Part shown: positions 1-64,000 of the stretch, piece after piece | Numbering within the stretch: position 1 is the first letter of the stretch | Layout: each line of letters opens with the position of its first letter | Assembly: GCA_043228905.1 (NCBI GenBank) | Contig: JBHGNT010000002.1 | Location: 16,306,001 to 16,370,000, forward strand | Source: Azolla caroliniana | Lineage: Eukaryota; Plantae; Polypodiophyta | Reading direction: 5' to 3' | DNA length: 64,000 nt | The notes under the pieces: generated by a model | What the model saw: the letters and a program-made list of their open reading frames with translations, nothing else | Told to the model about the DNA's origin: nothing | The model's database searches: none | Program-made: the position numbers and the translations under genes

Positions 1-307
1 CCATTAGCATTGATTGAAGGTCGAAGAACGAAGGAGGGTTTTCCCTCGCCAAGATTGCCGTTATCAACGAGTTGAATCATTGTGCGAGGCCACCCAAGCA
101 TACTTGAAACATCAAATACAAAAATACCCACAATGAGGTATACTATACATCTCATGTTCAAAGGTGCACGTGTGAGTAGAATATAGGTACTAAGGTGTAA
201 GTCCTATATTAAATGACCTTTGGAGTGGAGGATCTAGAATATCCCACTTAAGTACAAGGTCCTATTTAAGGCGTTATAGTCAACACTTCTAACTAGATTC
301 TATCTAG

Positions 308-332
308 GGGTGAAAGCATGAGAGTGGAAACA
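308..332 (+). repeat. left terminal inverted repeat
   Basis: Pairs with 9277-9301 at 23/25; followed by the TAGCTAATTAGCTA motif at ~352-365. Confidence 0.85.
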
Positions 333-673
333 ATTAGCTATGTCCTTGACATAGCTAATTAGCTATGCAAAAAGCTACCATTGATAAATAGTCATTTTAG
401 TAAAAAGCCATCATTAATAAATTAACTATGCAAAAAACTATCATTGAAAATACTAGAGTGTTTTAATTACATATGTAAATGAGTGCCATAAATGTGCAAC
501 ATAAACGTGCAACATAAATTGATATGTGCACCATAAATGTGTACCATAAATTATATATCAAATTCTTAGGTCCATTATGCATGATCCTTTGCCACATCAT
601 GTAGGCCATCTCTAGTTGAGTATTGTGTGTTAGTTGCTACCACTGTTGCTAAACCCTATCGAGTCCACCTGCC

Positions 674-1034
674 GCCACTCTACACTCAAGGGCCGCTATT
701 GTGCGTTCCAAGCATCATCAAAGAGCTGTTCAATCTGACGGGGTTCTCTTCTCTGTGCCACTCTACACTCAGGGGCCGCTACTGTGCGTTCCAAGCATCA
801 TCAAAGAGCTGTTCAATCTAACGGGGTTCTCTTCTCTGTGCCACTCTACACTCAGGGGCCGCTACTGTGCGTTCCAAGCATCATCAAAGAGCTGTTCAAT
901 CTAACGGGGTTCTCTTCTCTGTGCCACTCTACACTCAGGGGCCGCTACTGTGCGTTCCAAGCATCATCAAAGAGCTGTTCAATCTGACGGGGTTCTCTTC
1001 TCTGTGCCACTCTACACTCAGGGGCCGCTACTGT
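674..1034. repeat. 83-bp tandem repeat, ~4.3 near-identical copies
   Basis: CCACTCTACACTCA recurs at 675, 758, 841, 924 and 1007, which explains the repeated small ORFs in the track. Confidence 0.95.
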
Positions 1035-1327
1035 CCAGTCTTGGATTGCTTCCACATTTCGATTTGACGGAGTTCACTCATCCAACGACAACATTCTACA
1101 CTCAATTGTCACCATTGGTAGGTCCTGGATCACCTCCTCAACTGTTCGATCCAACGGAGTGAACTCCTCTACTGTTCGGTCTTGGATTGCAATAACTTTT
1201 TTGTCTATTGATTATCTTGTGTATTGTTGTGTCTAATCTTGTGTATTGTGGAATATTTTTGTGTATTGTTGTTGCCCATAGCCATCTTAAATTTTATTTT
1301 ATTTTTCTGGAAATTTAGGGTTTTAAT

Positions 1328-4300
1328 ATGTCCAGCCAAATGGAAGGGGAAGAAGGGTGTTTAGAATTACCCCTCAATGATCATAAGGATAGGGATGATG
1401 CTATCAGGACACAACAAGCCATACGAAACTATTGGGCAGAAAAAAAAGGAAACATCGTCAATTGTTGAAGGATACGAAAGCCACACTTAGTAAAGGTAAG
1501 GATAGTTTAGCTGAGAATGTAAGTAATGTGACTACCATCATAGAGAGAAAGGTTGTAGACTATTTCAATGTTCAAACCAAGCACATCAACAATGAAAAAA
1601 AGAAGGTAGTACTTTATGGAATATGTAATGATCCATCGATAAAGGACTTAGTTGATTGTGATGGTCTTAATGCAAACATATCATTTGTTTTAGTAAATAA
1701 TCTTCATAATAGTTTCATATCCATGAGCCGGTTAGAAGATGATCTTGTCTTAAAAAGGTCTAGTCTAATGATGTTACTTAATAGTGATGTTGACGATATA
1801 AACATCAGTGAGCTATCTAAGGTAATTGGTGTTAGTAGAAAAACAGTGTACAATACAATGAACCGTATAATTTCCTCGAGTGAAGGAACTAGTCTACTAA
1901 AGCTAACTACAAGATGTAAGCCAATGACACCCATAACATTTGAAATCAAGGATGTAATCACAATGTTTTGGACTAATGAGAGTAGGGTTTCACCCAATAA
2001 AAAGGATTTATGCAGGAAACGTGTTGGAAGAAATCAATACGAGGAGCATCCCATTCATCTTCTTGATGTACCTCAAGTATTTACATTTATCTCAACATTT
2101 GTTTTGACTCTACACGGAAAGTTAATTAGCTCAGTTAGCAGAAAAGCTAATTAGCTTATCAGTTACATTTACCTCAGTTAGCTACTAGGATAGCTACTAC
2201 ATAAGTAACTGGCTACTCTCAATAGCTACTACCATGATAGCTAATTAGCTATTCTCAATAGCTAATTTAGTTACTACCACATAATTAGCTACCAAAATAG
2301 CTAACTAGCTACCATGATAGCTAACTAGCTACCAGGACAGCTAATTAGCTACTAGGATAGCTAATTTCGTTATTACCAACTAATTAGCTACTAGGAAAGC
2401 TAATTAGCTACCATGATAGCTAATTAGCTACTAGGACAGCTAATTAGCCACCATGATAGCTAATTAGCTACTAGACTAGCTAATTAGCTACCATGATAAC
2501 TAATTAGTTACTAGGAAAGCTAATTAGCTACCATGATAGCTAATTAGCTACTAGGACAGCTAATTAGCCACCATGATAGCTAATTAGCTACCATGAGAGC
2601 TAATTAGCTACTAGGACAACTAATTAGCTACCATGACAGCTACTTAGCTACTAGGACAGCTAATTAGCTACCATGGTAGCTACTTAGCTACTAGGATAGC
2701 TAATTAGCTACCATGATAGCTAATTAGCTACTAGGATAGCTAATTAGCTACCATGATAGCTAATTAGCTACTAGGACAACTAATTAGCTACCATGATAGC
2801 TAATTAGCTACTAGAACAGCTAATTAGCTACTAGAACAACTAATTAGCTACTAGGATAGCTAATTAGCTACTAGGATAGTTAGCTAGTTACGAGAATAAC
2901 TAATTCCCCTTTATTACGCAGGTCGATTTATCCATGAGTTATTTATTAGATTCAATATTGTGTCCGAGAGAAACTGACGTTATCTTCCATATTCATAAAT
3001 GTGTCATGGGTTTATGTCAAGATTGTGGTCCTACTAGATTTAGGTGGTGTCCAAATGAATTGAGTAGTGAAATATTGATCTTTGTGAAGTTATTTGAGTC
3101 AGTGAACACCAATTTCGAAGGAAAGGTGTGTAAAAGAAAGGATCTAGTTCGGAAGATGCTTAAACCAAGGGATTTGGTGCCTCTGTTTGTAGTATCTCTA
3201 GGAAAGTTCATTAAACACAACTTCATTTATTCATGGCAGGCCCATCCGTTTAAGACTTGCATATCTGATTTCCCAAATGATGTAGTAGTCTTAGTAGTAG
3301 ATTTCGCAGAGAATTATACTTTCAAGCAGTAGAATGAAATTCAATCTATGCATTGGTGTTCAGTTCAGGTAACCATTTTTGTGCACATAACATATTTTCG
3401 AGTTTCAGGTGATGTTAAAAAAGTAATTCATTTCTTTATTTCTGATGATAAGAAGCATGATACCTTGTTCGTCCAACACTGTTTTAAGTTACATTGGCAG
3501 TGGTTATTAGCTCAACATTACTCAACATTGGGTCTGGTCTGACGGAGCTGCGTCACATCCTACTATAACAAGTTTGGAGATGAGATGGAATTTTTTTGGG
3601 TCTGGCCATGGTAAAGGTGAACATGATGGTGGAGGGGTTGTTATAAAGCGGGCACTTACCCATGAACAACTAAAGACAGATGGTGTGCACATGAATTGTG
3701 CATCACATGTAGTTGAATTTTTAAGAACAAATATGTCAACGAGTGCAACAAGTGTTTATTCCTCGCAAGACCGAGATATCAAACGTGAATTTTGGGAAGT
3801 GAAGATAGATGAAGTAAATAGGGAGAAGACTTGGGAGTGCCAAGGAATTCCCGAATTGTGATCTCTGCATGCTGTTCGCGGTTATTCCAGGTTGGATGGT
3901 CATTGTATTGCGGTTAGAGAATTGACTTGTTTTTGCTTCCAGTGTGTGCAGGGAAATTGGAGATATTGTCTAAACAAAGCATACATTCAAAATTGGGAGT
4001 ATCACACTCTGAATGGTAAGGAAGCAGTTGATGGAGAAACAGGGCAGAATGCTGACTTCACATATGAGGGACTTGGAGATACTTTGAGTGATGTCATGAA
4101 CGTTGGGGATAACTTCGTTGTAAATGCTGAAGAAGGCCATTCAGAGGGTGTTGATTTCTATATATTGAAGTGCACGGTTAGTAAACAGTGTGCAAGGCAG
4201 AATATTGTAGATGCATGGGGAAATTTTGTATCTGCCGGGACATCCTACATCGAAGGCATTTTTTATGCAAAACTAGATGATTACGAATATGTGTACAGGC

Positions 4301-4452
4301 TGTTAGAAGACAAACCAACGGCGTACATGTACTCTCATTTGGTCAGGTGCATCAACGTCCCAATGTCAGAATACAATAGCTGCTCAGGTTTATACACTGT
4401 TGGTGCTAATGTGTATGAATGTATTTACAATAGTATGCCATGGAATTTGTAG
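1328..4452 (+). pseudogene. Sola-like DDD transposase, spliced and disrupted
   Basis: ATG at 1328 with a frameshift in the A-run near 1440. Phase-0 GT..AG intron 2077-2921. Motifs VDFAENYTF, EIQSMHW, ISDDKKHD, WSDGAAS, RWNFFGSGHGKGEHDGGG..IKR and C-terminal CFCxxC. In-frame stops (3330, 3859) and apparent internal deletions. Confidence 0.75.
2124..2905. repeat. intronic array of palindrome TAGCTAATTAGCTA, 20-bp period
   Basis: About 25 regular units at 2381-2880 with 6-bp spacers mostly CCATGA or CTAGGA; degenerate units upstream. Confidence 0.95.
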
Positions 4453-6576
4453 CTACAAGTAGCAATTACCATGTTCTCTTGTAAAACAAACATGTATTTC
4501 GCGAAAACAGTTAAATAATTTTGTTTGAGAATCAATTTCTTGTATACAGTCTGCTTTTTGTGCTTCTTTCTCAATAAAATCATGTCTTTTTTGTTAAGTT
4601 TTAAGTTATAAGTTATAGTGAAATAGTCATCAATAGCTAATTAGTTGTACAAATGCAGCTAATTAGCTGTCAATAGCTAAATAGTCATCAATAGCATGAA
4701 ATCAACAATCTGCAACATATTCCTCAAATTACACAGTAGATAAGTACAGTGGGAACAATTAATTAAATTCTTCATTGAATAATGTCATCTCTTTACATAT
4801 TTATAAATTACCATTGGAAATGTCTACAAATCTCCTATAAACAGCTAAGCTCTTGCTAATCAGTGGAATGAGTCTACATATATTATCCACATATCGAGCT
4901 CGGTATGGAGTCCACAACCATGCACCTAGTTGGCAGCTCACTGTTTGCACCAGGTACTGTTCAGGTATTTCCTCGGGTAGAATGAGACAGCATCTCCGAA
5001 TATTGAAGTAGTGCCAGAAATGTTCTGTATCCAAAATCAATGTGTTGTCGGCATTATATTCAGGCCAAGTAGCCCAAAAATCAAAAAGTCCTTGAATCTT
5101 GCAGCTTCCATTTGCTCACAATTTTCTCATGCCCATTGACCTTTAAAATGACTTCGCAATTTTGGGAAGAATCTTGCTAAACACTTCCACACATCTGATT
5201 TTGGTTTTTCACTCCAAATAAACAAATCAAAGTATTGCACAACCCACTCTAGAAACTGATTCGCGTCCCTCCTTGGCTGCATATATCTCACACTCATCAA
5301 GACTTTATCAAGCTCCAAGATCAAGGCTCTTCTTTCGACTTCTAGTGGTTTAGGTTTCCATTCCTGAAACTGAGCCGCTATTACACCATTTTCTGGTAGG
5401 ACACGATCAATCTCAATCAGCTCAGGTTCAGCCGACACAACTGGCGTCCTTTTCCTCTTCAAACCCCTAGTCGACTGTGTTGGGCCTGGCTTCACATTCT
5501 GGTGCTCTTGTTTTGTCGACTTAGTTATCAATCCTTGAATTACCTCAGTGCATGTAGCTACTGATCTGCTCGATATCAGTCCACTGGTATCACATGTTGC
5601 ATTTACCTGCAACACCAAGTCATCCGTGCAACATGCTTGATCAACTTGTGTGACCAGATCACTTGTGTCAGTTGCTACATCTACTTTCAAGATGGGGCCC
5701 TTTAAACACGCCGCAACATCAACAGTAGCCACACTGCCATTGGCCTTACGAGCAATAGAATCAAACCCTTTAGACTCTGCAACATCAGAAAACACCAACA
5801 TATTCACACTCACAAAGTAACTAACAGTCTCACAAAACAACATCCTGAACATCAAAGAGTTTCAGTCATAGAACAACACTCTTCAAATTATCTTGGAAAA
5901 ACATCATAGAGTTCCATTACATAATGTGGATCAAGCAACAACCAATCTGAGGTTTTACTTGTCCAACAGGATAGTAAAACTTCATAAAACCCTAGCAAAA
6001 TCCCTAAGCTAACAATCATATCCAACTAAACAGTATTTTGCTCCACTACGTCTGGGCCCCTTGACCGAGTAACTGGTCTTGTTCCCGATCGTGACCCCTT
6101 CTTCAGCCTTTTTCTGGTCGGTTCCCCATTTAGCCTTGCTTCTTTCACCCAATGTGCAAGTGTGTCCTCCTCCGACAACCTTCCCATCGCCTCAGCAGCT
6201 AATTGCACATCAGCCATTTCTTGAACTAGCTTTTCAAGTACAGAGGGATCTGTTTGGACATTTTCAGTAGTTGGGCTCGGTGGGGTGGAATCAAGGTCTT
6301 GAGATTCGAAGAAATGTTGCATCAAGTGTTCATAAACACTGTTGTTGTGAACCTCAGTTTTACATGTTGTTTCCACTATTTCATGGCATTTCACATCGTT
6401 GCCTAATTCAGTACATTGTTCCAAAAGAATAGGGTGGAGCTGATCTAAAGGAGATGTGATAGCAGGACTCTTACTTTCAGCCACGTTGGCAGCAGTATCC
6501 TCATCTGTTACAGCGTCATCAGCACCAGACACACCATGTGTCGTCCTTAATCCACAAGATTCTACAATAACATGGC

Positions 6577-7030
6577 AGCTATTTAGGATAGCTAATTAGC
6601 TACTTTACTAAACTATGGTAGAAGCTAGGATAGCTAATTAGCTAGTACGATAGCTAATTAGGATAGCTAATTAGCTAGTACGATAGCTAATTAGCTACTT
6701 TACTCAACTATGGTAGTAGCTAGGATAGCTAATTAGCTACTTTACACAACTATGGTATTAGCTAATTAGCTATGAGTAGCTAATTAGCTAGTAGCTAACT
6801 AGCTACCAGTAGCTAACTAGCTGCCAGTAGGATAACTAATTAGCTAGTAGCTAACTAGCTGCCACTTAGCTAATTAACTACTGTAGTAAACTATGGCAGT
6901 AGCTAATTAGCAAATAGGATAGCTTCTTTAATTAACTATGGTAGTAGCTAATTAGCTACAACGATAGCAGCAAAATAGTTTCCATACTTTTTACGGCTTA
7001 GCTAATTAGAAAAGACTAAGCTTATTAGCT
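6577..7030. repeat. second intronic array of AGCTAATTAGCT palindromes
   Basis: Many copies inside the predicted cargo intron 6563-7045. Confidence 0.9.
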
Positions 7031-8419
7031 ACAGTATGGTATACCTGTTAGTTTTCTCCACTCATTTGGTAGAGTTGTACTGCAATCTCCCAAACAGAAT
7101 GCAGCAATTCGACAGGCATGTTGAAAACAAAGCAGATGGTATGTGTGGTTGCATGGTTGTAGGTGAACCAACAAATACGCAGTTTTGTCCTCCACACCTA
7201 ACCTGCAAGCGATGCAACGTGCTTGAACTGTCAATAAATCATTTTTTGGTTCTCCTTCATTTGGTAAGGGAGCAAGAATGTTTAGGTCCAAATCCTGTCT
7301 GGTCCTTACCATTCCCTCCACAAAATGTAGCTGCTTCTTAAGGCAGCTAACTACCTGTTCTTGATGAATGTATTGTTCCTTCAACACAACAGAGAAATTT
7401 ACCGATTAATTATTCTTGTCTGAGAAAGATACACCAACTTTGCTCAGGAATCGTTAACTTACTTGAAGCTTTTCCAAATTGTAATCTGCAACAGTATTTA
7501 CACCTAGAAAGTCCAGGTTCATTGAAAGAACCTGGAACTCTATTTGCAGTTGTATTTTGCGTTGGGGATCCAGTGGCCCCTCTAATTCAAGCTCCTGTTG
7601 CGCAACCTATTCCAGATAATGCTTGATTAGCACATTTTACCCTTAAAGTTATTTATAACACAATCACATACCAGCAAAACAATAGTTACCTGAATCTTAT
7701 TTCTAATCATTGTAACAACGGAAGTAACTTTGCTCTCCATTGCAGAAGCCATTGTGGCTTTCTCTAAATCAGTCTTAAAAAATGCCAATGTCTCACAGGC
7801 TTCATGGACATTTTTTAGCATATAGCTAACCAATGTCTCACCTGTATCATCGACATTGGCTTTCCTTGGCTGTCGGTGTGGTGTATGCCCCCGGTTTTGC
7901 TGGGAGTCGGCAGTTGCATCAACAGCTGCCATGCTCCAAAATCTGTCTATTTTTTGTGCCAAGGTCCCCATCTTTCGACATCTTTTTACCGATGCCTCAC
8001 CATAGACTGCCCAAGCTACCCTATACATTTCAAGGTCTCTAGATTCCTTCACTGTTTTGCAGTACTCATATGCAAATGCTCTAGCAAATGAAACTGACAA
8101 CTCATTGTTGACTGGGATCTCCTGATGAACTTTCTAGTGCAGCCTCATGCAGTCATCGTACAAGTCGGCTCGTACATGCTTCAGCTTGACCTTGCCTTTG
8201 ACTCTAGGCACTGTATATATTGCCATCCAGTCTACATCACTGATCAATTTATCAGTTAGGACAGTAGTGTCAACACCCTCGAGTGACAGACCATAAGTGT
8301 TGTGGAAGTCCTCCTTTGTCTCGCAAAATTTTGCGAAGTTTAGCACTCTCGGATACGCAGGAACGAGCCATCTGAAATATCATTTCAAAAATCAGAAATA
8401 GTGCAAAATCAGAATATGT

Positions 8420-8775
8420 CAAAATCAGAAACCCCAATCAACAACAACAGAAATAGTGCAAAATCTTTAACTTAGCAAATTAGAAACCCTAATCATAATT
8501 TGTATTCAGAAATTTGAAATCAGAAACCCTAATCAAAATCTGTAATCAAAAGTTTGAAATTAGAAACCCTAATCAAAATCTGTAATTAGAAGTTTGTAAC
8601 CAAAAACCCTATTCAGAAATTCTAATCAGAAATTTATAATCAAAAACCCTAATCAGAAATTTCAATCAGAAACCCTAATCAGAAATTTCAATCACAAACC
8701 CTAATGAGAAATTCTAATCAGAAATTTATAAACAAAAACCCTAATCAGAAATTTCAATCAGAAACCCCAATCATC
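8420..8775. repeat. telo-box-like AAACCCTAATCAGAAAT degenerate tandem array
   Basis: About 10 AAACCCTAA(T)-type motifs inside the predicted cargo intron 8372-8818. Confidence 0.85.
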
Positions 8776-9276
8776 ATTAAAGACAGGATTAAACACAAAA
8801 AAAGTAATATAAACACACCTAATGCTACTCCCCGATCTGCGAGACATCCTTGTATGGGACTCCAAGGACTTCGCCCTATTCGATTTTGGGGAAATATGAA
8901 TCAGCACCAAAGTTCAGACAGTAGTCAAAAAGAAAAAACAAATGTTTGGGGTTTCTGTAACTGAAACATACCTGGATGATGATCGAGCCGGTTCTGTGTT
9001 GTAGCTCTCAATCTGCAATGTCGATTTTCTACTGCTGCGGGAGCTACGTCTGCGTTCATGCTCTGAGTACTCCATCTGCGTTCAAAATCAAACTTAGGCT
9101 AAACAAGAAATTGATGACATTGAAGTCGACCTTAGATGAAGTCTGAAACAAAAGTTCAAATATTTGAGTTTTTTCATAAATTAGTTTTTCAAATATTTGA
9201 TTTTCCCACAAAAAAGACTAGTTAAACAAATAGTTAATTAGCTATGGCCATTTTAGTAGCTAATTAGCTATAATAG

Positions 9277-9301
9277 TGTTTCCACTCGCATGCTTTTACC
9301 C
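9277..9301 (-). repeat. right terminal inverted repeat
   Basis: Pairs with 308-332; preceded by TAGCTAATTAGCTA at ~9257-9270. Confidence 0.85.
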
Positions 9302-10596
9302 TTATACTTTTAACAATTAATGGAAAAAAGAAATTTAATAATTTTCATTCATAAAGGAAAAGAAATTACAATATGTCCCAAGATTGGGATTCAGAAGTTT
9401 TAGGTTTACTAAGATTAATAAAAAAGAAAAATTAGAGGTTTTGAGAGATATGGCTTCCGTAGGGAAAATTAGGGTTTATGGCTTCCGTAAGGAAATTTAG
9501 GGTTTTTGGCTTCATTAAGGAAATTTAGGGTTTTTGAGTGTTATGGCTTTGATAAGATAAGAGAGCTAAGAAGGAAAATAAAAATAAAAATTGAGAGAGA
9601 GAATGAGAGTAGGAAAAAAAAATGAAATTTTATATGGAGTTCTCCGTTGATCATAGCCTTCAATGTTACTTTGCATGCCCACTTTTAGTTGCATGGCCTC
9701 TACTTTTAGTTGCATCCATTTTTAGTTGCATGGCTTTTTCTTTTAGTTGCATGCGACCGTCCACATGACCTTTACTTTAGTTTTCTTTACTTTACTTTAA
9801 TTAGCCACATGATCCTATCATCTGTCTGTCTCGATCGTCACCCATCAAATCCGTCTGGTCCGCGTCCAGCCTCGTCCGGTCGCCGGTTTCGCTCGATCGC
9901 CGGTTGTCAGATCCGCCCGATTTCCGACATCATCTGATTGTCGATTTCACCAATTCCGATTTGCTTACCGATCGGTTCTTGTTTGCTTCCCGACCGGTTC
10001 CGGTTTGCTTTCCGGTTGGTTCCAGTTTGCTTTCCAACCGGTTCCGATTTGCTTACCAACTGGTTCTAATTTTCTTTCTGGCCGGTTCCAGTTTGCTTAC
10101 TGACCGGTTCCGAATTGCTTAACAACCGGTTCCAGTTTGCTTACCAGTCAGTTCCAGTTCCATTACCAACTGATTCCATTTTATTGCCAATCGGTTTTTG
10201 GGAACTTGGCCACATTCATCCATCTAGACAAAGTGGCCAAAGTGCTCTTAACACAAATAAAAAATGAGGGATCTCAATGTGCTTATATAGCTAGGGCCTT
10301 AAGTTTCCTATCTATGTGGGATACTTCAAAATTCTATTTTCCCTATTTTCTCATGCTTCATGTCCACCTAACTTGATATGTAGTTGTCTATTTTGTATAT
10401 AGTAAAATGCGTTTGAAACTCTTGAGTACATCCATATTTCTATAACAAGCTACTAATCTAATCTAAAATAATTATTTCATTATTTTTCTACATAGTTTTC
10501 ATATCGTGTGTGAAAAACCACACGACATTCACCCCCACCAAACCTGCACATCCACCGGTATGTGCCAATTGCAGTGAGGTTCCTCTTTTGAATTTT

Positions 10597-13199
10597 CTAC
10601 TTCATCGATGTTTCTTCTTTATACTCGAACCGTTGTTGCCATCCGATCCACCATATTCTTCGTTCACTCTTTGAATTTCCATGACTGGTTGCCATGGCTC
10701 CCTTTTCTCCTGTAGAGCGTAATGTTTCATGCTTTGTGCATGTGCCACCTTCATCTCGACCATCTCCTTGGTCATCTAACTTTCTTTTATCATTCTTTCT
10801 TGTTCCATGCATGCCTTTCGAAGACCTTATAGAAATACTATTCTTGAGTACTCTTAGCGATTCATTTTTTAGCGGCATGCTCTCCTCTAGGTCCTTAAGT
10901 GACCACATCGCATGCTTCCCACTTTGTCCACTTTTGTGGTATACTCTCGTCTTGGAGTTGACTATGACTTCTACACTAGTATTATCCTTGTTAGATTTTG
11001 TGATCACATCTTTCATATCCGCTTAGCCCACTTGGCCCATATCTTTGCTTTTTGAGGTTTGCTTGGTCTCTTTGTCGCACACATTAGCTTTTGTCTTCGT
11101 GCTTTGCTTGACCTCTTTGTTACACGTATGGACTTTCGTCATTTTGCTTTGCTTTACGTCCTTGTTGCACACATTGGCTTTAACCCTTGCTTCCTCGCCG
11201 CCACCATCCTTCGCTTGGGTCTTACATAGGTTAATGCCCAAGTCTCTCAAACGAGTGTGGAGGAATTTTGTAGTTTGGCATTGCCTTTGTCGTGCTACCC
11301 TTAGCCATTTCCACCTTATGGTTGTCCACATTGGCTTTGACCTTTGTTTCTTTGCCGCCACCTTCCATCTCTTGGATCTTACATCGGTTAATGCCCAAGT
11401 CTCAAGAACTTTTGTGGGGAAAGTCTCTTCATGATCATCATCTACCCTCTTCATCTTGACGTCTCCTTCTTCTTCGCATGTGTTAGCCTCGGCCTTCACT
11501 TCCTCACCGTCACCTTCCGTCTCTTGGGTCTCACGTTTGCTTTCCGACGTTGTTGAGTGGCGCGTGACACACATGCCAAACGTCGGAATGTGTGCGTCAC
11601 AAGCGCGGACAAGCACCGGGCCTCTATCCACTAGTGGTTATGGATTATGGGCGGCTGAAGTGACGCACTAATGTGGTTAGAGTGAGAGAGAGAGAGAGAG
11701 AAACAAAATTTGAGGAAGTTTTTAAGATAGATAGGTAGATATATACACATCACCAATAAGATAACTAAGTATTCTTATTATTAATTTTCGATTTGATACA
11801 TAGATTGATTCATAGATTGTTTGATTCATCCATTGATTGATCCCCCCCCCCCCCCATTACACAAGCCTTACAAGGGTTTTAATAGGTTTATCTATCCTTC
11901 TAACATGCACAAAACCATGGGCTTGAACCCATGGTTTTCGGGCACACGGTTTTCCTTGTGGCATGCACAAAACCATAGGCTAAAACCATGGTTTTGTGTA
12001 CACGGTTTTGTATGTTTGTTTCCTATGGAATACTAAATATGAGAAGGAAATATACAAAATCTAAAGCACTTAGTAATAGCTTTAGTGGTAAGATAATTGC
12101 TTCCTATCTTAGAAGTGCAAGGTTCAAATCTTGCTTGCACCCTTTTATATGCACTTGAATGTCATCAGATCCTAGGTTAATTTTCATATTTATAATCATG
12201 TGTATAATGTGTGTGGAGCCACACTATTTCACAATTTCTCCCATTGGACACAGAACATCATGACAACGCATTTGCCCAAGTCTCTAGAACAAGTGTGGAG
12301 AAACTCTTGACACGGCCATCCGCCATTGACTCGTCCATAGACACCTCTGACTCGATGTCGTTTTTCGTGGCTATCTCCTCAATCATGTCGGCCTCACATT
12401 TTTTATCTCCCTTGATCATGCAAGCTTTGGTCATGCTTGCACCTTTATCACTTGATGTTGCAGATATGATACGTGTTTCGAAACATTTGTCTTCGCTTGA
12501 AGTGGCATTCGCCACCCTCGATTCATTTGTTTCATTCTTCTCCATTGTTTCTTTGCAAGACGAGAAGGTGTCTTCTTCCACACCTTCTTCCATGGTGTTG
12601 TCATACCGAACTTGGGCCTTCGTATTGGCCATATCATCACTCCACCTTTGTTGGGAGGTCTCTTCTTCTTTGATAACCATTTTAATTGGTTTTGGTTCCA
12701 TTATAAGATTCTCTTTGGCCTCGACTTGCACCTTTAAATTCTCATATGCCTCGTTTATGAAGGCCTCTATGTCGAGTACCATCGAACCTTCCTTCTTCAA
12801 GCTCTCTTCTTTAGGTGGTAGTTTGTAGTTGCTTCCCATCCTCCTTTCACCATCCGTCATGGGTTGTATTGTTGCCGATGAGAATCTTGTCTTCCTCTTA
12901 TCGTGCAGTTGACATACTCTTTCCACGTTCGTCCAATCCTTGGTGAGGCCATTTGCACCATCATCATCCTCAAGTCGGATTCCAATGGCCTTCCTTTCCT
13001 TCCGATCGATTGACTTCACGAACATTAGGACTTTATCCACCCCCACCAATCTTTGATCCCGCTCCGAGAGTTGTGCAAAGCGACACTCAAACTCAACGAA
13101 AGCATGCATGGCACTTTGGTGGGTCTTTAATGATGATACCCATTGGTCGAACTCGTATAGTTTGCATCTCTTCGGCTCTTTGTATCTATATGCCTCCAT
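10597..13199 (-). pseudogene. gag-like ORF with low-complexity tail, interrupted by a solo LTR and a stop
   Basis: ORF pieces 12258-13199, 11023-11550 and 10597-11016 are colinear with the intact 665-aa ORF at 41376-43373 (FAQLSERD..DKVLMFVKSID..DDDGANGLT; RIWWIGW). Confidence 0.75.
11551..12265 (-). mobile_element. solo LTR (715 bp)
   Basis: TGTTG...TGACA termini. TSD ACGT/ACGC. Removing it restores the host ORF. Shares blocks with 16506-17134. Confidence 0.75.
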
Positions 13200-16158
13200 G
13201 AGATATCCTCCTACCGCCTCGTTTCACGTCGGGTTCACCAAAGATGTTGCGAAAATACGACGAGGATACGTGAACTTGAGGCAGGACTCCGGGGCCCCCG
13301 ACCAGAGGATATCACATTTGTGCGTTTATATTTTTAACAATTAACGGAAATAACAAATTTAATAATTTTCATTAACAAAGGAAACGAAATTACAATATGT
13401 CCCAAGATTGGGATTCAGAAGTTTTAGGTTTACTGAGATTAATAGAAAAGGAAAATTAGGGGTTTTGAGAGATATGACTTCCGTAAGGAAAATTAGGGTT
13501 TTTGGCTTCCGTAAGGAAATTAGGGTTTATGAGAGATATGGCTTTCGTAAGGAAAATTAGGGTTTATGACTTCCGTAAGGAAATTTAGGGTTTATGAGAG
13601 TTATGGCTTCCATAAGATAAGAGAGCTAAGAAGGAAAAGAAAATAAAAATATATGGAGAGACAGAGTGAGTGTAGGAAAAAAAAAATATGGAGTTCCCCG
13701 TTGATCATAGCCTTCTATGTTACTTTGCATGTCCACTTTTAGTTGCATCCATTTTTAGTTGCATGGCTTTTTCTTTTAGTTGCATTGCTTTTTCTTTTAG
13801 TTGCATGCGACCGTCCACATGACCTTTACTTTAGTTTTCTTTACTTTACTTTAATTAGCCACATGATCCTATCATCTGTCCGTCTCGATCGCCGCCCATC
13901 CAATCTGTCTAGTCCGCGTCCAGCCTTGTCCAGTCGCCGATTCCGCCCGATCACCGGTTCCGTCCGATCGCCGGTTTTCGGATCCACTCGATTTCCGACA
14001 CTATCTGATTGTTGATTTCGTCGGGTCCGATTTGCTTACCGGTCGGTTCCTGTTTGCTTCCCGACCGGTTCTAGTTTGCTTATCATCCGATTCCAAATTG
14101 CTTACCGACCGGTTTCGGTTTGCTTACCGGCAGGTTCCAGATTGCTTACCGACCGATTCCGGTTTGCTTTCCAGCCAGTTCCAGTTTGCTTACCAGCTAG
14201 TTCCAGTTCCATTACCGGCCAGTTCCATTTTATTGCCAATCGGTTTTTGGGAACTTGGCCACATTCATCCATCTAGACAAAGTGGCCAAAGTGCTCTTAG
14301 CACAAATGAAAAATGAGGTATCTCAATGTGATTATATAGCTAGGGCCTTAAGTTTCGTATGTATGTGGGATACTTCAAAATTCTATTTTCCCTATCTTCT
14401 CAAGCTTCATGTCCACCTAACTTGATATGTAGTTGTCTATTTTGTATGTAGTAAAATGCGTTTTGAAACTCTTGAGTACATCCATATTTCTATAACAAGC
14501 TACTAATCTAATCTAAAATAATTATTTCATTATTTTTCTACATAGTTTTCATATCGTGTGTGAAAAACCACACGACATTCACCCCCACCAAACCACACGA
14601 CAGCGTGGTCGCCTGTGGCGCGTTGTGCAGGACGTTTGGAGGTGGGTCCCGACGACGATTGTCGTTCTGTCGTCGATTGTTCCGCGAACCTCTATAAAAT
14701 TTCTTCTATCGGTTCGTGAATACCGTTGATCGTACCGGTTATCCCAGTCGTCGTCATATTGATCATACTCATCATTTGTTCTATATTGGTCGTCGTGGTA
14801 CTGGTCATGGCGGTCATCTGATCTCATGCGATTGTCGCGGCGGTAACGGTCATCATTACGTCGATAGTCGTCGTCGCGGCGCTGGCTACCCAGAGATCGT
14901 GGTCGCTTGTTTGCCCGATGTCGGTATGACTGACGTTCATCCTGCCAAGAGTATGTATTGTGAAGCTCGATCTGGCAAACCGGAGTCGTCGTTGTGCGGT
15001 TGAGCATGTTGTACTCACATTGTTCGATCGTGTGAGCTCGGGACTGACATATTGGGCAGTGTGGCCAGTGAGGGCACTCGAGAGCCAGATGGCCTGAGCC
15101 TGAGCAAGCCGTGCATTGGAGGGCTTGTCGGAAACGATTGTCCTCCTGAGGAAGGGAGCTTTGCAAAGAGTCCATGGAGAAAGTCGTGTTATGTTCGGTC
15201 CTAGCGATGGCGAGGACACGTGCGATGACTTGCTCAATGGTCTAGTTCGAGAAATTGGTAAGTGCGAGAGTCGTCCGTAGAGGCTCCCGTAGGCTGGACA
15301 GGAAAGTATCCGGAATGTGATGGGCGGAGACATCGTTGGCCAGTTGTCGGTAGAGATCTTGAAACCGGATCGTGAACTGGGCGACCGTCTCGTGAGGTTC
15401 TTGGCTCATGGAAAAGAACTACTGGAGTAGTTCACGCTTCGGAACTTGGCGGTGAAATAATTCTGGAAACTTTGTGCGGACATCCTAAAACGTGTGACCT
15501 CCCCCATGTCGAGGCGGGAGTATCATCGAGCAATCGTGCCATCGAGGGATAAAGCGAACTCCGCGATTTTGGAGGACTCGATTGTTGGGAATATGTCCCT
15601 CCTGTGGGAGGATGATCCGACTGTTCAGAAAGCCAACAGTCAAAGAGTCAGAAAACAAGAGCCGAGTTGATGAGGAACGGTCGAGGCCGAAACCGGAATT
15701 GTGTAAATGGCCAACTCGGGAGACTATATTTGTAAATAGTCTTAGTGTGCGCCCCATAAGGGCTACGTATGTAAATAACCAGAAGGTTGCATAAGTATAT
15801 ATGCAACTAGGGCAAACATGTTGTGAGAGATGCAGGAGTAGAAGTAAAACGACTGTGAGAGAGAGACAGAAGAAGCGTGAGCTGCGCCATAGCTGTGTTG
15901 TAAGAGCCCTTCGTGGTTGTTACACTCGATAGAGTGTTGTAACCTTCTCGGTGGTGTATATCCACTATTTGTATAGTGAAGCTCTGTTCCCGTGGTTTTC
16001 CCCATTTTAGGGTTTCCACGTAAATCTCTGTGTATAGTCGTCTATCTTGTCTTTCTCACATTTTGAGTGTGATTCGTATTTCAACGCGTAGTTCAATTAT
16101 TGTGATTAATTCCGCAACGATTTCTCAACAAACTGGTATCAAAGCTTGAGGTGCAAGC

Positions 16159-19100
16159 ATGGAAGGAGGTGTGAGCGGATTCCCAGGTATGATAGTTCTG
16201 AACTCTCAGAACTATGCAGACTAGAAGATAAAGATGGAAGACCTTCTCATAGTCAAAGATCTGTACAAGCCAGTCGACAGAGCACAAATACCTAGGGGGG
16301 TATTGGAGTCGGACTGGAAGCTTCTGAATAGGAAGGCGGTGGCCACAATCCGACAATGTGTCGATGTAAGTGTCCTTCAGCATGTGGCGAACGACACGAA
16401 TGCCCACGAGATGTGGCAGAAGCTGTCGGGTCTGTATGAGAGGAAGAACGTGGTAAAGAGAACCTCGCTAATGAGAAAAATCGTACGATTGAAATACGGA
16501 GACGGTGTCGCGAAGATTCGTGTGTGCGTGTGCTACTCGAGCGACCACCAGGGTCTTGGCCTGGGGAGGATGTTTGCAGAATTATCGAAGAGATGACGAT
16601 CAATGTAAGATTAGATGAAATTTGTTTACTTGAGAAGAAGAAAGATTGTACACTTGAGAAGTAGAAAAATATGAAGAAGATAAAGACAAATATAATTATA
16701 TTGATGATATGGTGTTGGTGATATCACATATTGAGCCCCCCTTACACAAGCCTAACTAGAGGCTTTTATAGGTCTTTCCATGCTTGTGACATGCACAAAA
16801 CCATGGGCTAAAACCATGGTTTTGTGCACACGGTTTTGCTTATGTCATGCACAAGCCATGGTTTTGTGCACATGGTTTTCTATGGTTGCTTCATATATAA
16901 TTCGTATATGAAAAGGAAATACATACAACATACACTATATGGTAGTTGTCTTAGTGGTAAGGCAATCATCTTGTATCTTAGAGGTGCAAGGTTCAAACCT
17001 TGCTTGCACCCCTCTGTATGAACTCAAGTGCCACTAGGCCTTAGGCTTATTTGCTAAGTGTATGTGCAATGTTGCACATCCTTGGTTTATTCGTCTCACT
17101 CGGTTTCACACCGTAGCCGAAAATCGTCATGACAACGGTGAGAGCATTGTCGAACACATCAGCACGTTCATGGGGTATGTAAATCAACTTGCTGCGATCA
17201 AGTTTCCCCTGGATGACGCAATGCAGGCCATCCTGCTGATGTGTACCCTGCCGAAAAGCTAGGAGAACCTGGTGGTTACTCTCAGCACCTCTTGTCAAGA
17301 AGAGAACTTGTCTTTAGAGACGGTGAAGACAAGCATCCTAAACAAGGACACAAGGAGGAAAGACAAAGGGGTCTTGTCCCAAACGGAGTCGAATCTGACT
17401 CAACACATGGACAGAGGAAGGGACCAGCGAAGAAGAAGTCCACAGCGAACGGACAGATCCCATGCCAGATCGAAGTCCAGAGGTAAGCCTGTGTGCTTCT
17501 ATTGCGGAAAACCTGGACACTTCCAGAAGGACTGTCGACACCTGAGAAAAGACAAGAGCATCGGAAATAATGTCGAACCCCGGAAAATTCCGGATGAAAA
17601 GAACACTTCGGCCATTGCTACGAGCAATGAGGAACTTCTGTTCATATGTGAACAAACAAGTGCAAATCTTGCAAGTGAAGAGTGCACTTGGGTGATCGAC
17701 TCTGGCGCATCCTTTCACATTACTCCATCGAGAGAGTATTTCTCGACTTACATAACCGGGGATCATGGCTATGTAAAGATGGGTGATAGTGGAGAGTGCA
17801 AGATAACCGGGGTCGGAAGTGTGTGCTTAATGACGTCGACAGGGTGTCGACTAACGTTGAAGGATGTTCGACACGTCCCAGATATCAGATTGAATCTGAT
17901 ATCGACTGGAAGGCTTGACGACGAAGGCTACAGTGGTAGTTTTCGGAATGGCAAGTGGAAGTTCTGCCGAGGAAATCTCATAGTGGCCCGAGCTCAGAAA
18001 GAAGGCACATTGTACATGATGCATGCCCGACTATGCAAATCAGAAGTAAACATGGCAGCCGACTCGGCAGAGGAGATATGGCATAAGAGGCTAGGCCACA
18101 TGAGCGAGAAGGGAATGCACCTGTTAGCCGACCAGGAACTTCTATCAGAAGTCAAGGGAGTGCACCTGGAGAAGTGTGTCGACTGCTTAGCCGAAAAGCT
18201 GAATAGGACGGCATTCCACACGAGACCACCGAGGAGAAGAGAAGTTGCACTGGAACTAGTGCACACTGATGTGTGCTATGTGGATGCTCCATCGCATCGA
18301 GGAGGATAGTACTTTGTAATGTTTATTGACAACCATAGTCGGAAGACATGGGCCTTCGTACTGAAGACGAAGGATCAAGTATTGTCGGTTTTCAAGGAGT
18401 TCCAGGCAAGAACCAAAAGAGAGTCGGGCCGGAAACTGAAGGTTGTCCGAACTGACAATGGTGGTGAGTACAAAGGGCAATTTGAGGAATACTGCAAGTG
18501 CCAAGGTATTCGAATCGAATACACAGTGGCAAAGACCCCAGAGTTGAACGAGCTTGCAGAGAGGATGAATCAAACAATCATGGAGAGAGTAAGGAGCATG
18601 CTCTCCCATGCAAAATTACCAAAATCCTATTGGGTCGAGGCGATGTACACAGTTGTTTATCTGATCAACAGGTCTCCCTCAGTGCCATTAAAGGGTGATG
18701 TCCCACAAAGGGTGTGGATAGGGAAGGATGTCTCCTACCAACACTTGAGGGTGTTCGGATGTTTGGCGTATATGCATGTACCAAAGGATCAGAGGTCAAA
18801 GCTCGACAGCAAGTCGAAAGCATGCATATTCATGGGATACTTGAAAGATGAATTCGGCTACAGGTTGTGGGATTTAGTCGACACAAAGGTAGTGAGAAGT
18901 CGGGATGTCATCTTTCTTGAAGATAAGACAATTGAAGACTGGAAGCAACAGAAGTCGGAATCGACTCCCCAGTCAACCTCGACTACCATCGACTTAAGGC
19001 CAAGTGAGTCGTTACTGATAGCTGTAAGGAGACAGTTGGCCGACAGAGCCTAATCCGAGTTGGTCGACTCAGAAAGACCGATAGACTATGAGTCAGAGTC

Positions 19101-20855
19101 TGCAGATCTGCTAAAATCAATTGAGGAATATGAGTTGGAGTTGTCCAACCTGGAGATGTCGATTGATGAGCAGAATCCCGAGCAAAGAGAAGAGTTGGCA
19201 GAGACATCTGAAAAAGAGCCAACAACGAGTGGACGAAGGTACCCACTCAGAGAAAGGAAGGTGCCGATTACATATGCCAGTCAATACATCCTCTTGACTG
19301 ATGACGGTGAACCGGAGTGCTATGAAGAAGCCATTGCCGACGAGAGTAGAGAAAAATGGTTGAACGCGATGCAAGAGGAGATGGAATCCTTGCACGCGAA
19401 TTACACCTACAACCTAGTAGAGCTGCCAAAAGGTAAGAGAGCACTCAGGAATAAATGGGTCTACAAGGTCAAGACTGGAGAAGTCGACAGAAAGCGCAGG
19501 TATAAAGCCCGCATAGTGGTGAAGGGTTTCCAACAGAGGAAGGGCGTCGACTTTGACGAAATATTCACACCAATCGTGAAGATGAAATTGATTCGAACTA
19601 TTCTGAGCATAGCGACCAGCATGGATCTGGAGATCGAACGGTTGGATGTCAAAACTGCATTTCTACACGGGGAGCTAGAAGAAGAAATCTACATGTAGCA
19701 ACCCGAAGGCTTTGAGGAGAAAGGGAAAGAGAACCTGGTGTGTCGACTGAGGAAAAGCTTGTACGGACTGAAACAAGCTCCATGCCAATGGTACAAGAAA
19801 TTCGAGTCCTTCATGATGGAACATCGGTTCCAGATAACACAGGCTGCTCACTGTGTGTTCGTCAAAAGGTACGAGGAAGGAGATTTCTTGATTCTCTTGC
19901 TATATGTTGATGATATGTTGATAGTCAGCCAAGATGCAAGGAAGATTGGAAGCTTGAAGAAAGCTCTCGGCAAATCATTTGCCATGAAAGACCTTGGACC
20001 AGCAAAGCAAATCCTAGGAATGCACATAACCCGAGACAGAGCTCGGAAGGTGCTATGGTTGCCACAACAAAAGTATGTGACGAAGATCCTAGAGAGGTTC
20101 AACATGTCAAACGCAAAGCCGGTCGGCTCAATGTTGTCGACAAATTGCAGACTAAATGCGACGCAGTGTCCGAAAGGGTAGAAGGAAAACGTTGACATGA
20201 AGAAGGTACCATATGCCTCGGCCGTCGGTAGTTTAATGTATGATATGGTCTGTATGAGACCAGACATAGCATTTGTTGTGGGAGCAGTAAGCCGATATAT
20301 GAGTAATCCAGGGAGAGAACACTGGGCAGCAGTGAAGTGGATACTCAGGTACTTAAAGGGCACCTCAGGTGTGTGCCTAAGGTATGGTGTCGAAAAACCT
20401 ATGCTAGAAGGTTTTACCGATTTGGACATGTCATGAGATGTTCACTCGAGCAGATCCACGTCAGGGTACGTGATGACCTACGCAGGGGGAGCAGTGTCGT
20501 GGCAGTCACGACTGCAGAAGTCTGTAGCCTTGTCGACTACAGAGGCAGAGTATATGGCAGCAGTAGAGGCCGGAAAAGAGCTGATCTGGATGAGAAATTT
20601 TCTCACCGAATTAGGCATGAAGCAAATGGAGTTCTTGCTTCATTGTGACAGCCAAAGCGCCATACACCTAGCCAAGAATGCGGCATATCACTCCCGAACC
20701 AAGCACATATAGAGAAGATATCACTGGTTACGAGAGAGAGTTGAAGAAGGAGAGTTTTCTCTCGAAAAGATCCATACTAATGCAATGGATCCGACATGCT
20801 GACGAAGAACCTACCTATGGACAGACTCAAAGTCTGTCGACAAAATACAAGACTG
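16159..20855 (+). pseudogene. copia gag-pol (gag, CCHC, PR, IN, RT, RNase H)
   Basis: CFYCGKPGHFQKDC; WVIDSGASFH; WHKRLGH; VRTDNGGEY; LYVDDMLI; STTEAEY; multiple in-frame stops. Confidence 0.95.
16506..17134 (-). mobile_element. solo LTR (629 bp) in copia gag
   Basis: TGTCGCG...CATGACA termini. Perfect 4-bp TSD ACGG. Removing it restores gag KYGDGESIVEH. Confidence 0.9.
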
Positions 20856-22387
20856 ACAGATTTCCTCCCACATGAGTGAAGGGGGAGTTTGTTGGGAATA
20901 TGTCCCTCCTGTGGGAGGATGATCCAACTGTTTGGAAAGCCAACAGTCGAAGAGTCGGAAAACAGGAGCTAACTTGATGAGGAACGGTCGAGGCCGAAAC
21001 CGGAATCGTATAAATGGCCAACTTGGGAGACTATATTTGTAAATAGTCTTAGTGTGCGCCCCATAAGGGCTACATATGTAAATAACCAGAAAGTTGCGTA
21101 AGTATATATGCAACTAGGGCAAACATGTTGTGAGAGATGTAGGGGCAGAAGTAAAACGACTGTGAGAGAGAGAGAGAGAGAGAAGAAGCGTGAGCCGCGC
21201 CATAGTTGTGTTGTAACAGTAGACGCGAAGAGCCCTGCGTGGCTGTTACACTTGACAGAGTGTTGTAACCTTCTCGGTGGTGTATATCCACTATTTTAGG
21301 GTTTCCGTGGTTTTCCCCGTTTTAGGGTTTCCACGTAAATGTCTGTGTATAGTCGTCTATCTTGTCTTTCTCACATTTTGAGTGTGATTCGTATTTCAGC
21401 GCATAGTTCGATTATTGTGATTAATTCCGCAACGATTTCTCAACATCAATTTTGGCAGCCGCTAACCGCTGCGTCGAGTGGTTGGCCTTCCATGTGGACA
21501 CGAAAGCACGGGTGTGTGATTCCGCATCGGGCCCATCGGTATATCGTGGGTAAGGGTAAGGCATGGTAACGAGATCCGGGTCTTCAGGTAAAGCCGAAAA
21601 AGGGTTAGGGTCAGGTTGGGTGACCTCTAGAGGGCTCGACGGGGAGGCTGGTATGGAATCAACTCGCGACTGGTTATCGGGTGGCGAGGATTGCAACCGG
21701 GGAGCCTATGATCGTTCCTGGAAAGATTGGTCAGTGACTGCCGAGTCGGAAGTTCCTTCGACTAGCTCCGAGCGTCGGGCAGGTGGCCAAGACCGCGTGA
21801 GGTGATTGGGCGTCGTAATGGCGGCTAGAGTTTACCTCCTACGTAGTTCACTGTGACCTTACAGTTGTAACCGGGCGTGCCAAATTGTGTTAACCGTTTC
21901 TAGGTAAACACCTTCGATGAGCCCACAGGCTATCGGTATCAAGGGATCATGTTACGTGGAAGCTTCTTCTCCACTGAGAAGATGATAGGAGAACGAGGAG
22001 CGTACACACGCTACAACCCGTTAGGCATAAACATAGCTCGATTTATGAGCACGGGGAGAATACACAGATAAAAGAATAGTAAGAGCGAAACTTATATTAA
22101 ATGATAAAGCTCACAGTGATTACAGTGCACGGCTCTCGACCAAACACAGTTCGTGCAGAGCTCAGTCCTACAATATTAATCTTGCTAAAAATGATCTAGA
22201 TATTCCCCCCTTGAGGTATGCCGATATCGGTTTATATAGTTTTCCTCTTTAGACAGAGCCGAGCCATCGGCTAATTGTGAGGGCTAAAAACTCGACTATT
22301 TCTAGTTTTACCTATTTCCTCACCTACTATTCTACCTACCGGCGAGTATACATAATGTATTTATATTTCTGGCCTATGGACAACACA

Positions 22388-25053
22388 ATGTTTCTTAGGA
22401 TTTTCAAATTTTTACTGTAAATTTATCAAGAATTATTCAAACATTGTGATGCCTCTCACAGAGCTTACACGAAAAAACAAGTCATTCACATGGAGTTCTA
22501 GTGCAACCAAAGCTTTTGAAAACCTAAAGAGCGCATTCACTTCTGCTCCAATTCTACTTCATGCTGACCTAGAAAAACCATTTATCATTGAGGTGGATGC
22601 ATCTGATTTTGCACTAGGAAGTATCTTGTCATAGACAGGAGATGATGGGAAGCTACATCCAATTGCTTTCTATTCACGCAAATTCGAAGCCGTAGAGATC
22701 AATTACGAGATTCACGACAAAGAGCTTCTAGCCATTATAGACTCGTTTGAACAGTGGAGGCATTTCTTAGAAGGTTCTCCCCACCAAATCATTGTTTACA
22801 ATGATCATAAAAACCTCACATACTTTCAAAGTGCTAGAGTCTTGAGTCGCCGCCAAGCTCGTTGGGCACAGTTTCTAACGCGTTTTGACTTTGTCATCAC
22901 ATATCGCCCAGGAGTACAACAAGGAAAGGCAGATGCTCTCTCACGACGATCTTATTTGGCTCCACAACCAGGAGAACCCACATTTGATCATCAAAAACAA
23001 ATCATCTTGGGGCCTAATCGGTTACGACTATTAACTATTAATGCCTCTCAAGCATTTGAAGATTCAAGTCTTCTTGATTCAATCCGAACAGATATCATTT
23101 CTGATGAATTTGCTCAAGATATATTGAATCATATAATTTCAGATCGTGTTTCTTCTTCAAGCTCCAAGAATCCTCGTAAAGATTATAACTAATTTAAATG
23201 GGATAATGGTTTACTTTTTCGCAACACTCTTTTGTATGTCCCAAATGGTTTGTCTTGACTTCAAGTAATGCGATATTGTCACGACAACCCAATGGTCGGG
23301 CACTTTGGAATCCACAAAACTTTGGAGCTAGTTTCTCGAAACTATTGGTGGCCTCACCTTCGAGAGTTTGTTGAAGATTATGTTCGTAGTTGTGATGTGT
23401 GTTGTCGGTCAAAGATTCCACAACATCAACCATATGGGTTATTACAACCATTGCCAATTCCTATTGGTCCATGGAAATCCATCTCGATGGATTTTATTAT
23501 AGATCTTCCAATTTCGAAGAGTTTTGATGTTGTTCTCACTATAGTAGATCGATTCACAAAGATGGCGCATTTTCTTCCATGCACGAAAACCATCAACAGT
23601 AAAGAAACTGTAGACATCGTTATGAAAGAAGTATTTCGGCTTCATGGTCTTCCAGATGACATCATTAGTGATCGTGGCTCACAATTCATCTCAAAATTCT
23701 GGAAACACTTGCTTGAGATGCTCAAAATTTCCTGTAAACTTTCGTCAATCTATCATCCACAAAGTGACGATCAAACCGAGCGGATGAATCAAACATTAGA
23801 GCAATATCTTCGGTGTTTCATCAATTACCAAAAGGATGATTGGGTGGATTTTTGCACTTTGCAGAGGTTGCATACAATAATTCAGTTCATTCCTCAACAG
23901 GGTATACTCCATTTTTTGCAAACATAGGATATCATCCTCGTTGGACAATGATGGCACATCCAGAAATCTCAAAAAATCCTGTTGTTGAAGATCGTCTACG
24001 TCAACTACAAGACATGCGTGTTGCACTTTCTCAACATTTGCAAACTACTCAAGCCACACACAAAAAAGCCACAGATCGTCACCGTCTCGACTCTTCACCA
24101 AAGGAACCAAAGTTTCAAATTGGGGATCGTGTATGGTTACTACGACGTAATGTGAAGACTACTAGACCTTGTGACAAGTTGGATTATCAACGACTTGGTC
24201 CATTTATTATCTCCAATCAGATTAATGATGCTGCATTTTGCCTTGATCTACCTCCACAAATGCATCTACATCCGGTATTTCATGTTTCATTGTTGGAACC
24301 CTACATTGGTAGTTCCATTCCAAATCGGGTTGTTCTAGCCCCACCTCCAGTTCAACTTGTTAATGGCCCAAAATTTGAAGTCAAAGCTATTTTGGACTCC
24401 AAGATAATACGTAAAAAGCTTTATTATCTCGTGGATTGGTTAGGGCATACACCAAATGATCGTACTTGGGAGCCAGCTGAGAACCTTGATAATGCCTCTG
24501 ACTTGGTGGCTGAATTTCATCGCCAATATCCAGATAAGCCAAGTCTGAATTCATGCATTGCGACTCATGGAACTCGTCATCAAAGGAGGGGGATGGTGTC
24601 ATGTGTATACAAAACCCAATAAACTTTATGGTGATTTGAACCCATGACCTCCTCAAAGAAAGCATACAACCCCATCCATTAGGATACATCATATTGTATA
24701 TATTAAATAATAAATTCTACTATATCAATAGGAAATATATTTAATAATATTATTGAAATGTCACCACCTTGCATAGGCTAACACATGATTGCCATGGGGC
24801 ATGCTTGCATGAATGTCAAGTGGTGATCATGCGTGCCTATGAGGTGGCGAGCATGCATGTATCCAAACCATGCTATATAAACATGTATTTGACTATTGAT
24901 GAACCATTCTGGTTCAACGCCAGTCTTCAGCATATTCTTGTAAAAATTGCTCTCGTTGTTAATACATTATCAAATTCTTCTTATCTCTCTCATTATTTTC
25001 GTTTCTCATTCTCTTCTTCATTTTAAAACTCGTTCCTAACTTTGGCCCTGACA
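22388..25053 (+). mobile_element. chromoviral Ty3/gypsy 3' half (Tcn1-like): RNase H, integrase, chromodomain, 3' LTR
   Basis: IEVDASDFALG; YEIHDKELLAI; HxxxxxGH..CxxC; SDRGSQF; LGPF; chromodomain FEVKAILD..YLVDW..RTWEP. PPT 24582-24596. LTR 24597-25053 (TGTCA...TGACA). Confidence 0.92.
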
Positions 25054-25817
25054 ACCTTACCCCGTAACGTTAGTATTCATCATGTTTTTCACATCAATCG
25101 TCTAAAACCATTTTTAAGTTCTGGTGATAACACCCGACAATCCAAGATCTTATAACATTAGAGGATTTTTATTACAAACCTCATGTTCCTGAACGAATTC
25201 TTGATTCTCGTACTAAACTTTTACGTTCTAAAGAGATTCGGTCATTCAATATCAAATGGATGGATAAACCTATTGATGATGCCACATGGGAATGTGATCA
25301 TACTCTTAAGGCACAATTTCCTCACTTTATATTGCAAGAGTGCAATCTTTTGAAGTAGGTGAGGGTAGGTCACTAATATTTACATAAGTGAAGGGTATGT
25401 TTACTAATGTTAAAAAGGGACTAATGTGAAATTTAGATAGAAGGAATGATAGGTGCATGCACTATCATGATTTGGACAACCAATGAATGGAGAGTCTTTT
25501 AGAACGGCACATCTATTCAAGGGGCCTAGGAAGAGGTATAAATATGAGGCTTAGCTACCCTCGTAATGTTTTTTACGTCGGAAGGCGGTTGTCTTAGACA
25601 CTAGTGGTGCAGGCTAGGCTTTCTTCACGACGATCGTGTTAATATCTTCCAAGGTATTAGTCATCCTAATATCCGGTGGTATGGGACGTCGATGGTAGGT
25701 TGACTATGTCTTGATCATAGCTCAAGGGTGGTCGGGTGGAACGGGTTCTTCTATCCAATCTATTTTTCTTCTTTTTACTTTATTTTGGTCTATTGATTAG
25801 TAATAAACTCTTGACAA
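25054..25817 (+). mobile_element. older chromovirus relic (integrase C-terminus, chromodomain, probable LTR)
   Basis: IHHVFHINRLKPF and PERILDSR...IKWMDKPIDDATWE at 25075-25330. LTR boundaries approximate. Confidence 0.6.
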
Positions 25818-28800
25818 TTATGAACACCCTCACCTCCATTATTAGCCCCATTCCACTTGTCACATCACATTCCTTCCCATTAATGATATTATTGAAAATA
25901 GAATGAATATGTGAGCACGTTGTTCCTCCTAACCACTTGTATCATTGCTTCCATACAACTTAACTCGCACTCACTATGATGGGAGATGAGTTTTGGGGCA
26001 CAAGTAATGAGAGTGGTCGACTATGCACACTTTGCTCTAAACAAGTTTGGGAGTCTATGAATCATAGTTTCATACAATTCTCTTCCTTGAATCACATTCA
26101 ACTATTCTTTTTACACATCTTTAATCAAACCCATTCCTTGCACAAATTTCTCTCATAGTCATAGTGTGCACTCTCAAGTATGATATTCATTGTGAAAATG
26201 TTATGTTTTTTGTCTCATAGGTCATTTCACCTCCAAAGACAATAATAAAATTTATATCTATCTCTATTCCTTCCAATTCACCACCCTATATTGATGGCAA
26301 TGCCTCTCTCACAATTAAAATTAGATTAGGGGAGACATCTCTCAACGAATTGGGGCAAAGAATTTTACAAAGAGTTATTATACTCCCTATAACCCATGAA
26401 ATTGGGGCAACCAATATATAACACATAACCTCACCTAGTGATCAGGTATCCAAATCAACAAGAACACCATTTGCATGAGTATGGTAATTATAGATTGGGA
26501 AACAACAATCATGAAGATGGATCAACAACAAGAGAAAGACCCTCGGTTTCCCTTGGCGTTGTAGCGGACCTCTATCAATCACAAACGGCAATATGCCACT
26601 TACTAGTGACCACATTTGCATCAACACCAACCCCTCCTCCAACATGCAAACCAATCTAATCTCACATTTTCCCAAGAACGATAGAAATGCATTTATGACC
26701 TTGGGCTCCACTCATCAACACCTTGGTAGATGGCGTGGCTCTATTTCAGAATCTCCATAAAGGGCCTTAGCAATTCGTTTATGCATAGATGGTTGGGAGT
26801 GCATCGTCGTCTCCTGATTTTGAAAGAGCACTTATTTGAATCCCCACTTGTCCAACAACCCACTACATTCACACATGTCATATGAATGAAACTTTGCACA
26901 ACATCCAACCTAGACTACACCTAACCCTCTTGTAACTCAAGAAATGATCAAATCATTACCTCCTTGACAACGCCTTCACCACCAATGAACATAACTCCAA
27001 CCCTCACATCTCATACACCTCAAAGCTGGGGCAAACTCAGAAACATTCTAACAATTGCACACAATTGCTCATTTACACTTCAACTAGCTCCAAATCTTTC
27101 TGATATAATGAAGGAAGCTAAAAGGGAATAAGATCAAATAAATGATGATCCAGAAAAGCATAGAAAAAACAAAGAAGAAAGAACACAATATGATTTTGCC
27201 CTTATGCATATTATGTTTACTGTCTCCTTACATTTAAGGAATTCAAAGAACGCATTGCACTAATTTTCTCACTATTTTCCAAAATAGCTAGGTGTCTATT
27301 AGTCTCAACTAAACTATATATTAATTACCCTTCCCCTATGTTCGAAGATTTTCCATTAATTTCCCCTAAACAGACATACATATTAAACAATAATACACAT
27401 TTAGTGTCAAACACTTGTACACACATTCACATGTAACCACAAACCTTCACATGTAGCTACACACACATATATATGCAAAAAAATATGCTACTTTGCACGT
27501 GCACATACATATCGACAAAACAATGAAACACACATCTTTACATGTACAAATGCACAAGTAGGCACACACACATTCATATACAAACGAGAATAAATATCAA
27601 AATTCACACATATACTCACACACTTCTACATGCTCATACAATTACAGTTATAATGCGCGAATACACGTTTATACTTTTGGGGAAAAAAATACATGTTTAT
27701 ACTAACATGTTCACACAAATACATATATTTAGGTGCCACTTGCATGTAAATTATTATTAATACATACTTTTGACGGCAGGACATTAACTGCCCTTGAGCC
27801 ACCAAGGTGGGGAAAATCAAGGGTGTGAACATGTGCCAACTTACAAATATCAATTCATGTGATTGGCTAGGGGGACAATTTCATTAAAACCCATCTTACT
27901 TGGTCCAAAATATTGATGGTTCCACTCACATCTTTCACACCCTTGTTGTAGATTCTCATGTCACCATTTCTATCAATATTTGAAAACTAATCAATGTCTA
28001 AAACAAACTTTAGATTGAGTATAGTAGTAATAAAACAAAATCAAAACCATGTATATTCTATGACAACTTGTCCACTAGTGTGTGTGTGTGTATATAGCTA
28101 GGGAATGCCAAGGGAATGAATTGTGAATACCATATTTTGTATCATCAATTTAAACTTGAGAGCATAATATAAAGGTGCATAAGAGCGTATCATTATTGAC
28201 CACATCAATGTGAGCCTCTCCAAGATATATAACCCTTCACATTCACATAAGTGAAAATGACGTTTTATATTTCATATGGTATGAGCTTTTTATGTCTTTC
28301 AAAGGTTTACAAATGTCCCAAGTTATATGGTGGATGTACTTGAAATTGACTAGGTGTTGGAGCACAATTGAATTATGGATATACATTGGATGTTTTATCA
28401 TTCCTTTGGAAAAAATACTTCATGGAGGCTATTCCCAAAAGAACTAATGTTAGTGAACTGTGAGACTTTCAATGATTGATGAACTACCATAATCATGCTT
28501 GTCATATGCATAGTATGAAGCATACGTACCATTCGTGCATTCGCATTCTCGAACATTCTTATCATTTGCGTAAGAAAAACACCCTCAAAGTATGATAAAT
28601 GCCATACTTTTGCATTCATGATTTATTATAAGGTGAAATATTTTTAGGGCAAGAAAGTCAAGGTAAAAAGTGGGAAAAAAAAACCCCACTAGAATGTTTT
28701 AATAACATACGCATTCGTTTTCATATGTATGAAACGAATGTTTGGGCTAAAGAACACGAATATTACGTACTATGGTCATATGTATAATCCATTGACAATA

Positions 28801-30056
28801 AATGCTATTGAATATAATGAAAGACCAATTACTCAAAGATAATCAAGACACATTACAAATTTATATGTAAATGCATATGTTGGATTTGAGCATGCAAAAT
28901 ACATTGATCACAATGACATAATAATGCAAACTAATACTGAAAACATTTGATAAAGTCCAGGTAAGACTTGAATGGGTCCACAATGTTGAACTAAGGATTT
29001 GGCACCTAAGTCACACACATCTTAATGGTCAATATGGGTCCAATACACTTATTCAATTTGCAATTGGTTGGAATCATCATTGCACATATTGTTTGTAGAT
29101 GTGATCCATGACAATGATTTCGTTGTGTAGATTTTAAATGTTCCATATTCAAATTGAAAAGGGTATTATTCAAGCAAACCTCAAGCTTTGCTAAAAGGTT
29201 CTCCATATGTAGAAGGTGTTGTGGAGACAGCCAATGCTAGCTGAAACGCATTCTATCATTAAACCCCATCAATTGATGATCAATAATAAAGCACACTTAT
29301 TCATACACGGCATCAGAAAGTGTAACGTTGTAAACCTCATTTGAACATGCACCTAGATAATTTGGTTGTATCTCCATTTTCCAAAACAACACCCCTCTCC
29401 CAACAAATTCTCCGAAACCTTAGTAATAGACGGAACCAACACATGCGTAGTGGGATTGGGAAGGAACCTATACGTGTGTATGTATGTAATGATCAAACCC
29501 ACCACCAAAGCGAAGTGTATGTATTTGTGTAAGAAGGAATAAAGCCGATATTTCTTTTGCTTTTCAATAAGTATGTAAAGGAAAAAAAAAAGCGAGAGGA
29601 TCTCGCCTAAAGCCATATGTATGTATAGCCGCCCATGTACATACATACATATTTATGTGTACACATACAAAATGTAAATCCACCGCCAGATTTAGTTAGT
29701 TAGGTCCCCCCCCCCCCTTTTATTTCTGTTGCTTTAACTTTGGCGCCTATTTCGCAATTTTCCAGGCATTCACGTCTGCCGCTCTCGCTCATTCTCCTCG
29801 TTTTCTCCTTCTTTTAGAGCCTCTTCTCCTTCCCCTCCTCCTCCTCCTCCTCCTCCTCCTCATTTGCTGTTTCTCTTCAGGACTTTTAAGGACTCTCTCT
29901 TTCCTCGTATCTTCTGTTTTATTTAGGGTTTCCTACTGACTCTACACTGTTCAAAGCTTTTGTTCTTTTTCCTCTACCAAGATCTCCATTTGTAAGTACA
30001 GATTTCAGTACCATAAATTTTCCTCGATCCTTCTTAGATCTTGCTTCGCCATCGCC

Positions 30057-31533
30057 ATGATCAGCTGCAGTGGCCTTCCTCTATGTCTTTCTGGCATCCA
30101 TATTTTGCCTCAGGTGAGGTTTCTTGTTAAAGATGCTATCGTTATACCTGCTTGTTTAAGCTTTGTGAATGTGGAATAAATCGAAAATTTCAAGGTGTAA
30201 TTTTCCTCCAGTCGTGTTTATATGATCTATTGTTTTCTCCAGAATCGACAGTATGCATCTGAAGAACTCAGGAGATCTCGAACTGTGGACAGTGTTGATT
30301 CTTCTTCTACTCAGGAGCTTCGATCTCCCACAGTGAGCAGTAGTATCCACAGATCTGAAACTATGTCTGATACAGGAAACTTATCTTCCGATCGTGAATC
30401 GTCTGCTTCCTTTTCATCTGAAGATGTTCTGTATGTAAAGCTTTAAATATACTAGAACTCGAAGGATTATTAACTGTCACTGAAGGTTATATAACTTCTG
30501 TTGTCATTTTCAGCGAGAGGAGCTCTGGTATCTCAAGAAAAAGTGCCCCACGACTTTCTGTAGTTCAAGAGTAAGTGTGATACAGTCTTTAAAAAGAGTA
30601 TGGTCACACGTCTTGATGCATCGTGTATCATCTTTTTCTCGATAAATCATGCTGATTATATACTGTGGAAAGTTTTTGAATTTTTTAATAAATATGTATG
30701 CTTTATGAATCATTCTGAAATTGTTAGATGTCGCCTCATTATATTGTACCTTGTCAATGATGCATTGTGAATCCTTATATATGCTACCAATTTTTTTCAA
30801 TTGTTTGATTCGTGTATCCTTTCTTGATGTTTTTTGATAATCTTTGTATGTTTGTATGTTTATGTTTGTATGTATACTGTATGAAATTGCTTGATCTTTG
30901 ATCATATTCATGCTATGCGAAGGATACTCTGGATCTTCAATTAACTCCCATCTGGAGAGAGCTGTTTGACCATGTTCACGTTCAGAAATTCAGTTAATTT
31001 TACGAATATTTATGCCTTTACAGAAGATTTATTTGATCGTCTTATTGATAGTTTCTACCAAAGATTTATTTGATATCTCATGATTTGAGTCAGATCTTTG
31101 TCATGAAACTTTATGCCTTTTCTAGATATGAAAGTTTTCGTGCGTTGATGAATCAAGCCATGATATTAAACTATTCCTCTTACCAATCGTTTCTATAGAA
31201 TAATTTGTCATATTTGATGAGTTGAACCATAAATGTTTTGTTCAGAAGTCCTTTTTGAAATTCTGATGATTTGAGTCATAGTTTGGATGAACACTGTTGC
31301 TAATTTAACCTAATTTCTGCAGAATGGCAGATCTGGACTACAGACGTGGGGTGATCAGACAACGTTTTAGGTCATTGTTGCTTAGTCGTGATGACATTCG
31401 AATATTTCGATACAGGACTTCACCACATTTAATAGAAAGATTCCTTAACAATTGCATTGAGAAGCATCTCATTAGGTTAGGAGAAGATCGATCAGACTCG
31501 ACACAGATCAGTGTTTGTGCAAAGGCAGCGTAG
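30057..31533 (+). CDS. 4-exon gene, ~170-aa Ser-rich protein of unknown function
   Basis: Exons 30057-30113, 30243-30430, 30514-30570 and 31323-31533 join in frame via canonical GT..AG. GCCATG start; pyrimidine-rich 5' UTR. Confidence 0.7.
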
Positions 31534-32699
31534 ATGAATACCAGACATCAAGAGTTCTCAAATTTCTCACTGTATGTAGTTGAAATCAGAGATTGCAGAT
31601 CTGATCTTGTGACTACTTGTACAAAACTTGTTTAATCGCAACTGATTTTGGTAGTTTCCTCTAGTTCTGGTCTTCAGGCTGATATGGCCTTCCTTTCAAA
31701 TTTGCCTGTTTTGTTTTATCACACAAATCACAATACAGCAAACTATTTTCCTTCACACACAAATCACAATACAAAAAACTATTTTCCTTCAATTTGCTTT
31801 TTTGTATTCTGATCTAATTATATCATTCAGTCGTCTGTTTTGTTTTATCACATAAATCACAATACAGCAAACTATTTTCCTTCAATTTGCTGTTTTGGAT
31901 TCTGATCTAATTATATCGTTCAGTTTATTCCATGGTAAAGGGAGTTATATTCTTCTGATATTTTTTTTTCGAGTGTATGATTTAGGGAGAAAGTTATGAA
32001 AGGGAAAGTTTTTGCAAAATACTTTTGTAAGATACCTTGGACTCATTACGGGTTTATTTGGACTGATTACAGTTCTATTTGGCACAAATAGCATTCCATT
32101 GGTCGTGGGTGGAAGATATGTCATGTTAGGAACTCCCACTGTTAAATTAACGGTAAATTACATTTGCAATGCCTTAGTTGTACTCCTGTGGGTAAATTTG
32201 TTAGCAACTTCCACATTGTTTTAAATTAATACTTGTGCAAGTTACCTTGAAAACAATGCTGTTCTATTTGGCACAAGTAGCTCTCCATTGGTCTTAGGTA
32301 AAATATGTCATGCGAGCAACTCCCACAGTGTTAAATTAATGTTAAATTACATCAGCCATACCGTAGTTGCACTCCTTGGGCTAATTTGTTTCTCTTAGTA
32401 CTACCGAAAGCTGTGGCTTTGTCCTTTGGAGCTTTTAGAAGTGTTTGTTTGTTGTCTTATAGTTTCATGCGTTTGTATATCCTATTGGATTATAACCTAC
32501 CTTTGAAACTGATCAACACTCATTAATAATGGTATTCTACTAATTGTGTTAAGATGAAGTGTTGTTGGAAGTGGTCTTATACTATTCTATTTATTTATTT
32601 AACTACTATTTTCATTAATTGAGTAGTATTAGGAAAACTACAAACAAATTTAGTACCTATCGATTGGTGAAATTTGCAAAAGAAAGTCTTTCCGTTTGA

Positions 32700-33500
32700 T
32701 CGTGAATAATGCATTCTCAATCCCTAGGGTCATAATGTAACTTAAGAGTCAAACCATGCAACAAATCTTGAAAAGAAAAGTTCGGTTATAATGTAAGTGG
32801 AGTTGACAAGTCGAGTCAATCATGTCCATGACAAAAATAAAGAATCACAATGACATTATCGATTATGATATCCTTAACATGTCAAGCACATAGTAGAGAA
32901 TGGCCCCATAATCATCACAACGAAGAACTCCTAGCTGCCCCTATGGGTTGAATGGTTATACAAGGCAAATGTTAACTTCATGCATATATGTATAATGTAT
33001 GATATCACTCGATCAATAATCAAGACCAAGAAGAAACCTCTTCTCACAAGATCCACCAAATTATATGACGAAACATGTTTTGAATTAGGTTTGTCCTTTA
33101 TATAGTACAAGCTATACCATGTATAAAGCGATCTCTTTATATAAGAGGCAATAGTATTGCATAACATCATCTTTTCACATAGAAAGGTGATGTTGGGTTA
33201 TATATTTTACATGTAAGCAAGATGATGATGAATGGAAATTTACCCATGCTACAAATCTAATTCAACATCCTGACAACATGGTTTCATTGATCTTGGTTGA
33301 AGTCTTGGTTCCAACAAACATCCTAACTTTTCATCTACTCACCATTGTCCAACACAAATGATGATATCAACATAGTTGAGAGCATGATGTTAATATCAAC
33401 ATGACTTAATTATCTTCTAGAATTAACAAAAATGAGCGTCACGTCCTTTGGATGTCAAAGGTCATCCTAATCACCATAACCTCCAATTTATATGTAGGCG
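32700..33500 (-). mobile_element. highly decayed copia RT relic
   Basis: Only faint RT-like remnants (YVDD-like region ~33360-33390); boundaries uncertain. Confidence 0.3.
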
Positions 33501-33790
33501 ATGGGTTTGATTAAACTAACCCTATTACAATATTAACCATTCAAATTGAGCTAGTCCAGACTTTAACTACACTTTACACATTAGCATATGAAGAAAATCA
33601 CTGTCATACCAATATGTATAAATGGAACACCTAGTCCCACTAGTTTACACTCTAGGATCAATGTCTTGCCAATGTATTATGTAGTGTGGCAATAATTGCT
33701 TCCAAAATGTCGGGGTTTACAACCTTAATTGTGAAGTTTTCTAAATTAAAATGTATGAATATTGGTTTAAAGCTACAAAAAGTGGATCTA

Positions 33791-34002
33791 ATGTTAACAT
33801 CAATTATGAGCACAATGCATGTCTTTCGTTTTAGATCATGCATAATGTTACATCAATTATGAAAACAATTCATGTCTCTGGTTTGAGATCATGCACAATG
33901 TTTCATCAATTATAAAAACAATTCATGTCTCTGGTTTGAGATCATGCACAATGTTTCATCAATTATGAAAACAATCCATATCTTAAGTTTGTGATCATGC
34001 AC
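33791..34002. repeat. 53-bp tandem repeat, 4 copies
   Basis: CATCAATTAT at 33798, 33851, 33904 and 33957. Confidence 0.9.
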
Positions 34003-34434
34003 TATATCAAATTTCACTTTCCCAACCCAAGGATTCAAAGTGATAACATGGCAATATTAGTAAGAACTTTGCTACTCAATATGGCCATTGACAATGTTAA
34101 AAAGGAAAACAATGCTTTACATGATGGCATTAGCAATCCTAACAAAAGAAGAGGGAAGAAGCGCTTCAATTTCGCGAAGTGTTTTAAGTGTTGGCTTCGA
34201 TGTTGGTGTTAGCCTGACTCATCTCAATAGGTGTGTTGAGTGACAAGCTCAACATGGCGGATCGGCTGAAGAATTCGAAAGCCAGATCGGCTAAAAATGC
34301 CGACAACCGGATCGGCTTGGTGCCAACAGGCTGTTAGAGGCCTATATTCCTATTAAAATAGGAATATTGTAGGAAATTAGTGTCAGAGGCTCATTGAAGA
34401 GCACAGATAAGCTTGGATTTCCAGACATAGACTA

Positions 34435-36727
34435 ACATGAACATGGATAGAGCTATGGGGAGTTCCTTGCCGACCGAAAAACTCGACATGAACAACTACA
34501 CATCTTGGGAGTACAAGATGCACGAGTACCTACTCGGCCACGGGTACTAGAGTTATGTTGAAGGTGCAAACGAAGTAGCTCTAGAGCCGACAAACAAAGA
34601 TTTCTTGACTTGGAAACAAGCAACATGCCGCGTCTTGTATTGCTTGGCATCTTGTGTTCATGAACAAATGCTAAGCTATATCAAGGATGTGAAGTCACAG
34701 AAGGAAGCTTGGGGATTAAAGATCTTTATAGCAACACCACATCCTAGAAGTTGTAGCTCTAACAAGAGCTCAACAATGTTCGACAAGGAGGCATGTCGAT
34801 AACTGACTACACCACCAACATCAAAAAGATATGTGATTCGTTGGGATTCATCAACGTTTTGATAAACGAAGATGAGCTAGTACAAATCTATCTAGGTGGT
34901 CTACCTCAGAGGTATGGGTAGATTCAGACGAATATTTGCACAAGAGAGAAGCCGTTGTCCTTCTTCGAACTACACTTGATGCTCCTCGTAGAAGAAAACC
35001 ACACGGTTGCATCTACACAGAGGCGGATCGACCCTATGGTCGTGGAGGACGAGGCGGGTCGGCATGCAACAATGAAAACCAACATGAGTAGAACCAGAGG
35101 CACAACAAAGATGTTGATAGCAGTACCAGACCCTCCACAAAGTAGGGGAACTCAAGGTGATGCCGGGAGCCGACAAAATAGAACCACTGACTACTAGTAC
35201 TGTGGTAGGAAGGGTCAAAGGGAAAGTGAGTGTTGGAAGAAGAAAGTTGATTCAGACAAAGCCGAATCAAGCAGACCCGATTTTGGGCGTCATTAGAGAT
35301 TGCACTATGCTGAGTCAGAACGGGCCCTACATTCGTCATGAAGCACAAAACCAACTGAATGGGTGTATTCGGTGTGAGCACCTCGATGCCAAAAGAGGTG
35401 TGGTACGTAGAATCGAACACATCAAACCATAATGAATGGTTCTCTACTTTGGAAAAGCCAGAGGAGCCAAGAGTCGTGGAGACCGATGACATCCCTTACC
35501 CCATTGAATATATAGGAGATGATGTCCCTATGAGCCATGCCGGCCGAAGAGGAATCATGAGGAACATCCTGCATGTGCCGACGATCACCAAGAATTTGGT
35601 GTCGGTTGGATAAATCATCGACCAAGGGATGCAGGTTCGGTTCACACACCATGGATGCTTCATTGAGGACGAAGGCCAGATCATCGTGCAAGGGCACAGG
35701 CACGGGAGGATGTTCATTCTCAAAATGAACGACGTCGGCGTCACTATGTTCGCAAAAGGTTGAATCGGACATCGACATGTGGCACAAGCGGATCGACCAC
35801 GTCAACTTCCCATAGCTTCATCAGATGTGGACGAAGAATATTGTTTTCGGTTTGCTGGAATTTACTAGCCAGAAGGACCAAGTCTGCAAGGCCTAGCAAT
35901 TAGGGAAGCAACATCGACTTCCTTTCCCCAATGAGCGCAATGGGGGCTAGAATAAGCTCAATTTGATCCACTCGGATGTGTGGGAACCGACATAGAACGT
36001 GAGTATCGGAGGGAGCTTCATCGATGACTTCACTCGGCATACCTAGGCATGCTTGATCGAGAAGAAGAGAGAAGTGTTCTCCTGTTTCCTGAAGGTAAAT
36101 TGCCTTGTTGAACGGGACACAGGAAGGAAGATCAAGTGCCTTAGGTTTGATGGTGAAAAAGAGTACTTTTCCGTCCAATTCACAAGTTATTTGCAAAAGG
36201 AGGGAATTTGGCGCGAATTCTCCTATAGATACACGCTAGAGTAGAACGACATGATCGAGGGGAAGAACTAGACCATAGAAGAAGTGGCTAGGGCAATGCT
36301 GGAATAGAAGAGCATGCCCAAGTTCTATTGGGCCGAAGTAGTCAGGATGTCCGTTTACCTTCAAAATCAAACATCTACAAACGGAGGAGTGTCACCACAT
36401 GAGTTGTACTTCGAGAAGAAGCTGAATTTGGCACACTTGAGGGTGTTCGACAACATTGCATAGGTGCATATGCCGAAGGAAAAGTAGAAGGAGTTTGATG
36501 CCAAGGCCAAAAAATGTATCTTGGTCGGCTACTCGGATGAGCAGAAGGGTTACAAATGTTGTGACCCCTGAACCAAACATGTTCGAGTAAGTTGTGATGT
36601 GGTTTTCGACGAAACGGGTTTGTGGTACCAACCCTAGACCAATCCGACCCCAGACAACTTCATGCTGAATTCTGAGGATGAGGCAAGTTTCATTCCGGCT
36701 GAGTGGGCCAATGGAAGAGTTGTGTCG
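34435..36727 (+). mobile_element. decayed Ty1/copia gag-PR-IN
   Basis: NYNIWEYKMHEYL; LHVPTITKNLVSVG; WHKRIDHVN; KIKCLRFDG; KCILVGY; many stops and frameshifts. Confidence 0.85.
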
Positions 36728-37462
36728 TGTTGGAATGTGGTTGTCTAGGTGCGGAACAATATCAACATCTTTCAAGCAAAGTAGATTGATCACCACAAGA
36801 AGTGGATCAAGTAACACAAGAAGAGACAAAAAGTTAGGCGCAAGTTGCATTGTATTTCTCAAGCTCTCAACCGCACAATATACAAGATGAACAACACCCT
36901 CACCAAACTAGGTTACAAAGTCAGTTTGTGTACTAACTTAGGGTAACTACCCTTCTTAGTATTTACAAAAATGGCCTAAACCTAGTGTGTGCAAATGGGA
37001 CAATGTGAATACATCCATTAGAGACCCGTATTTGACACTCCCCCGTAATGGGCGTATAAATCCGAAATCTATAATATAAGTGAACAATACAGATTTGTAT
37101 AAAGTTGTCGAACAAATCGGATTTTTGTTCGAGTTGGTAAACTCCGAAAAACAGAAGGCTGAATTGGCGGCCGGAGTCGGAGGAACTGAGACCGAACTTC
37201 GAACTATCAATGATGGTTGTTTGAACCCATTTTGAATGTCCAACTCAATCAAATTGATTATTCGTTACGCCGATCGGGTGCCGAAGGGATCAGAATCGAT
37301 CCGTCAAAAGACACTTGATCATCTCATCTGCGACATTATTGGCTGTAGGTATCTTTTCGAGGCCGATTTTTCCTGAAATGACACGGTCCCGAACAAAGTG
37401 ATATCGAATGTCAATATGCTTGGAGGCGTTGTGATGAACTGGATTTTTCGATAGAGCAACAA
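36728..37462 (-). mobile_element. copia 3' end (RNase H tail, PPT, 3' LTR 36728-37037)
   Basis: KNPVHHNASKHIDIRYHFVR; PPT (CTCCCCC on plus) directly after ...TGACA at 37037. Confidence 0.8.
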
Positions 37463-39270
37463 TGTTGAACGCAAAAGAGAGAGATGTTAGGCACAAAATG
37501 AACTATCTTTCAACAACTTCAAAACTAGGTTACAAAGTAGGTTTATATACTGACTAACTTATGGCAACTGCCCTTCTCACTATTTACATAAATAGCCTAA
37601 ACCTAGTGTGTACAAATGGAGACAATGTGAATACGTCCGTTAGAGACCCGCATTCAACACTCCCCCGTAATGGGCGTATACATCAAAAATCTGTAAATCG
37701 AAATAAATGTACAATACAAATTGATACAAAGTTTTCGAACAAATCGAAATTTCGTTCGAGTCGGTGAACTTAGAAAAAAAAGGTTGAATTGGCCGAGATT
37801 GGGAAAACTAAAACCGAGCTTCGAGCTGTTGAAGTTGATTGTTCGAAAAACTTCCTGTGCGTTCGATTTAATCAAACTGATTCTTAGTTACGCCCATTTG
37901 GTGCCGTAGGGATCAGAATCGATCTACCGAAAGACACTTGGTCATTCCATCTGCGACATTATCGGTTGTAGGTATCTTCTCCATGCCATTTTCCTTGAGA
38001 TGATGCAGTCCCGAACAAACTGATATCGAATGTCGATATGCTTGGAGGCGTTGTGATGAACTGGATTTTTCGACAGAGCGACAACACCCTAATTGTCATT
38101 GTCGACGATTGGAGCCAAGTCAAATTCTACTTGTCGAAATGTGCAAGCCAACCGACCAAGCCATAAGGCCTCTTTCGCCACATCGGACGCAACTACGTAT
38201 TCAGCCACGACCGTTGACGTGGCAGTGCAGTCATGAAGTTTCGATTTCCAAGAGATTGCTCCATTTCTAAACTTAAAGCAGTATCCGATTGCCGATTTTT
38301 GACTGTCCACACATCTAGCAAAGTCCGAGTCGATATAGCCGACTACACCTAAGGTGTCATTCGGGCCGAAGAGAATGCCAAGGTCTTTTGTGCCCACCAG
38401 ATAGTTGAACACATGGTTTACTGCGTTCCAATTCGATCGGCTAGGGTTGTGCATGAATCTGTTGACGACTCTGATGACGTGAGCAATGTTAGGTCATGTC
38501 GCGACCATCGCGTACATAAGGGAGCTGACTGCTGGTGCATATGGTACCGACTTCATAGTTTCCCCCTCCGAACCGGATGTCGGGCAGTCTCGCTGAGACA
38601 ACCAAACACCAATGGGGAGCAGGGTCGAAGCTGATTTTGCCGATTGTATGTGTAAGCGTTCGAGGACACGTCTAATATAGTCGGATTGGGACAGAAACAA
38701 TTGTCTTCGATTTTGATTTCGACTAATCTTCATGTCGAGAATGTGTCTCGCCGAACCGAGGTCCTTCATGGCAAACTTCAATTGCTGTTGCCGAACTACA
38801 AGCTCTCCAACTTGCCAACCGGAGATTAACATGTCGTCCACATAGATGATGAGGAAGATGGGTGACCCATCTCGAGTTGTTTTCGTGAAGAGATAGTGGT
38901 CCTCATCGCTCTTTGAGAAGCCGACCAACTGAATGAAGACATCGAACTTCTTATAGCACTGTTGCGGTGCCTGTTTCAGGCCGTATAGACTCTTCTTGAG
39001 TCGGCAGACAAGATGTTCCTGGCCGGGTGCCACGAAGCCTTTCAGTTGCTCCATATAAATTTCCTCCTCTAGATCACCATGGAGGAATGCCATTTTGACA
39101 TCTAGTTGAATCAGCTCCAAGCCCTCGGTTGCCATGACACCGAGCATGGATCTAAGGGTTGTCATTTTCACCACTGGTGAAAAGATTTCGTCGAAATCGA
39201 CGCCATATTCCTGTCGAAAACCCTTACCTACTAGTCTGGCCTTGAATTTTGGGGTGGCTTAATTAGACAT
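37463..39270 (-). mobile_element. related copia 3' half (RT, RNase H, PPT, LTR 37463-37659) nested in the previous one
   Basis: IYVDDMLI; SLYGLKQAP; ISWKSKL; second PPT at 37660; LTR TGTTGAA...TTCAACA. Confidence 0.85.
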
Positions 39271-40528
39271 TATCGAGGAAGTTCTGGCTACACGGTGAAA
39301 CAAAGCCGAACGCGTGGGAACGGGTGCTTACACGGATGAAGACAAAAATTTAGCCTCTATGTATGAACACATGTAAATAACATAGGACCAATAAGTACTA
39401 GGGAGTAGGATTTGATGGGAACTTTAAGGTCCCGCATGGATAGAAAAGAAGGGAGTGAGTCTAACATAAGAAGATCGAGGAAATCTTTGTCCGAAGTGGC
39501 CGACTCAACTACCTCATGTGACAACCATCTATCCCCTTGGTCTATAAAAGGAGGGAGAGAGGACTGAGCAGGGATCAACGTTTTGGGAGGACGAAGTGCT
39601 GCCGGTTTGAATGTTGAGCTCTCTCTCTCTCTCTCTCTCTATCTATCTTGTGACGGTTCTGGAAGGAAACCTTTGCTCGCGCAGGAAGCCCGTGAGCTCC
39701 CGACCAGAGGTTCTTCATTCCGTTTCTCTTGTGTGTGTGAGTGTGTGCGAGTGTCTCTCGTGAGTGCTTGGTTCTCTGGTAATCACTTGTTGATTGAGTT
39801 CCCTCTTGTGTTGGGGTTTCTGTGTTGTTCTTACTTGTTGCGTGTTAACCGTAACCAAGCTTGCGTCTTAAGTCCCGTTCAGACCCTTTTTGCGTGCACG
39901 TCCCGACTGCTTCTCGACTTCCCGACCGGGCTTAAACCGGCATAGCTATCCGGACCGATCCGGAGAATCTAACCGAACCGTAACACGAGCCTCCCTTCTT
40001 CCTTTCCGACTCCTTGGTCCGAGACCCCCGCGGTCCCGCCCGCTCTAACACGTGCACGCGGAATACCGCGACATCTTTGGTGAACACGACGTGAAAGAGG
40101 TGGCAGAAGAGTCTAGGATGAGGGGTAGTGAACTGGCGGAGGCGATGGTGGCAACCGTCAAGCGTATAGTGAATGCACGGGAGGGCACGGGTACCCTCAA
40201 CAGGGCCATAGAAGCGATAGTCAGTATGATAGGCTGGTTCAACGGGAAGGACGTGACTAGCTACCTGGAGGCCTATCGGGCCGAGATCATGATAAGGGAC
40301 ATACAAGAGGACAGACAACTGACCGGATTCCCTTGAGTTGTCACGCTGAGCATCCATGTCGAGGTGCGAGCAGATTGTCGTAACTGGGCAGAATTCGAAG
40401 GGCAACTCCTTGAAAGGTACGGCTTCGACGACTTTCTCCGGCTATCGAAGAAGGACTTTATGGATTGGGTCGAGAGCCCCGACAAGGGATAGAATACGTC
40501 AGCTCTACTTCAGGAGTTTGAAAAGCGG

Positions 40529-43500
40529 TGTCGTGCCTTTCGGCTTCGGATCGTTGCATGAGTCGGGTGGGAACCGCTGGGGTTTTGGACTAGGAAGAGG
40601 AGAGTTTTAAGGCTAATAAGAATATAAATATGTTGTAAGAAAGAGTTATAGCAAACTCGTGAATCCCACGAGTGTATTGTATTAGATTAATCAATATGAA
40701 TATAAGAATATAAACTTCGGTTGAAAGAGAATGATATAGAATTCTCGTGAATCCCACGAGTATAGTTTATTAATTGGTGTTTTTTAGAAACATATCCAGT
40801 TTCCAAATATTTTTCACACCTATTACATTGTGCTCCCCATCCTTATGTAGTGATGGGAGAGACTAAGCATAGCTACATGCTTTTTTTTCTAATATGTTCA
40901 TGCACACTAAATGTGCATGTGATGCTTTTCTAATCCTTGCTTTTATTTGCTAAATATAGTGCTCATGCTTTTCCTATAGATAGACTATATGCTTTATCTA
41001 AAGTGATCATGCTTTTTCTAACTTGTGCGTTTTTTATCATGCACGCTAGATGTGTATGTGTAGCTTTTTCTTTTGTTATGCGTTTTTCTAATGTTTATCC
41101 TAGCGTGAATTTACCTTTCTACGTGGGACATCTATGCTTTAACACTAATGAAATGCTAGTGTAATGGTAAGACATTACATTATTAACATGGAGGTGCAAG
41201 GTTCGAATCTTGCCCTATGCATGTTCCATTTATTTTGCTATTTTCTTCTATTTCTTCATTTTTTATTGAATCTAATACTATATACGTTTTTCACGTAGTG
41301 TACAAAATACACTACGACACTCACCCCCTCCAAACCCGCACATCCTCCGGTATGTGCCGAAGTTGTTGGTGTTTGTTAGTCTCCTCCTTCATCCTCCGTT
41401 TGTCCCGCTATGTCAACTTTGTCTCTCCATTTTGAGTAGACCCATTCTTTCCACCCGAACCATTGTCGCCATCCGATCCACCATATTCTATGTTCGCTTT
41501 TTGCATGGCCCTCTTGGTCCTTGTCATCCGCAGTAGTATCTTTTCTTGCCCTCTTTCTTTTCTTCATCAATCTCGACTTCTTTTCGGATTTTCGGTTTAG
41601 TCGGATTAGCTTACTTCCGATTCGGTCTCGTCGGATCGTCTTTCGTTTAGTTCGGCTTCCTTTCCGATTTGTATTCGGTCGATCCGGACTCGGTTGATCG
41701 GTTTTTACCGATTCAGTGCTCTTTCGGGTCGGTTTCTTTTCTTTTCTTTTCGTCCGGATTTGCTTTCTTTTCTTCGTTTTCACCTGCCTTGTCCGGTTCA
41801 ACTTTCGGCACTTCTTTCCGTTGTTCGCTACGTAGGTCCTCCGATATGTGCTCGTTGTTCGGTCCTCGTGTGGTTGTAATGCATGCTTCTTTTCTCGCCG
41901 TAGCGCGTGCTTCTTTATTCGCCATAACACGCGTTTCTTTATTCGCCGTAGAGCGTGCTCTGTATTACGCGCTTCTCCCATCGTAGACCCGACCTCCGCA
42001 TTGTCGCACTTTCTTTTAGATTGGAATTTCGGATGGATCATTTTCCATCCGAACCGACTTCCGACTTTACCTTCCTCGCCGCCATCTCCCGTCTCTCCGG
42101 TCTCACGTTGGTTCTCGGACACAACCGCCGAAGTCTCTAGATATTGTTGGCATGAATCCTCGGTATTACCTTCTTTCGTAGTTTCACCCTTAGCATTCTT
42201 CTCGGCTATCTCTTCATCGTATTCGTCGGCTTCGACATTCGTTTTCTCTCCGCCACCTTCCGTCTCTTCGGTCTCACGTTGCCTTTCGATCGCAACCGCC
42301 GGAGTCTCTGGAATCAGTGGTGGGGAAGTCTCGATATGGCAATCCGCCATTGATTCGTCCATAGCCACCTCCGATTCGATTTCGTCTTTTGTGGCTACCT
42401 CCTTAATCACATCCGCTTCACACTCTTTATCTGCATCAATTATGCAAACATCTATTATGCTTACCCCTTTTTGACCCGATGTCTCGGGCACTTGTATCCC
42501 AAAATTTCCTTCTACACTTGAATTATCGGCCTTATCCTTCGCCATCGTTCTTTCACAAGACGAGTGGGTGTCTTGTTCCACTCTTTCTCCCGTGGTACCA
42601 TCATGTTGTATTTCGGCCTTCATATTGGCTTCATCGTTTTTCCTCAATCGACCATCCTTCATGGGCCATGTCGTTGTTGACGAGATTCTCAGCTTCCTTT
42701 CATCATGTCTTCGGCATACCCTTTCGACTTTGGCCCAATCCTCGGTAAGGCCGTTCGCACCGTCATCGTCTTCGAGTTCAATACCGATGTCCTTCCTTTC
42801 TTTCCGATCAATCGATCTTACGAACATTAAGACTTTATCTTCTCCCACCAATCTTCGTTCCCGCTCCGAGAGTCGAGCAAAACGATGCTCGAACTCTAGG
42901 AACGCTTGCGTTGCACTTCGGTGAGTCTTCTCCGACGCCACCCATTCGTCGAATTCTCGTCGATCTCGTCCCGTCCATCTCTCATAGTCATATGCCTCCC
43001 GTAAAGCTTCTTCAAAGGACTCCCATGTCGAGTTTTGTTGCCGTATCTTGTGGATTCTCTCTTGTAGCTCATCCGTGGCCACCCGATTGAAGGATGTCAC
43101 TTGCAATCCTTCCGGTATCCCACATCGTATCATCTCCGCCTTGTAGTCACGTAGATAGCGTGACACATCGTTTCCGTTGAATTGTCCGTTTCGTTGTACG
43201 AGCCGTTGTACTACTGTCGTGATCTCCGACATCTCGCGTTGTTCTTGTAGCATTCTCTCGAACATCATCATCATCATGTTCATCGCCTCTTGTTGATTCT
43301 CCATCTCCTTGCCACCCGTCTTCACGTCGGGTTCACCAACTGTGTCGTGCCTTTCGGCTTCGGATCGTTGCATGAGTCGGGTGGGAACCGCTGGGGTTTT
43401 GGACTAGGAAGAGGAGAGTTTTAAGGCTAATAAGAATATAAATATGTTGTAAGAAAGAGTTATAGCAAACTCGTGAATCCCACGAGTGTATTGTATTAGA

Positions 43501-44133
43501 TTAATCAATATGAATATAAGAATATAAACTTCGGTTGAAAGAGAATGATATAGAATTCTCGTGAATCCCACGAGTATAGTTTATTAATTGGTGTTTTTTA
43601 GAAACATATCCAGTTTCCAAATATTTTTCACACCTATTACATTGTGCTCCCCATCCTTATGTAGTGATGGGAGAGACTAAGCATAGCTACATGCTTTTTT
43701 TTCTAATATGTTCATGCACACTAAATGTGCATGTGATGCTTTTCTAATCCTTGCTTTTATTTGCTAAATATAGTGCTCATGCTTTTCCTATAGATAGACT
43801 ATATGCTTTATCTAAAGTGATCATGCTTTTTCTAACTTGTGCGTTTTTTATCATGCACGCTAGATGTGTATGTGTAGCTTTTTCTTTTGTTATGCGTTTT
43901 TCTAATGTTTATCCTAGCGTGAATTTACCTTTCTACGTGGGACATCTATGCTTTAACACTAATGAAATGCTAGTGTAATGGTAAGACATTACATTATTAA
44001 CATGGAGGTGCAAGGTTCAAATCTTGCCCTATGCATGTTCCATTTATTTTGCTATTTTCTTCTATTTCTTCATTTTTTATTGAATCTAATACTATATACG
44101 TTTTTCACGTAGTGTACAAAATACACTACGACA
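40529..44133 (-). mobile_element. young non-autonomous gag-only LTR element (TR-GAG-like), tRNA-Trp PBS
   Basis: Near-identical 791-bp LTRs 40529-41319 and 43343-44133. TSD GCGG. PBS 43322-43338. PPT ~41320-41335. Confidence 0.95.
41376..43373 (-). CDS. 665-aa gag-like protein with acidic repeats, basic tail and Trp-rich C-terminal motif
   Basis: Uninterrupted ORF filling the element's interior. N-terminus FNGNDVSRYLRDYKAEM resembles the host gag. No pol motifs. Confidence 0.75.
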   Translation of the reverse strand: MQRSEAERHDTVGEPDVKTGGKEMENQQEAMNMMMMMFERMLQEQREMSEITTVVQRLVQRNGQFNGNDVSRYLRDYKAEMIRCGIPEGLQVTSFNRVATDELQERIHKIRQQNSTWESFEEALREAYDYERWTGRDRREFDEWVASEKTHRSATQAFLEFEHRFARLSERERRLVGEDKVLMFVRSIDRKERKDIGIELEDDDGANGLTEDWAKVERVCRRHDERKLRISSTTTWPMKDGRLRKNDEANMKAEIQHDGTTGERVEQDTHSSCERTMAKDKADNSSVEGNFGIQVPETSGQKGVSIIDVCIIDADKECEADVIKEVATKDEIESEVAMDESMADCHIETSPPLIPETPAVAIERQRETEETEGGGEKTNVEADEYDEEIAEKNAKGETTKEGNTEDSCQQYLETSAVVSENQRETGETGDGGEEGKVGSRFGWKMIHPKFQSKRKCDNAEVGSTMGEARNTEHALRRIKKRVLWRIKKHALRREKKHALQPHEDRTTSTYRRTYVANNGKKCRKLNRTRQVKTKKRKQIRTKRKEKKPTRKSTESVKTDQPSPDRPNTNRKGSRTKRKTIRRDRIGSKLIRLNRKSEKKSRLMKKRKRARKDTTADDKDQEGHAKSEHRIWWIGWRQWFGWKEWVYSKWRDKVDIAGQTEDEGGD

Positions 44134-44512
44134 GCGGTTTGTGCAACTCTCCACGCTAGACCAGACCGTGCTCAATACGAGCAAGGTCCAACTGTTTGTA
44201 AAGTCGGTCGACGTGCTCGACCGCGAGAAGGTTGGTATCTTGTTGGAGACGGATGAAGGGCTCACGACCGATTGGACTGTGGTCAAAAGAGTTTGCGGTC
44301 GTTTCGACAAACGGTACGATTGGAACAACGCGGGGTCGTCGATGACCGACGTGGGTGCGAGGAGGAAGCCGGAGGAATTGGTCTGACGAAAGTGGAGGAA
44401 ACGAGACGGTGGCTCGAGTTGGGCACAACGCTGTCCAATGTGGTTGTAGGACCGTTCGGGGGCGTAGCTCTTGAGGAGTTGACCAAGATGGTGCGTGATC
44501 TCCAGATTGCGT

Positions 44513-45120
44513 TGTCGTGATGTTTCTAACACATAATGTGAAACCACCCTCGAAAAGAAGTAAAATAGTAGTTCAAATAAACTAGTATTGTGAAGTCAAC
44601 TTTATTGGTAGCAAAAATACTTTTTCATTTGCCAAAGATAATTCCTTATAAATAAAAGGTCAAAGGATTGAACCTTGCTATAAATAATGATGAATATTAA
44701 GTTAGAGGCGGTTTTCAAAAGTAGACAAAAGTAGAGAAAAAGATGGGGAGAAAAAAAAGAAGCGCGCGTGGATATGAGGAGCACAGTAGAGAAAAAAGCT
44801 TTTAGACAAGCTTTTTTTTAGGGGAAAAAGGCAAACAATCCTAAACCTATAAATAAGAACCTATTCTAATGAAGAAGAGGGGAGGGAGAAGGAACATGGA
44901 AGCTCTACTCAATTGGAAGGCAAAAGAAGAAGGATCAACAACATCGAGAGGCATCATCAACAAAGAATCACCTTCTTTTATATTCCACTCTCTTCTTTCC
45001 TCCACCTCTCTTCCCCCTTCCTTTATAAATTATCTCTCATATTCATATCAAACCCTCCGACGTCAGTTGTGACTGCAGCTCAACCACGCTTGATTCCATT
45101 TTTGCACATGTCTACATGTC
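44513..45120 (+). mobile_element. truncated LTR (TGTCGTGA...)
   Basis: Starts after GCGT inside the host gag. TATA-like CCTATAAATA at ~44846. Right end not found. Confidence 0.55.
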
Positions 45121-45273
45121 ACAGTCCACTAGAGAACAAGTTGTACTTCAGGAAGAAGGCAAACTTGGCACACTTGAGGGTGTTTGGCAGCACAACATAT
45201 CTGCATGTGCCAAAGGAAAAGCAGAGGAAGTTGGACGTCAGAGCTGAGAAATGTATCTTGGTCAGTTACTTAG

Positions 45274-48200
45274 TGTGAAAGTGTTTTTAGAATTCAAGGT
45301 ATTGAAGTCTACAAGAATATAAGGTATGGTGCGTTCACATCCGGAGGGCAAGATCACGAGCTAAGGTCTTGAGGATAAGTCAAACAAAAAGCAAGTCACG
45401 TGGAGAAAAGTAAAAGAAGAAAAAAGCGGGCACCAAAATGCAGTCTACAACGAACGCTCATAACTCATTCGTTTGGAAGCCAAATATAATGTGTAAATAT
45501 GGGTTGGAAAGTTTGTGAAGAGAGCTATCCATAGGTTTTTAAAGCTCTAAATTTAGAGCTTCTACGAGGGAGATATGACGATTAGACGATCGTTGTATCA
45601 TAGCTAAGAATAGGAGATGGAAAAGCTGTAAAAAAAGCGTGGAAAAGAAAGCAAGCGAAACTTATCTACTAGAGGAGAACTTCATATAAAGCAAGAAGAG
45701 TGAGGTGGTGAGCAGGAGCCTTTTTTGTGGGGTTTTTCTTGCCTATTCATGTAGTGCGTTTTTTCTAGTGATCAATTCATCCTTGTAGGCTTGAGTTTAT
45801 GTATCTTCTTTCTCTTGTTTCTAGGATCATCACTCCTTATTAATATATCTTTGTAGATTTGGGTTTCTATATCTTCCTTCTCTCTCTTTTCTATCATCAT
45901 CTCTCTTTTCATTTTTTGGCGCTCCAGGGAGGGTCGATCCTTTCTGTATAACGGGAGGAACGGTTGTCCACTAATTGATGGTTGGATCTACCGATTCATC
46001 ATCAAACTAATGACACGATATGGAGTTCGCGATGCGACAGATCTACGAAGAGAACTTTTCCAATTGCGTATGGTTTCACCAATGTGCTACCTCGAGTATG
46101 AGAAGACGTTTTTGGATATATGGTCCACTTGGATTGGACTTGTTGGAGGCGTTGAAGATGTATACTTCAAGATGGAAAGATTCAAAGCAGGGCTAGATCC
46201 ATATTTTCAATATGAAGTGCATATGAAGTACCCAAGGTCTTTCCATGATTTGCTTCGAGTATGTCAAAGTTATGATCAACAATTGAAGAAGTTGTTATTC
46301 GGTGAAGCATATGGATTATCGGCGTCATATACCATAAATCCAAGCTATAATAATTGTGGATCGGTCATGAGCCAACAACCAGCCTACTTGCAATGTCCGA
46401 TTCAACAGGTTCCCTCATATCATTATTCTAATTTTTGGAGTTATAATGATGTCTATGAAGGTGATTCCAGAGACAATGAAGAAGAGGTGATGAATGTGGA
46501 GTCCCCCCATCTAGTTCATGAGGACAACCATGATATAAAGAATGATGATGTGAAAGACGAATCTAAGGAGATAGTTATGAGAAGCGATGTTATGGATGGT
46601 GATGCCAATGTACATCATGTTGAGGACATTATTGATACAACAAGTGATATGGTGGTTGATGATGAATATGTGCAAGATGAAATGGAAGATATGACAAAAG
46701 AAGTTGTTGATGGTGAAGTACCCACAACGAAGTTGCAAAATGAAGAAGGTAACCTAGAAGTGATAGCTGGAGATTGGCTTTTGGAGATCAATGCGTGTAA
46801 GGAAGCATTGGTAAGTGCCAAGTTGCAGTGTATGAAGGTGTTCATGCATGATTTATGTTTTGGATTTGCATTGAGTAGCAACAAAGTTATGTGGGCATCA
46901 ACTCTTCAACAACAATTTGACCAAGAGCCAAGAGATTTACTTGTAATGCATGATTGGAGTATCATTAACTTATCACCATCAAAGGATCCACCACAACTAA
47001 TCAAATGTATAAAGGAGAAGGAATCATCTATCGACATTGGCAAGCAAGAAGAGGAAAGCATAACAATTGATGAATATTCGTGGGATAGGGAAAACAAATC
47101 ATTCCACATGGTGTCTAAGGAGGAAGAAGTCATTGAAGAGAAAAGTATTATCACCCTAAAGGGGAAAAAGAAGATGATTTCAAACGATGTCCAAGGAGAA
47201 GAGGATCTAAGGTTTATTTCTCTCTTTTTTAAGTTTACAAAGTTATTCATAAATGAGTATTCACAGATAAGAGTAGAAGGCATCAAGCACCACATCAAGT
47301 TGGAGAATTTGAAGTTTGTCTCACTTATTGTGGTTGTTCCAAAGGAGAAAGACGTCAACTTCCAATCCTTGAATGATTCAACCAAACGAGATTTATTTTT
47401 GCTTCCTTTTCGAGATGAGATTCTAGATGAAATGGTCATACATAAAAAACAAGGTAATGTGGAGAATGTGGTGTGCCAAGAAGAAAGTCATGTTGATGAA
47501 GCAAAGATTGACATAATTCAAAATATGACAATTCTGACAAGTCTCGAAGCTTTGAAGGTATTTGTACAAAAGGTTCGCTCGCTCGAAAGATTTATTCATA
47601 TGTTAACATGCTTACTTCTATCAAGAGTTATGTATCACATAGACCTACTTCTGTTTGGAAAGTTGATGAAGATATACTAATTGTTGTAACCTCTTTCTTT
47701 GTGTTGACAAGGAGAAAGATGGTGATGGCAATTGTCAATGTGTATGTGTGTGTGTTTAGAAGTGTGAGGTTTTTCCTATCGACTAGCGGGGGTTTTACTC
47801 ACATAGTTTGTTTCTTTTCTATTTATTTTCTCCTTCTTTGTCTATAGCCATGAATAAGGCGAAGGAGAACCTTTAGTTTTATTAGTAGCTTAGGGTTCAC
47901 CATAAATGGTTCACAAAAAAGCAAGGGGGAGGGCTAAAAATGTGAAAGTGTTTTTAGAATTCAAGGTATTGAAGTCTACAAGAATATAAGGTATGGTGCG
48001 TTCACATCCGGAGGGCAAGATCACGAGCTAAGGTCTTGAGGATAAGTCAAACAAAAAGCAAGTCACGTGGAGAAAAGTAAAAGAAGAAAAAAGCGGGCAC
48101 CAAAATGCAGTCTACAACGAACGCTCATAACTCATTCGTTTGGAAGCCAAATATAATGTGTAAATATGGGTTGGAAAGTTTGTGAAGAGAGCTATCCATA

Positions 48201-48578
48201 GGTTTTTAAAGCTCTAAATTTAGAGCTTCTACGAGGGAGATATGACGATTAGAAGATCGTTGTATCATAGCTAAGAATAGGAGATGGAAAAGCTGTAAAA
48301 AAAGCGTGGAAAAGAAAGTAAGCGAAACTTATCTACTAGAGGAGAACTTCATATAAAGCAAGAAGAGTGAGGTGGTGAGCAGGAGCCTTTTTTGTGGGGT
48401 TTTTCTTGCCTATTCATGTAGTGCGTTTTTTCTAGTGATCAATTCATCCTTGTAGGCTTGAGTTTATGTATCTTCTTTCTCTTGTTTCTAGGATCATCAC
48501 TCCTTATTAATATATCTTTGTAGATTTGGGTTTCTATATCTTCCTTCTCTCTCTTTTCTATCATCATCTCTCTTTTCA
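45274..48578 (+). mobile_element. young non-autonomous LTR element, probable tRNA-Asn PBS
   Basis: 638-bp LTRs 45274-45911 and 47941-48578, differing at very few sites. TSD CTTAG. PBS TGGCGCTCCAGGGAGGGTCGA 45917-45937. PPT ~47915-47935. Confidence 0.95.
46010..47680 (+). CDS. 556-aa ORF: gag-like N-terminus, acidic linker, in-frame relics of gypsy RT lacking the catalytic core
   Basis: Intact ORF. RT-like IKHHIKL..SLIVVVPK..VNFQSLNDSTKRD.F.LPF.DEILD..VDEAKIDII; no YxDD. Confidence 0.65.
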   Translation: MTRYGVRDATDLRRELFQLRMVSPMCYLEYEKTFLDIWSTWIGLVGGVEDVYFKMERFKAGLDPYFQYEVHMKYPRSFHDLLRVCQSYDQQLKKLLFGEAYGLSASYTINPSYNNCGSVMSQQPAYLQCPIQQVPSYHYSNFWSYNDVYEGDSRDNEEEVMNVESPHLVHEDNHDIKNDDVKDESKEIVMRSDVMDGDANVHHVEDIIDTTSDMVVDDEYVQDEMEDMTKEVVDGEVPTTKLQNEEGNLEVIAGDWLLEINACKEALVSAKLQCMKVFMHDLCFGFALSSNKVMWASTLQQQFDQEPRDLLVMHDWSIINLSPSKDPPQLIKCIKEKESSIDIGKQEEESITIDEYSWDRENKSFHMVSKEEEVIEEKSIITLKGKKKMISNDVQGEEDLRFISLFFKFTKLFINEYSQIRVEGIKHHIKLENLKFVSLIVVVPKEKDVNFQSLNDSTKRDLFLLPFRDEILDEMVIHKKQGNVENVVCQEESHVDEAKIDIIQNMTILTSLEALKVFVQKVRSLERFIHMLTCLLLSRVMYHIDLLLFGKLMKIY

Positions 48579-48819
48579 CTTAGATGAGTAGAAGGGTTGT
48601 AAGTGCTATAACCCCCAAACCAAAGAGGTTTGAGTAAGCTGAGATGTTGTGTTTGACGAATCAGCTTCATGGTAACAACCTCCGACCCATCTGACCCTCG
48701 TAGACTCCATGCCGAGTTTTGAAGATGAGGCCTCTGGAGCCAATCCTCTAGTTGAGGAAGATATTGACACTCTAGGCACCGATTATTTCCATACTATCGA
48801 TTACTCAGAAATCAATTAT

Positions 48820-50579
48820 TATTGGGGGGCCTTCTCTCTACCCGTCCCCTACCCGTGGTTCATGTCGGTATCGAGGCTCATATTCTTCGTCATGATCGTA
48901 GTCGTAGCGATAGTGGCCATAGCCATCCTCGATAGGCCAGAAACGGTCCTCGACTAGCCGATAGCGGTCATCGTAACGAGGTCGCTCAATGTCCTGAAAG
49001 CGAGGTGGTTGACGGATGCGATCATCGTGTTGGAAACGATCGTTTCGTGGCTTGATCTGTCTGATCAGTGCGGCGGCGGCGCAGTTGAGCATGTGTGAGC
49101 TCGGGAATGACAAATTGGGTAGTGTGAACGTAGGATGCATTCCACTACCGAGTGTCCTAGGTTCAAGCAAGTGGTGCATTGAATGACCTACCTAAATTGG
49201 GATTCTTCGGTTGTCGGTAAAGCGCCACGGAGGGAACTCATGGAGAAATAGTTCTTGTTTTGGGCTTTATCCATGGCGAGGACACAATCGATAACTTGCT
49301 CGATCGTTTGTTAAGAGAAGTTGACGAGGGCCAAGGTGGTTTGAAGAGGCTCACGGAGAGTCGTAAGGAAGGTCTCCTTCAAGTCGTTAGCCAAGATTTC
49401 CTAAGCCAATTGATGATGTAGGTTCTGAAATCGAATTGTGAACTACAGAATCATCTCTTGTGGCTCCTACGAGATGGTGTAGAATTGGCTTAATAGTTTT
49501 CATTTGGGTATCTATCGATGAAAGAGGTGTATAAACTTGTCCTGGAGGACTGTAAAGGATGCAAACTCCCCCGAGTCGTGCTAGGAATACCAGTGTGTTG
49601 CTTGCCCATCGAGAGACAAGCCGAACTCTGCGATCTTTGATGTTTCTACATCGGTTGCGGACAATCGTTGCGACACATGGTTTGCTTGCCATGTGGTTAG
49701 GAAGGCTTGAACATGTGCTTCCACATCAACGTCATAAGTGTATCTCGGGTAGGGATAAGGCATTGTGTTGAAGTCGGGATCCTCCCGTACCATTGAGAAG
49801 AGGTTATATTCGAACCTTGGTCGACTTCAAAGGTGTTGCCGCTAGTTGATGTGGGATCATGAATCACGATTGATTGGGCATCTAATTCCGGAGGCAGCGA
49901 TTGCTCTGTGAGAGCGGAGTCAATGTTATTGTCTTCTTGTTCGACATGTCGGGAATTATCCGAGTGCGTATTCCTCTAGGGCTCACTGTTATGACGACCT
50001 GGGTTTTCTCCTATGCGTGTTCGTTGTGAACTCATAACGTGAACCGGGTGTGCCAAATTGTGTTACTCCCTCCTGGAGAACACCTTTGATTACTCCTGAG
50101 TAATCGGGTCAAGGGATCGTAGTGCATAAGAGACTCAGGCTCACGACGTACTAACGAGCGCAGAACGGATTGCTTACAGAGAATGAGATTGACACACTGC
50201 AGAATCGGCTACAACCAATTCATAGTTTTGTCCTTACACAAATCGAACTTTATATAGATATATGTATCGAGATGAGGCAGACACGAAGTTACCTACAAGC
50301 TTATATGTATATTCAATTAAATGTGGCATACAAGTACAGATTACAAGTTCCGAGTATAATCGGAACAATACTCACTCACTCTCCCTTAGTCTATTACTAG
50401 CCTTCGTCTTCTCGAGATCCCTTTTGTGTTTGCTGTTCCTCGATATATATAGCTTCCCTTCACCTCGGCGCTTTCCACCCACTCATTCCTTGACATTAGG
50501 CTTCATTATTTGGCTGTTAGTGCTCGGCTTCTTTTGATACGTTTTCACACTTGTCCTACTTGTCCCACAGGGTAACAAT
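48820..50579 (-). mobile_element. second Tat-like gypsy 5' fragment (LTR ~50059-50579, PBS-Arg, decayed gag)
   Basis: PBS TGGCACACCCGGT (minus, ~50043-50055). gag MPYPYPRYT...AFLTTWQANH is homologous to 21421-21696. Confidence 0.75.
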
Positions 50580-51007
50580 ATAATCAGATTTCGTTTTAGG
50601 GTTTTTGACTTGGATTATTCCCATTGTAGACATTTGGCATTTTAATCTTTTATGTAAGTGTTATTTGAAACTTGGAGACATAAGTTTGTGTGAGTTTTGA
50701 GTTTTAAGTTTTTTGCAACTCGAAGTTTAGGGTTTTTTTGAGTAATTTTTATGTAACATTTTCATGGCAAATTTTTGTTTTACACTTGGGATTTTTTGGA
50801 GCTTTTGATGTTTGTTTCTAAGTCAGGCTCCTGAAATGAGAATGAGTCGGGCTCTTGCACTGAGTTAGTCGGGCTGCTGGTGATAGAGGCTGCCAGAGAG
50901 TCGAGGTCCTGGTGACAAAACGCTTTTTTTATCCACATTAGACGGTGCAGATTGCACGCGCTCAGCTGCCGCTAGTACATACTTAACTTAGACACGAGCA
51001 TCATACA

Positions 51008-51040
<33 letters not shown>

Positions 51041-51414
51041 GTAAATTAACACAAAATATATGCATGTAAATAAAATTTAAATGTCTTTTTTGCATTTGGT
51101 TTAGCTTGTTTCATTGAGGGAAGAATGAAAGAAAAAAGAAGAAGAAGAAGAAGAAGAAGAAGAAGAAAAACGCTTGGAAAGCCACTAGAGAAACCATGGC
51201 GTCCCCTCCGCTCTCTTTTTCTGTGTTTCCTTCTCTTCCCTTTCTGCGTCCGTGGGCAGGCCATGGTGACCTTCGCAACTTCTTCAACCAGAGATTGCAG
51301 GTTTTGAAGACCATGTTTACCTAGCCATACTCCATCGCCTTCACTCTTCTCGTTTTCTCTCACCCTTCGAAGACATCATTTTCGTCTATGCTTTCTTCAT
51401 TCTTACCTTCAACC

Positions 51415-51567
51415 ATGGATTCCTTTGAAATCTCCGGGAATGACGTACAGGCAATTAGAGACGTTTTGTCTGTCCACCATGTCCCTGTGGTGGCTTCCTT
51501 ACACTGGGACAAGCTGCACTCCATTTTGCACTCCCTCTGTGACCGGATCGGTCTTCAGGTAATCACC

Positions 51568-51600
<33 letters not shown>

Positions 51601-54600
51601 TATTATTTGGATATATGCATTTGGCGTAATAAACTTTTGTTACTTGTTTGTGTTCTCTTGACGCTTCAATTTGGATGAATAGATTTAGATAGATTCCTGA
51701 CCTTATTTGTCTTTTTGTCCCCATTTTCTTAAATTTCCAGGCTCTTCGTCTTGACAAAGCTGAAGAGCAAGGGAAAGCTTTTATGGGATACAAGGAGGAA
51801 ATGGATGAATTGTGGTAAAGCATCCTTCCCTTTCTTAATATGTGGAAGAATTGAATTGCTGACAAAAACGCTTTGAGCTGTGGTGGCTATGCAACAATGG
51901 CCTAGTTTATAGACAAAAAAATACGTAGAAGAAATGAATAAGCTGCTGTAGGTTACTTTTTCCTTATGTAGGAATTTATTTCTGCAGAGAGTGCGATGAG
52001 GTGTGACCAAATAAATGCTGCACTCAAAAATCTTTCAATAGTTTATAGAAAACTCTGTGAAGAAATGGATAACTTGTAATAGAAAATACTTATATGAATC
52101 ATTCGGATTTCTGTACTCAATGTGTCAACACCTCACTGTTACAATCTCCTGAGACATGCCTTTATTGTATTCAACACTTAAGTAGCAACATATGACATGC
52201 AGCGTCCTGGATTAAACATTCATAATTGATCCCTTGGAAGATAGATGATATGGAAACACTGCCTTTTCATATTCATATGGAGTGTTTCAAGGTATTGTTG
52301 GTATGTTGATGACTGTTGTATTCAAGGGTTAGCCTTTCCAGCAGCAACATGTTGTAAAGAGTTGATTGAGTTCTAGATTAAAAGCATTTTTGGCTATTGG
52401 AATATAGACAGTATGAAAACAATAACTTTCACACATATCATGTGAAGCTTTCAAGCTTTTGTGTGACTAGGATAAAGGCTGTATTGTATTTAAAGTTAGT
52501 CAACTGCACCTGACAACCAATCCCCTCATCTGCGATATTTTGAAAACATTTTGATATCTGAGAAGCTAGACAGAATGGAGACAATACCTTTTCAGTGTTC
52601 ACACACCTTGAATGGAATCTATGGGGATTTTGTACAGAATATAAAAGAATTTTCGAACATTTCATTTGAAATGTTTGAAGCTTTCTTGCAGTGAATAGTG
52701 GCTTTATCATGTCTAAGACTTAAACCGCGACATGTAACAAACAGTTTCCTAGCTCTTTTCATCTTTTGGAAGGTGGATGATACGAAGGTTATACCTTTTC
52801 ATGTTATCTCATGTGGAAAGTTTGAAGCTTTTCTGCAGTAGGAATTGTGTAAAAGAGATGAAAGAAGAAAAAGAAAGTGAAGCAGAACAGCAAAAGAATT
52901 GGGCCAGTATGGTTGAGGAGAAATTGCAAATGTTACAACAAGGGTATGACTTCTTGATTTGGGCATCCACATATACTTAAAGAAAATATGATAAGAAAAT
53001 AATATGAAAATGAATGAATGTGGGCTTGCTTGGAACGAATAAATTATATCTTGGAACTGCGAATATGATAAGGAATATTGCTGCTTGCAAACGCACAGGC
53101 TAAATAACAACAATGATGGCATGAAGCAGCTTGGTGATACCGTAGCAGGGTTACAGAGCTTAGATAGCAAAGTGCAGTCTTTTGAACCACGTTTGGTCGC
53201 ATTAGAAGAAGCGACAAAAAAATTAGATGCATTAGACAAAGTGACTAAATCCACAGACTCTATCCTGGCTTCACAATCTCTTTCCCTTGAGACCTTCAAC
53301 CAAAAAGTTGAAGTTCTTCTTGCAGATTTTGATGAACAACATGACAAACTCCACAGTTTGGAAGAACAAGTTAAGAACCATTTTCATGGCTTCTATAACT
53401 AATCGTTATTTGATAATGTATTGATGTTTTAACATGAATACTTGGAAAGATCCCCTGAACATTAAGAATTAATAATGGATTGGTCGTACATATAGAGCTC
53501 CAAATATAAACTTTAAACCTCTATAAAAAAATTTGGTTTATCAGAGATACAATTCTGTTCACTAAAGTTATGGCAACTTCATTGTAATGCCAGACTGATC
53601 AGCTTAAGCTAAAGCTTGAGCAGACAACATGCTCTCACGCTGCTGACTTGGAGGCCCTCCAACAATATTGCAAAGTAAGAAGTTTCTTTAACAAAAAAAC
53701 TTGAATGAATTTTTCAAAAGTAAGACCAGTTTACAAACTCTGCATTGAGAAAGTTGGTTCATGTAATGTCACTATTTACACATTGATAAGTGAAATCCTT
53801 ATATCAATCCGATATGTATGTATGCATATCCAAAAGTGTAGTCTTTAGAATCTTTTTAGATGTAATATAGAAAGAATTTTTATATGCATGAAATAAATTA
53901 AATGAGACTTAAAATGCATCCTGCAGCGATCAAATATGAGTCTGGATAATGTCTAGTGTATGTGAATGTATATGAAGTGATTTTACACGACTAAACAAGG
54001 TGTCCAGGAATTGGTTTGTCTCATTATACCTAACAAACTAGATTCAAGGTCTAGGGTTTAGAGCTTAGATCAGGTATCCAGCTAATTTTACATATGAGAA
54101 TGAGATATGCAAGGATTAAAGTTAAAGTTTTCTGTTTCTTCTATAATGTTAAAAGTTCTAGTTTCTTTAATGTTTTTCACAGAATCTACGTTCTGATTTC
54201 GAGCTCAAGTTCCTTGTGGAAGCTGCAAAGCCGCATGATGAAGAAATCTCATCAGCCTCAAAAGCAAAGCTTGAGACAGCAGTTGCAGAGCTTCAGAACC
54301 GCATTCAAAAGAAAGCTGATGTGGATGACATGGAAAAGATGTTGCAAATTAACCAGAATCTCAAAGATGTAAGAAATCATAATTTTTCAAGTCATTTCAA
54401 GCTATAAGAGTTTCATAAGATATATCTCTAGTGGGCTGTGACATGTAGACATGTGCAAAAATGGAATCAAGCGTGGTTGAGCTGCAGTCACAGCTGAAGA
54501 GATTAAATGCAGGTTCCAGACGAGCTTCTAGAGCTTCATTTGTAGGCGGTATTCTACCTCTGGAGAGTCAGGTATAGCATCTCAAATGGTAACAAGAGAA

Positions 54601-57600
54601 AAAGGAATTAGTCTACCATCACTTAACTTTTTTTAGGAGAACCCTTGAATGAAGCTTCAAAGATCAGAAATAGACAGCTGACTTGATTATGGAAGTCACG
54701 AAATGTAACTATGTCATCACACATGTATGTCATGCTCTTATTGACTCTCTGAAGAGGAAAAATGAGAGTAATATCCACAACTCTTGATTGTTTGAAGAGG
54801 GTAAATAAGAGCAATAAGCGCGGCTCTTTATTATTTGAATAGGATAAGTATTTTACTCAGTATGCCAACTTGTGACTCCACTTTCTAATAGGAAATATGC
54901 TTTTTGGAGTCATAATTTAGCTAATGGCACTGAGGATTGCACTCCAGTGAAATTGCATGTGGATAAATAAGAGCATTATGCATAGCTCTTTACTGTTTGA
55001 AGAGGATGAATGGAGCAGTATGCACAGCTCTGCACTGTTTGAAGAGGATGAGTATCTGGCTTAGTATACACAACTTTCGACATCGGTTTTTCTGATAGAA
55101 AATATGCCTTTTGGAGGTATAATTTCGCTAATGGCTGCTGAAGATTACACTCCAGTAAAAGGATCATGGATTAATAAAACGATATGTATACTTCTTTACT
55201 GTTGAAGAGGATGAATAATAGCAGTATGCATTACTCTCTGCGGTTGAAGAGGACGAGTATTTCACTTAGTATGCACAACTTTTGACTCGAAAGTATGCTT
55301 TTTAGAGCTGTAATTAAGCTAATGGCTGCTGAAAATTGCACTCCAGTGAAAGGATAATAGAATTCCATTGATGACCATTTCTCCCTGTCCATTTGATGCA
55401 TATTAGCACTTTCTTCCAGCTGACTCTAAGTTTGTACTGAATGGGTTTCATGGAATGCGTACAGATGTCAGAAATTATGAACAGTCCTGGAGAAAAAAAG
55501 GTAATAGGAAAACTCTTTATTTGTTGAGTTGAGAACTCTTGTGTTCTCCTTGCATGCACAGTGAGGGATTTTCCTCCAAGTTACGTGAACTTATACTGGC
55601 TACAAAGTCCTCTTCAGCTATTGAATTTGCTGCCCAAATGGTTGAATTACAGCTCACTGTTATAGATATTATCAATCGCAGATGCATTTATCTTTGCCAG
55701 AGACCAAACCAATTTCGATGGAGGAATTAAGCCCAAAAGTTGAGGAGTTGACCAAAGATATCAAAGAAGCAATTGTAAATCACGATAAAGAGCTGGAAAA
55801 GGTACACACTATCCTGAAGATTTTTGTGTGGAAATGAAACAAAACTGCTAAGTTACCAGTTATATTTTCTGGCAATAATTTGCCTAAACCTTTAAAAATT
55901 GATCTAATAAATATGTTATTAGCTGTTAAAAATGTGCATCTATTGCCTCAAAGAGTTGCATTAAACAGGATAATGCACATGATAAGTGCATCTTGCTAGC
56001 ATTCAAAATGATATTTGCTATCATCCCAGTGAGGACTGGTCAATCACCTTGACTTTGGACATTAGAAAAATTTAGTAGCTGGAAGTAATCAACAATAGAT
56101 AGTCTTTAGAAATTTGATTCTACATCAATTTAGGAACACATTGACAAAAATTGTGAAGCCTGTTTGGTGTAATGAATCAGACTCAATCTCAGTAAAACAG
56201 GGGCCTCAAACACGGGTAAATAAACAATTAGAAATCTTACTTTTAAACTTTTATCCTCTCAGCACTCTTCTCTTACTTCTTCCTTTTCGTCCTCTTGCTC
56301 ATTGCTTTTTCCTAAATCCTGTCTCCTGCTGCTTCACTACACTGCCTTCTTCCAGCATTCCTTATTTCTTAGAGTTCCTTCTCCATTTTCTGTGAATTGT
56401 TCACATGTTCTGGCCTCCTTACACCTCTACTTGCTCTTGTGACTGCTTCTCTAATTTTTTCTCCATTAATTATCCATCCTCTTTAATATTTTCTGTATAT
56501 CTCCTTCATTCTTCATCTGGCTTTTCATTATGGTATTTTGGATATTTGCTTTCCATATGCTTGGTGATTTTCTTTTGCTTCCTGTCATTGTGGTAGTTAC
56601 GCAGATATGACCTGACATACATGTTGTGAACAGGTTCAGAAAGAATTTGGAGTGCTTGGAAGGAGTATCCTCAAGATGTCTGGTCATGAAGAAGATGAAT
56701 TAATGTCAGAAACATTTGATCGTACAGATAAGCTAGTAAAGACATTAGAAGGCCTTGTAAGACAAATGCCTCTGGATGCATCTCCCACTGATCAGGCAAG
56801 AAAGGATATCCTACTTCAGAAGCCTCATGGGTATCTAGATACGAAAGAATCCCAGGAAGGAGAGAATTTCTCAAGCACTCAAGTATTGGAAGGAGCAGAC
56901 ATAAGAAAGGATGAAACTGTGGACCAACTGGCTGGCAATGCTGTTGTGCAAGCAATTGATGTAAGATTAATGGGCCTAGACGAAAGCTAGGCTTCGCTTT
57001 TTTAATCACTTCTATTTAGTATTTTCGCTTGGTAATTTTTGTGTATAATTATAATACCAATAGACAACATAAATTACAGGATGCCTTGAAGGCTAACAAA
57101 TTTGAGCCTAAAGAGAGCATAAAGACCTTTTCAAGGTTATGTGAAGAACTATTAAAGCTTACCACGAAACTTCAAGAACTAGACACAGCAATGCCTGCTT
57201 TGAAGAGTGGTTTGTCAGGCAAAGCGGACAAACGTGATTTACAGGTTTGCCATGATGCAAACAGTTCCTACATAGACAATTCCTATTACTCCTAGTACTA
57301 TGAATTTCACTATATTGTGATATCACAGAACGCTCTGACAAAATGAGAGCAAAACTTTTAGGTTTCAAGAAATTTACAGAATTTTTGGCATTTATATTCT
57401 TTAGTATCTGTTTCATTTCTCTCAATTTGCACTTTTCTTAATTCTATTTGCAACCAGTGGTCTTGCAGAAATTAATCTGTTTTGTAAAAGAGCAGCTGGA
57501 AAGGCCAGAAAATGCCATATTTACTGGAAAACCTTTATTTGGTTTTAAATGCATGTAAGAATCTATGAATATGTTCATAGAAAATTGCCAGTCATATATG

Positions 57601-59061
57601 TTGGTATGAATTTAAATTGTTTTGAGACCCATTTTTTCCAAACTTCGCAGGGCATGTGACCATTCAATAGAGAAGTTGAGCCGTGTAACTGGAGAACATT
57701 TGCCAACAAACAGGATGCCTCCACAAGTTCTTCCAATGCTTTCAGCAGAACGCATTTTTTCACTTGTCAGTTGCATCAACTGAACTACAAATTCCCATAG
57801 GAAACCAATTAGTGTTTTTTCTATTTTTCCAATCAAGAAATTATACAGGTTACGCTATTGCAAGCATTTTGGGTATGTCTAATAGGTAATAGGTATCTTC
57901 CCCATCAAATTGTGTTCATATTCTCGGCCTTTAATTGGCATCATGTAGATACTACAACTACTCATCGTTGTGCAGACGCTCAACATAACATGAGATTCTT
58001 TAGAGGAGCAAATAGAATGTGAGGTAGTGTTTAGTTCAGGTATTTACTCCATATTCATAAGCTTGAAACTCTTGGTTTCTCCTCTAGCAGTGTTATAGGC
58101 ATAACCTTACGGATTCACTCTATAGATAATTTTAATGGGATAAGGGTAGGATAGTTTGAAACCGGTTATCCTAGGAATTGGGACAAACCCATATGAACCT
58201 ATGCCACGTGGGAACATGTGGTGGTCTGGAAGCCTTAGGTATTGAGCTATGTAGAGGAACTAACGACCCCCCCATATTACTGAATTTGGTATGCTGTCGA
58301 GACACTAACCCTAAACCCTGATCTTACTATGCTCTCTAAGTACAGCAGTTGTTCTATGAAGCCACAAGGTCAACTTCGAAGTTACATGATTTACCATTAG
58401 GATTAGCATTAAGATATATATTTTATAACTTATGAGAGGAGTGTTATTGAGAATGATTCCAGTGATCAAGTTTTTATAACTTGGTTAGATTAATAGTGTA
58501 TATGATGAAAAACTAGAACTGACAATCTGCCAGTGATAAACCAGCTGCTTCATGTCAGTACAAATGTGAACTATTAGATTATAGATAAGATACGCATATA
58601 TGACAATTGAATGGATAGCGAAACAGATCTTTAAACTTAAGGGACAACCTGGAATTTTGGCATGTCCCAGAATTCAGGTGATTCTCACAATATGAGTATC
58701 ATTGAAAGCTGTTCTTTGTTATGGGTAACTTTGAAGTTTTCCAAACCTTCAAATGATTACTCTGTAATTAGTTATTTTTCTTCATCAAAAGAACTTTGGA
58801 AGATTTTGAATATATTGTTTCACTCTTTCCTTGGAACTACAAGATTTCAAATTTAACTGAAGTTTTTCTTCTTTCTAAAATTTATTGCAGGATAGGAGAC
58901 CATCAAACAATGCATATGGTCAGTCCATGCAAAGTCCTACTCAAGGGAATAAAACTTGGATTGGAAATCCAAACTTGGGTGTTGGAATTGCTGAAAATGG
59001 AAACGTGGACAAAAGACAACAAAGATTTAGGAAGGGCAGTCCTAAGAAAGCTGTAACATAA
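51415..59061 (+). CDS. multi-exon coiled-coil protein with DUF4795-like C-terminal motif (QRICH2/C16orf96-like)
   Basis: In-frame exons 51415-51558, 51741-51814, 52842-52943, 53099-53369, 53594-53674, 54183-54368, 55682-55801, 56634-56960, 57080-57244, 57469-57554, 57651-~57765 and probable last exon 58891-59061. Motifs LSGKADKRDL and KPLFGFKCMACD. Exons between 57.8 and 58.3 kb are unresolved. Confidence 0.7.
54800..55352. repeat. degenerate ~160-210-bp tandem triplication in an intron
   Basis: GCTAATGGC...GATT(G/A)CACTCCAGT recurs at ~54920, ~55127 and ~55318. Confidence 0.7.
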
Positions 59062-59291
59062 TAAATTTTTGCAGACGTTTATAACTGGCGAGATGGTGGC
59101 AATCCTAGATCTCTTACGTAGCCGAAATTGCACATATTAAATGCTTTTTGAGTTGGTAGAGCCAAGGAAGATCATGATTTTAAACACATGATCTCATTAT
59201 CACTGCCTAATTGTTATTGTCAATGACAATTGTCAAATATATTTGATTAACAGTTCATTCATGAAGCATTTATTCTATGAAAAGTTTGTAC

Positions 59292-59431
59292 TAGGGATCG
59301 GCAACGGTTCGGTGTAGGCTTAGTTTGGCCTCCAAGCCAAACCGGCTAAGCCTAAACCGTTTAAGGGATCTCAAACCTGAACCGAACCGGTTCACAAGCT
59401 CTCCCTCCCATTCTCTCTCACATCTGTGGTC

Positions 59432-59481
<50 letters not shown>

Positions 59482-59742
59482 GTTTGTGTAGTTCTCCCTC
59501 CCTCCCTCTCTTTCTCTCTCTCAAGTTTCTAAACGGCTTTATCGGCTTAGCTTGCTTAAGCTGGTTTGGTGAGGCTCAAGCCAAGCCGAGCCGAGCTCAA
59601 ACCGCTAAGCGGGCTAAGCCAAGCCAAGGCGAGCTCAAACCGTTAAGGCAAGTTCAAGCCTAAACCGAGCCAAGCTGTTGAGCTGCTTTAAGCCGGCTAA
59701 GCCAAACGGTTTAGGCTTGAGCCGAGCCTTTGCCGATCCCTA
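59292..59742. mobile_element. non-autonomous hAT element / MITE (451 bp)
   Basis: TIR TAGGGATCGGCAA. 8-bp TSD GTTTGTAC/GTTTGTTC. Subterminal AAGCC/GAGCC repeats and a (CT)n core. Confidence 0.9.
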
Positions 59743-60859
59743 GTTTGTTCATCTAATATGTTGTATGTATGCCCAACTGGCCTTCAAAACCCAAAACCAT
59801 AATGTCATATCGATACAAAAGCTGTAAGAATGTAATCTACATTGGCAAAACTATCATAGAATGTATGTGAGACATAAATCGATATCCCAAGCTATCCATG
59901 TTTGTGAGAGACAAATCAGCATCCCAAGCTATCCATGCTAGGATCATCTCAAACTCGCATGGTGAATGCCCCCATATCACATTGGTGGATATTGGCATTG
60001 GCAACAGAGTATCTCCACCTCAATATCATTCAAGCCGTAAATCTATGGTATAAGAGACAAATGTAATTGTTCATGCGTATACCCGTGTGCCTACATCAAC
60101 ATACGAAGACGTCAAATGTTAGTATTAGAAAATTTGTCCCAATGGAGAATGCCATCTTCATCCTTGGCCCAAAGTGCGACGAGGGCTTAGCAATGAGGAT
60201 GGCGGCGATGAAATTGTCTCGAGGATTGAGTATCTTCCGTTAGTTGTCAAATCTCTACCAATTGTTATTCATAGCCAATGTGATGTGTCCTAAAGGGTGG
60301 AAATCTATATGTAACGCGTTCTGGTCTTTGGGATTGTAGGATGACGGAGACCAAGAGCTTGTTCGTTCCTTATGCAAGTGAGGTGGCAACCAAGCATCGA
60401 TCATAGGAAAGAAAGGAACATATAGTGAGTTAGTTTGTCATGTGGGTGGGTTGCGAAAGTTGTGATAGTAATATAGTTGTGTACTAGTAGTGAGTAGTAG
60501 CAGATGAATGAATTTGACTCCAACAAAGTATGAATGAATGAATGAATGAATTTGGCTCCAAGGAAGGTTGAATGAATGAATGATGATATATAAATGTATG
60601 TAATAATGTACATATATGGTAATGGTAATGGTCATTGGCCATTGGTATTGGTATTGGTATAGGTATATGCCGTTTGCGGACCAAAAATACTACCTACGAC
60701 TGCTACTAATTATTATTACACAGAGATCCCCCACCCCCTAAAACCAAACCAATAATATATATATATTATACATACATACATATATAGTCTATAGATATAT
60801 ACACCCGAATCCATCCTTTTTCTGTGACAGCCCATCCATCCATCCATCCATCCATAGCC

Positions 60860-64000
<3,141 letters not shown>

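Follow-up and report, generated by a model that had tools for sequence, protein, structure and literature searches.

A 9-kb segment of the Azolla caroliniana genome, bounded by short terminal inverted repeats (TIRs), encloses a spliced transposase gene and a second multi-exon gene that converges on it, and the question raised by this locus is whether the two genes form one transposon and, if so, what the second gene does for it. The window, meaning the whole 64-kb stretch of DNA analysed (contig JBHGNT010000002.1, positions 16,306,001 to 16,370,000), consists of LTR retroelements in its remainder. The transposase (+) and the second gene (-) meet tail to tail at 4452/4801, and both lie between the TIRs, as the preliminary description had stated (Table 1). 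A 20-nt TIR probe allowing up to 4 mismatches matches the 64 kb only at the two TIRs, and additionally matches the 5′ end of the related locus L002, which shares the GGG termini of the window element.

Table 1. Features of the two-gene element, in window coordinates.
Feature	Position	Strand	Description
Left TIR	308..332	+	25 bp, starts GGG; L002 5′ end similar
Subterminal palindrome copy, TAGCTAATTAGCTA	352..365	.	another copy at 9257-9270
83-bp tandem repeat, ~5 copies	591..1088	.	upstream of transposase
Transposase exon 1	1328..2076	+	ATG at 1328; HTH-like segment; SRxxPxKKD motif of Sola2 type; frameshifted near 1439
Transposase intron	2077..2921	+	GT at 2077, AG at 2921; holds 20-bp tandem array of the palindrome
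Transposase exon 2	2922..4452	+	DFAENY, SDG and HGKGEHDG catalytic motifs and C-terminal part; stop 4450-4452; several lesions
Second-gene last exon	4801..5776	-	NIF domain of FCP1/SCP fold with ELDKV, preceded by a disordered linker; stop 5127-5129, frameshift near 5091
Second-gene exon 6	~6032..6561	-	acidic disordered region, basic tail at end; in-frame TAG 6026-6028; splice to NIF exon inferred
Second-gene intron	6562..7044	-	second palindrome array
Second-gene exon 5	7045..7378	-	RING-H2-like finger C-x2-C-x17-C-x-H-x2-H-x2-C-x10-C-x3-C
Second-gene exon 4	7463..7606	-	coiled-coil region; upstream intron skipped at GT-AG in run X20
Second-gene exon 3	7690..8371	-	novel ~145-aa domain (VYQxxPxNxE..FA..F..VAWA) and coiled-coil start; premature TAG 8134-8136
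Second-gene exons 1 (9075-8972) and 2 (8875-8819)	8819..9075	-	Ser/Arg-rich; intron between them skipped at GT-AG in run X20
Right TIR	9277..9301	-	25 bp, 2 mismatches vs left TIR; adjoins LTR without its first 7 bp

By its motifs, the transposase groups this element with the Sola2 DNA transposons reportedly treated by Bao et al. in 2009. It carries the motifs DFAENY, WSDG and HGKGEHDG, and a by-eye comparison with the Sola2 alignment in Additional file 10 of PMC3627910 (motifs SRxxPxKKD, CxxC, DFAENY..Q.EIQS.HW, ISDD..HD, SDG...Q(Y/F)K and HGK..DG.G) finds the signature motifs of the DDD transposase in the published order, bearing out the earlier assignment to Sola. The short TIRs likewise agree with Sola2, and the size of the element falls within the 2-9 kb range of PMC10741241; it differs in its conserved convergent second gene and its intronic palindrome arrays, and the target-site duplication (TSD) is unreadable in this copy. 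Pfam contains no Sola family and gave no match for the transposase, and an HTH_11 match (E 8e-5) lies below the Pfam cut-off. An identity as PIF/Harbinger was rejected, there being no matching 3-bp TSD and the motifs being those of Sola2. Among 557 candidates, 45 are transposase relatives, and 80 transposase loci were retained from metagenome contigs; those with names belong to Adiantum, Riccia and Klebsormidium, which points to a non-seed plant, likely a fern; viral contigs yielded no relative, and prokaryote genomes gave a single fragment (L081). A third homologue search spanned only proteins of 1317-3760 aa and gave no match, which carries little information. Transposase dN/dS is 0.28-0.43, a crude and partly saturated estimate. 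A quick-version tree, from which the clades mentioned below are taken, used 33 of the 80 loci, with near-copies and short loci omitted, and its labels are not evidence of co-evolution.

The window copy itself is dead: it is a decayed copy of a high-copy cut-and-paste transposon with a Sola2-type transposase. At least six lesions interrupt that gene, namely the frameshift in exon 1, a 264-bp gap at 2931 relative to L001, a TAG at 3330, small deletions at 3516 and 3557, and a TGA at 3859, and the second gene contains two premature stops and a frameshift of its own, so that the decay recognised earlier affects both genes. Exon-2 frames of 604 aa are intact in the relatives P0217-P0220.

Sola2 elements have short TIRs with 5′-GRG ends and duplicate a 4-bp, AT-rich target site. 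The GGG ends of the window element and of L002 agree with this end rule. No TSD surrounds the window element (left flank CTAG, right flank TTAT) because its two flanks derive from different sites; the 4-mers adjoining the four termini read CTAG, ATAA, TTAT and TTGT. The left-flank empty site runs on as GTAACTAC in two sequencing runs, and the right flank is an LTR missing its first 7 bp, the partner LTR at 13319 starting 7 bp earlier; the ends therefore do not represent a single clean insertion. Termini lying in different sequences would fit a deletion beside the element or recombination with another copy, and the flank mismatch weakens the TSD test only. Together, the common internal motif, the even depth and the relatives identify the 9 kb as one element, and that this element has two genes is very probable.

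Splicing of the seven-exon second gene is documented by run X20, which is an RNA run by presumption only and carries another organism label. Specifically, contig joints at 7604/7688 and 8874/8971, with CT..AC ends, skip the predicted introns at 7606/7690 and 8875/8972, and a further joint at 8374/8823 falls within a few bases of a predicted intron; exon 2 was revealed by the joints of this run. Run X21 contains no splice joint, and run X22 contributes nothing. As for the link between exon 6 and the last exon, a phase-1 acceptor gives the NIF reading frame in each of three lineages (the window, L006 and L007), and this agreement favours a predicted spliced fusion.

The second gene is a regular component of the element and not a host gene or a nested transposable element (TE), in agreement with the two-gene system proposed earlier. 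The median depth of second-gene bins relative to transposase-exon bins is 0.87, 0.80 and 0.89 in all three DNA runs (contig-based, rough values), and depth over both genes is in the thousands, against ~7-56 for the low-depth contigs listed. L006 and L007, whose transposases are 47% and 43% identical to P0003, carry a convergent NIF exon that passes the Pfam cut-off, and the Adiantum models P0120 and P0178 join the novel N-terminal domain (N-domain), the coiled coil, the RING-like finger and the NIF domain in one chain, the NIF of P0178 being 81% identical to that of L007. In addition, an N-domain and a RING lie near the transposase in L041, L077-79 and L080, with hhalign scores of 37-48 against a shuffled maximum below 17 (20 shuffles each), and these loci fall in three transposase clades of the quick tree. 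The domain order is retained at ~28-33% identity across fern lineages. N-domain relatives number 135, and a NIF domain shares the chain in two of the 54 scanned, both of them the Adiantum models. A single-copy host gene was rejected on sequencing depth and on the 135 relatives. P0075 (N-domain) and P0012 (transposase) each list a contig of 8136 bp, which is a hint only.

Presence of the minus-strand gene in other copies, a check named in the preliminary description, holds for part of the family. A trace of the gene is found in 9 of 10 loci of two fern-like clades but in 3 of 14 elsewhere, amounting to 12 of the 24 loci with at least 1 kb of downstream sequence. In six of these 12 the trace amounts to an acidic DDxPL and basic tail only, which is weak as a sign, and in L050 the N-terminus is a different one; the 12 loci with no trace are for the most part decayed ones outside the two fern-like clades.

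Structurally, the conserved core of the second protein consists of a novel N-terminal domain, a coiled coil and a RING. The N-domain model reaches a pLDDT of 94.6 and a pTM of 0.87, and it belongs to no Pfam family; Foldseek against the PDB returned 0 matches at E<=0.001, VIA a best Z of 2.7 and BFVD no match, although the absence of a fold match does not prove a new fold. The Atlas points to Transposase_28, a plant TE accessory domain (0.88, a lead only). Net charge is mildly basic across 67 sequences (median +3, range -8 to +12), and six columns hold K/R in at least 60%. Comparisons of the N-domain with the N-terminus of L050 and with the C-terminal VDWA segment of P0136 score at shuffle level. 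The segment that follows the domain matches coiled coils only.

The RING-like Cys/His cluster reported earlier is retained as a C3H2C3 ligand pattern in the window, P0154, P0162 and P0199; the RING-like pattern is also present in both Adiantum models, P0178 being without the first ligand. Profile matches to the predicted domains differ in strength: the NIF domain passes the Pfam cut-off in four of four intact relatives tested, but is sub-threshold in the window piece (E 0.022), and the RING is sub-threshold everywhere (zf-RING_2 E 0.043 in the window piece, and 6e-4 to 8e-4 in relatives, below the Pfam gathering score). The NIF module is likely an optional terminal one, since in L002 and L003, placed by the tree amid NIF-bearing elements, there is no room for it, and in the window exon 6 is followed by a TAG. 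The preliminary description singled out neither the N-domain, coiled-coil and RING core nor the optional character of NIF.

The FCP1/NIF domain with its ELDKV motif, both named earlier, has the FCP1/SCP fold, with Z 15.6 and an rmsd of 2.7 Å over 147 residues to SCP1 (1t9z) and Z 14.3-14.7 to UBLCP1 (3shq), TIM50 (4qqf) and CTDNEP1 (8ujl). It shares fold and Pfam match with the FCP1/SCP phosphatases but differs at the active site: active enzymes carry the catalytic motif DxDxT/V (PMC9426563), whereas motif I here reads E(L/I)DK(V/L) in 17 of 21 motif-bearing proteins and DLNGV in the other four, DLNGL in L006, and the paired Asp motif is DTE. Decay was rejected as the source of ELDKV, the motif being fixed in intact and divergent relatives. 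Because the loss is fixed family-wide, the NIF domain is predicted to be catalytically inactive. The earlier proposal of a dead phospho-CTD binder therefore keeps its first half and loses its second: SCP1, UBLCP1, TIM50 and CTDNEP1, four FCP1-type folds, lie within 1.3 Z of each other and thus do not single out the Pol II CTD, binding of which is unsupported.

The non-coding DNA of the element is further marked by arrays of a 14-bp palindrome, TAGCTAATTAGCTA. The 64-kb window contains 22 exact copies, and 51 when up to two mismatches are allowed; every one is internal to the element, and its coding DNA (57% of the element) and the other 55 kb of the window are free of them; no p-value is claimed, because the copies are tandem-derived and not independent. 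They lie close to both TIRs, within an intron of the transposase gene, within one of the second gene, and in the space separating the two. Relatives carry other repeated motifs around their transposase exons, for example TACCATTAA in L002 and, in similar places, TAGTACTAA as the dominant repeated motif in L014, L017-L019 and L041. By analogy, this layout corresponds to the one described for VANC targets. The arrays had been missed by the preliminary description.

The best explanation, adopted tentatively and with chances somewhat short of even, is that the second protein serves as a self-addressed anti-silencing adaptor, acting on the element's own palindrome arrays. The basic N-domain would read the palindrome and the coiled coil would oligomerise on the arrays, so placing a RING-H2 finger that could recruit an E2 and ubiquitinate a chromatin or silencing factor close by; the optional dead FCP1-fold domain may act as a phosphopeptide-binding adaptor that chooses substrates, and the net effect would be escape of the element from host silencing. 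We infer all of these functional steps. The confinement of the palindrome to the element's non-coding DNA and the separate motifs of its relatives are consistent with such an adaptor, as is the precedent of VANC, whose binding motifs lie in the introns and further non-coding stretches of the VANDAL family that encodes it (PMC5735166). Against it stand the mild charge of the N-domain and its lack of a Pfam, PDB or viral fold match, RING matches below Pfam cut-offs, the half of the 24 loci that show no trace of the gene, and a splice from exon 6 to exon 7 that is a prediction, with an in-frame TAG after exon 6.

Methylation footprints bear on this reading from both sides. The element is CG-depleted (o/e 0.43) yet not CHG-depleted (o/e 1.03, the remainder of the window having 0.76), which would suit an element that escapes silencing; CHG retention is not element-specific, however, because two copia ORFs in the window likewise keep CHG (1.04 and 0.93). 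Moreover, the window copy shows an excess of C-to-T changes at CHG relative to L001, with polarity assumed (20 of 152 CHG against 12 of 641 CHH), and was thus apparently not protected, an outcome between neutral and mildly unfavourable for the idea that old copies are protected.

A second reading, which we consider unlikely, takes the second protein off the DNA: the transposase would read the palindromes, and the second protein would work in trans as a protein-only E3 adaptor, either degrading a silencing factor of the host or adjusting the level of the transposase. The HTH-like segment of the transposase could be such a palindrome reader, which also counts against the adaptor, and the N-domain has no known DNA-binding fold. 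In L050 a coiled-coil and RING gene with an unrelated N-terminus lies beside the transposase, so that the RING may be the conserved point. This reading leaves aside, however, the conserved basic positions that the N-domain retains and the fact that its sole Atlas lead is Transposase_28.

Quite unlikely too is a role in transposition itself. The Harbinger Myb protein and CACTA TnpA are transposition cofactors, and a protein of this kind would bind the subterminal palindromes and the transposase and build a synaptic complex, with RING and NIF as regulatory add-ons. Palindrome copies 20-45 bp inside both TIRs (352, 9257) and the association of the gene with three transposase clades are compatible with this, but most palindromes lie deep in introns, away from the ends, in many relatives the available sequence contains no such gene, and animal Sola2 elements are, to our knowledge, described with a transposase only. 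Complexes of the type it envisages have been modelled for TnpA-TnpD (PMC13547354). Highly improbable is a second gene of no use to the transposon, whether a captured passenger or a nested element in its own right: the missing TSD, the differing flanks and the varying gene position and orientation in moss-like loci (upstream on the transposase strand in L077, 6 kb downstream in L080, an adjacency that may be due to chance) would agree with it, but no separate ends are seen, the same palindrome marks the introns of both genes and both ends, and the gene is spliced, equal in depth and constant in domain order across fern lineages.

The proposed anti-silencing adaptor has partial counterparts among known systems. 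The preliminary description took Sola elements to carry a transposase only, which does not hold, since second genes are known in Sola2 (Fanzor1, PMC3627910) and in Sola1-1_Ec32 (ParB-methylase, PMC12477816). The Sola2-Fanzor1 elements of Dictyostelium and Polysphondylium likewise hold a Sola2 transposase and a second multi-exon gene within short TIRs, but that gene is TnpB-like, and the second protein of the window is unrelated to it. Sola1-1_Ec32 of Ectocarpus likewise has its accessory gene on the opposite strand, with a proposed role in binding and modifying the element that carries it, and the Plavaka PAG cassette (10.1101/2025.02.11.637652) includes a comparable gene with the same proposed action and inverted-repeat arrays near PAG3; these two carry ParB, methylase, SET or 2OG-oxygenase domains, whereas the window gene is without a DNA-modifying enzyme and has a RING and a dead FCP1-fold domain.

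VANDAL/VANC (PMC5735166, PMC13547354) offers a TE accessory protein with a globular domain and a coiled coil, and family-specific short motifs in non-coding tandem arrays, as here; VANDAL is, however, a MuDR element of eudicots, and VANC is described in the accessible portions of these papers without RING or phosphatase domains. No Pfam match to VANC or MAIN (DUF1985/PMD) appeared in 57 N-domain members, and the fold matches of the N-domain did not include the VANC21 structure, 9LNK being possibly missing from the library. MAIN/MAIL1 with PP7L (PMC7156037) likewise brings a TE-derived domain and a phosphatase-type domain together in TE control, but is a host silencing module with a PPP-family phosphatase and is not known to be homologous to the window gene. 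The literature searched, which did not extend to Repbase Reports and subscription journals, contains no report of a transposon partner with N-domain, RING and dead phosphatase. Sola elements with a second gene are thus already known, through Fanzor1 and the ParB-methylase; new, in that it was not found in the literature searched, is the RING and dead-phosphatase architecture.

A wider proposal, which is doubtful, would have ferns and bryophytes share an old Sola2 lineage in which a domain of undescribed fold reads a family-specific intronic palindrome, to which it recruits a RING ligase together with a dead CTD-type phosphatase, diverting or removing silencing factors by ubiquitination and not by DNA modification. 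If true, this would be a second, independent land-plant invention of VANC-like self-addressing, with a built-in E3. The high-copy fern family, which combines a conserved accessory gene with motif arrays peculiar to it, provides a second case open to direct testing, offers a confidently folding N-domain without structural match, and may connect TE defence with ubiquitin and phosphatase scaffolds. SOLA elements have been counted in fern genomes and are abundant in some (PMC6786969), without structural description in the passages available; the second gene may explain this abundance, and many fern 'hypothetical genes' of this family are transposon-borne.

Two tandem repeat arrays lie inside the transposon, and several LTR elements occupy the window to its right (positions below). 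The LTR element adjoining the right end of the transposon carries a gag-like ORF on the minus strand, and its left LTR lacks the first 7 bp at the site of the transposon's right TIR. The two short LTR elements are young; each contains a single ORF of 600-675 aa, for which there was no Pfam match.

Repeat arrays and LTR elements in the window
Feature	Window position	Details
83-bp tandem repeat	591-1088	upstream of transposase
Array of 13-bp repeat containing AAACCCTA	8420-8776	intron 2 of second gene
Adjoining LTR element	9302-14601	LTRs ~9302-10527 and ~13319-14601, 84.5% alike
Copia-like element	15582-21445	89% LTRs
Gypsy pol remnant	22635-24622	chromodomain present
Short LTR element	40528-44133	LTRs 99.9% alike
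Short LTR element	45274-48581	LTRs 99.5% alike

Sequencing run X20 also contains the following two joints, given here in window coordinates. The joint 370/9264 links the two ends of the transposon, forming a possible MITE-like derivative. The joint 3936/5161 represents a deletion derivative in which a transposase part is connected to a NIF part in the order found in the window.

Among the relatives, metagenome locus L050 carries a coiled coil and RING gene (3658-4917) immediately behind the transposase on the same strand, with an N-terminus unrelated to the N-domain of the window's second gene. The N-domain itself appears fused to gag, propeller, nucleotidyltransferase, LTP or fasciclin parts in P0104, P0107, P0172, P0182, P0190 and P0194, gene models that were probably mis-joined around insertions. 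A broken piece of this plant-type transposase in a bacterial MAG contig (L081:1031-1566) is likely a chimera or contamination.

Six metagenome loci (L002:4283-4588, L003:7110-7601, L013-L015 and L017) have a convergent gene that closes with an acidic stretch, a DDxPL-like motif plus a basic tail. Many of these ends include (I/V)TRS, a motif also found in exon 6 of the window's second gene. This type of end bears a putative likeness to nucleosome acidic-patch-binding motifs.

Follow-up and report, generated by a model that had tools for sequence, protein, structure and literature searches.

Family-specific motif arrays in a Sola2-type transposon of Azolla caroliniana and their candidate VANC-like reader

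VANC proteins let the Mutator-like VANDAL transposons of Arabidopsis evade silencing through a private protein-motif code (PMC5735166). As far as the available parts of the source papers describe it, VANC21 binds introns, intergenic and terminal non-coding regions (PMC5735166), and the short, family-specific VANDAL motifs form tandem arrays in such DNA, are gained, lost and replaced fast between related families, and are accompanied by an accessory gene beside the transposase (PMC5735166, PMC10398659). A 2026 atlas, available in part, calls VANC dicot-specific (PMC13547354). Clustered family-specific motifs read by an element-encoded protein were also described for Spm and AtMu1, the binding of TnpA and of the AtMu1 transposase being at the element ends (bioRxiv 10.64898/2026.08.24.746577). 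Among Sola elements, Sola1-1_Ec32 of Ectocarpus carries an opposite-strand accessory gene whose product, a ParB and DNA methyltransferase fusion, was suggested to bind the element that encodes it and to modify it (PMC12477816), the term 'palindrom' being absent from the available main text of that paper; Sola2 elements often carry a second gene, such as Fanzor1 in amoebozoan Sola2 (PMC3627910).

Here we describe an element in a 64-kb stretch of A. caroliniana DNA (the window, which is the whole stretch analysed) whose repeats are probably selected binding arrays for a protein that it encodes. The VANDAL/VANC features listed above recur in its near families: family-specific arrays within introns, between genes and in terminal non-coding DNA, fast motif replacement, and an accessory gene beside the transposase. 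Unlike VANDAL, the element is Sola2-like; its accessory protein combines RING-like and NIF-like domains with one that is uncharacterised, VANC having DUF1985 and DUF287; and its motif is palindromic, whereas VANC motifs have a single orientation. VANC binding and demethylation have been demonstrated, and those of our element are predicted by analogy. Its motif clusters are mostly internal and not terminal as in the TnpA and AtMu1 systems, and their reader is predicted; neither ParB nor a DNA methyltransferase is present as in Sola1-1_Ec32. Compared with other Sola2 elements, it belongs to a plant lineage, has its accessory gene in convergent orientation and carries a single long intron filled with motifs; among the entries listed by our literature searches, none described this lineage or its arrays. 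Such a layout, occurring in a different superfamily and in a different plant lineage, would make this a recurrent strategy, and self-activation of Sola2, if true, would provide a VANC-like system for the first time beyond the Mutator and Spm elements of flowering plants.

A decayed Sola2-type element with two convergent genes

The features of the element are as follows (strand in brackets).

308-9301 (no strand): decayed DNA transposon of Sola2 type with two convergent genes, 8,994 bp long; from TIRs, transposase motifs and contig cover
308-332 (+): left TIR, outer 13 bp nearly invariant between families
332-365 (no strand): left subterminal block with a half-site, an inner ATGTC-N3-GACAT palindrome and a full 14-mer at 352-365
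1328-2076 (+): transposase exon 1, frameshift in an A-run near 1439, helix-turn-helix at about 1765-1869; single-sequence model at a pLDDT of 34
2077-2921 (+): transposase intron, GT..AG, carrying array 1
2922-4452 (+): transposase exon 2, broken; from comparison with P0005/L001 and contigs
4634-4681 (no strand): variants of the motif between the convergent 3' ends; 14-mer matches
4801-5861 (-): broken C-terminal part of the second gene with a NIF/FCP1-like phosphatase fold; ELDKV as its first Asp motif
6026-6561 (-): second gene, low-complexity middle exon, predicted borders
6562-7044 (-): second-gene intron with array 2 (6589-7031), predicted GT..AG, alternative acceptor at 6579
7045-7405 (-): second gene, RING-like zinc finger exon; Pfam zf-RING_2 E=0.043, profile match 3.9e-9
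7689-8374 (-): second gene, N-terminal domain (about 150 aa, folded, uncharacterised) and long helix, in-frame stop at 8134-8136
8375-8822 (-): second-gene 5' intron, 448 bp, without 14-mer; joint 8374 to 8823 in run X20
9231-9270 (no strand): right subterminal motif pair, 9231-9244 and 9257-9270; 14-mer matches
9277-9301 (-): right TIR; from end comparison

Sola2 TIRs follow a 5'-GRG start rule. The TIRs of the present element are short as in Sola2 (25 bp, 23 of 25 identical). By eye, the transposase core blocks (DFAENY..Q.EIQS.HW, ISDD..HD, SDGA..Q.K and W.FF..GHGK...DG.GG.IKR) fit the published alignment of the Sola2-type DDD transposase (PMC3627910, available in part), and the core matches no Pfam family, including no MULE family. 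On these traits, the element is of Sola2 type and not a VANDAL. Contigs align along 308-9301 by the thousand in all four DNA runs, and read depth drops past the right end in X11 and X14. The flanks of the window copy differ (CTAG on the left, TTAT on the right) without the 4-bp AT-rich target duplication of Sola2 elements, a comparison made on this copy alone, as no other locus had both ends. Because the two flanks belong to different repeats, the copy looks composite.

The start of the outer TIR recurs in L002, L003 (2 changes), L008 and L079, and as the right end in L028. The outer 13 bp are nearly constant even where the transposases are only 36-38% identical; thus the fast-changing motif described below is not the cutting site. 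The inner ATGTC-N3-GACAT palindrome was also found in L002 and L003, with family-specific arms.

Exon 2 of the transposase has lost 264 bp after 2930 and short stretches near 3516 and 3557, and it has stops at 3330 and 3859. Relatives without the intron 2077-2921 (L052, L061 and P0024) read straight across it. The two likely RNA runs gave little cover over both array introns and no joint across either, which speaks neither for nor against splicing. The borders of the intron 6562-7044 were placed by reading frame, there being no spliced contig across it. The 5' introns of the second gene are joined out in one likely RNA run.

The catalytic motif of NIF/FCP1 phosphatases is DxDxT/V. The Pfam NIF match is weak in the window (E=0.022) and above cut-off in L005, L008, P0161 and P0220, with profile matches as well, and the corresponding residues read ELDKV in the window, DLNGL in L005 and DLNGV in L008. 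Since none of these matches the catalytic motif, the NIF-like domain is a fold relative that is likely inactive.

Distribution of the 14-mer in the window

At up to 2 mismatches, the 14-bp palindrome occurs 51 times in the 64-kb window (22 exact), as against a mean of 0.24 and a largest count of 2 in 100 shuffles. All 51 matches lie between 352 and 9270, the other 54.7 kb having none. The transposase intron 2077-2921 holds 30 of them, the second-gene intron 16 (6589-7031), the gap between the 3' ends two (4634 and 4656), the right end two (9231 and 9257) and the left end one (352), with none in exons. The sites that an earlier note on this DNA had placed inside both ends and between the two 3' ends are hence borne out by the count. 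Its arrays in the introns of both genes are real as well, the second with its 16 matches, except that only one intron of the second gene carries the motif. The confinement to non-coding DNA, which the note had also pointed out, holds as an observation but was rejected as evidence: the 14-mer contains a stop codon in all three frames on both strands, and its exclusion from exons is therefore forced.

The regular part of array 1 comprises 25 in-register 20-bp units (2377-2876), whose 24 spacers are of the CTAG type (13) or the CCAT type (11) and alternate in 20 of 23 steps, in agreement with the alternating array first noticed there. Array 2 keeps the core with different spacers, at spacings of 15-54 bp. 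A separation of about two helical turns had been proposed for the sites; this phasing was rejected, because the 20-bp period is confined to the transposase intron and spacings vary in other arrays and families. Of 12 array regions, 6 had more inverted half-site pairs than any of 50 shuffles, versus 1 of 13 other tandem repeats. Read depth over the arrays was 2-8 times the exon depth, a ratio inflated by the repeats. A tandem pair of the 14-mer gave 0 matches in viral and prokaryote contigs, as expected of a plant repeat. Avoidance of methylation through low CG content was considered and is not supported: CG sites account for 2.7% and 4.9% of cytosines in the arrays, and exon 1 is also lowish at 7.5%.

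Passive minisatellite growth, in which a short terminal sequence would have been copied to the introns by slippage or gap repair, amplified there and retained without function wherever stops are harmless, is an improbable account of these arrays, although several observations fit it. Motif-free tandem repeats were also generated in the element, at 674-1034 (transposase leader) and 8477-8773 (second-gene 5' intron), as well as downstream of L021 and L044. Arrays 1 and 2 have flanks in common, oriented alike, which points to copying. L001 and the window have arrays of different length and order, identity between the two being 84.5% in the intron versus 96.3% in the exon, with 158 gap columns. 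The gap cluster 4634-4681 is polymorphic: some other copies lack it, with joints from 4518 to 4692/4696 in X2, X11 and X14. The stops within the 14-mer would confine the motif in the same manner. What speaks against passive growth comes from the related families: the pattern repeats with seven different motifs, each shared, within its own family, between distinct regions and the terminus; the exact 14-mer persists in the L010 intron at 69% protein identity; and in L002, L006 and L008 the motif lies several times within long repeat units and is not itself the unit.

Motif replacement in related families

Among 80 related loci (595 kb), the 14-mer was found 23 times at up to 1 mismatch, 22 times in L001 and once in L010, and is hence restricted to the window family and its nearest kin. 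The eight related near families carry seven motif types in total, at the same kinds of places. On both points the interpretation of the earlier note is supported; its helical phasing and its use of non-coding confinement as evidence are not.

In 6 of 8 near families, the motif of the transposase intron is found again past the family's own stop codon when the top three 8-mers are considered; the figure is 7 of 8 with the top ten 8-mers, and 6 of 8 strong plus one weak with 7-mers. Motifs of foreign families mostly score 0 downstream, the exceptions being the pair L006-L007 and AT-rich look-alikes. In 4 of 5 loci, the family's own motif also lies at most 110 bp from the left end (p 0.0005-0.016). 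These seven motif types in eight related families, with the intron motif recurring downstream and near the left end, are the new observation of this work, and they allow the identity of the protein that reads the motif, and the way its specificity shifts, to be tested directly.

The recurrence is not universal. L008 has its motif in the intron and at the left end and none downstream, and in the close relatives L004, L021 and L044 the motif is missing downstream of the stop. None of 14 distant families has a clear shared array (best p 0.01-0.03, in three); L012 and L015 are among those without one, though their transposase and N-terminal domain frames are open.

Candidate readers of the motif

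The arrays may be family-specific clusters of predicted sites bound by the accessory protein that the element encodes; by analogy with VANC, such binding would mark cognate copies and maintain their activity. We favour this reading tentatively, at somewhat less than an even chance. Tandem duplication and copying between regions would multiply a candidate site, introns and gaps would tolerate the extra copies, and selection would retain whichever motif the family's protein reads. In the accessory protein, the N-terminal domain of about 150 aa would read DNA, the long helix after it would dimerise, and the RING-like and likely inactive phosphatase-like domains would recruit host factors. The protein would thereby keep marked copies active, an anti-silencing role proposed by analogy with VANC.

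The second gene is conserved. Its N-terminal domain has 136 relatives and a structure model of mean pLDDT 90, and a related domain occurs in eight distant families, downstream of the transposase and on the opposite strand (HHalign probability 97.5); because of this recurrence, the gene is not random cargo. The order of domain, RING and NIF is repeated in P0161 and P0220. Most near-family contigs lack the N-terminal part. With 24 K+R versus 21 D+E, the domain is not strongly basic.

An element-encoded reader is more likely to be this accessory protein than the transposase. For the latter, the 14-mer would be a secondary, subterminal site read by the N-terminal helix-turn-helix, and the internal arrays would concentrate the enzyme or allow self-regulation; this is unlikely, yet it accounts for several features. 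The motif holds fixed positions 25-71 bp from either end, L002, L003 and L008 have theirs close to the left end, and a single X20 contig joining 370 to 9264 represents a MITE-like form that retains only the ends. Exon 1, which holds the fast-evolving helix-turn-helix region, diverges faster than the core (47/42/30% versus 59/61/48%), and motif binding and the activation of cognate copies can be achieved by a transposase unaided (bioRxiv 2026.08.24.746577, available in part). However, 46 of the 51 sites lie at least 1.8 kb inside the element, whereas the known transposase and TnpA examples, as described in the available text, bind termini. L002 and L003 have nearly identical putative recognition helices but different arrays, apart from TACCA in both. 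Moreover, every helix-turn-helix match falls under its Pfam cut-off, both in the window (HTH_11, E=1.2e-4) and in the 4 of 5 sister exon-1 sequences with weak matches.

Recruitment of a host transcription or chromatin factor, and not an element-encoded protein, is very improbable. Eight copies of the telobox (AAACCCTA), a motif bound by host TRB proteins (bioRxiv 2024.09.27.615353, available in part), do lie at 8484-8736 in the second-gene 5' intron, but host specificities should not turn over per family in related hosts, where seven motif types were found.

The accessory-protein reading extends to a wider, doubtful proposal: Sola2 transposons of seed-free plants would possess their own sequence-specific self-activation system. 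It would be built on an ancient accessory protein that unites a pseudophosphatase, a RING-like finger and a predicted DNA-reading fold so far undescribed, and the target of this protein would have drifted into seven or more family motifs amplified in introns and ends. If true, the Sola2 families would supply a ready panel of natural protein-motif pairs, and the accessory protein might contain a new programmable DNA-binding domain.

Pfam, Foldseek, profile and fold searches found no sequence or fold link of the accessory domain to VANC/PMD. DUF1985 and DUF287 gave no Pfam match in 16 proteins at E up to 10, nor in 46 at 0.01. With the accessory model, Foldseek returned no match at E 0.001 in the PDB or viral libraries, and profile searches of PDB sequences gave coiled coils or nothing. 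VANC21 (9LNK) was not among the VIA matches listed, the C-terminal helix having occupied both lists; this outcome is compatible with a shared fold. Word-indexed searches with full-length accessory proteins gave 0 and 6 unnamed matches. One lead was obtained, an Atlas score of 0.88 to Transposase_28, below the tool's 0.9 mark. For P0107, Atlas returns unnamed bacterial clusters.

The palindrome arrays and the element that carries them

Sequence comparison shows that the motif arrays exist, are specific to a family and recur among related families; their function and reader are putative. As the earlier note had proposed, the 14-bp palindrome is amplified in the element, where 51 matches with at most 2 mismatches (22 exact) were counted versus 0.24 expected. 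All of them fell within 352-9270, with none in the remaining 54.7 kb of the window. The transposase intron holds 30 and a single intron of the second gene 16; the gap where the two 3' ends face each other has 2, the left end 1 and the right end 2. The features concerned were as follows.

308-9301: element; terminal inverted repeats (TIRs) of 25 bp, identical at 23/25
+ strand: transposase gene, Sola2-type; conserved blocks match, by eye, the Sola2 alignment of PMC3627910 Additional file 10
Minus strand, convergent with the transposase gene: second gene; ~150-aa domain, long helix, RING-like finger, low-complexity stretch, NIF-like domain

The transposase-intron array proved as regular as described, with 25 units of 20 bp (2377-2876), between which two types of spacer alternate at 20 of the 23 steps. 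Because spacings in the second-gene intron array ranged from 15 to 54 bp, the suggested distance of two helical turns holds for the first array only. Confinement of the arrays to non-coding parts was correct in that exons contained no copy; as evidence it carries no weight, because the 14-mer has a stop codon in every frame of both strands, and its absence from exons therefore proves nothing.

The window copy is dead: its transposase bears a 264-bp deletion, two short deletions, one frameshift and two stops, and its second gene is also broken by stops. The family is abundant, with 6,525-15,134 contigs matching the element in each of 4 DNA runs (4 organism codes). No target duplication was found at the window copy (flanks CTAG vs TTAT), which looks composite because to its right lies an LTR-like repeat, present again at 13326-14349, and because other records have a different continuation of its left flank. 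The transposase intron can be regarded as secure, since relatives without it read through; among the 21 longer relatives, the named sources were Calypogeia fissa and Klebsormidium nitens, which makes the host a plant and probably a seed-free one.

Single contigs of sequencing run X20 suggest a MITE-like form of the two ends (joint 370 to 9264) and a heavily deleted derivative (joints 1363 to 3774 and 3936 to 5161). Joints 2747/2874 to 6664/6666 in runs X1 and X2 link both arrays and could be inter-array recombination deletions or misplaced repeats. The element also bears tandem repeats without the motif; an 83-bp repeat of this kind in the transposase leader (674-1034, 4.3 copies, 98% identical), thinly covered in X11 and X14, is a recent, lineage-limited expansion.

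Motif turnover among related families

The best 80 of 295 related loci formed, together with the window, 40 families at 80% identity, and the 20-22 with a transposase intron and sequence past the stop were tested for shared motifs. The expectation that sister families carry different motifs was confirmed for the clade of the window (tree support 1.0) taken together with the L026 group. These 8 families share 42-61% identity with the related locus L001 and have 7 motif types.

Motif types by related locus
Window, L001: TAGCTAATTAGCTA
L002: TACCATTAA
L003: TGGTAATTAGTA
L005: ATGCTA-N2-TAGCAT
L006, L007: AGTACCAA
L008: AGGTGAAA
L026: ATTAGTACTAAT

The window's motif was indeed restricted, its 14-mer occurring at up to 1 mismatch only in L001 (22) and L010 (1) among 595 kb of related loci. 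Motifs learned from the intron were found again past the same family's stop codon in 6/8 families with three 8-mers, in 7/8 with ten 8-mers, and with 7-mers strongly in 6/8 and weakly in 1; that of L008 did not recur there in any of these three tests. The recurrence p-values are too favourable, because copies in tandem do not count as independent. In the coding DNA of the transposase, the motif count was 0-2. In four of five loci, L079 being the exception, the family's own motif lay no more than 110 bp in from the left end; the left end of the window also had a single 8-mer of L002 and another of L003. Down to 36-38% protein identity, the TIR kept its outer 13 bp almost unchanged. A conserved ATGTC-N3-GACAT palindrome (window 332-360, L002 84, L003 1817), whose arms run into family-specific sequence, lies some 33-45 bp in from that end.

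Some results count against the binding-site reading. Among distant families (12 and 14 in two tests), many of them old and decayed, no clear shared array was detected. In L012 and L015 the frames are open and the accessory domain is present, yet the former has no intron array and that of the latter does not recur. Downstream of the stop, L004 (86%), L021 (75%) and L044 (67%) have other repeats and no motif, and some copies skip 4519-4695, the region of the gap cluster. The palindromic form is common but not general, because inverted pairing exceeded shuffles in only 6/12 array regions (not in L002, L003, L006, L009, L015 or L079). In the distant family L040/L041, a palindromic TGCCATGTGGCA array occupies the second-gene region (16240-20120), with none in the transposase intron; it may be part of a nested element. 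In L079 (4460-5590, 10750-11300), a short CAAGTA/TACTTG motif occurs often in the transposase intron and, in reversed form, just as in the intron often in the second-gene region; it was borderline in tests.

The accessory gene and the putative reader of the motif

The second gene, called cargo in the earlier note, is by sequence a long-kept accessory gene and not one carried by chance. Its ~150-aa N-terminal domain is uncharacterised, has 136 relatives and gave a confident predicted fold (mean pLDDT 90). A profile of L012 and L015 showed that 8 distant families have a related N-terminal domain, encoded downstream and on the other strand; the profile aligned to the window's domain with an HHalign probability of 97.5. 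The domain order recurs in the related proteins P0161 and P0220, and the NIF part keeps its position in L005 and L008; the available second-gene 3' ends of L002 and L003 gave no NIF match. The catalytic motif usual for NIF domains is absent from the NIF-like domain. In a presumed RNA run, three joints fit - strand introns at the gene's 5' end and none bridged either array intron; we infer the array-2 intron from frame and splice signals. A telobox (AAACCCTA) array of 8 copies lies in the 5' intron (8484-8736); L014 has 8 shorter matches (2003-2315), and teloboxes also cluster in the window's LTR-like repeats.

The two arrays share same-orientation flanks, and their length and order are not the same in L001 as in the window; as far as sequence tells, they were thus clearly built by tandem duplication and copying between regions. 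Beyond duplication, selection would keep them as protein-bound sites. This is probably the case, because seven motifs each recur in the intron, the downstream DNA and, where available, their own family's end; passive spread of repeats is a rather unlikely alternative. Which protein would bind is a more tentative matter. The accessory protein is the favoured, quite possible reader, because the internal sites resemble those of VANC21, which binds introns, intergenic and terminal regions (PMC5735166, available text), and because the outer TIR is fixed. The transposase is a serious, if rather unlikely, rival, given its low-scoring helix-turn-helix, the faster evolution of its exon 1 relative to the core, and one contig that fuses both ends; however, termini are where TnpA and the transposase of AtMu1 bind (bioRxiv 2026.08.24.746577, available text), whereas the motif also has internal sites, and the outer TIR is fixed. 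Reading by a host factor is very improbable.

With the accessory protein as reader, the element would work like VANDAL/VANC without being a member. VANDAL transposases are Mutator-like, unlike that of the window. VANC structurally resembles MAIN/PMD in the available parts of two reports (PMC13547354; bioRxiv 2024.09.27.615353); profile searches of the element-family proteins gave no DUF1985, DUF287 or PMD match, and result lists of fold searches were filled by the long helix. The sole hint of such a link came from the Atlas, in which Transposase_28 clusters scored 0.88, under the tool's threshold. Tandemly repeated exon-intron units, reported for VANC genes, also occur in the L003 second gene (7770-8892). 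As far as the available text describes it, an Ectocarpus Sola element likewise has a self-directed accessory gene (PMC12477816), but its protein differs from the window's. No description of this plant Sola2 lineage or its arrays was found in the literature searched, which excluded most subscription papers.

Other elements in the window

The right end of the transposon falls a few bases into the first repeat of a likely non-autonomous LTR element. Its ~1-kb direct repeats (9302-10300 and 13326-14349, 81.5% identical) surround 3 kb that contain gag-like open frames with no Pfam match. Decayed pol sequences were of copia type (17263-20181) and of gypsy type with a chromodomain (22635-24622), and another decayed copia-type reverse transcriptase lies at 38494-39258. 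Two open frames without Pfam match are gag-like by eye, one of 675 aa (41376-43403, - strand) that resembles 12258-13223 and one of 607 aa (45857-47680, + strand).

What the first reader, a model, noticed from the sequence alone, without database searches (positions are those of the whole stretch)
11547..44512. LTR family group with 4-bp TSDs centred on CpG, all nested in other TEs
Seen: TGTCG/TGTTG...GACA elements have target sites ACGG (16502 and 17135, perfect), GCGG (40525 and 44134, perfect) and ACGT/ACGC (11547 and 12266). One-sided sites are GCGT (14603), GCGT (44509) and ACAT (39267, possibly deaminated ACGT). The 4-bp length is confirmed by restored host reading frames, while the copia and Asn-primed elements here have 5-bp TSDs. 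Inference: the integrase prefers RCGN, possibly methylated CpG, steering insertions into silenced TEs. Five clear sites all fitting R-CG in AT-rich DNA is unlikely by chance, but the sample is small.
Basis: partly seen in the sequence, partly recalled or inferred. Interest (0 to 1): 0.7.

Follow-up and report, generated by a model that had tools for sequence, protein, structure and literature searches.

The report
Phygy-like retrotransposons inserting at CpG
These jumping genes, in what is likely a fern, land almost always on a CG pair and duplicate four bases, a habit already described for the moss Phygy lineage to which they likely belong, so the finding is real but mostly known, and nothing here shows that the CG must be methylated.

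Summary
In detail: three two-sided 4-bp duplications (ACGT/ACGC, ACGG, GCGG) and two one-sided CG sites; the sixth site is ACAT. Outside the window, 9 of 12 further junctions are NCGN (the rest CA or TA), and junction contigs from two public runs give the consensus ACGT. It is not new in kind: REXdb lists Phygy with 4-bp NCGN duplications (100% of 186 elements) and a tRNA-Trp primer site. I found the autonomous partners: DUF4100 Gag-protease, RT-RH-INT, no chromodomain, no extra RNase H, closest named relatives in the liverwort Riccia. They fit Phygy on each structural feature tested (one partner is a little short), but no moss reference was on hand for a tree. Corrections: the motif is not RCGN (CCGG occurs) but V-CG-B (never TCG or CGA in 14 of 14); the hosts are not AT-rich; nesting needs no methyl sensing, since 82% of the window's CpGs lie in the transposon stack. 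New are only the likely fern host and the refined motif. The scan noted Phygy-like elements elsewhere in this genome and CpG-centred sites in a fungus.

The parts
9302..14602 (-). Element A, non-autonomous, Gag-derived interior; 5' LTR 13245-14577, 3' LTR 9302-10527 (its end is lost), PPT 10528-10539
   Evidence: LTR start, PPT and PBS regions match autonomous loci L003/L004 at 80-85%
14603..14606 (+). One-sided target site of A (GCGT), in the Gag-like frame of another LTR element
   Evidence: preceded by a 13-nt LTR start plus an extra PPT copy (14578-14602)
13223..13240 (-). Primer binding site of A (TGGTGAACCCGACGTGAA), 4 nt from the LTR; tRNA-Trp by recall
11551..12265 (-). Solo LTR B (715 bp) inside the Gag frame of A
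   Evidence: 74% to C over 334 bp
11547..11550 (+). Target duplication of B, left copy ACGT (right copy ACGC at 12266-12269)
16506..17134 (-). Solo LTR C (629 bp) inside the gag of a copia element
   Evidence: its 3' part matches L009 just upstream of a lineage gag, 85% over 48 nt, E 8e-8
16502..16505 (+). Target duplication of C, ACGG (second copy 17135-17138)
39271..44512 (+). Element F, older, LTR 39271-40073 (starts TATCG), PBS 40078-40095, decayed gag that hosts D and E; 3' part lost
39267..39270 (+). One-sided target site of F (ACAT), in a copia RT frame; likely decayed ACGT
   Evidence: decay is inferred
40529..44133 (-). Element D, very young non-autonomous element: LTRs 40529-41319 and 43343-44133, PBS 43321-43338, 675-codon Gag-derived frame 41376-43403, no pol
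   Evidence: LTR end, PBS and PPT region shared with autonomous locus L001
40525..40528 (+). Target duplication of D, GCGG (second copy 44134-44137)
44513..45060 (+). Element E, LTR 5' part of another family of the lineage; right end lost (end coordinate approximate)
   Evidence: 71% over 304 nt to L040, whose own junction is ACGT|TGTCG
44509..44512 (+). One-sided target site of E (GCGT) in the gag of F

Best explanation
The six elements are non-autonomous copies and solo LTRs of several families of one non-chromovirus Ty3/gypsy lineage, likely Phygy, in what is likely a fern, and they sit in 4-bp duplications centred on CG, which their partner integrase likely picks by reading the DNA sequence itself. 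Shown: the 4-bp CG-centred sites; autonomous partners with the same LTR ends, primer site and PPT, encoding DUF4100 Gag-protease and RT-RH-INT without chromodomain or extra RNase H. Inferred: the partners supply the integrase in trans; the symmetric intasome cuts 4 bp apart around a palindromic CG and disfavours T before and A after it (V-CG-B, mode ACGT); because CpG is depleted in genes and intergenic DNA and dense in transposon coding regions, this preference alone, helped by selection against genic hits, piles insertions into other transposons; the few CA or TA sites are later deamination of the methylated duplication.
For: Window: 5 of 6 sites CG, P 5e-6; 4-bp length by host frames at 3 of 3 two-sided sites. 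Outside: 9 of 12 junctions from 12 metagenome contigs are NCGN, 2 CA, 1 TA; P 1e-10 at the loci's CpG rate, 8e-8 at the highest host rate. All 4 non-CG sites (3 loci plus F) abut LTR ends that are themselves mutated. Public runs: contigs leaving the LTR at 44133 have consensus ACGT in X1 (20 contigs) and X2 (33); depth falls only to 0.66-0.67 across target bases 3-4 against about 0.04 expected without preference, then drops to about 0.1 beyond base 4. 14 of 14 CG sites are V-CG-B against 37-44% of background NCGN, P 1e-6 to 1e-5, motif chosen afterwards. Partners L001, L003/L004, L015. REXdb Phygy row: 4 bp (100%) NCGN, tRNA-Trp 81%, 7656-9968 bp, no extra domain. 82% of window CpGs lie outside the two gene/intergenic blocks. 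CG-centred targets are reported for Ginger1 (CCGG 75%, CCGT/ACGG 24%) and for a Drosophila errantivirus subgroup (CGCG). Host ADH3 is 90.6% identical to two ferns, 85% to a liverwort, 77-87% to angiosperms, and lies with ferns across a 99/98 branch.
Against: No Physcomitrium Phygy sequence could be fetched, so membership by phylogeny, the primary REXdb criterion, is untested. The tRNA-Trp call is from memory; ARAGORN found no tRNA with that end in the window or in the 31 viral and 80 prokaryote loci held. The L001-type element is about 7.3 kb, just under the Phygy range. The read tables hid 18 loose-end rows, give a consensus and not base counts, depth sums are no copy numbers, and X1 may be the sample the window came from. 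Four of the 12 outside junctions rest on short or weak LTR matches (L002, L005 but 98%, L010, L027). B has no link to a partner except through C. The host tree holds no named moss, lycophyte or gymnosperm. Direct readout versus a methyl or chromatin tether cannot be told apart with these data.
Confidence: 0.8

Rival explanations
1. The integrase, or a host tether, prefers methylated CpG and so steers new copies into silenced transposons.
For: 6 of 6 window sites lie in transposons; at least 3 of 12 outside flanks match other retroelements (L010, L014, L002). CpG decay at older sites and low CpG ratios (0.42-0.57 outside the stack) show that the genome methylates CpG. A 1992 paper title on CpG methylation and retroviral integration in vitro appears in a reference list (paper not held).
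Against: Nesting is expected from CpG density alone (P 0.31). The partner Pol has no chromodomain, PHD or other reader at its end. Like motifs exist in Drosophila, which has almost no CpG methylation (recalled). Decay shows methylation after insertion, not before.
Confidence: 0.12
2. The integrase only wants a bendable pyrimidine-purine step at the centre of a 4-bp target (recalled for foamy virus integrase); CG is one of four such steps, and CA and TA sites are original.
For: All 18 sites have a central YR step: CG 14, CA 3, TA 1.
Against: CA, TG and TA are each commoner than CG in the background, yet CG dominates; both run consensuses give CG; all 4 non-CG sites flank mutated LTR ends.
Confidence: 0.05
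3. Chance or misplaced LTR ends in a small sample.
For: Only 3 two-sided sites in the window; at D a 5-bp AGCGG could be read if the last A of the LTR were given to the target.
Against: The second LTR copy fixes the end at GACA; frame test; 12 outside junctions and two runs agree.
Confidence: 0.01

Closest known systems
Phygy, non-chromovirus Ty3/gypsy clade (Neumann et al. 2019, PMC6317226; passages and Additional file 5 read whole)
   Same: 4-bp duplication with NCGN preference; primer site of the type I recall as tRNA-Trp; coding region fills nearly the whole interior; no chromodomain, no extra RNase H, no extra ORF; size 7.3 to more than 8.3 kb against 7.7-10.0 kb.
   Different: Described as specific to Physcomitrella (later also named in the liverwort Apopellia, PMC12885004, passages); here likely a fern. 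Non-autonomous Gag-only copies and solo LTRs. Motif narrower (V-CG-B). Coding layout, 'ND' in REXdb, is here Gag-protease overlapping Pol in another frame.
TatI (same paper)
   Same: 4-bp duplication (100% of 4 elements), tRNA-Trp 75%, about 9 kb.
   Different: TatI has an archaeal-type RNase H between protease and RT and no stated target motif; the partners here have no such domain and keep the catalytic residues of the ordinary RNase H.
Selgy (same paper)
   Same: Non-chromovirus, 4-bp duplication, short, no extra domain.
   Different: tRNA-Ala primer, 4.4-6.7 kb, no target motif stated.
Ginger1 DNA transposons (Bao et al. 2010, PMC2836005; passages)
   Same: Gypsy-type integrase with GPY/F motif, TGT ends, 4-bp CG-centred duplication (CCGG, CCGT/ACGG); GIN1-named clusters rank 2-4 among Atlas look-alikes of the lineage integrase (a lead only).
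   Different: Cut-and-paste elements of animals with terminal inverted repeats, no RT or LTR; CCGG dominates, here ACGT.
Drosophila errantiviruses with TATA, CGCG or ATAT targets (PMC5408687; passages)
   Same: Sequence-specific palindromic target of a Ty3/gypsy integrase, one subgroup CG-rich.
   Different: Separate lineage with AGT..AnT ends and often env; CGCG has a central GC step, not CG.

Membership tests
Phygy | Clusters with P. patens Phygy in RT-RH-INT trees | not testable with these tools
   No Phygy reference could be fetched. An integrase tree puts the 4 partners with 11 Riccia proteins in one clade, 98/99; Gag carries DUF4100, a Pfam family I recall as described from Physcomitrella.
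Phygy | 4-bp target duplication | tested here: met
   3 of 3 two-sided sites; frame test
Phygy | NCGN target preference | tested here: met
   14 of 18 sites; consensus ACGT in two runs
Phygy | Primer binding site for tRNA-Trp | tested here: inconclusive
   One conserved TGG-led site in A, D, F and 18 of 51 loci; its tRNA is named from memory, no matching tRNA gene found
Phygy | No extra domain (chromodomain, aRH) in the polyprotein | tested here: met
   Pfam scans of 3 full partner Pol proteins, their ends and 8 relatives
Phygy | Short element, coding region fills the interior, 7656-9968 bp | tested here: inconclusive
   L001 interior 5667 bp, almost all coding; about 7.3 kb with two 0.8-kb LTRs; A-type partner about 8.3 kb. 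Sizes are estimates from partial contigs.
TatI | aRH domain between protease and RT | tested here: not met
   No Pfam hit at E up to 1 in the 315 residues before RT; no aRH motif; ordinary RNase H keeps D-E-D-D. No positive control was on hand.
Selgy | tRNA-Ala primer, 4.4-6.7 kb | tested here: not met
   Partners 7.3 kb or longer; primer type by recall
Chromoviruses (Tcn1 etc.) | C-terminal chromodomain, mostly 5-bp duplication | tested here: not met
   No chromodomain; 21% identity to the window's own chromovirus integrase
Ginger1 | DNA transposon with terminal inverted repeats, no RT | tested here: not met
   LTRs, primer site, PPT and RT present

The most novel reading that the evidence does not exclude
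The Phygy-type integrase is a methyl-CpG reader: a DUF4100-Gag lineage shared by ferns, bryophytes and fungi, allied to Ginger1/GIN1 integrases, recognises symmetric methylated V-CG-B and so targets silenced DNA without a chromodomain.
Probability: 0.1. Interest if true: 0.8.

Novelty: new member of a known kind. Interest (0 to 1): 0.3.

Why it matters
The target preference itself is in print. What this adds is small but usable: the lineage is likely present and recently active in a fern (791-bp LTRs with one difference), intact-looking partner integrases are in hand, and the motif is narrower than NCGN. It is the only plant LTR lineage that REXdb credits with a sequence-specific target, and a CpG-seeking integrase gives a chromodomain-free route into CpG-rich transposon bodies. 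If it proved to read methylation it would be a new way of targeting silent chromatin; nothing here shows that.

Tried and rejected
No whole genome is held for this window, so the genome-wide logo was replaced by laid contigs and metagenome loci. Laying runs on the bare LTR gave no junction letters; a 53-base stretch across the LTR end did. No Gag-Pol fusion among 14 longer relatives of the D Gag. Viral contigs held no relative. RCGN rejected (CCGG twice). 'AT-rich target DNA' rejected. TatI, Selgy and chromovirus rejected (membership table). In the tree I labelled P0169 as aRH-bearing; one search shows that its RVT_3 hit overlaps the ordinary RNase H, so that label is void. From the junction count I left out PPT-LTR and LTR-PBS junctions, L044(+) 374 (decayed PBS) and the false ends produced by the L024-derived query, whose 80 nt lay inside another LTR. 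A single ADH3 exon did not resolve the host; one search used exon limits off by one and was redone. An exon of the coiled-coil gene found 1 close relative, unnamed. Cluster look-ups gave no organism for lineage proteins other than Riccia. Searches for a tRNA gene ending like the primer site found none (80 of 120 prokaryote matches were listed as loci). No structure or complex was predicted: it could not tell methyl reading from base reading.
Full report
Observation. All stated sites are in the sequence. The window is a plant transposon stack flanked by intron-bearing genes. Six insertions with TGT(C/T)...(G/A)CA-type ends were mapped: A (9302-14602, minus), solo LTRs B (11551-12265) and C (16506-17134), F (from 39271, plus), D inside F (40529-44133, minus; 791-bp LTRs, 1 difference) and E inside F (from 44513, plus). 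B, C and D have both target copies; among lengths 3-6 only 4 keeps the host frame continuous. In B the left copy ACGT differs from the right copy ACGC at a C that now stands in a CTG context, which fits later deamination (inference). The copia and the element at 45274 have 5-bp duplications. Five of six sites are CG-centred, P about 5e-6 against host-specific CpG rates. The hosts are 44-55% GC, and the LTRs of A, D, E and F do not align beyond shuffle level or barely so, so this is a lineage of several families.

Beyond the window. No genome is held. Twenty runs hold element D or part of it. On a 53-base stretch across the LTR end, 248 (X1) and 255 (X2) contigs were laid; those that leave at the LTR end have consensus ACGT in both runs (20 and 33 contigs), those that follow GCG go on with T (5 and 6), 8 in X2 follow GCGG and 2 in X2 stop after GC; 18 rows were not shown. 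Summed depth over target bases 3-4 is 0.66 and 0.67 of that over bases 1-2, against about 0.04 in a rough no-preference model, and falls to 0.08-0.11 just beyond. A scan of metagenome contigs with partner Gag gave 51 loci; 12 of them hold an LTR-host junction: ACGT 5, CCGG 2, GCGT, CCGC, CCAG, ACAG, ATAT. Nine of 12 are NCGN (P 1e-10 to 8e-8). The four non-CG sites, F included, all abut mutated LTR ends. Over all 18 sites there is no T at position 1 and no A at position 4; 14 of 14 CG sites are V-CG-B against 37-44% of background NCGN, although TCGA makes up 14% of the window's NCGN (motif chosen afterwards).

What the elements are. A, D and F carry one primer site, TGGTGAAC(C/A)CGACGTG, also seen in 18 of 51 loci; I recall it as tRNA-Trp and could not confirm that. 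D and A encode only a Gag-derived frame. L001 shares D's LTR end, primer site and PPT region; L003/L004 share A's. These partners have a Gag-protease frame with DUF4100 overlapping a Pol frame with RT, RNase H and integrase with a GPY/F-type end, and no chromodomain or second RNase H. The named relatives of the integrase are Riccia sorocarpa proteins, up to 63-66% identical, in one 98/99 clade with the partners (45 rows, 40 picked from 120 listed hits). The ESM Atlas lists DUF4100 clusters commonest in Streptophyta and Basidiomycota for Gag, and Basidiomycota, GIN1-named and Mucoromycota clusters for the integrase (leads only). Host ADH3 (256 residues, 7 exons) is 90.6% identical to Ceratopteris and Pteridium, 85% to Calypogeia and 77-87% to angiosperms, and sits on the fern side of a 99/98 branch; no named moss, lycophyte or gymnosperm was in the set, so 'fern' is likely, not shown.

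Mechanism. Shown: 4-bp CG-centred targets and partners with matching ends. Inferred: partners mobilise the short copies in trans, and the integrase reads a palindromic V-CG-B site. Nesting follows from where CpG lies: 0.025-0.087 per base in the LTR elements against 0.014-0.018 in genes and intergenic DNA; 82% of CpGs are in the stack, so 6 of 6 nested has P 0.31. Methyl sensing is neither needed nor excluded. Pure bendability of a pyrimidine-purine step is unlikely, as CA, TG and TA are commoner than CG in the background.

What is known. Neumann et al. 2019 (PMC6317226; passages; Additional file 5 whole) state that Phygy elements are the one exception with an insertion preference, NCGN; 186 elements, 4 bp 100%, tRNA-Trp 81%; they call the clade specific to Physcomitrella, and 'fern' does not occur in the main text. 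Their element list (Additional file 1) and alignments were not among the files I could read and may already show the narrower motif. Jedlicka et al. 2019 (PMC6911290; passages) report GC-rich centres in 4-bp duplications and Phygy nested in Tcn1; their logos are figures I could not see. Phygy is named in the liverwort Apopellia (PMC12885004; passages). Ginger1 (PMC2836005; passages) and Drosophila errantiviruses (PMC5408687; passages) are other CG-rich cases. PMC6839031 and PMC7466625 (passages) added nothing on this target. Searches for Phygy (18 papers, listing seen, passages of 3 read), NCGN, DUF4100 (0), ferns with non-chromovirus lineages (0) and methyl-CpG preference showed no report of Phygy in ferns, of V-CG-B or of a methylation test; the library lacks most subscription journals.

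Verdict. Real, and a new member of a known kind. Interest 0.3. The bold reading, a methyl-CpG-reading integrase lineage across plants and fungi, is not excluded: probability 0.1, interest 0.8.

Noticed in passing
window 14578-14602 and 10412-10544: A's 5' end reads 13 nt of LTR start, then a PPT copy, then the LTR again; the join lies at a shared GGTTT, and the first 145 aligned bases of the two LTRs (PPT included) are identical against 91% for the rest. Likely a patch copied from the 3' LTR region by microhomology; the neighbouring 250 bases are also well conserved, so this is not proven.
   Followed up: partly
window 13241-13244, 40074-40077, 43339-43342; L001-L051: The gap between LTR and primer site is 4 nt in 3 of 3 window elements and 15 of 17 readable loci, and 4 nt (TGAA, TGAG, CGAG, TGGG) also follow the G run before the 3' LTR. 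The integrase may trim 4 nt instead of the usual 2 (recalled norm).
   Followed up: no
P0161 (unnamed record): A distant relative with DUF4100 Gag, protease, RT, RNase H and integrase in one frame ends in a PHD finger (E 1.6e-7): a possible histone reader on a non-chromovirus integrase.
   Followed up: no
L014; window D and E in F, B in A: Insertions into the gag of the same lineage are frequent (3 of 6 in the window, L014 outside), in line with its CpG-rich coding DNA.
   Followed up: partly
window 45063-45135 and 54425-54497: A 73-bp piece, 97% identical and inverted, of the coiled-coil gene region sits at the break where E ends and a copia fragment begins: looks like filler DNA at a deletion.
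   Followed up: no
window 1-9300: A DNA-transposon-like region with HTH-bearing frames and 20-, 83- and 13-bp tandem arrays abuts and truncates A's 3' LTR.
   Followed up: no
window 22350-25030: Truncated chromovirus (RNase H, integrase, chromodomain), Tcn1-like by recall, inside another LTR element.
   Followed up: no
window 60860-63601: Host class III alcohol dehydrogenase gene, 7 exons seen, no stop; used to place the host.
   Followed up: yes
L006 1679-2352; L018 2746-3420: Pol end, PPT, one LTR, primer site and gag follow head to tail: a tandem array or an assembly that closed the element into a circle.
   Followed up: no
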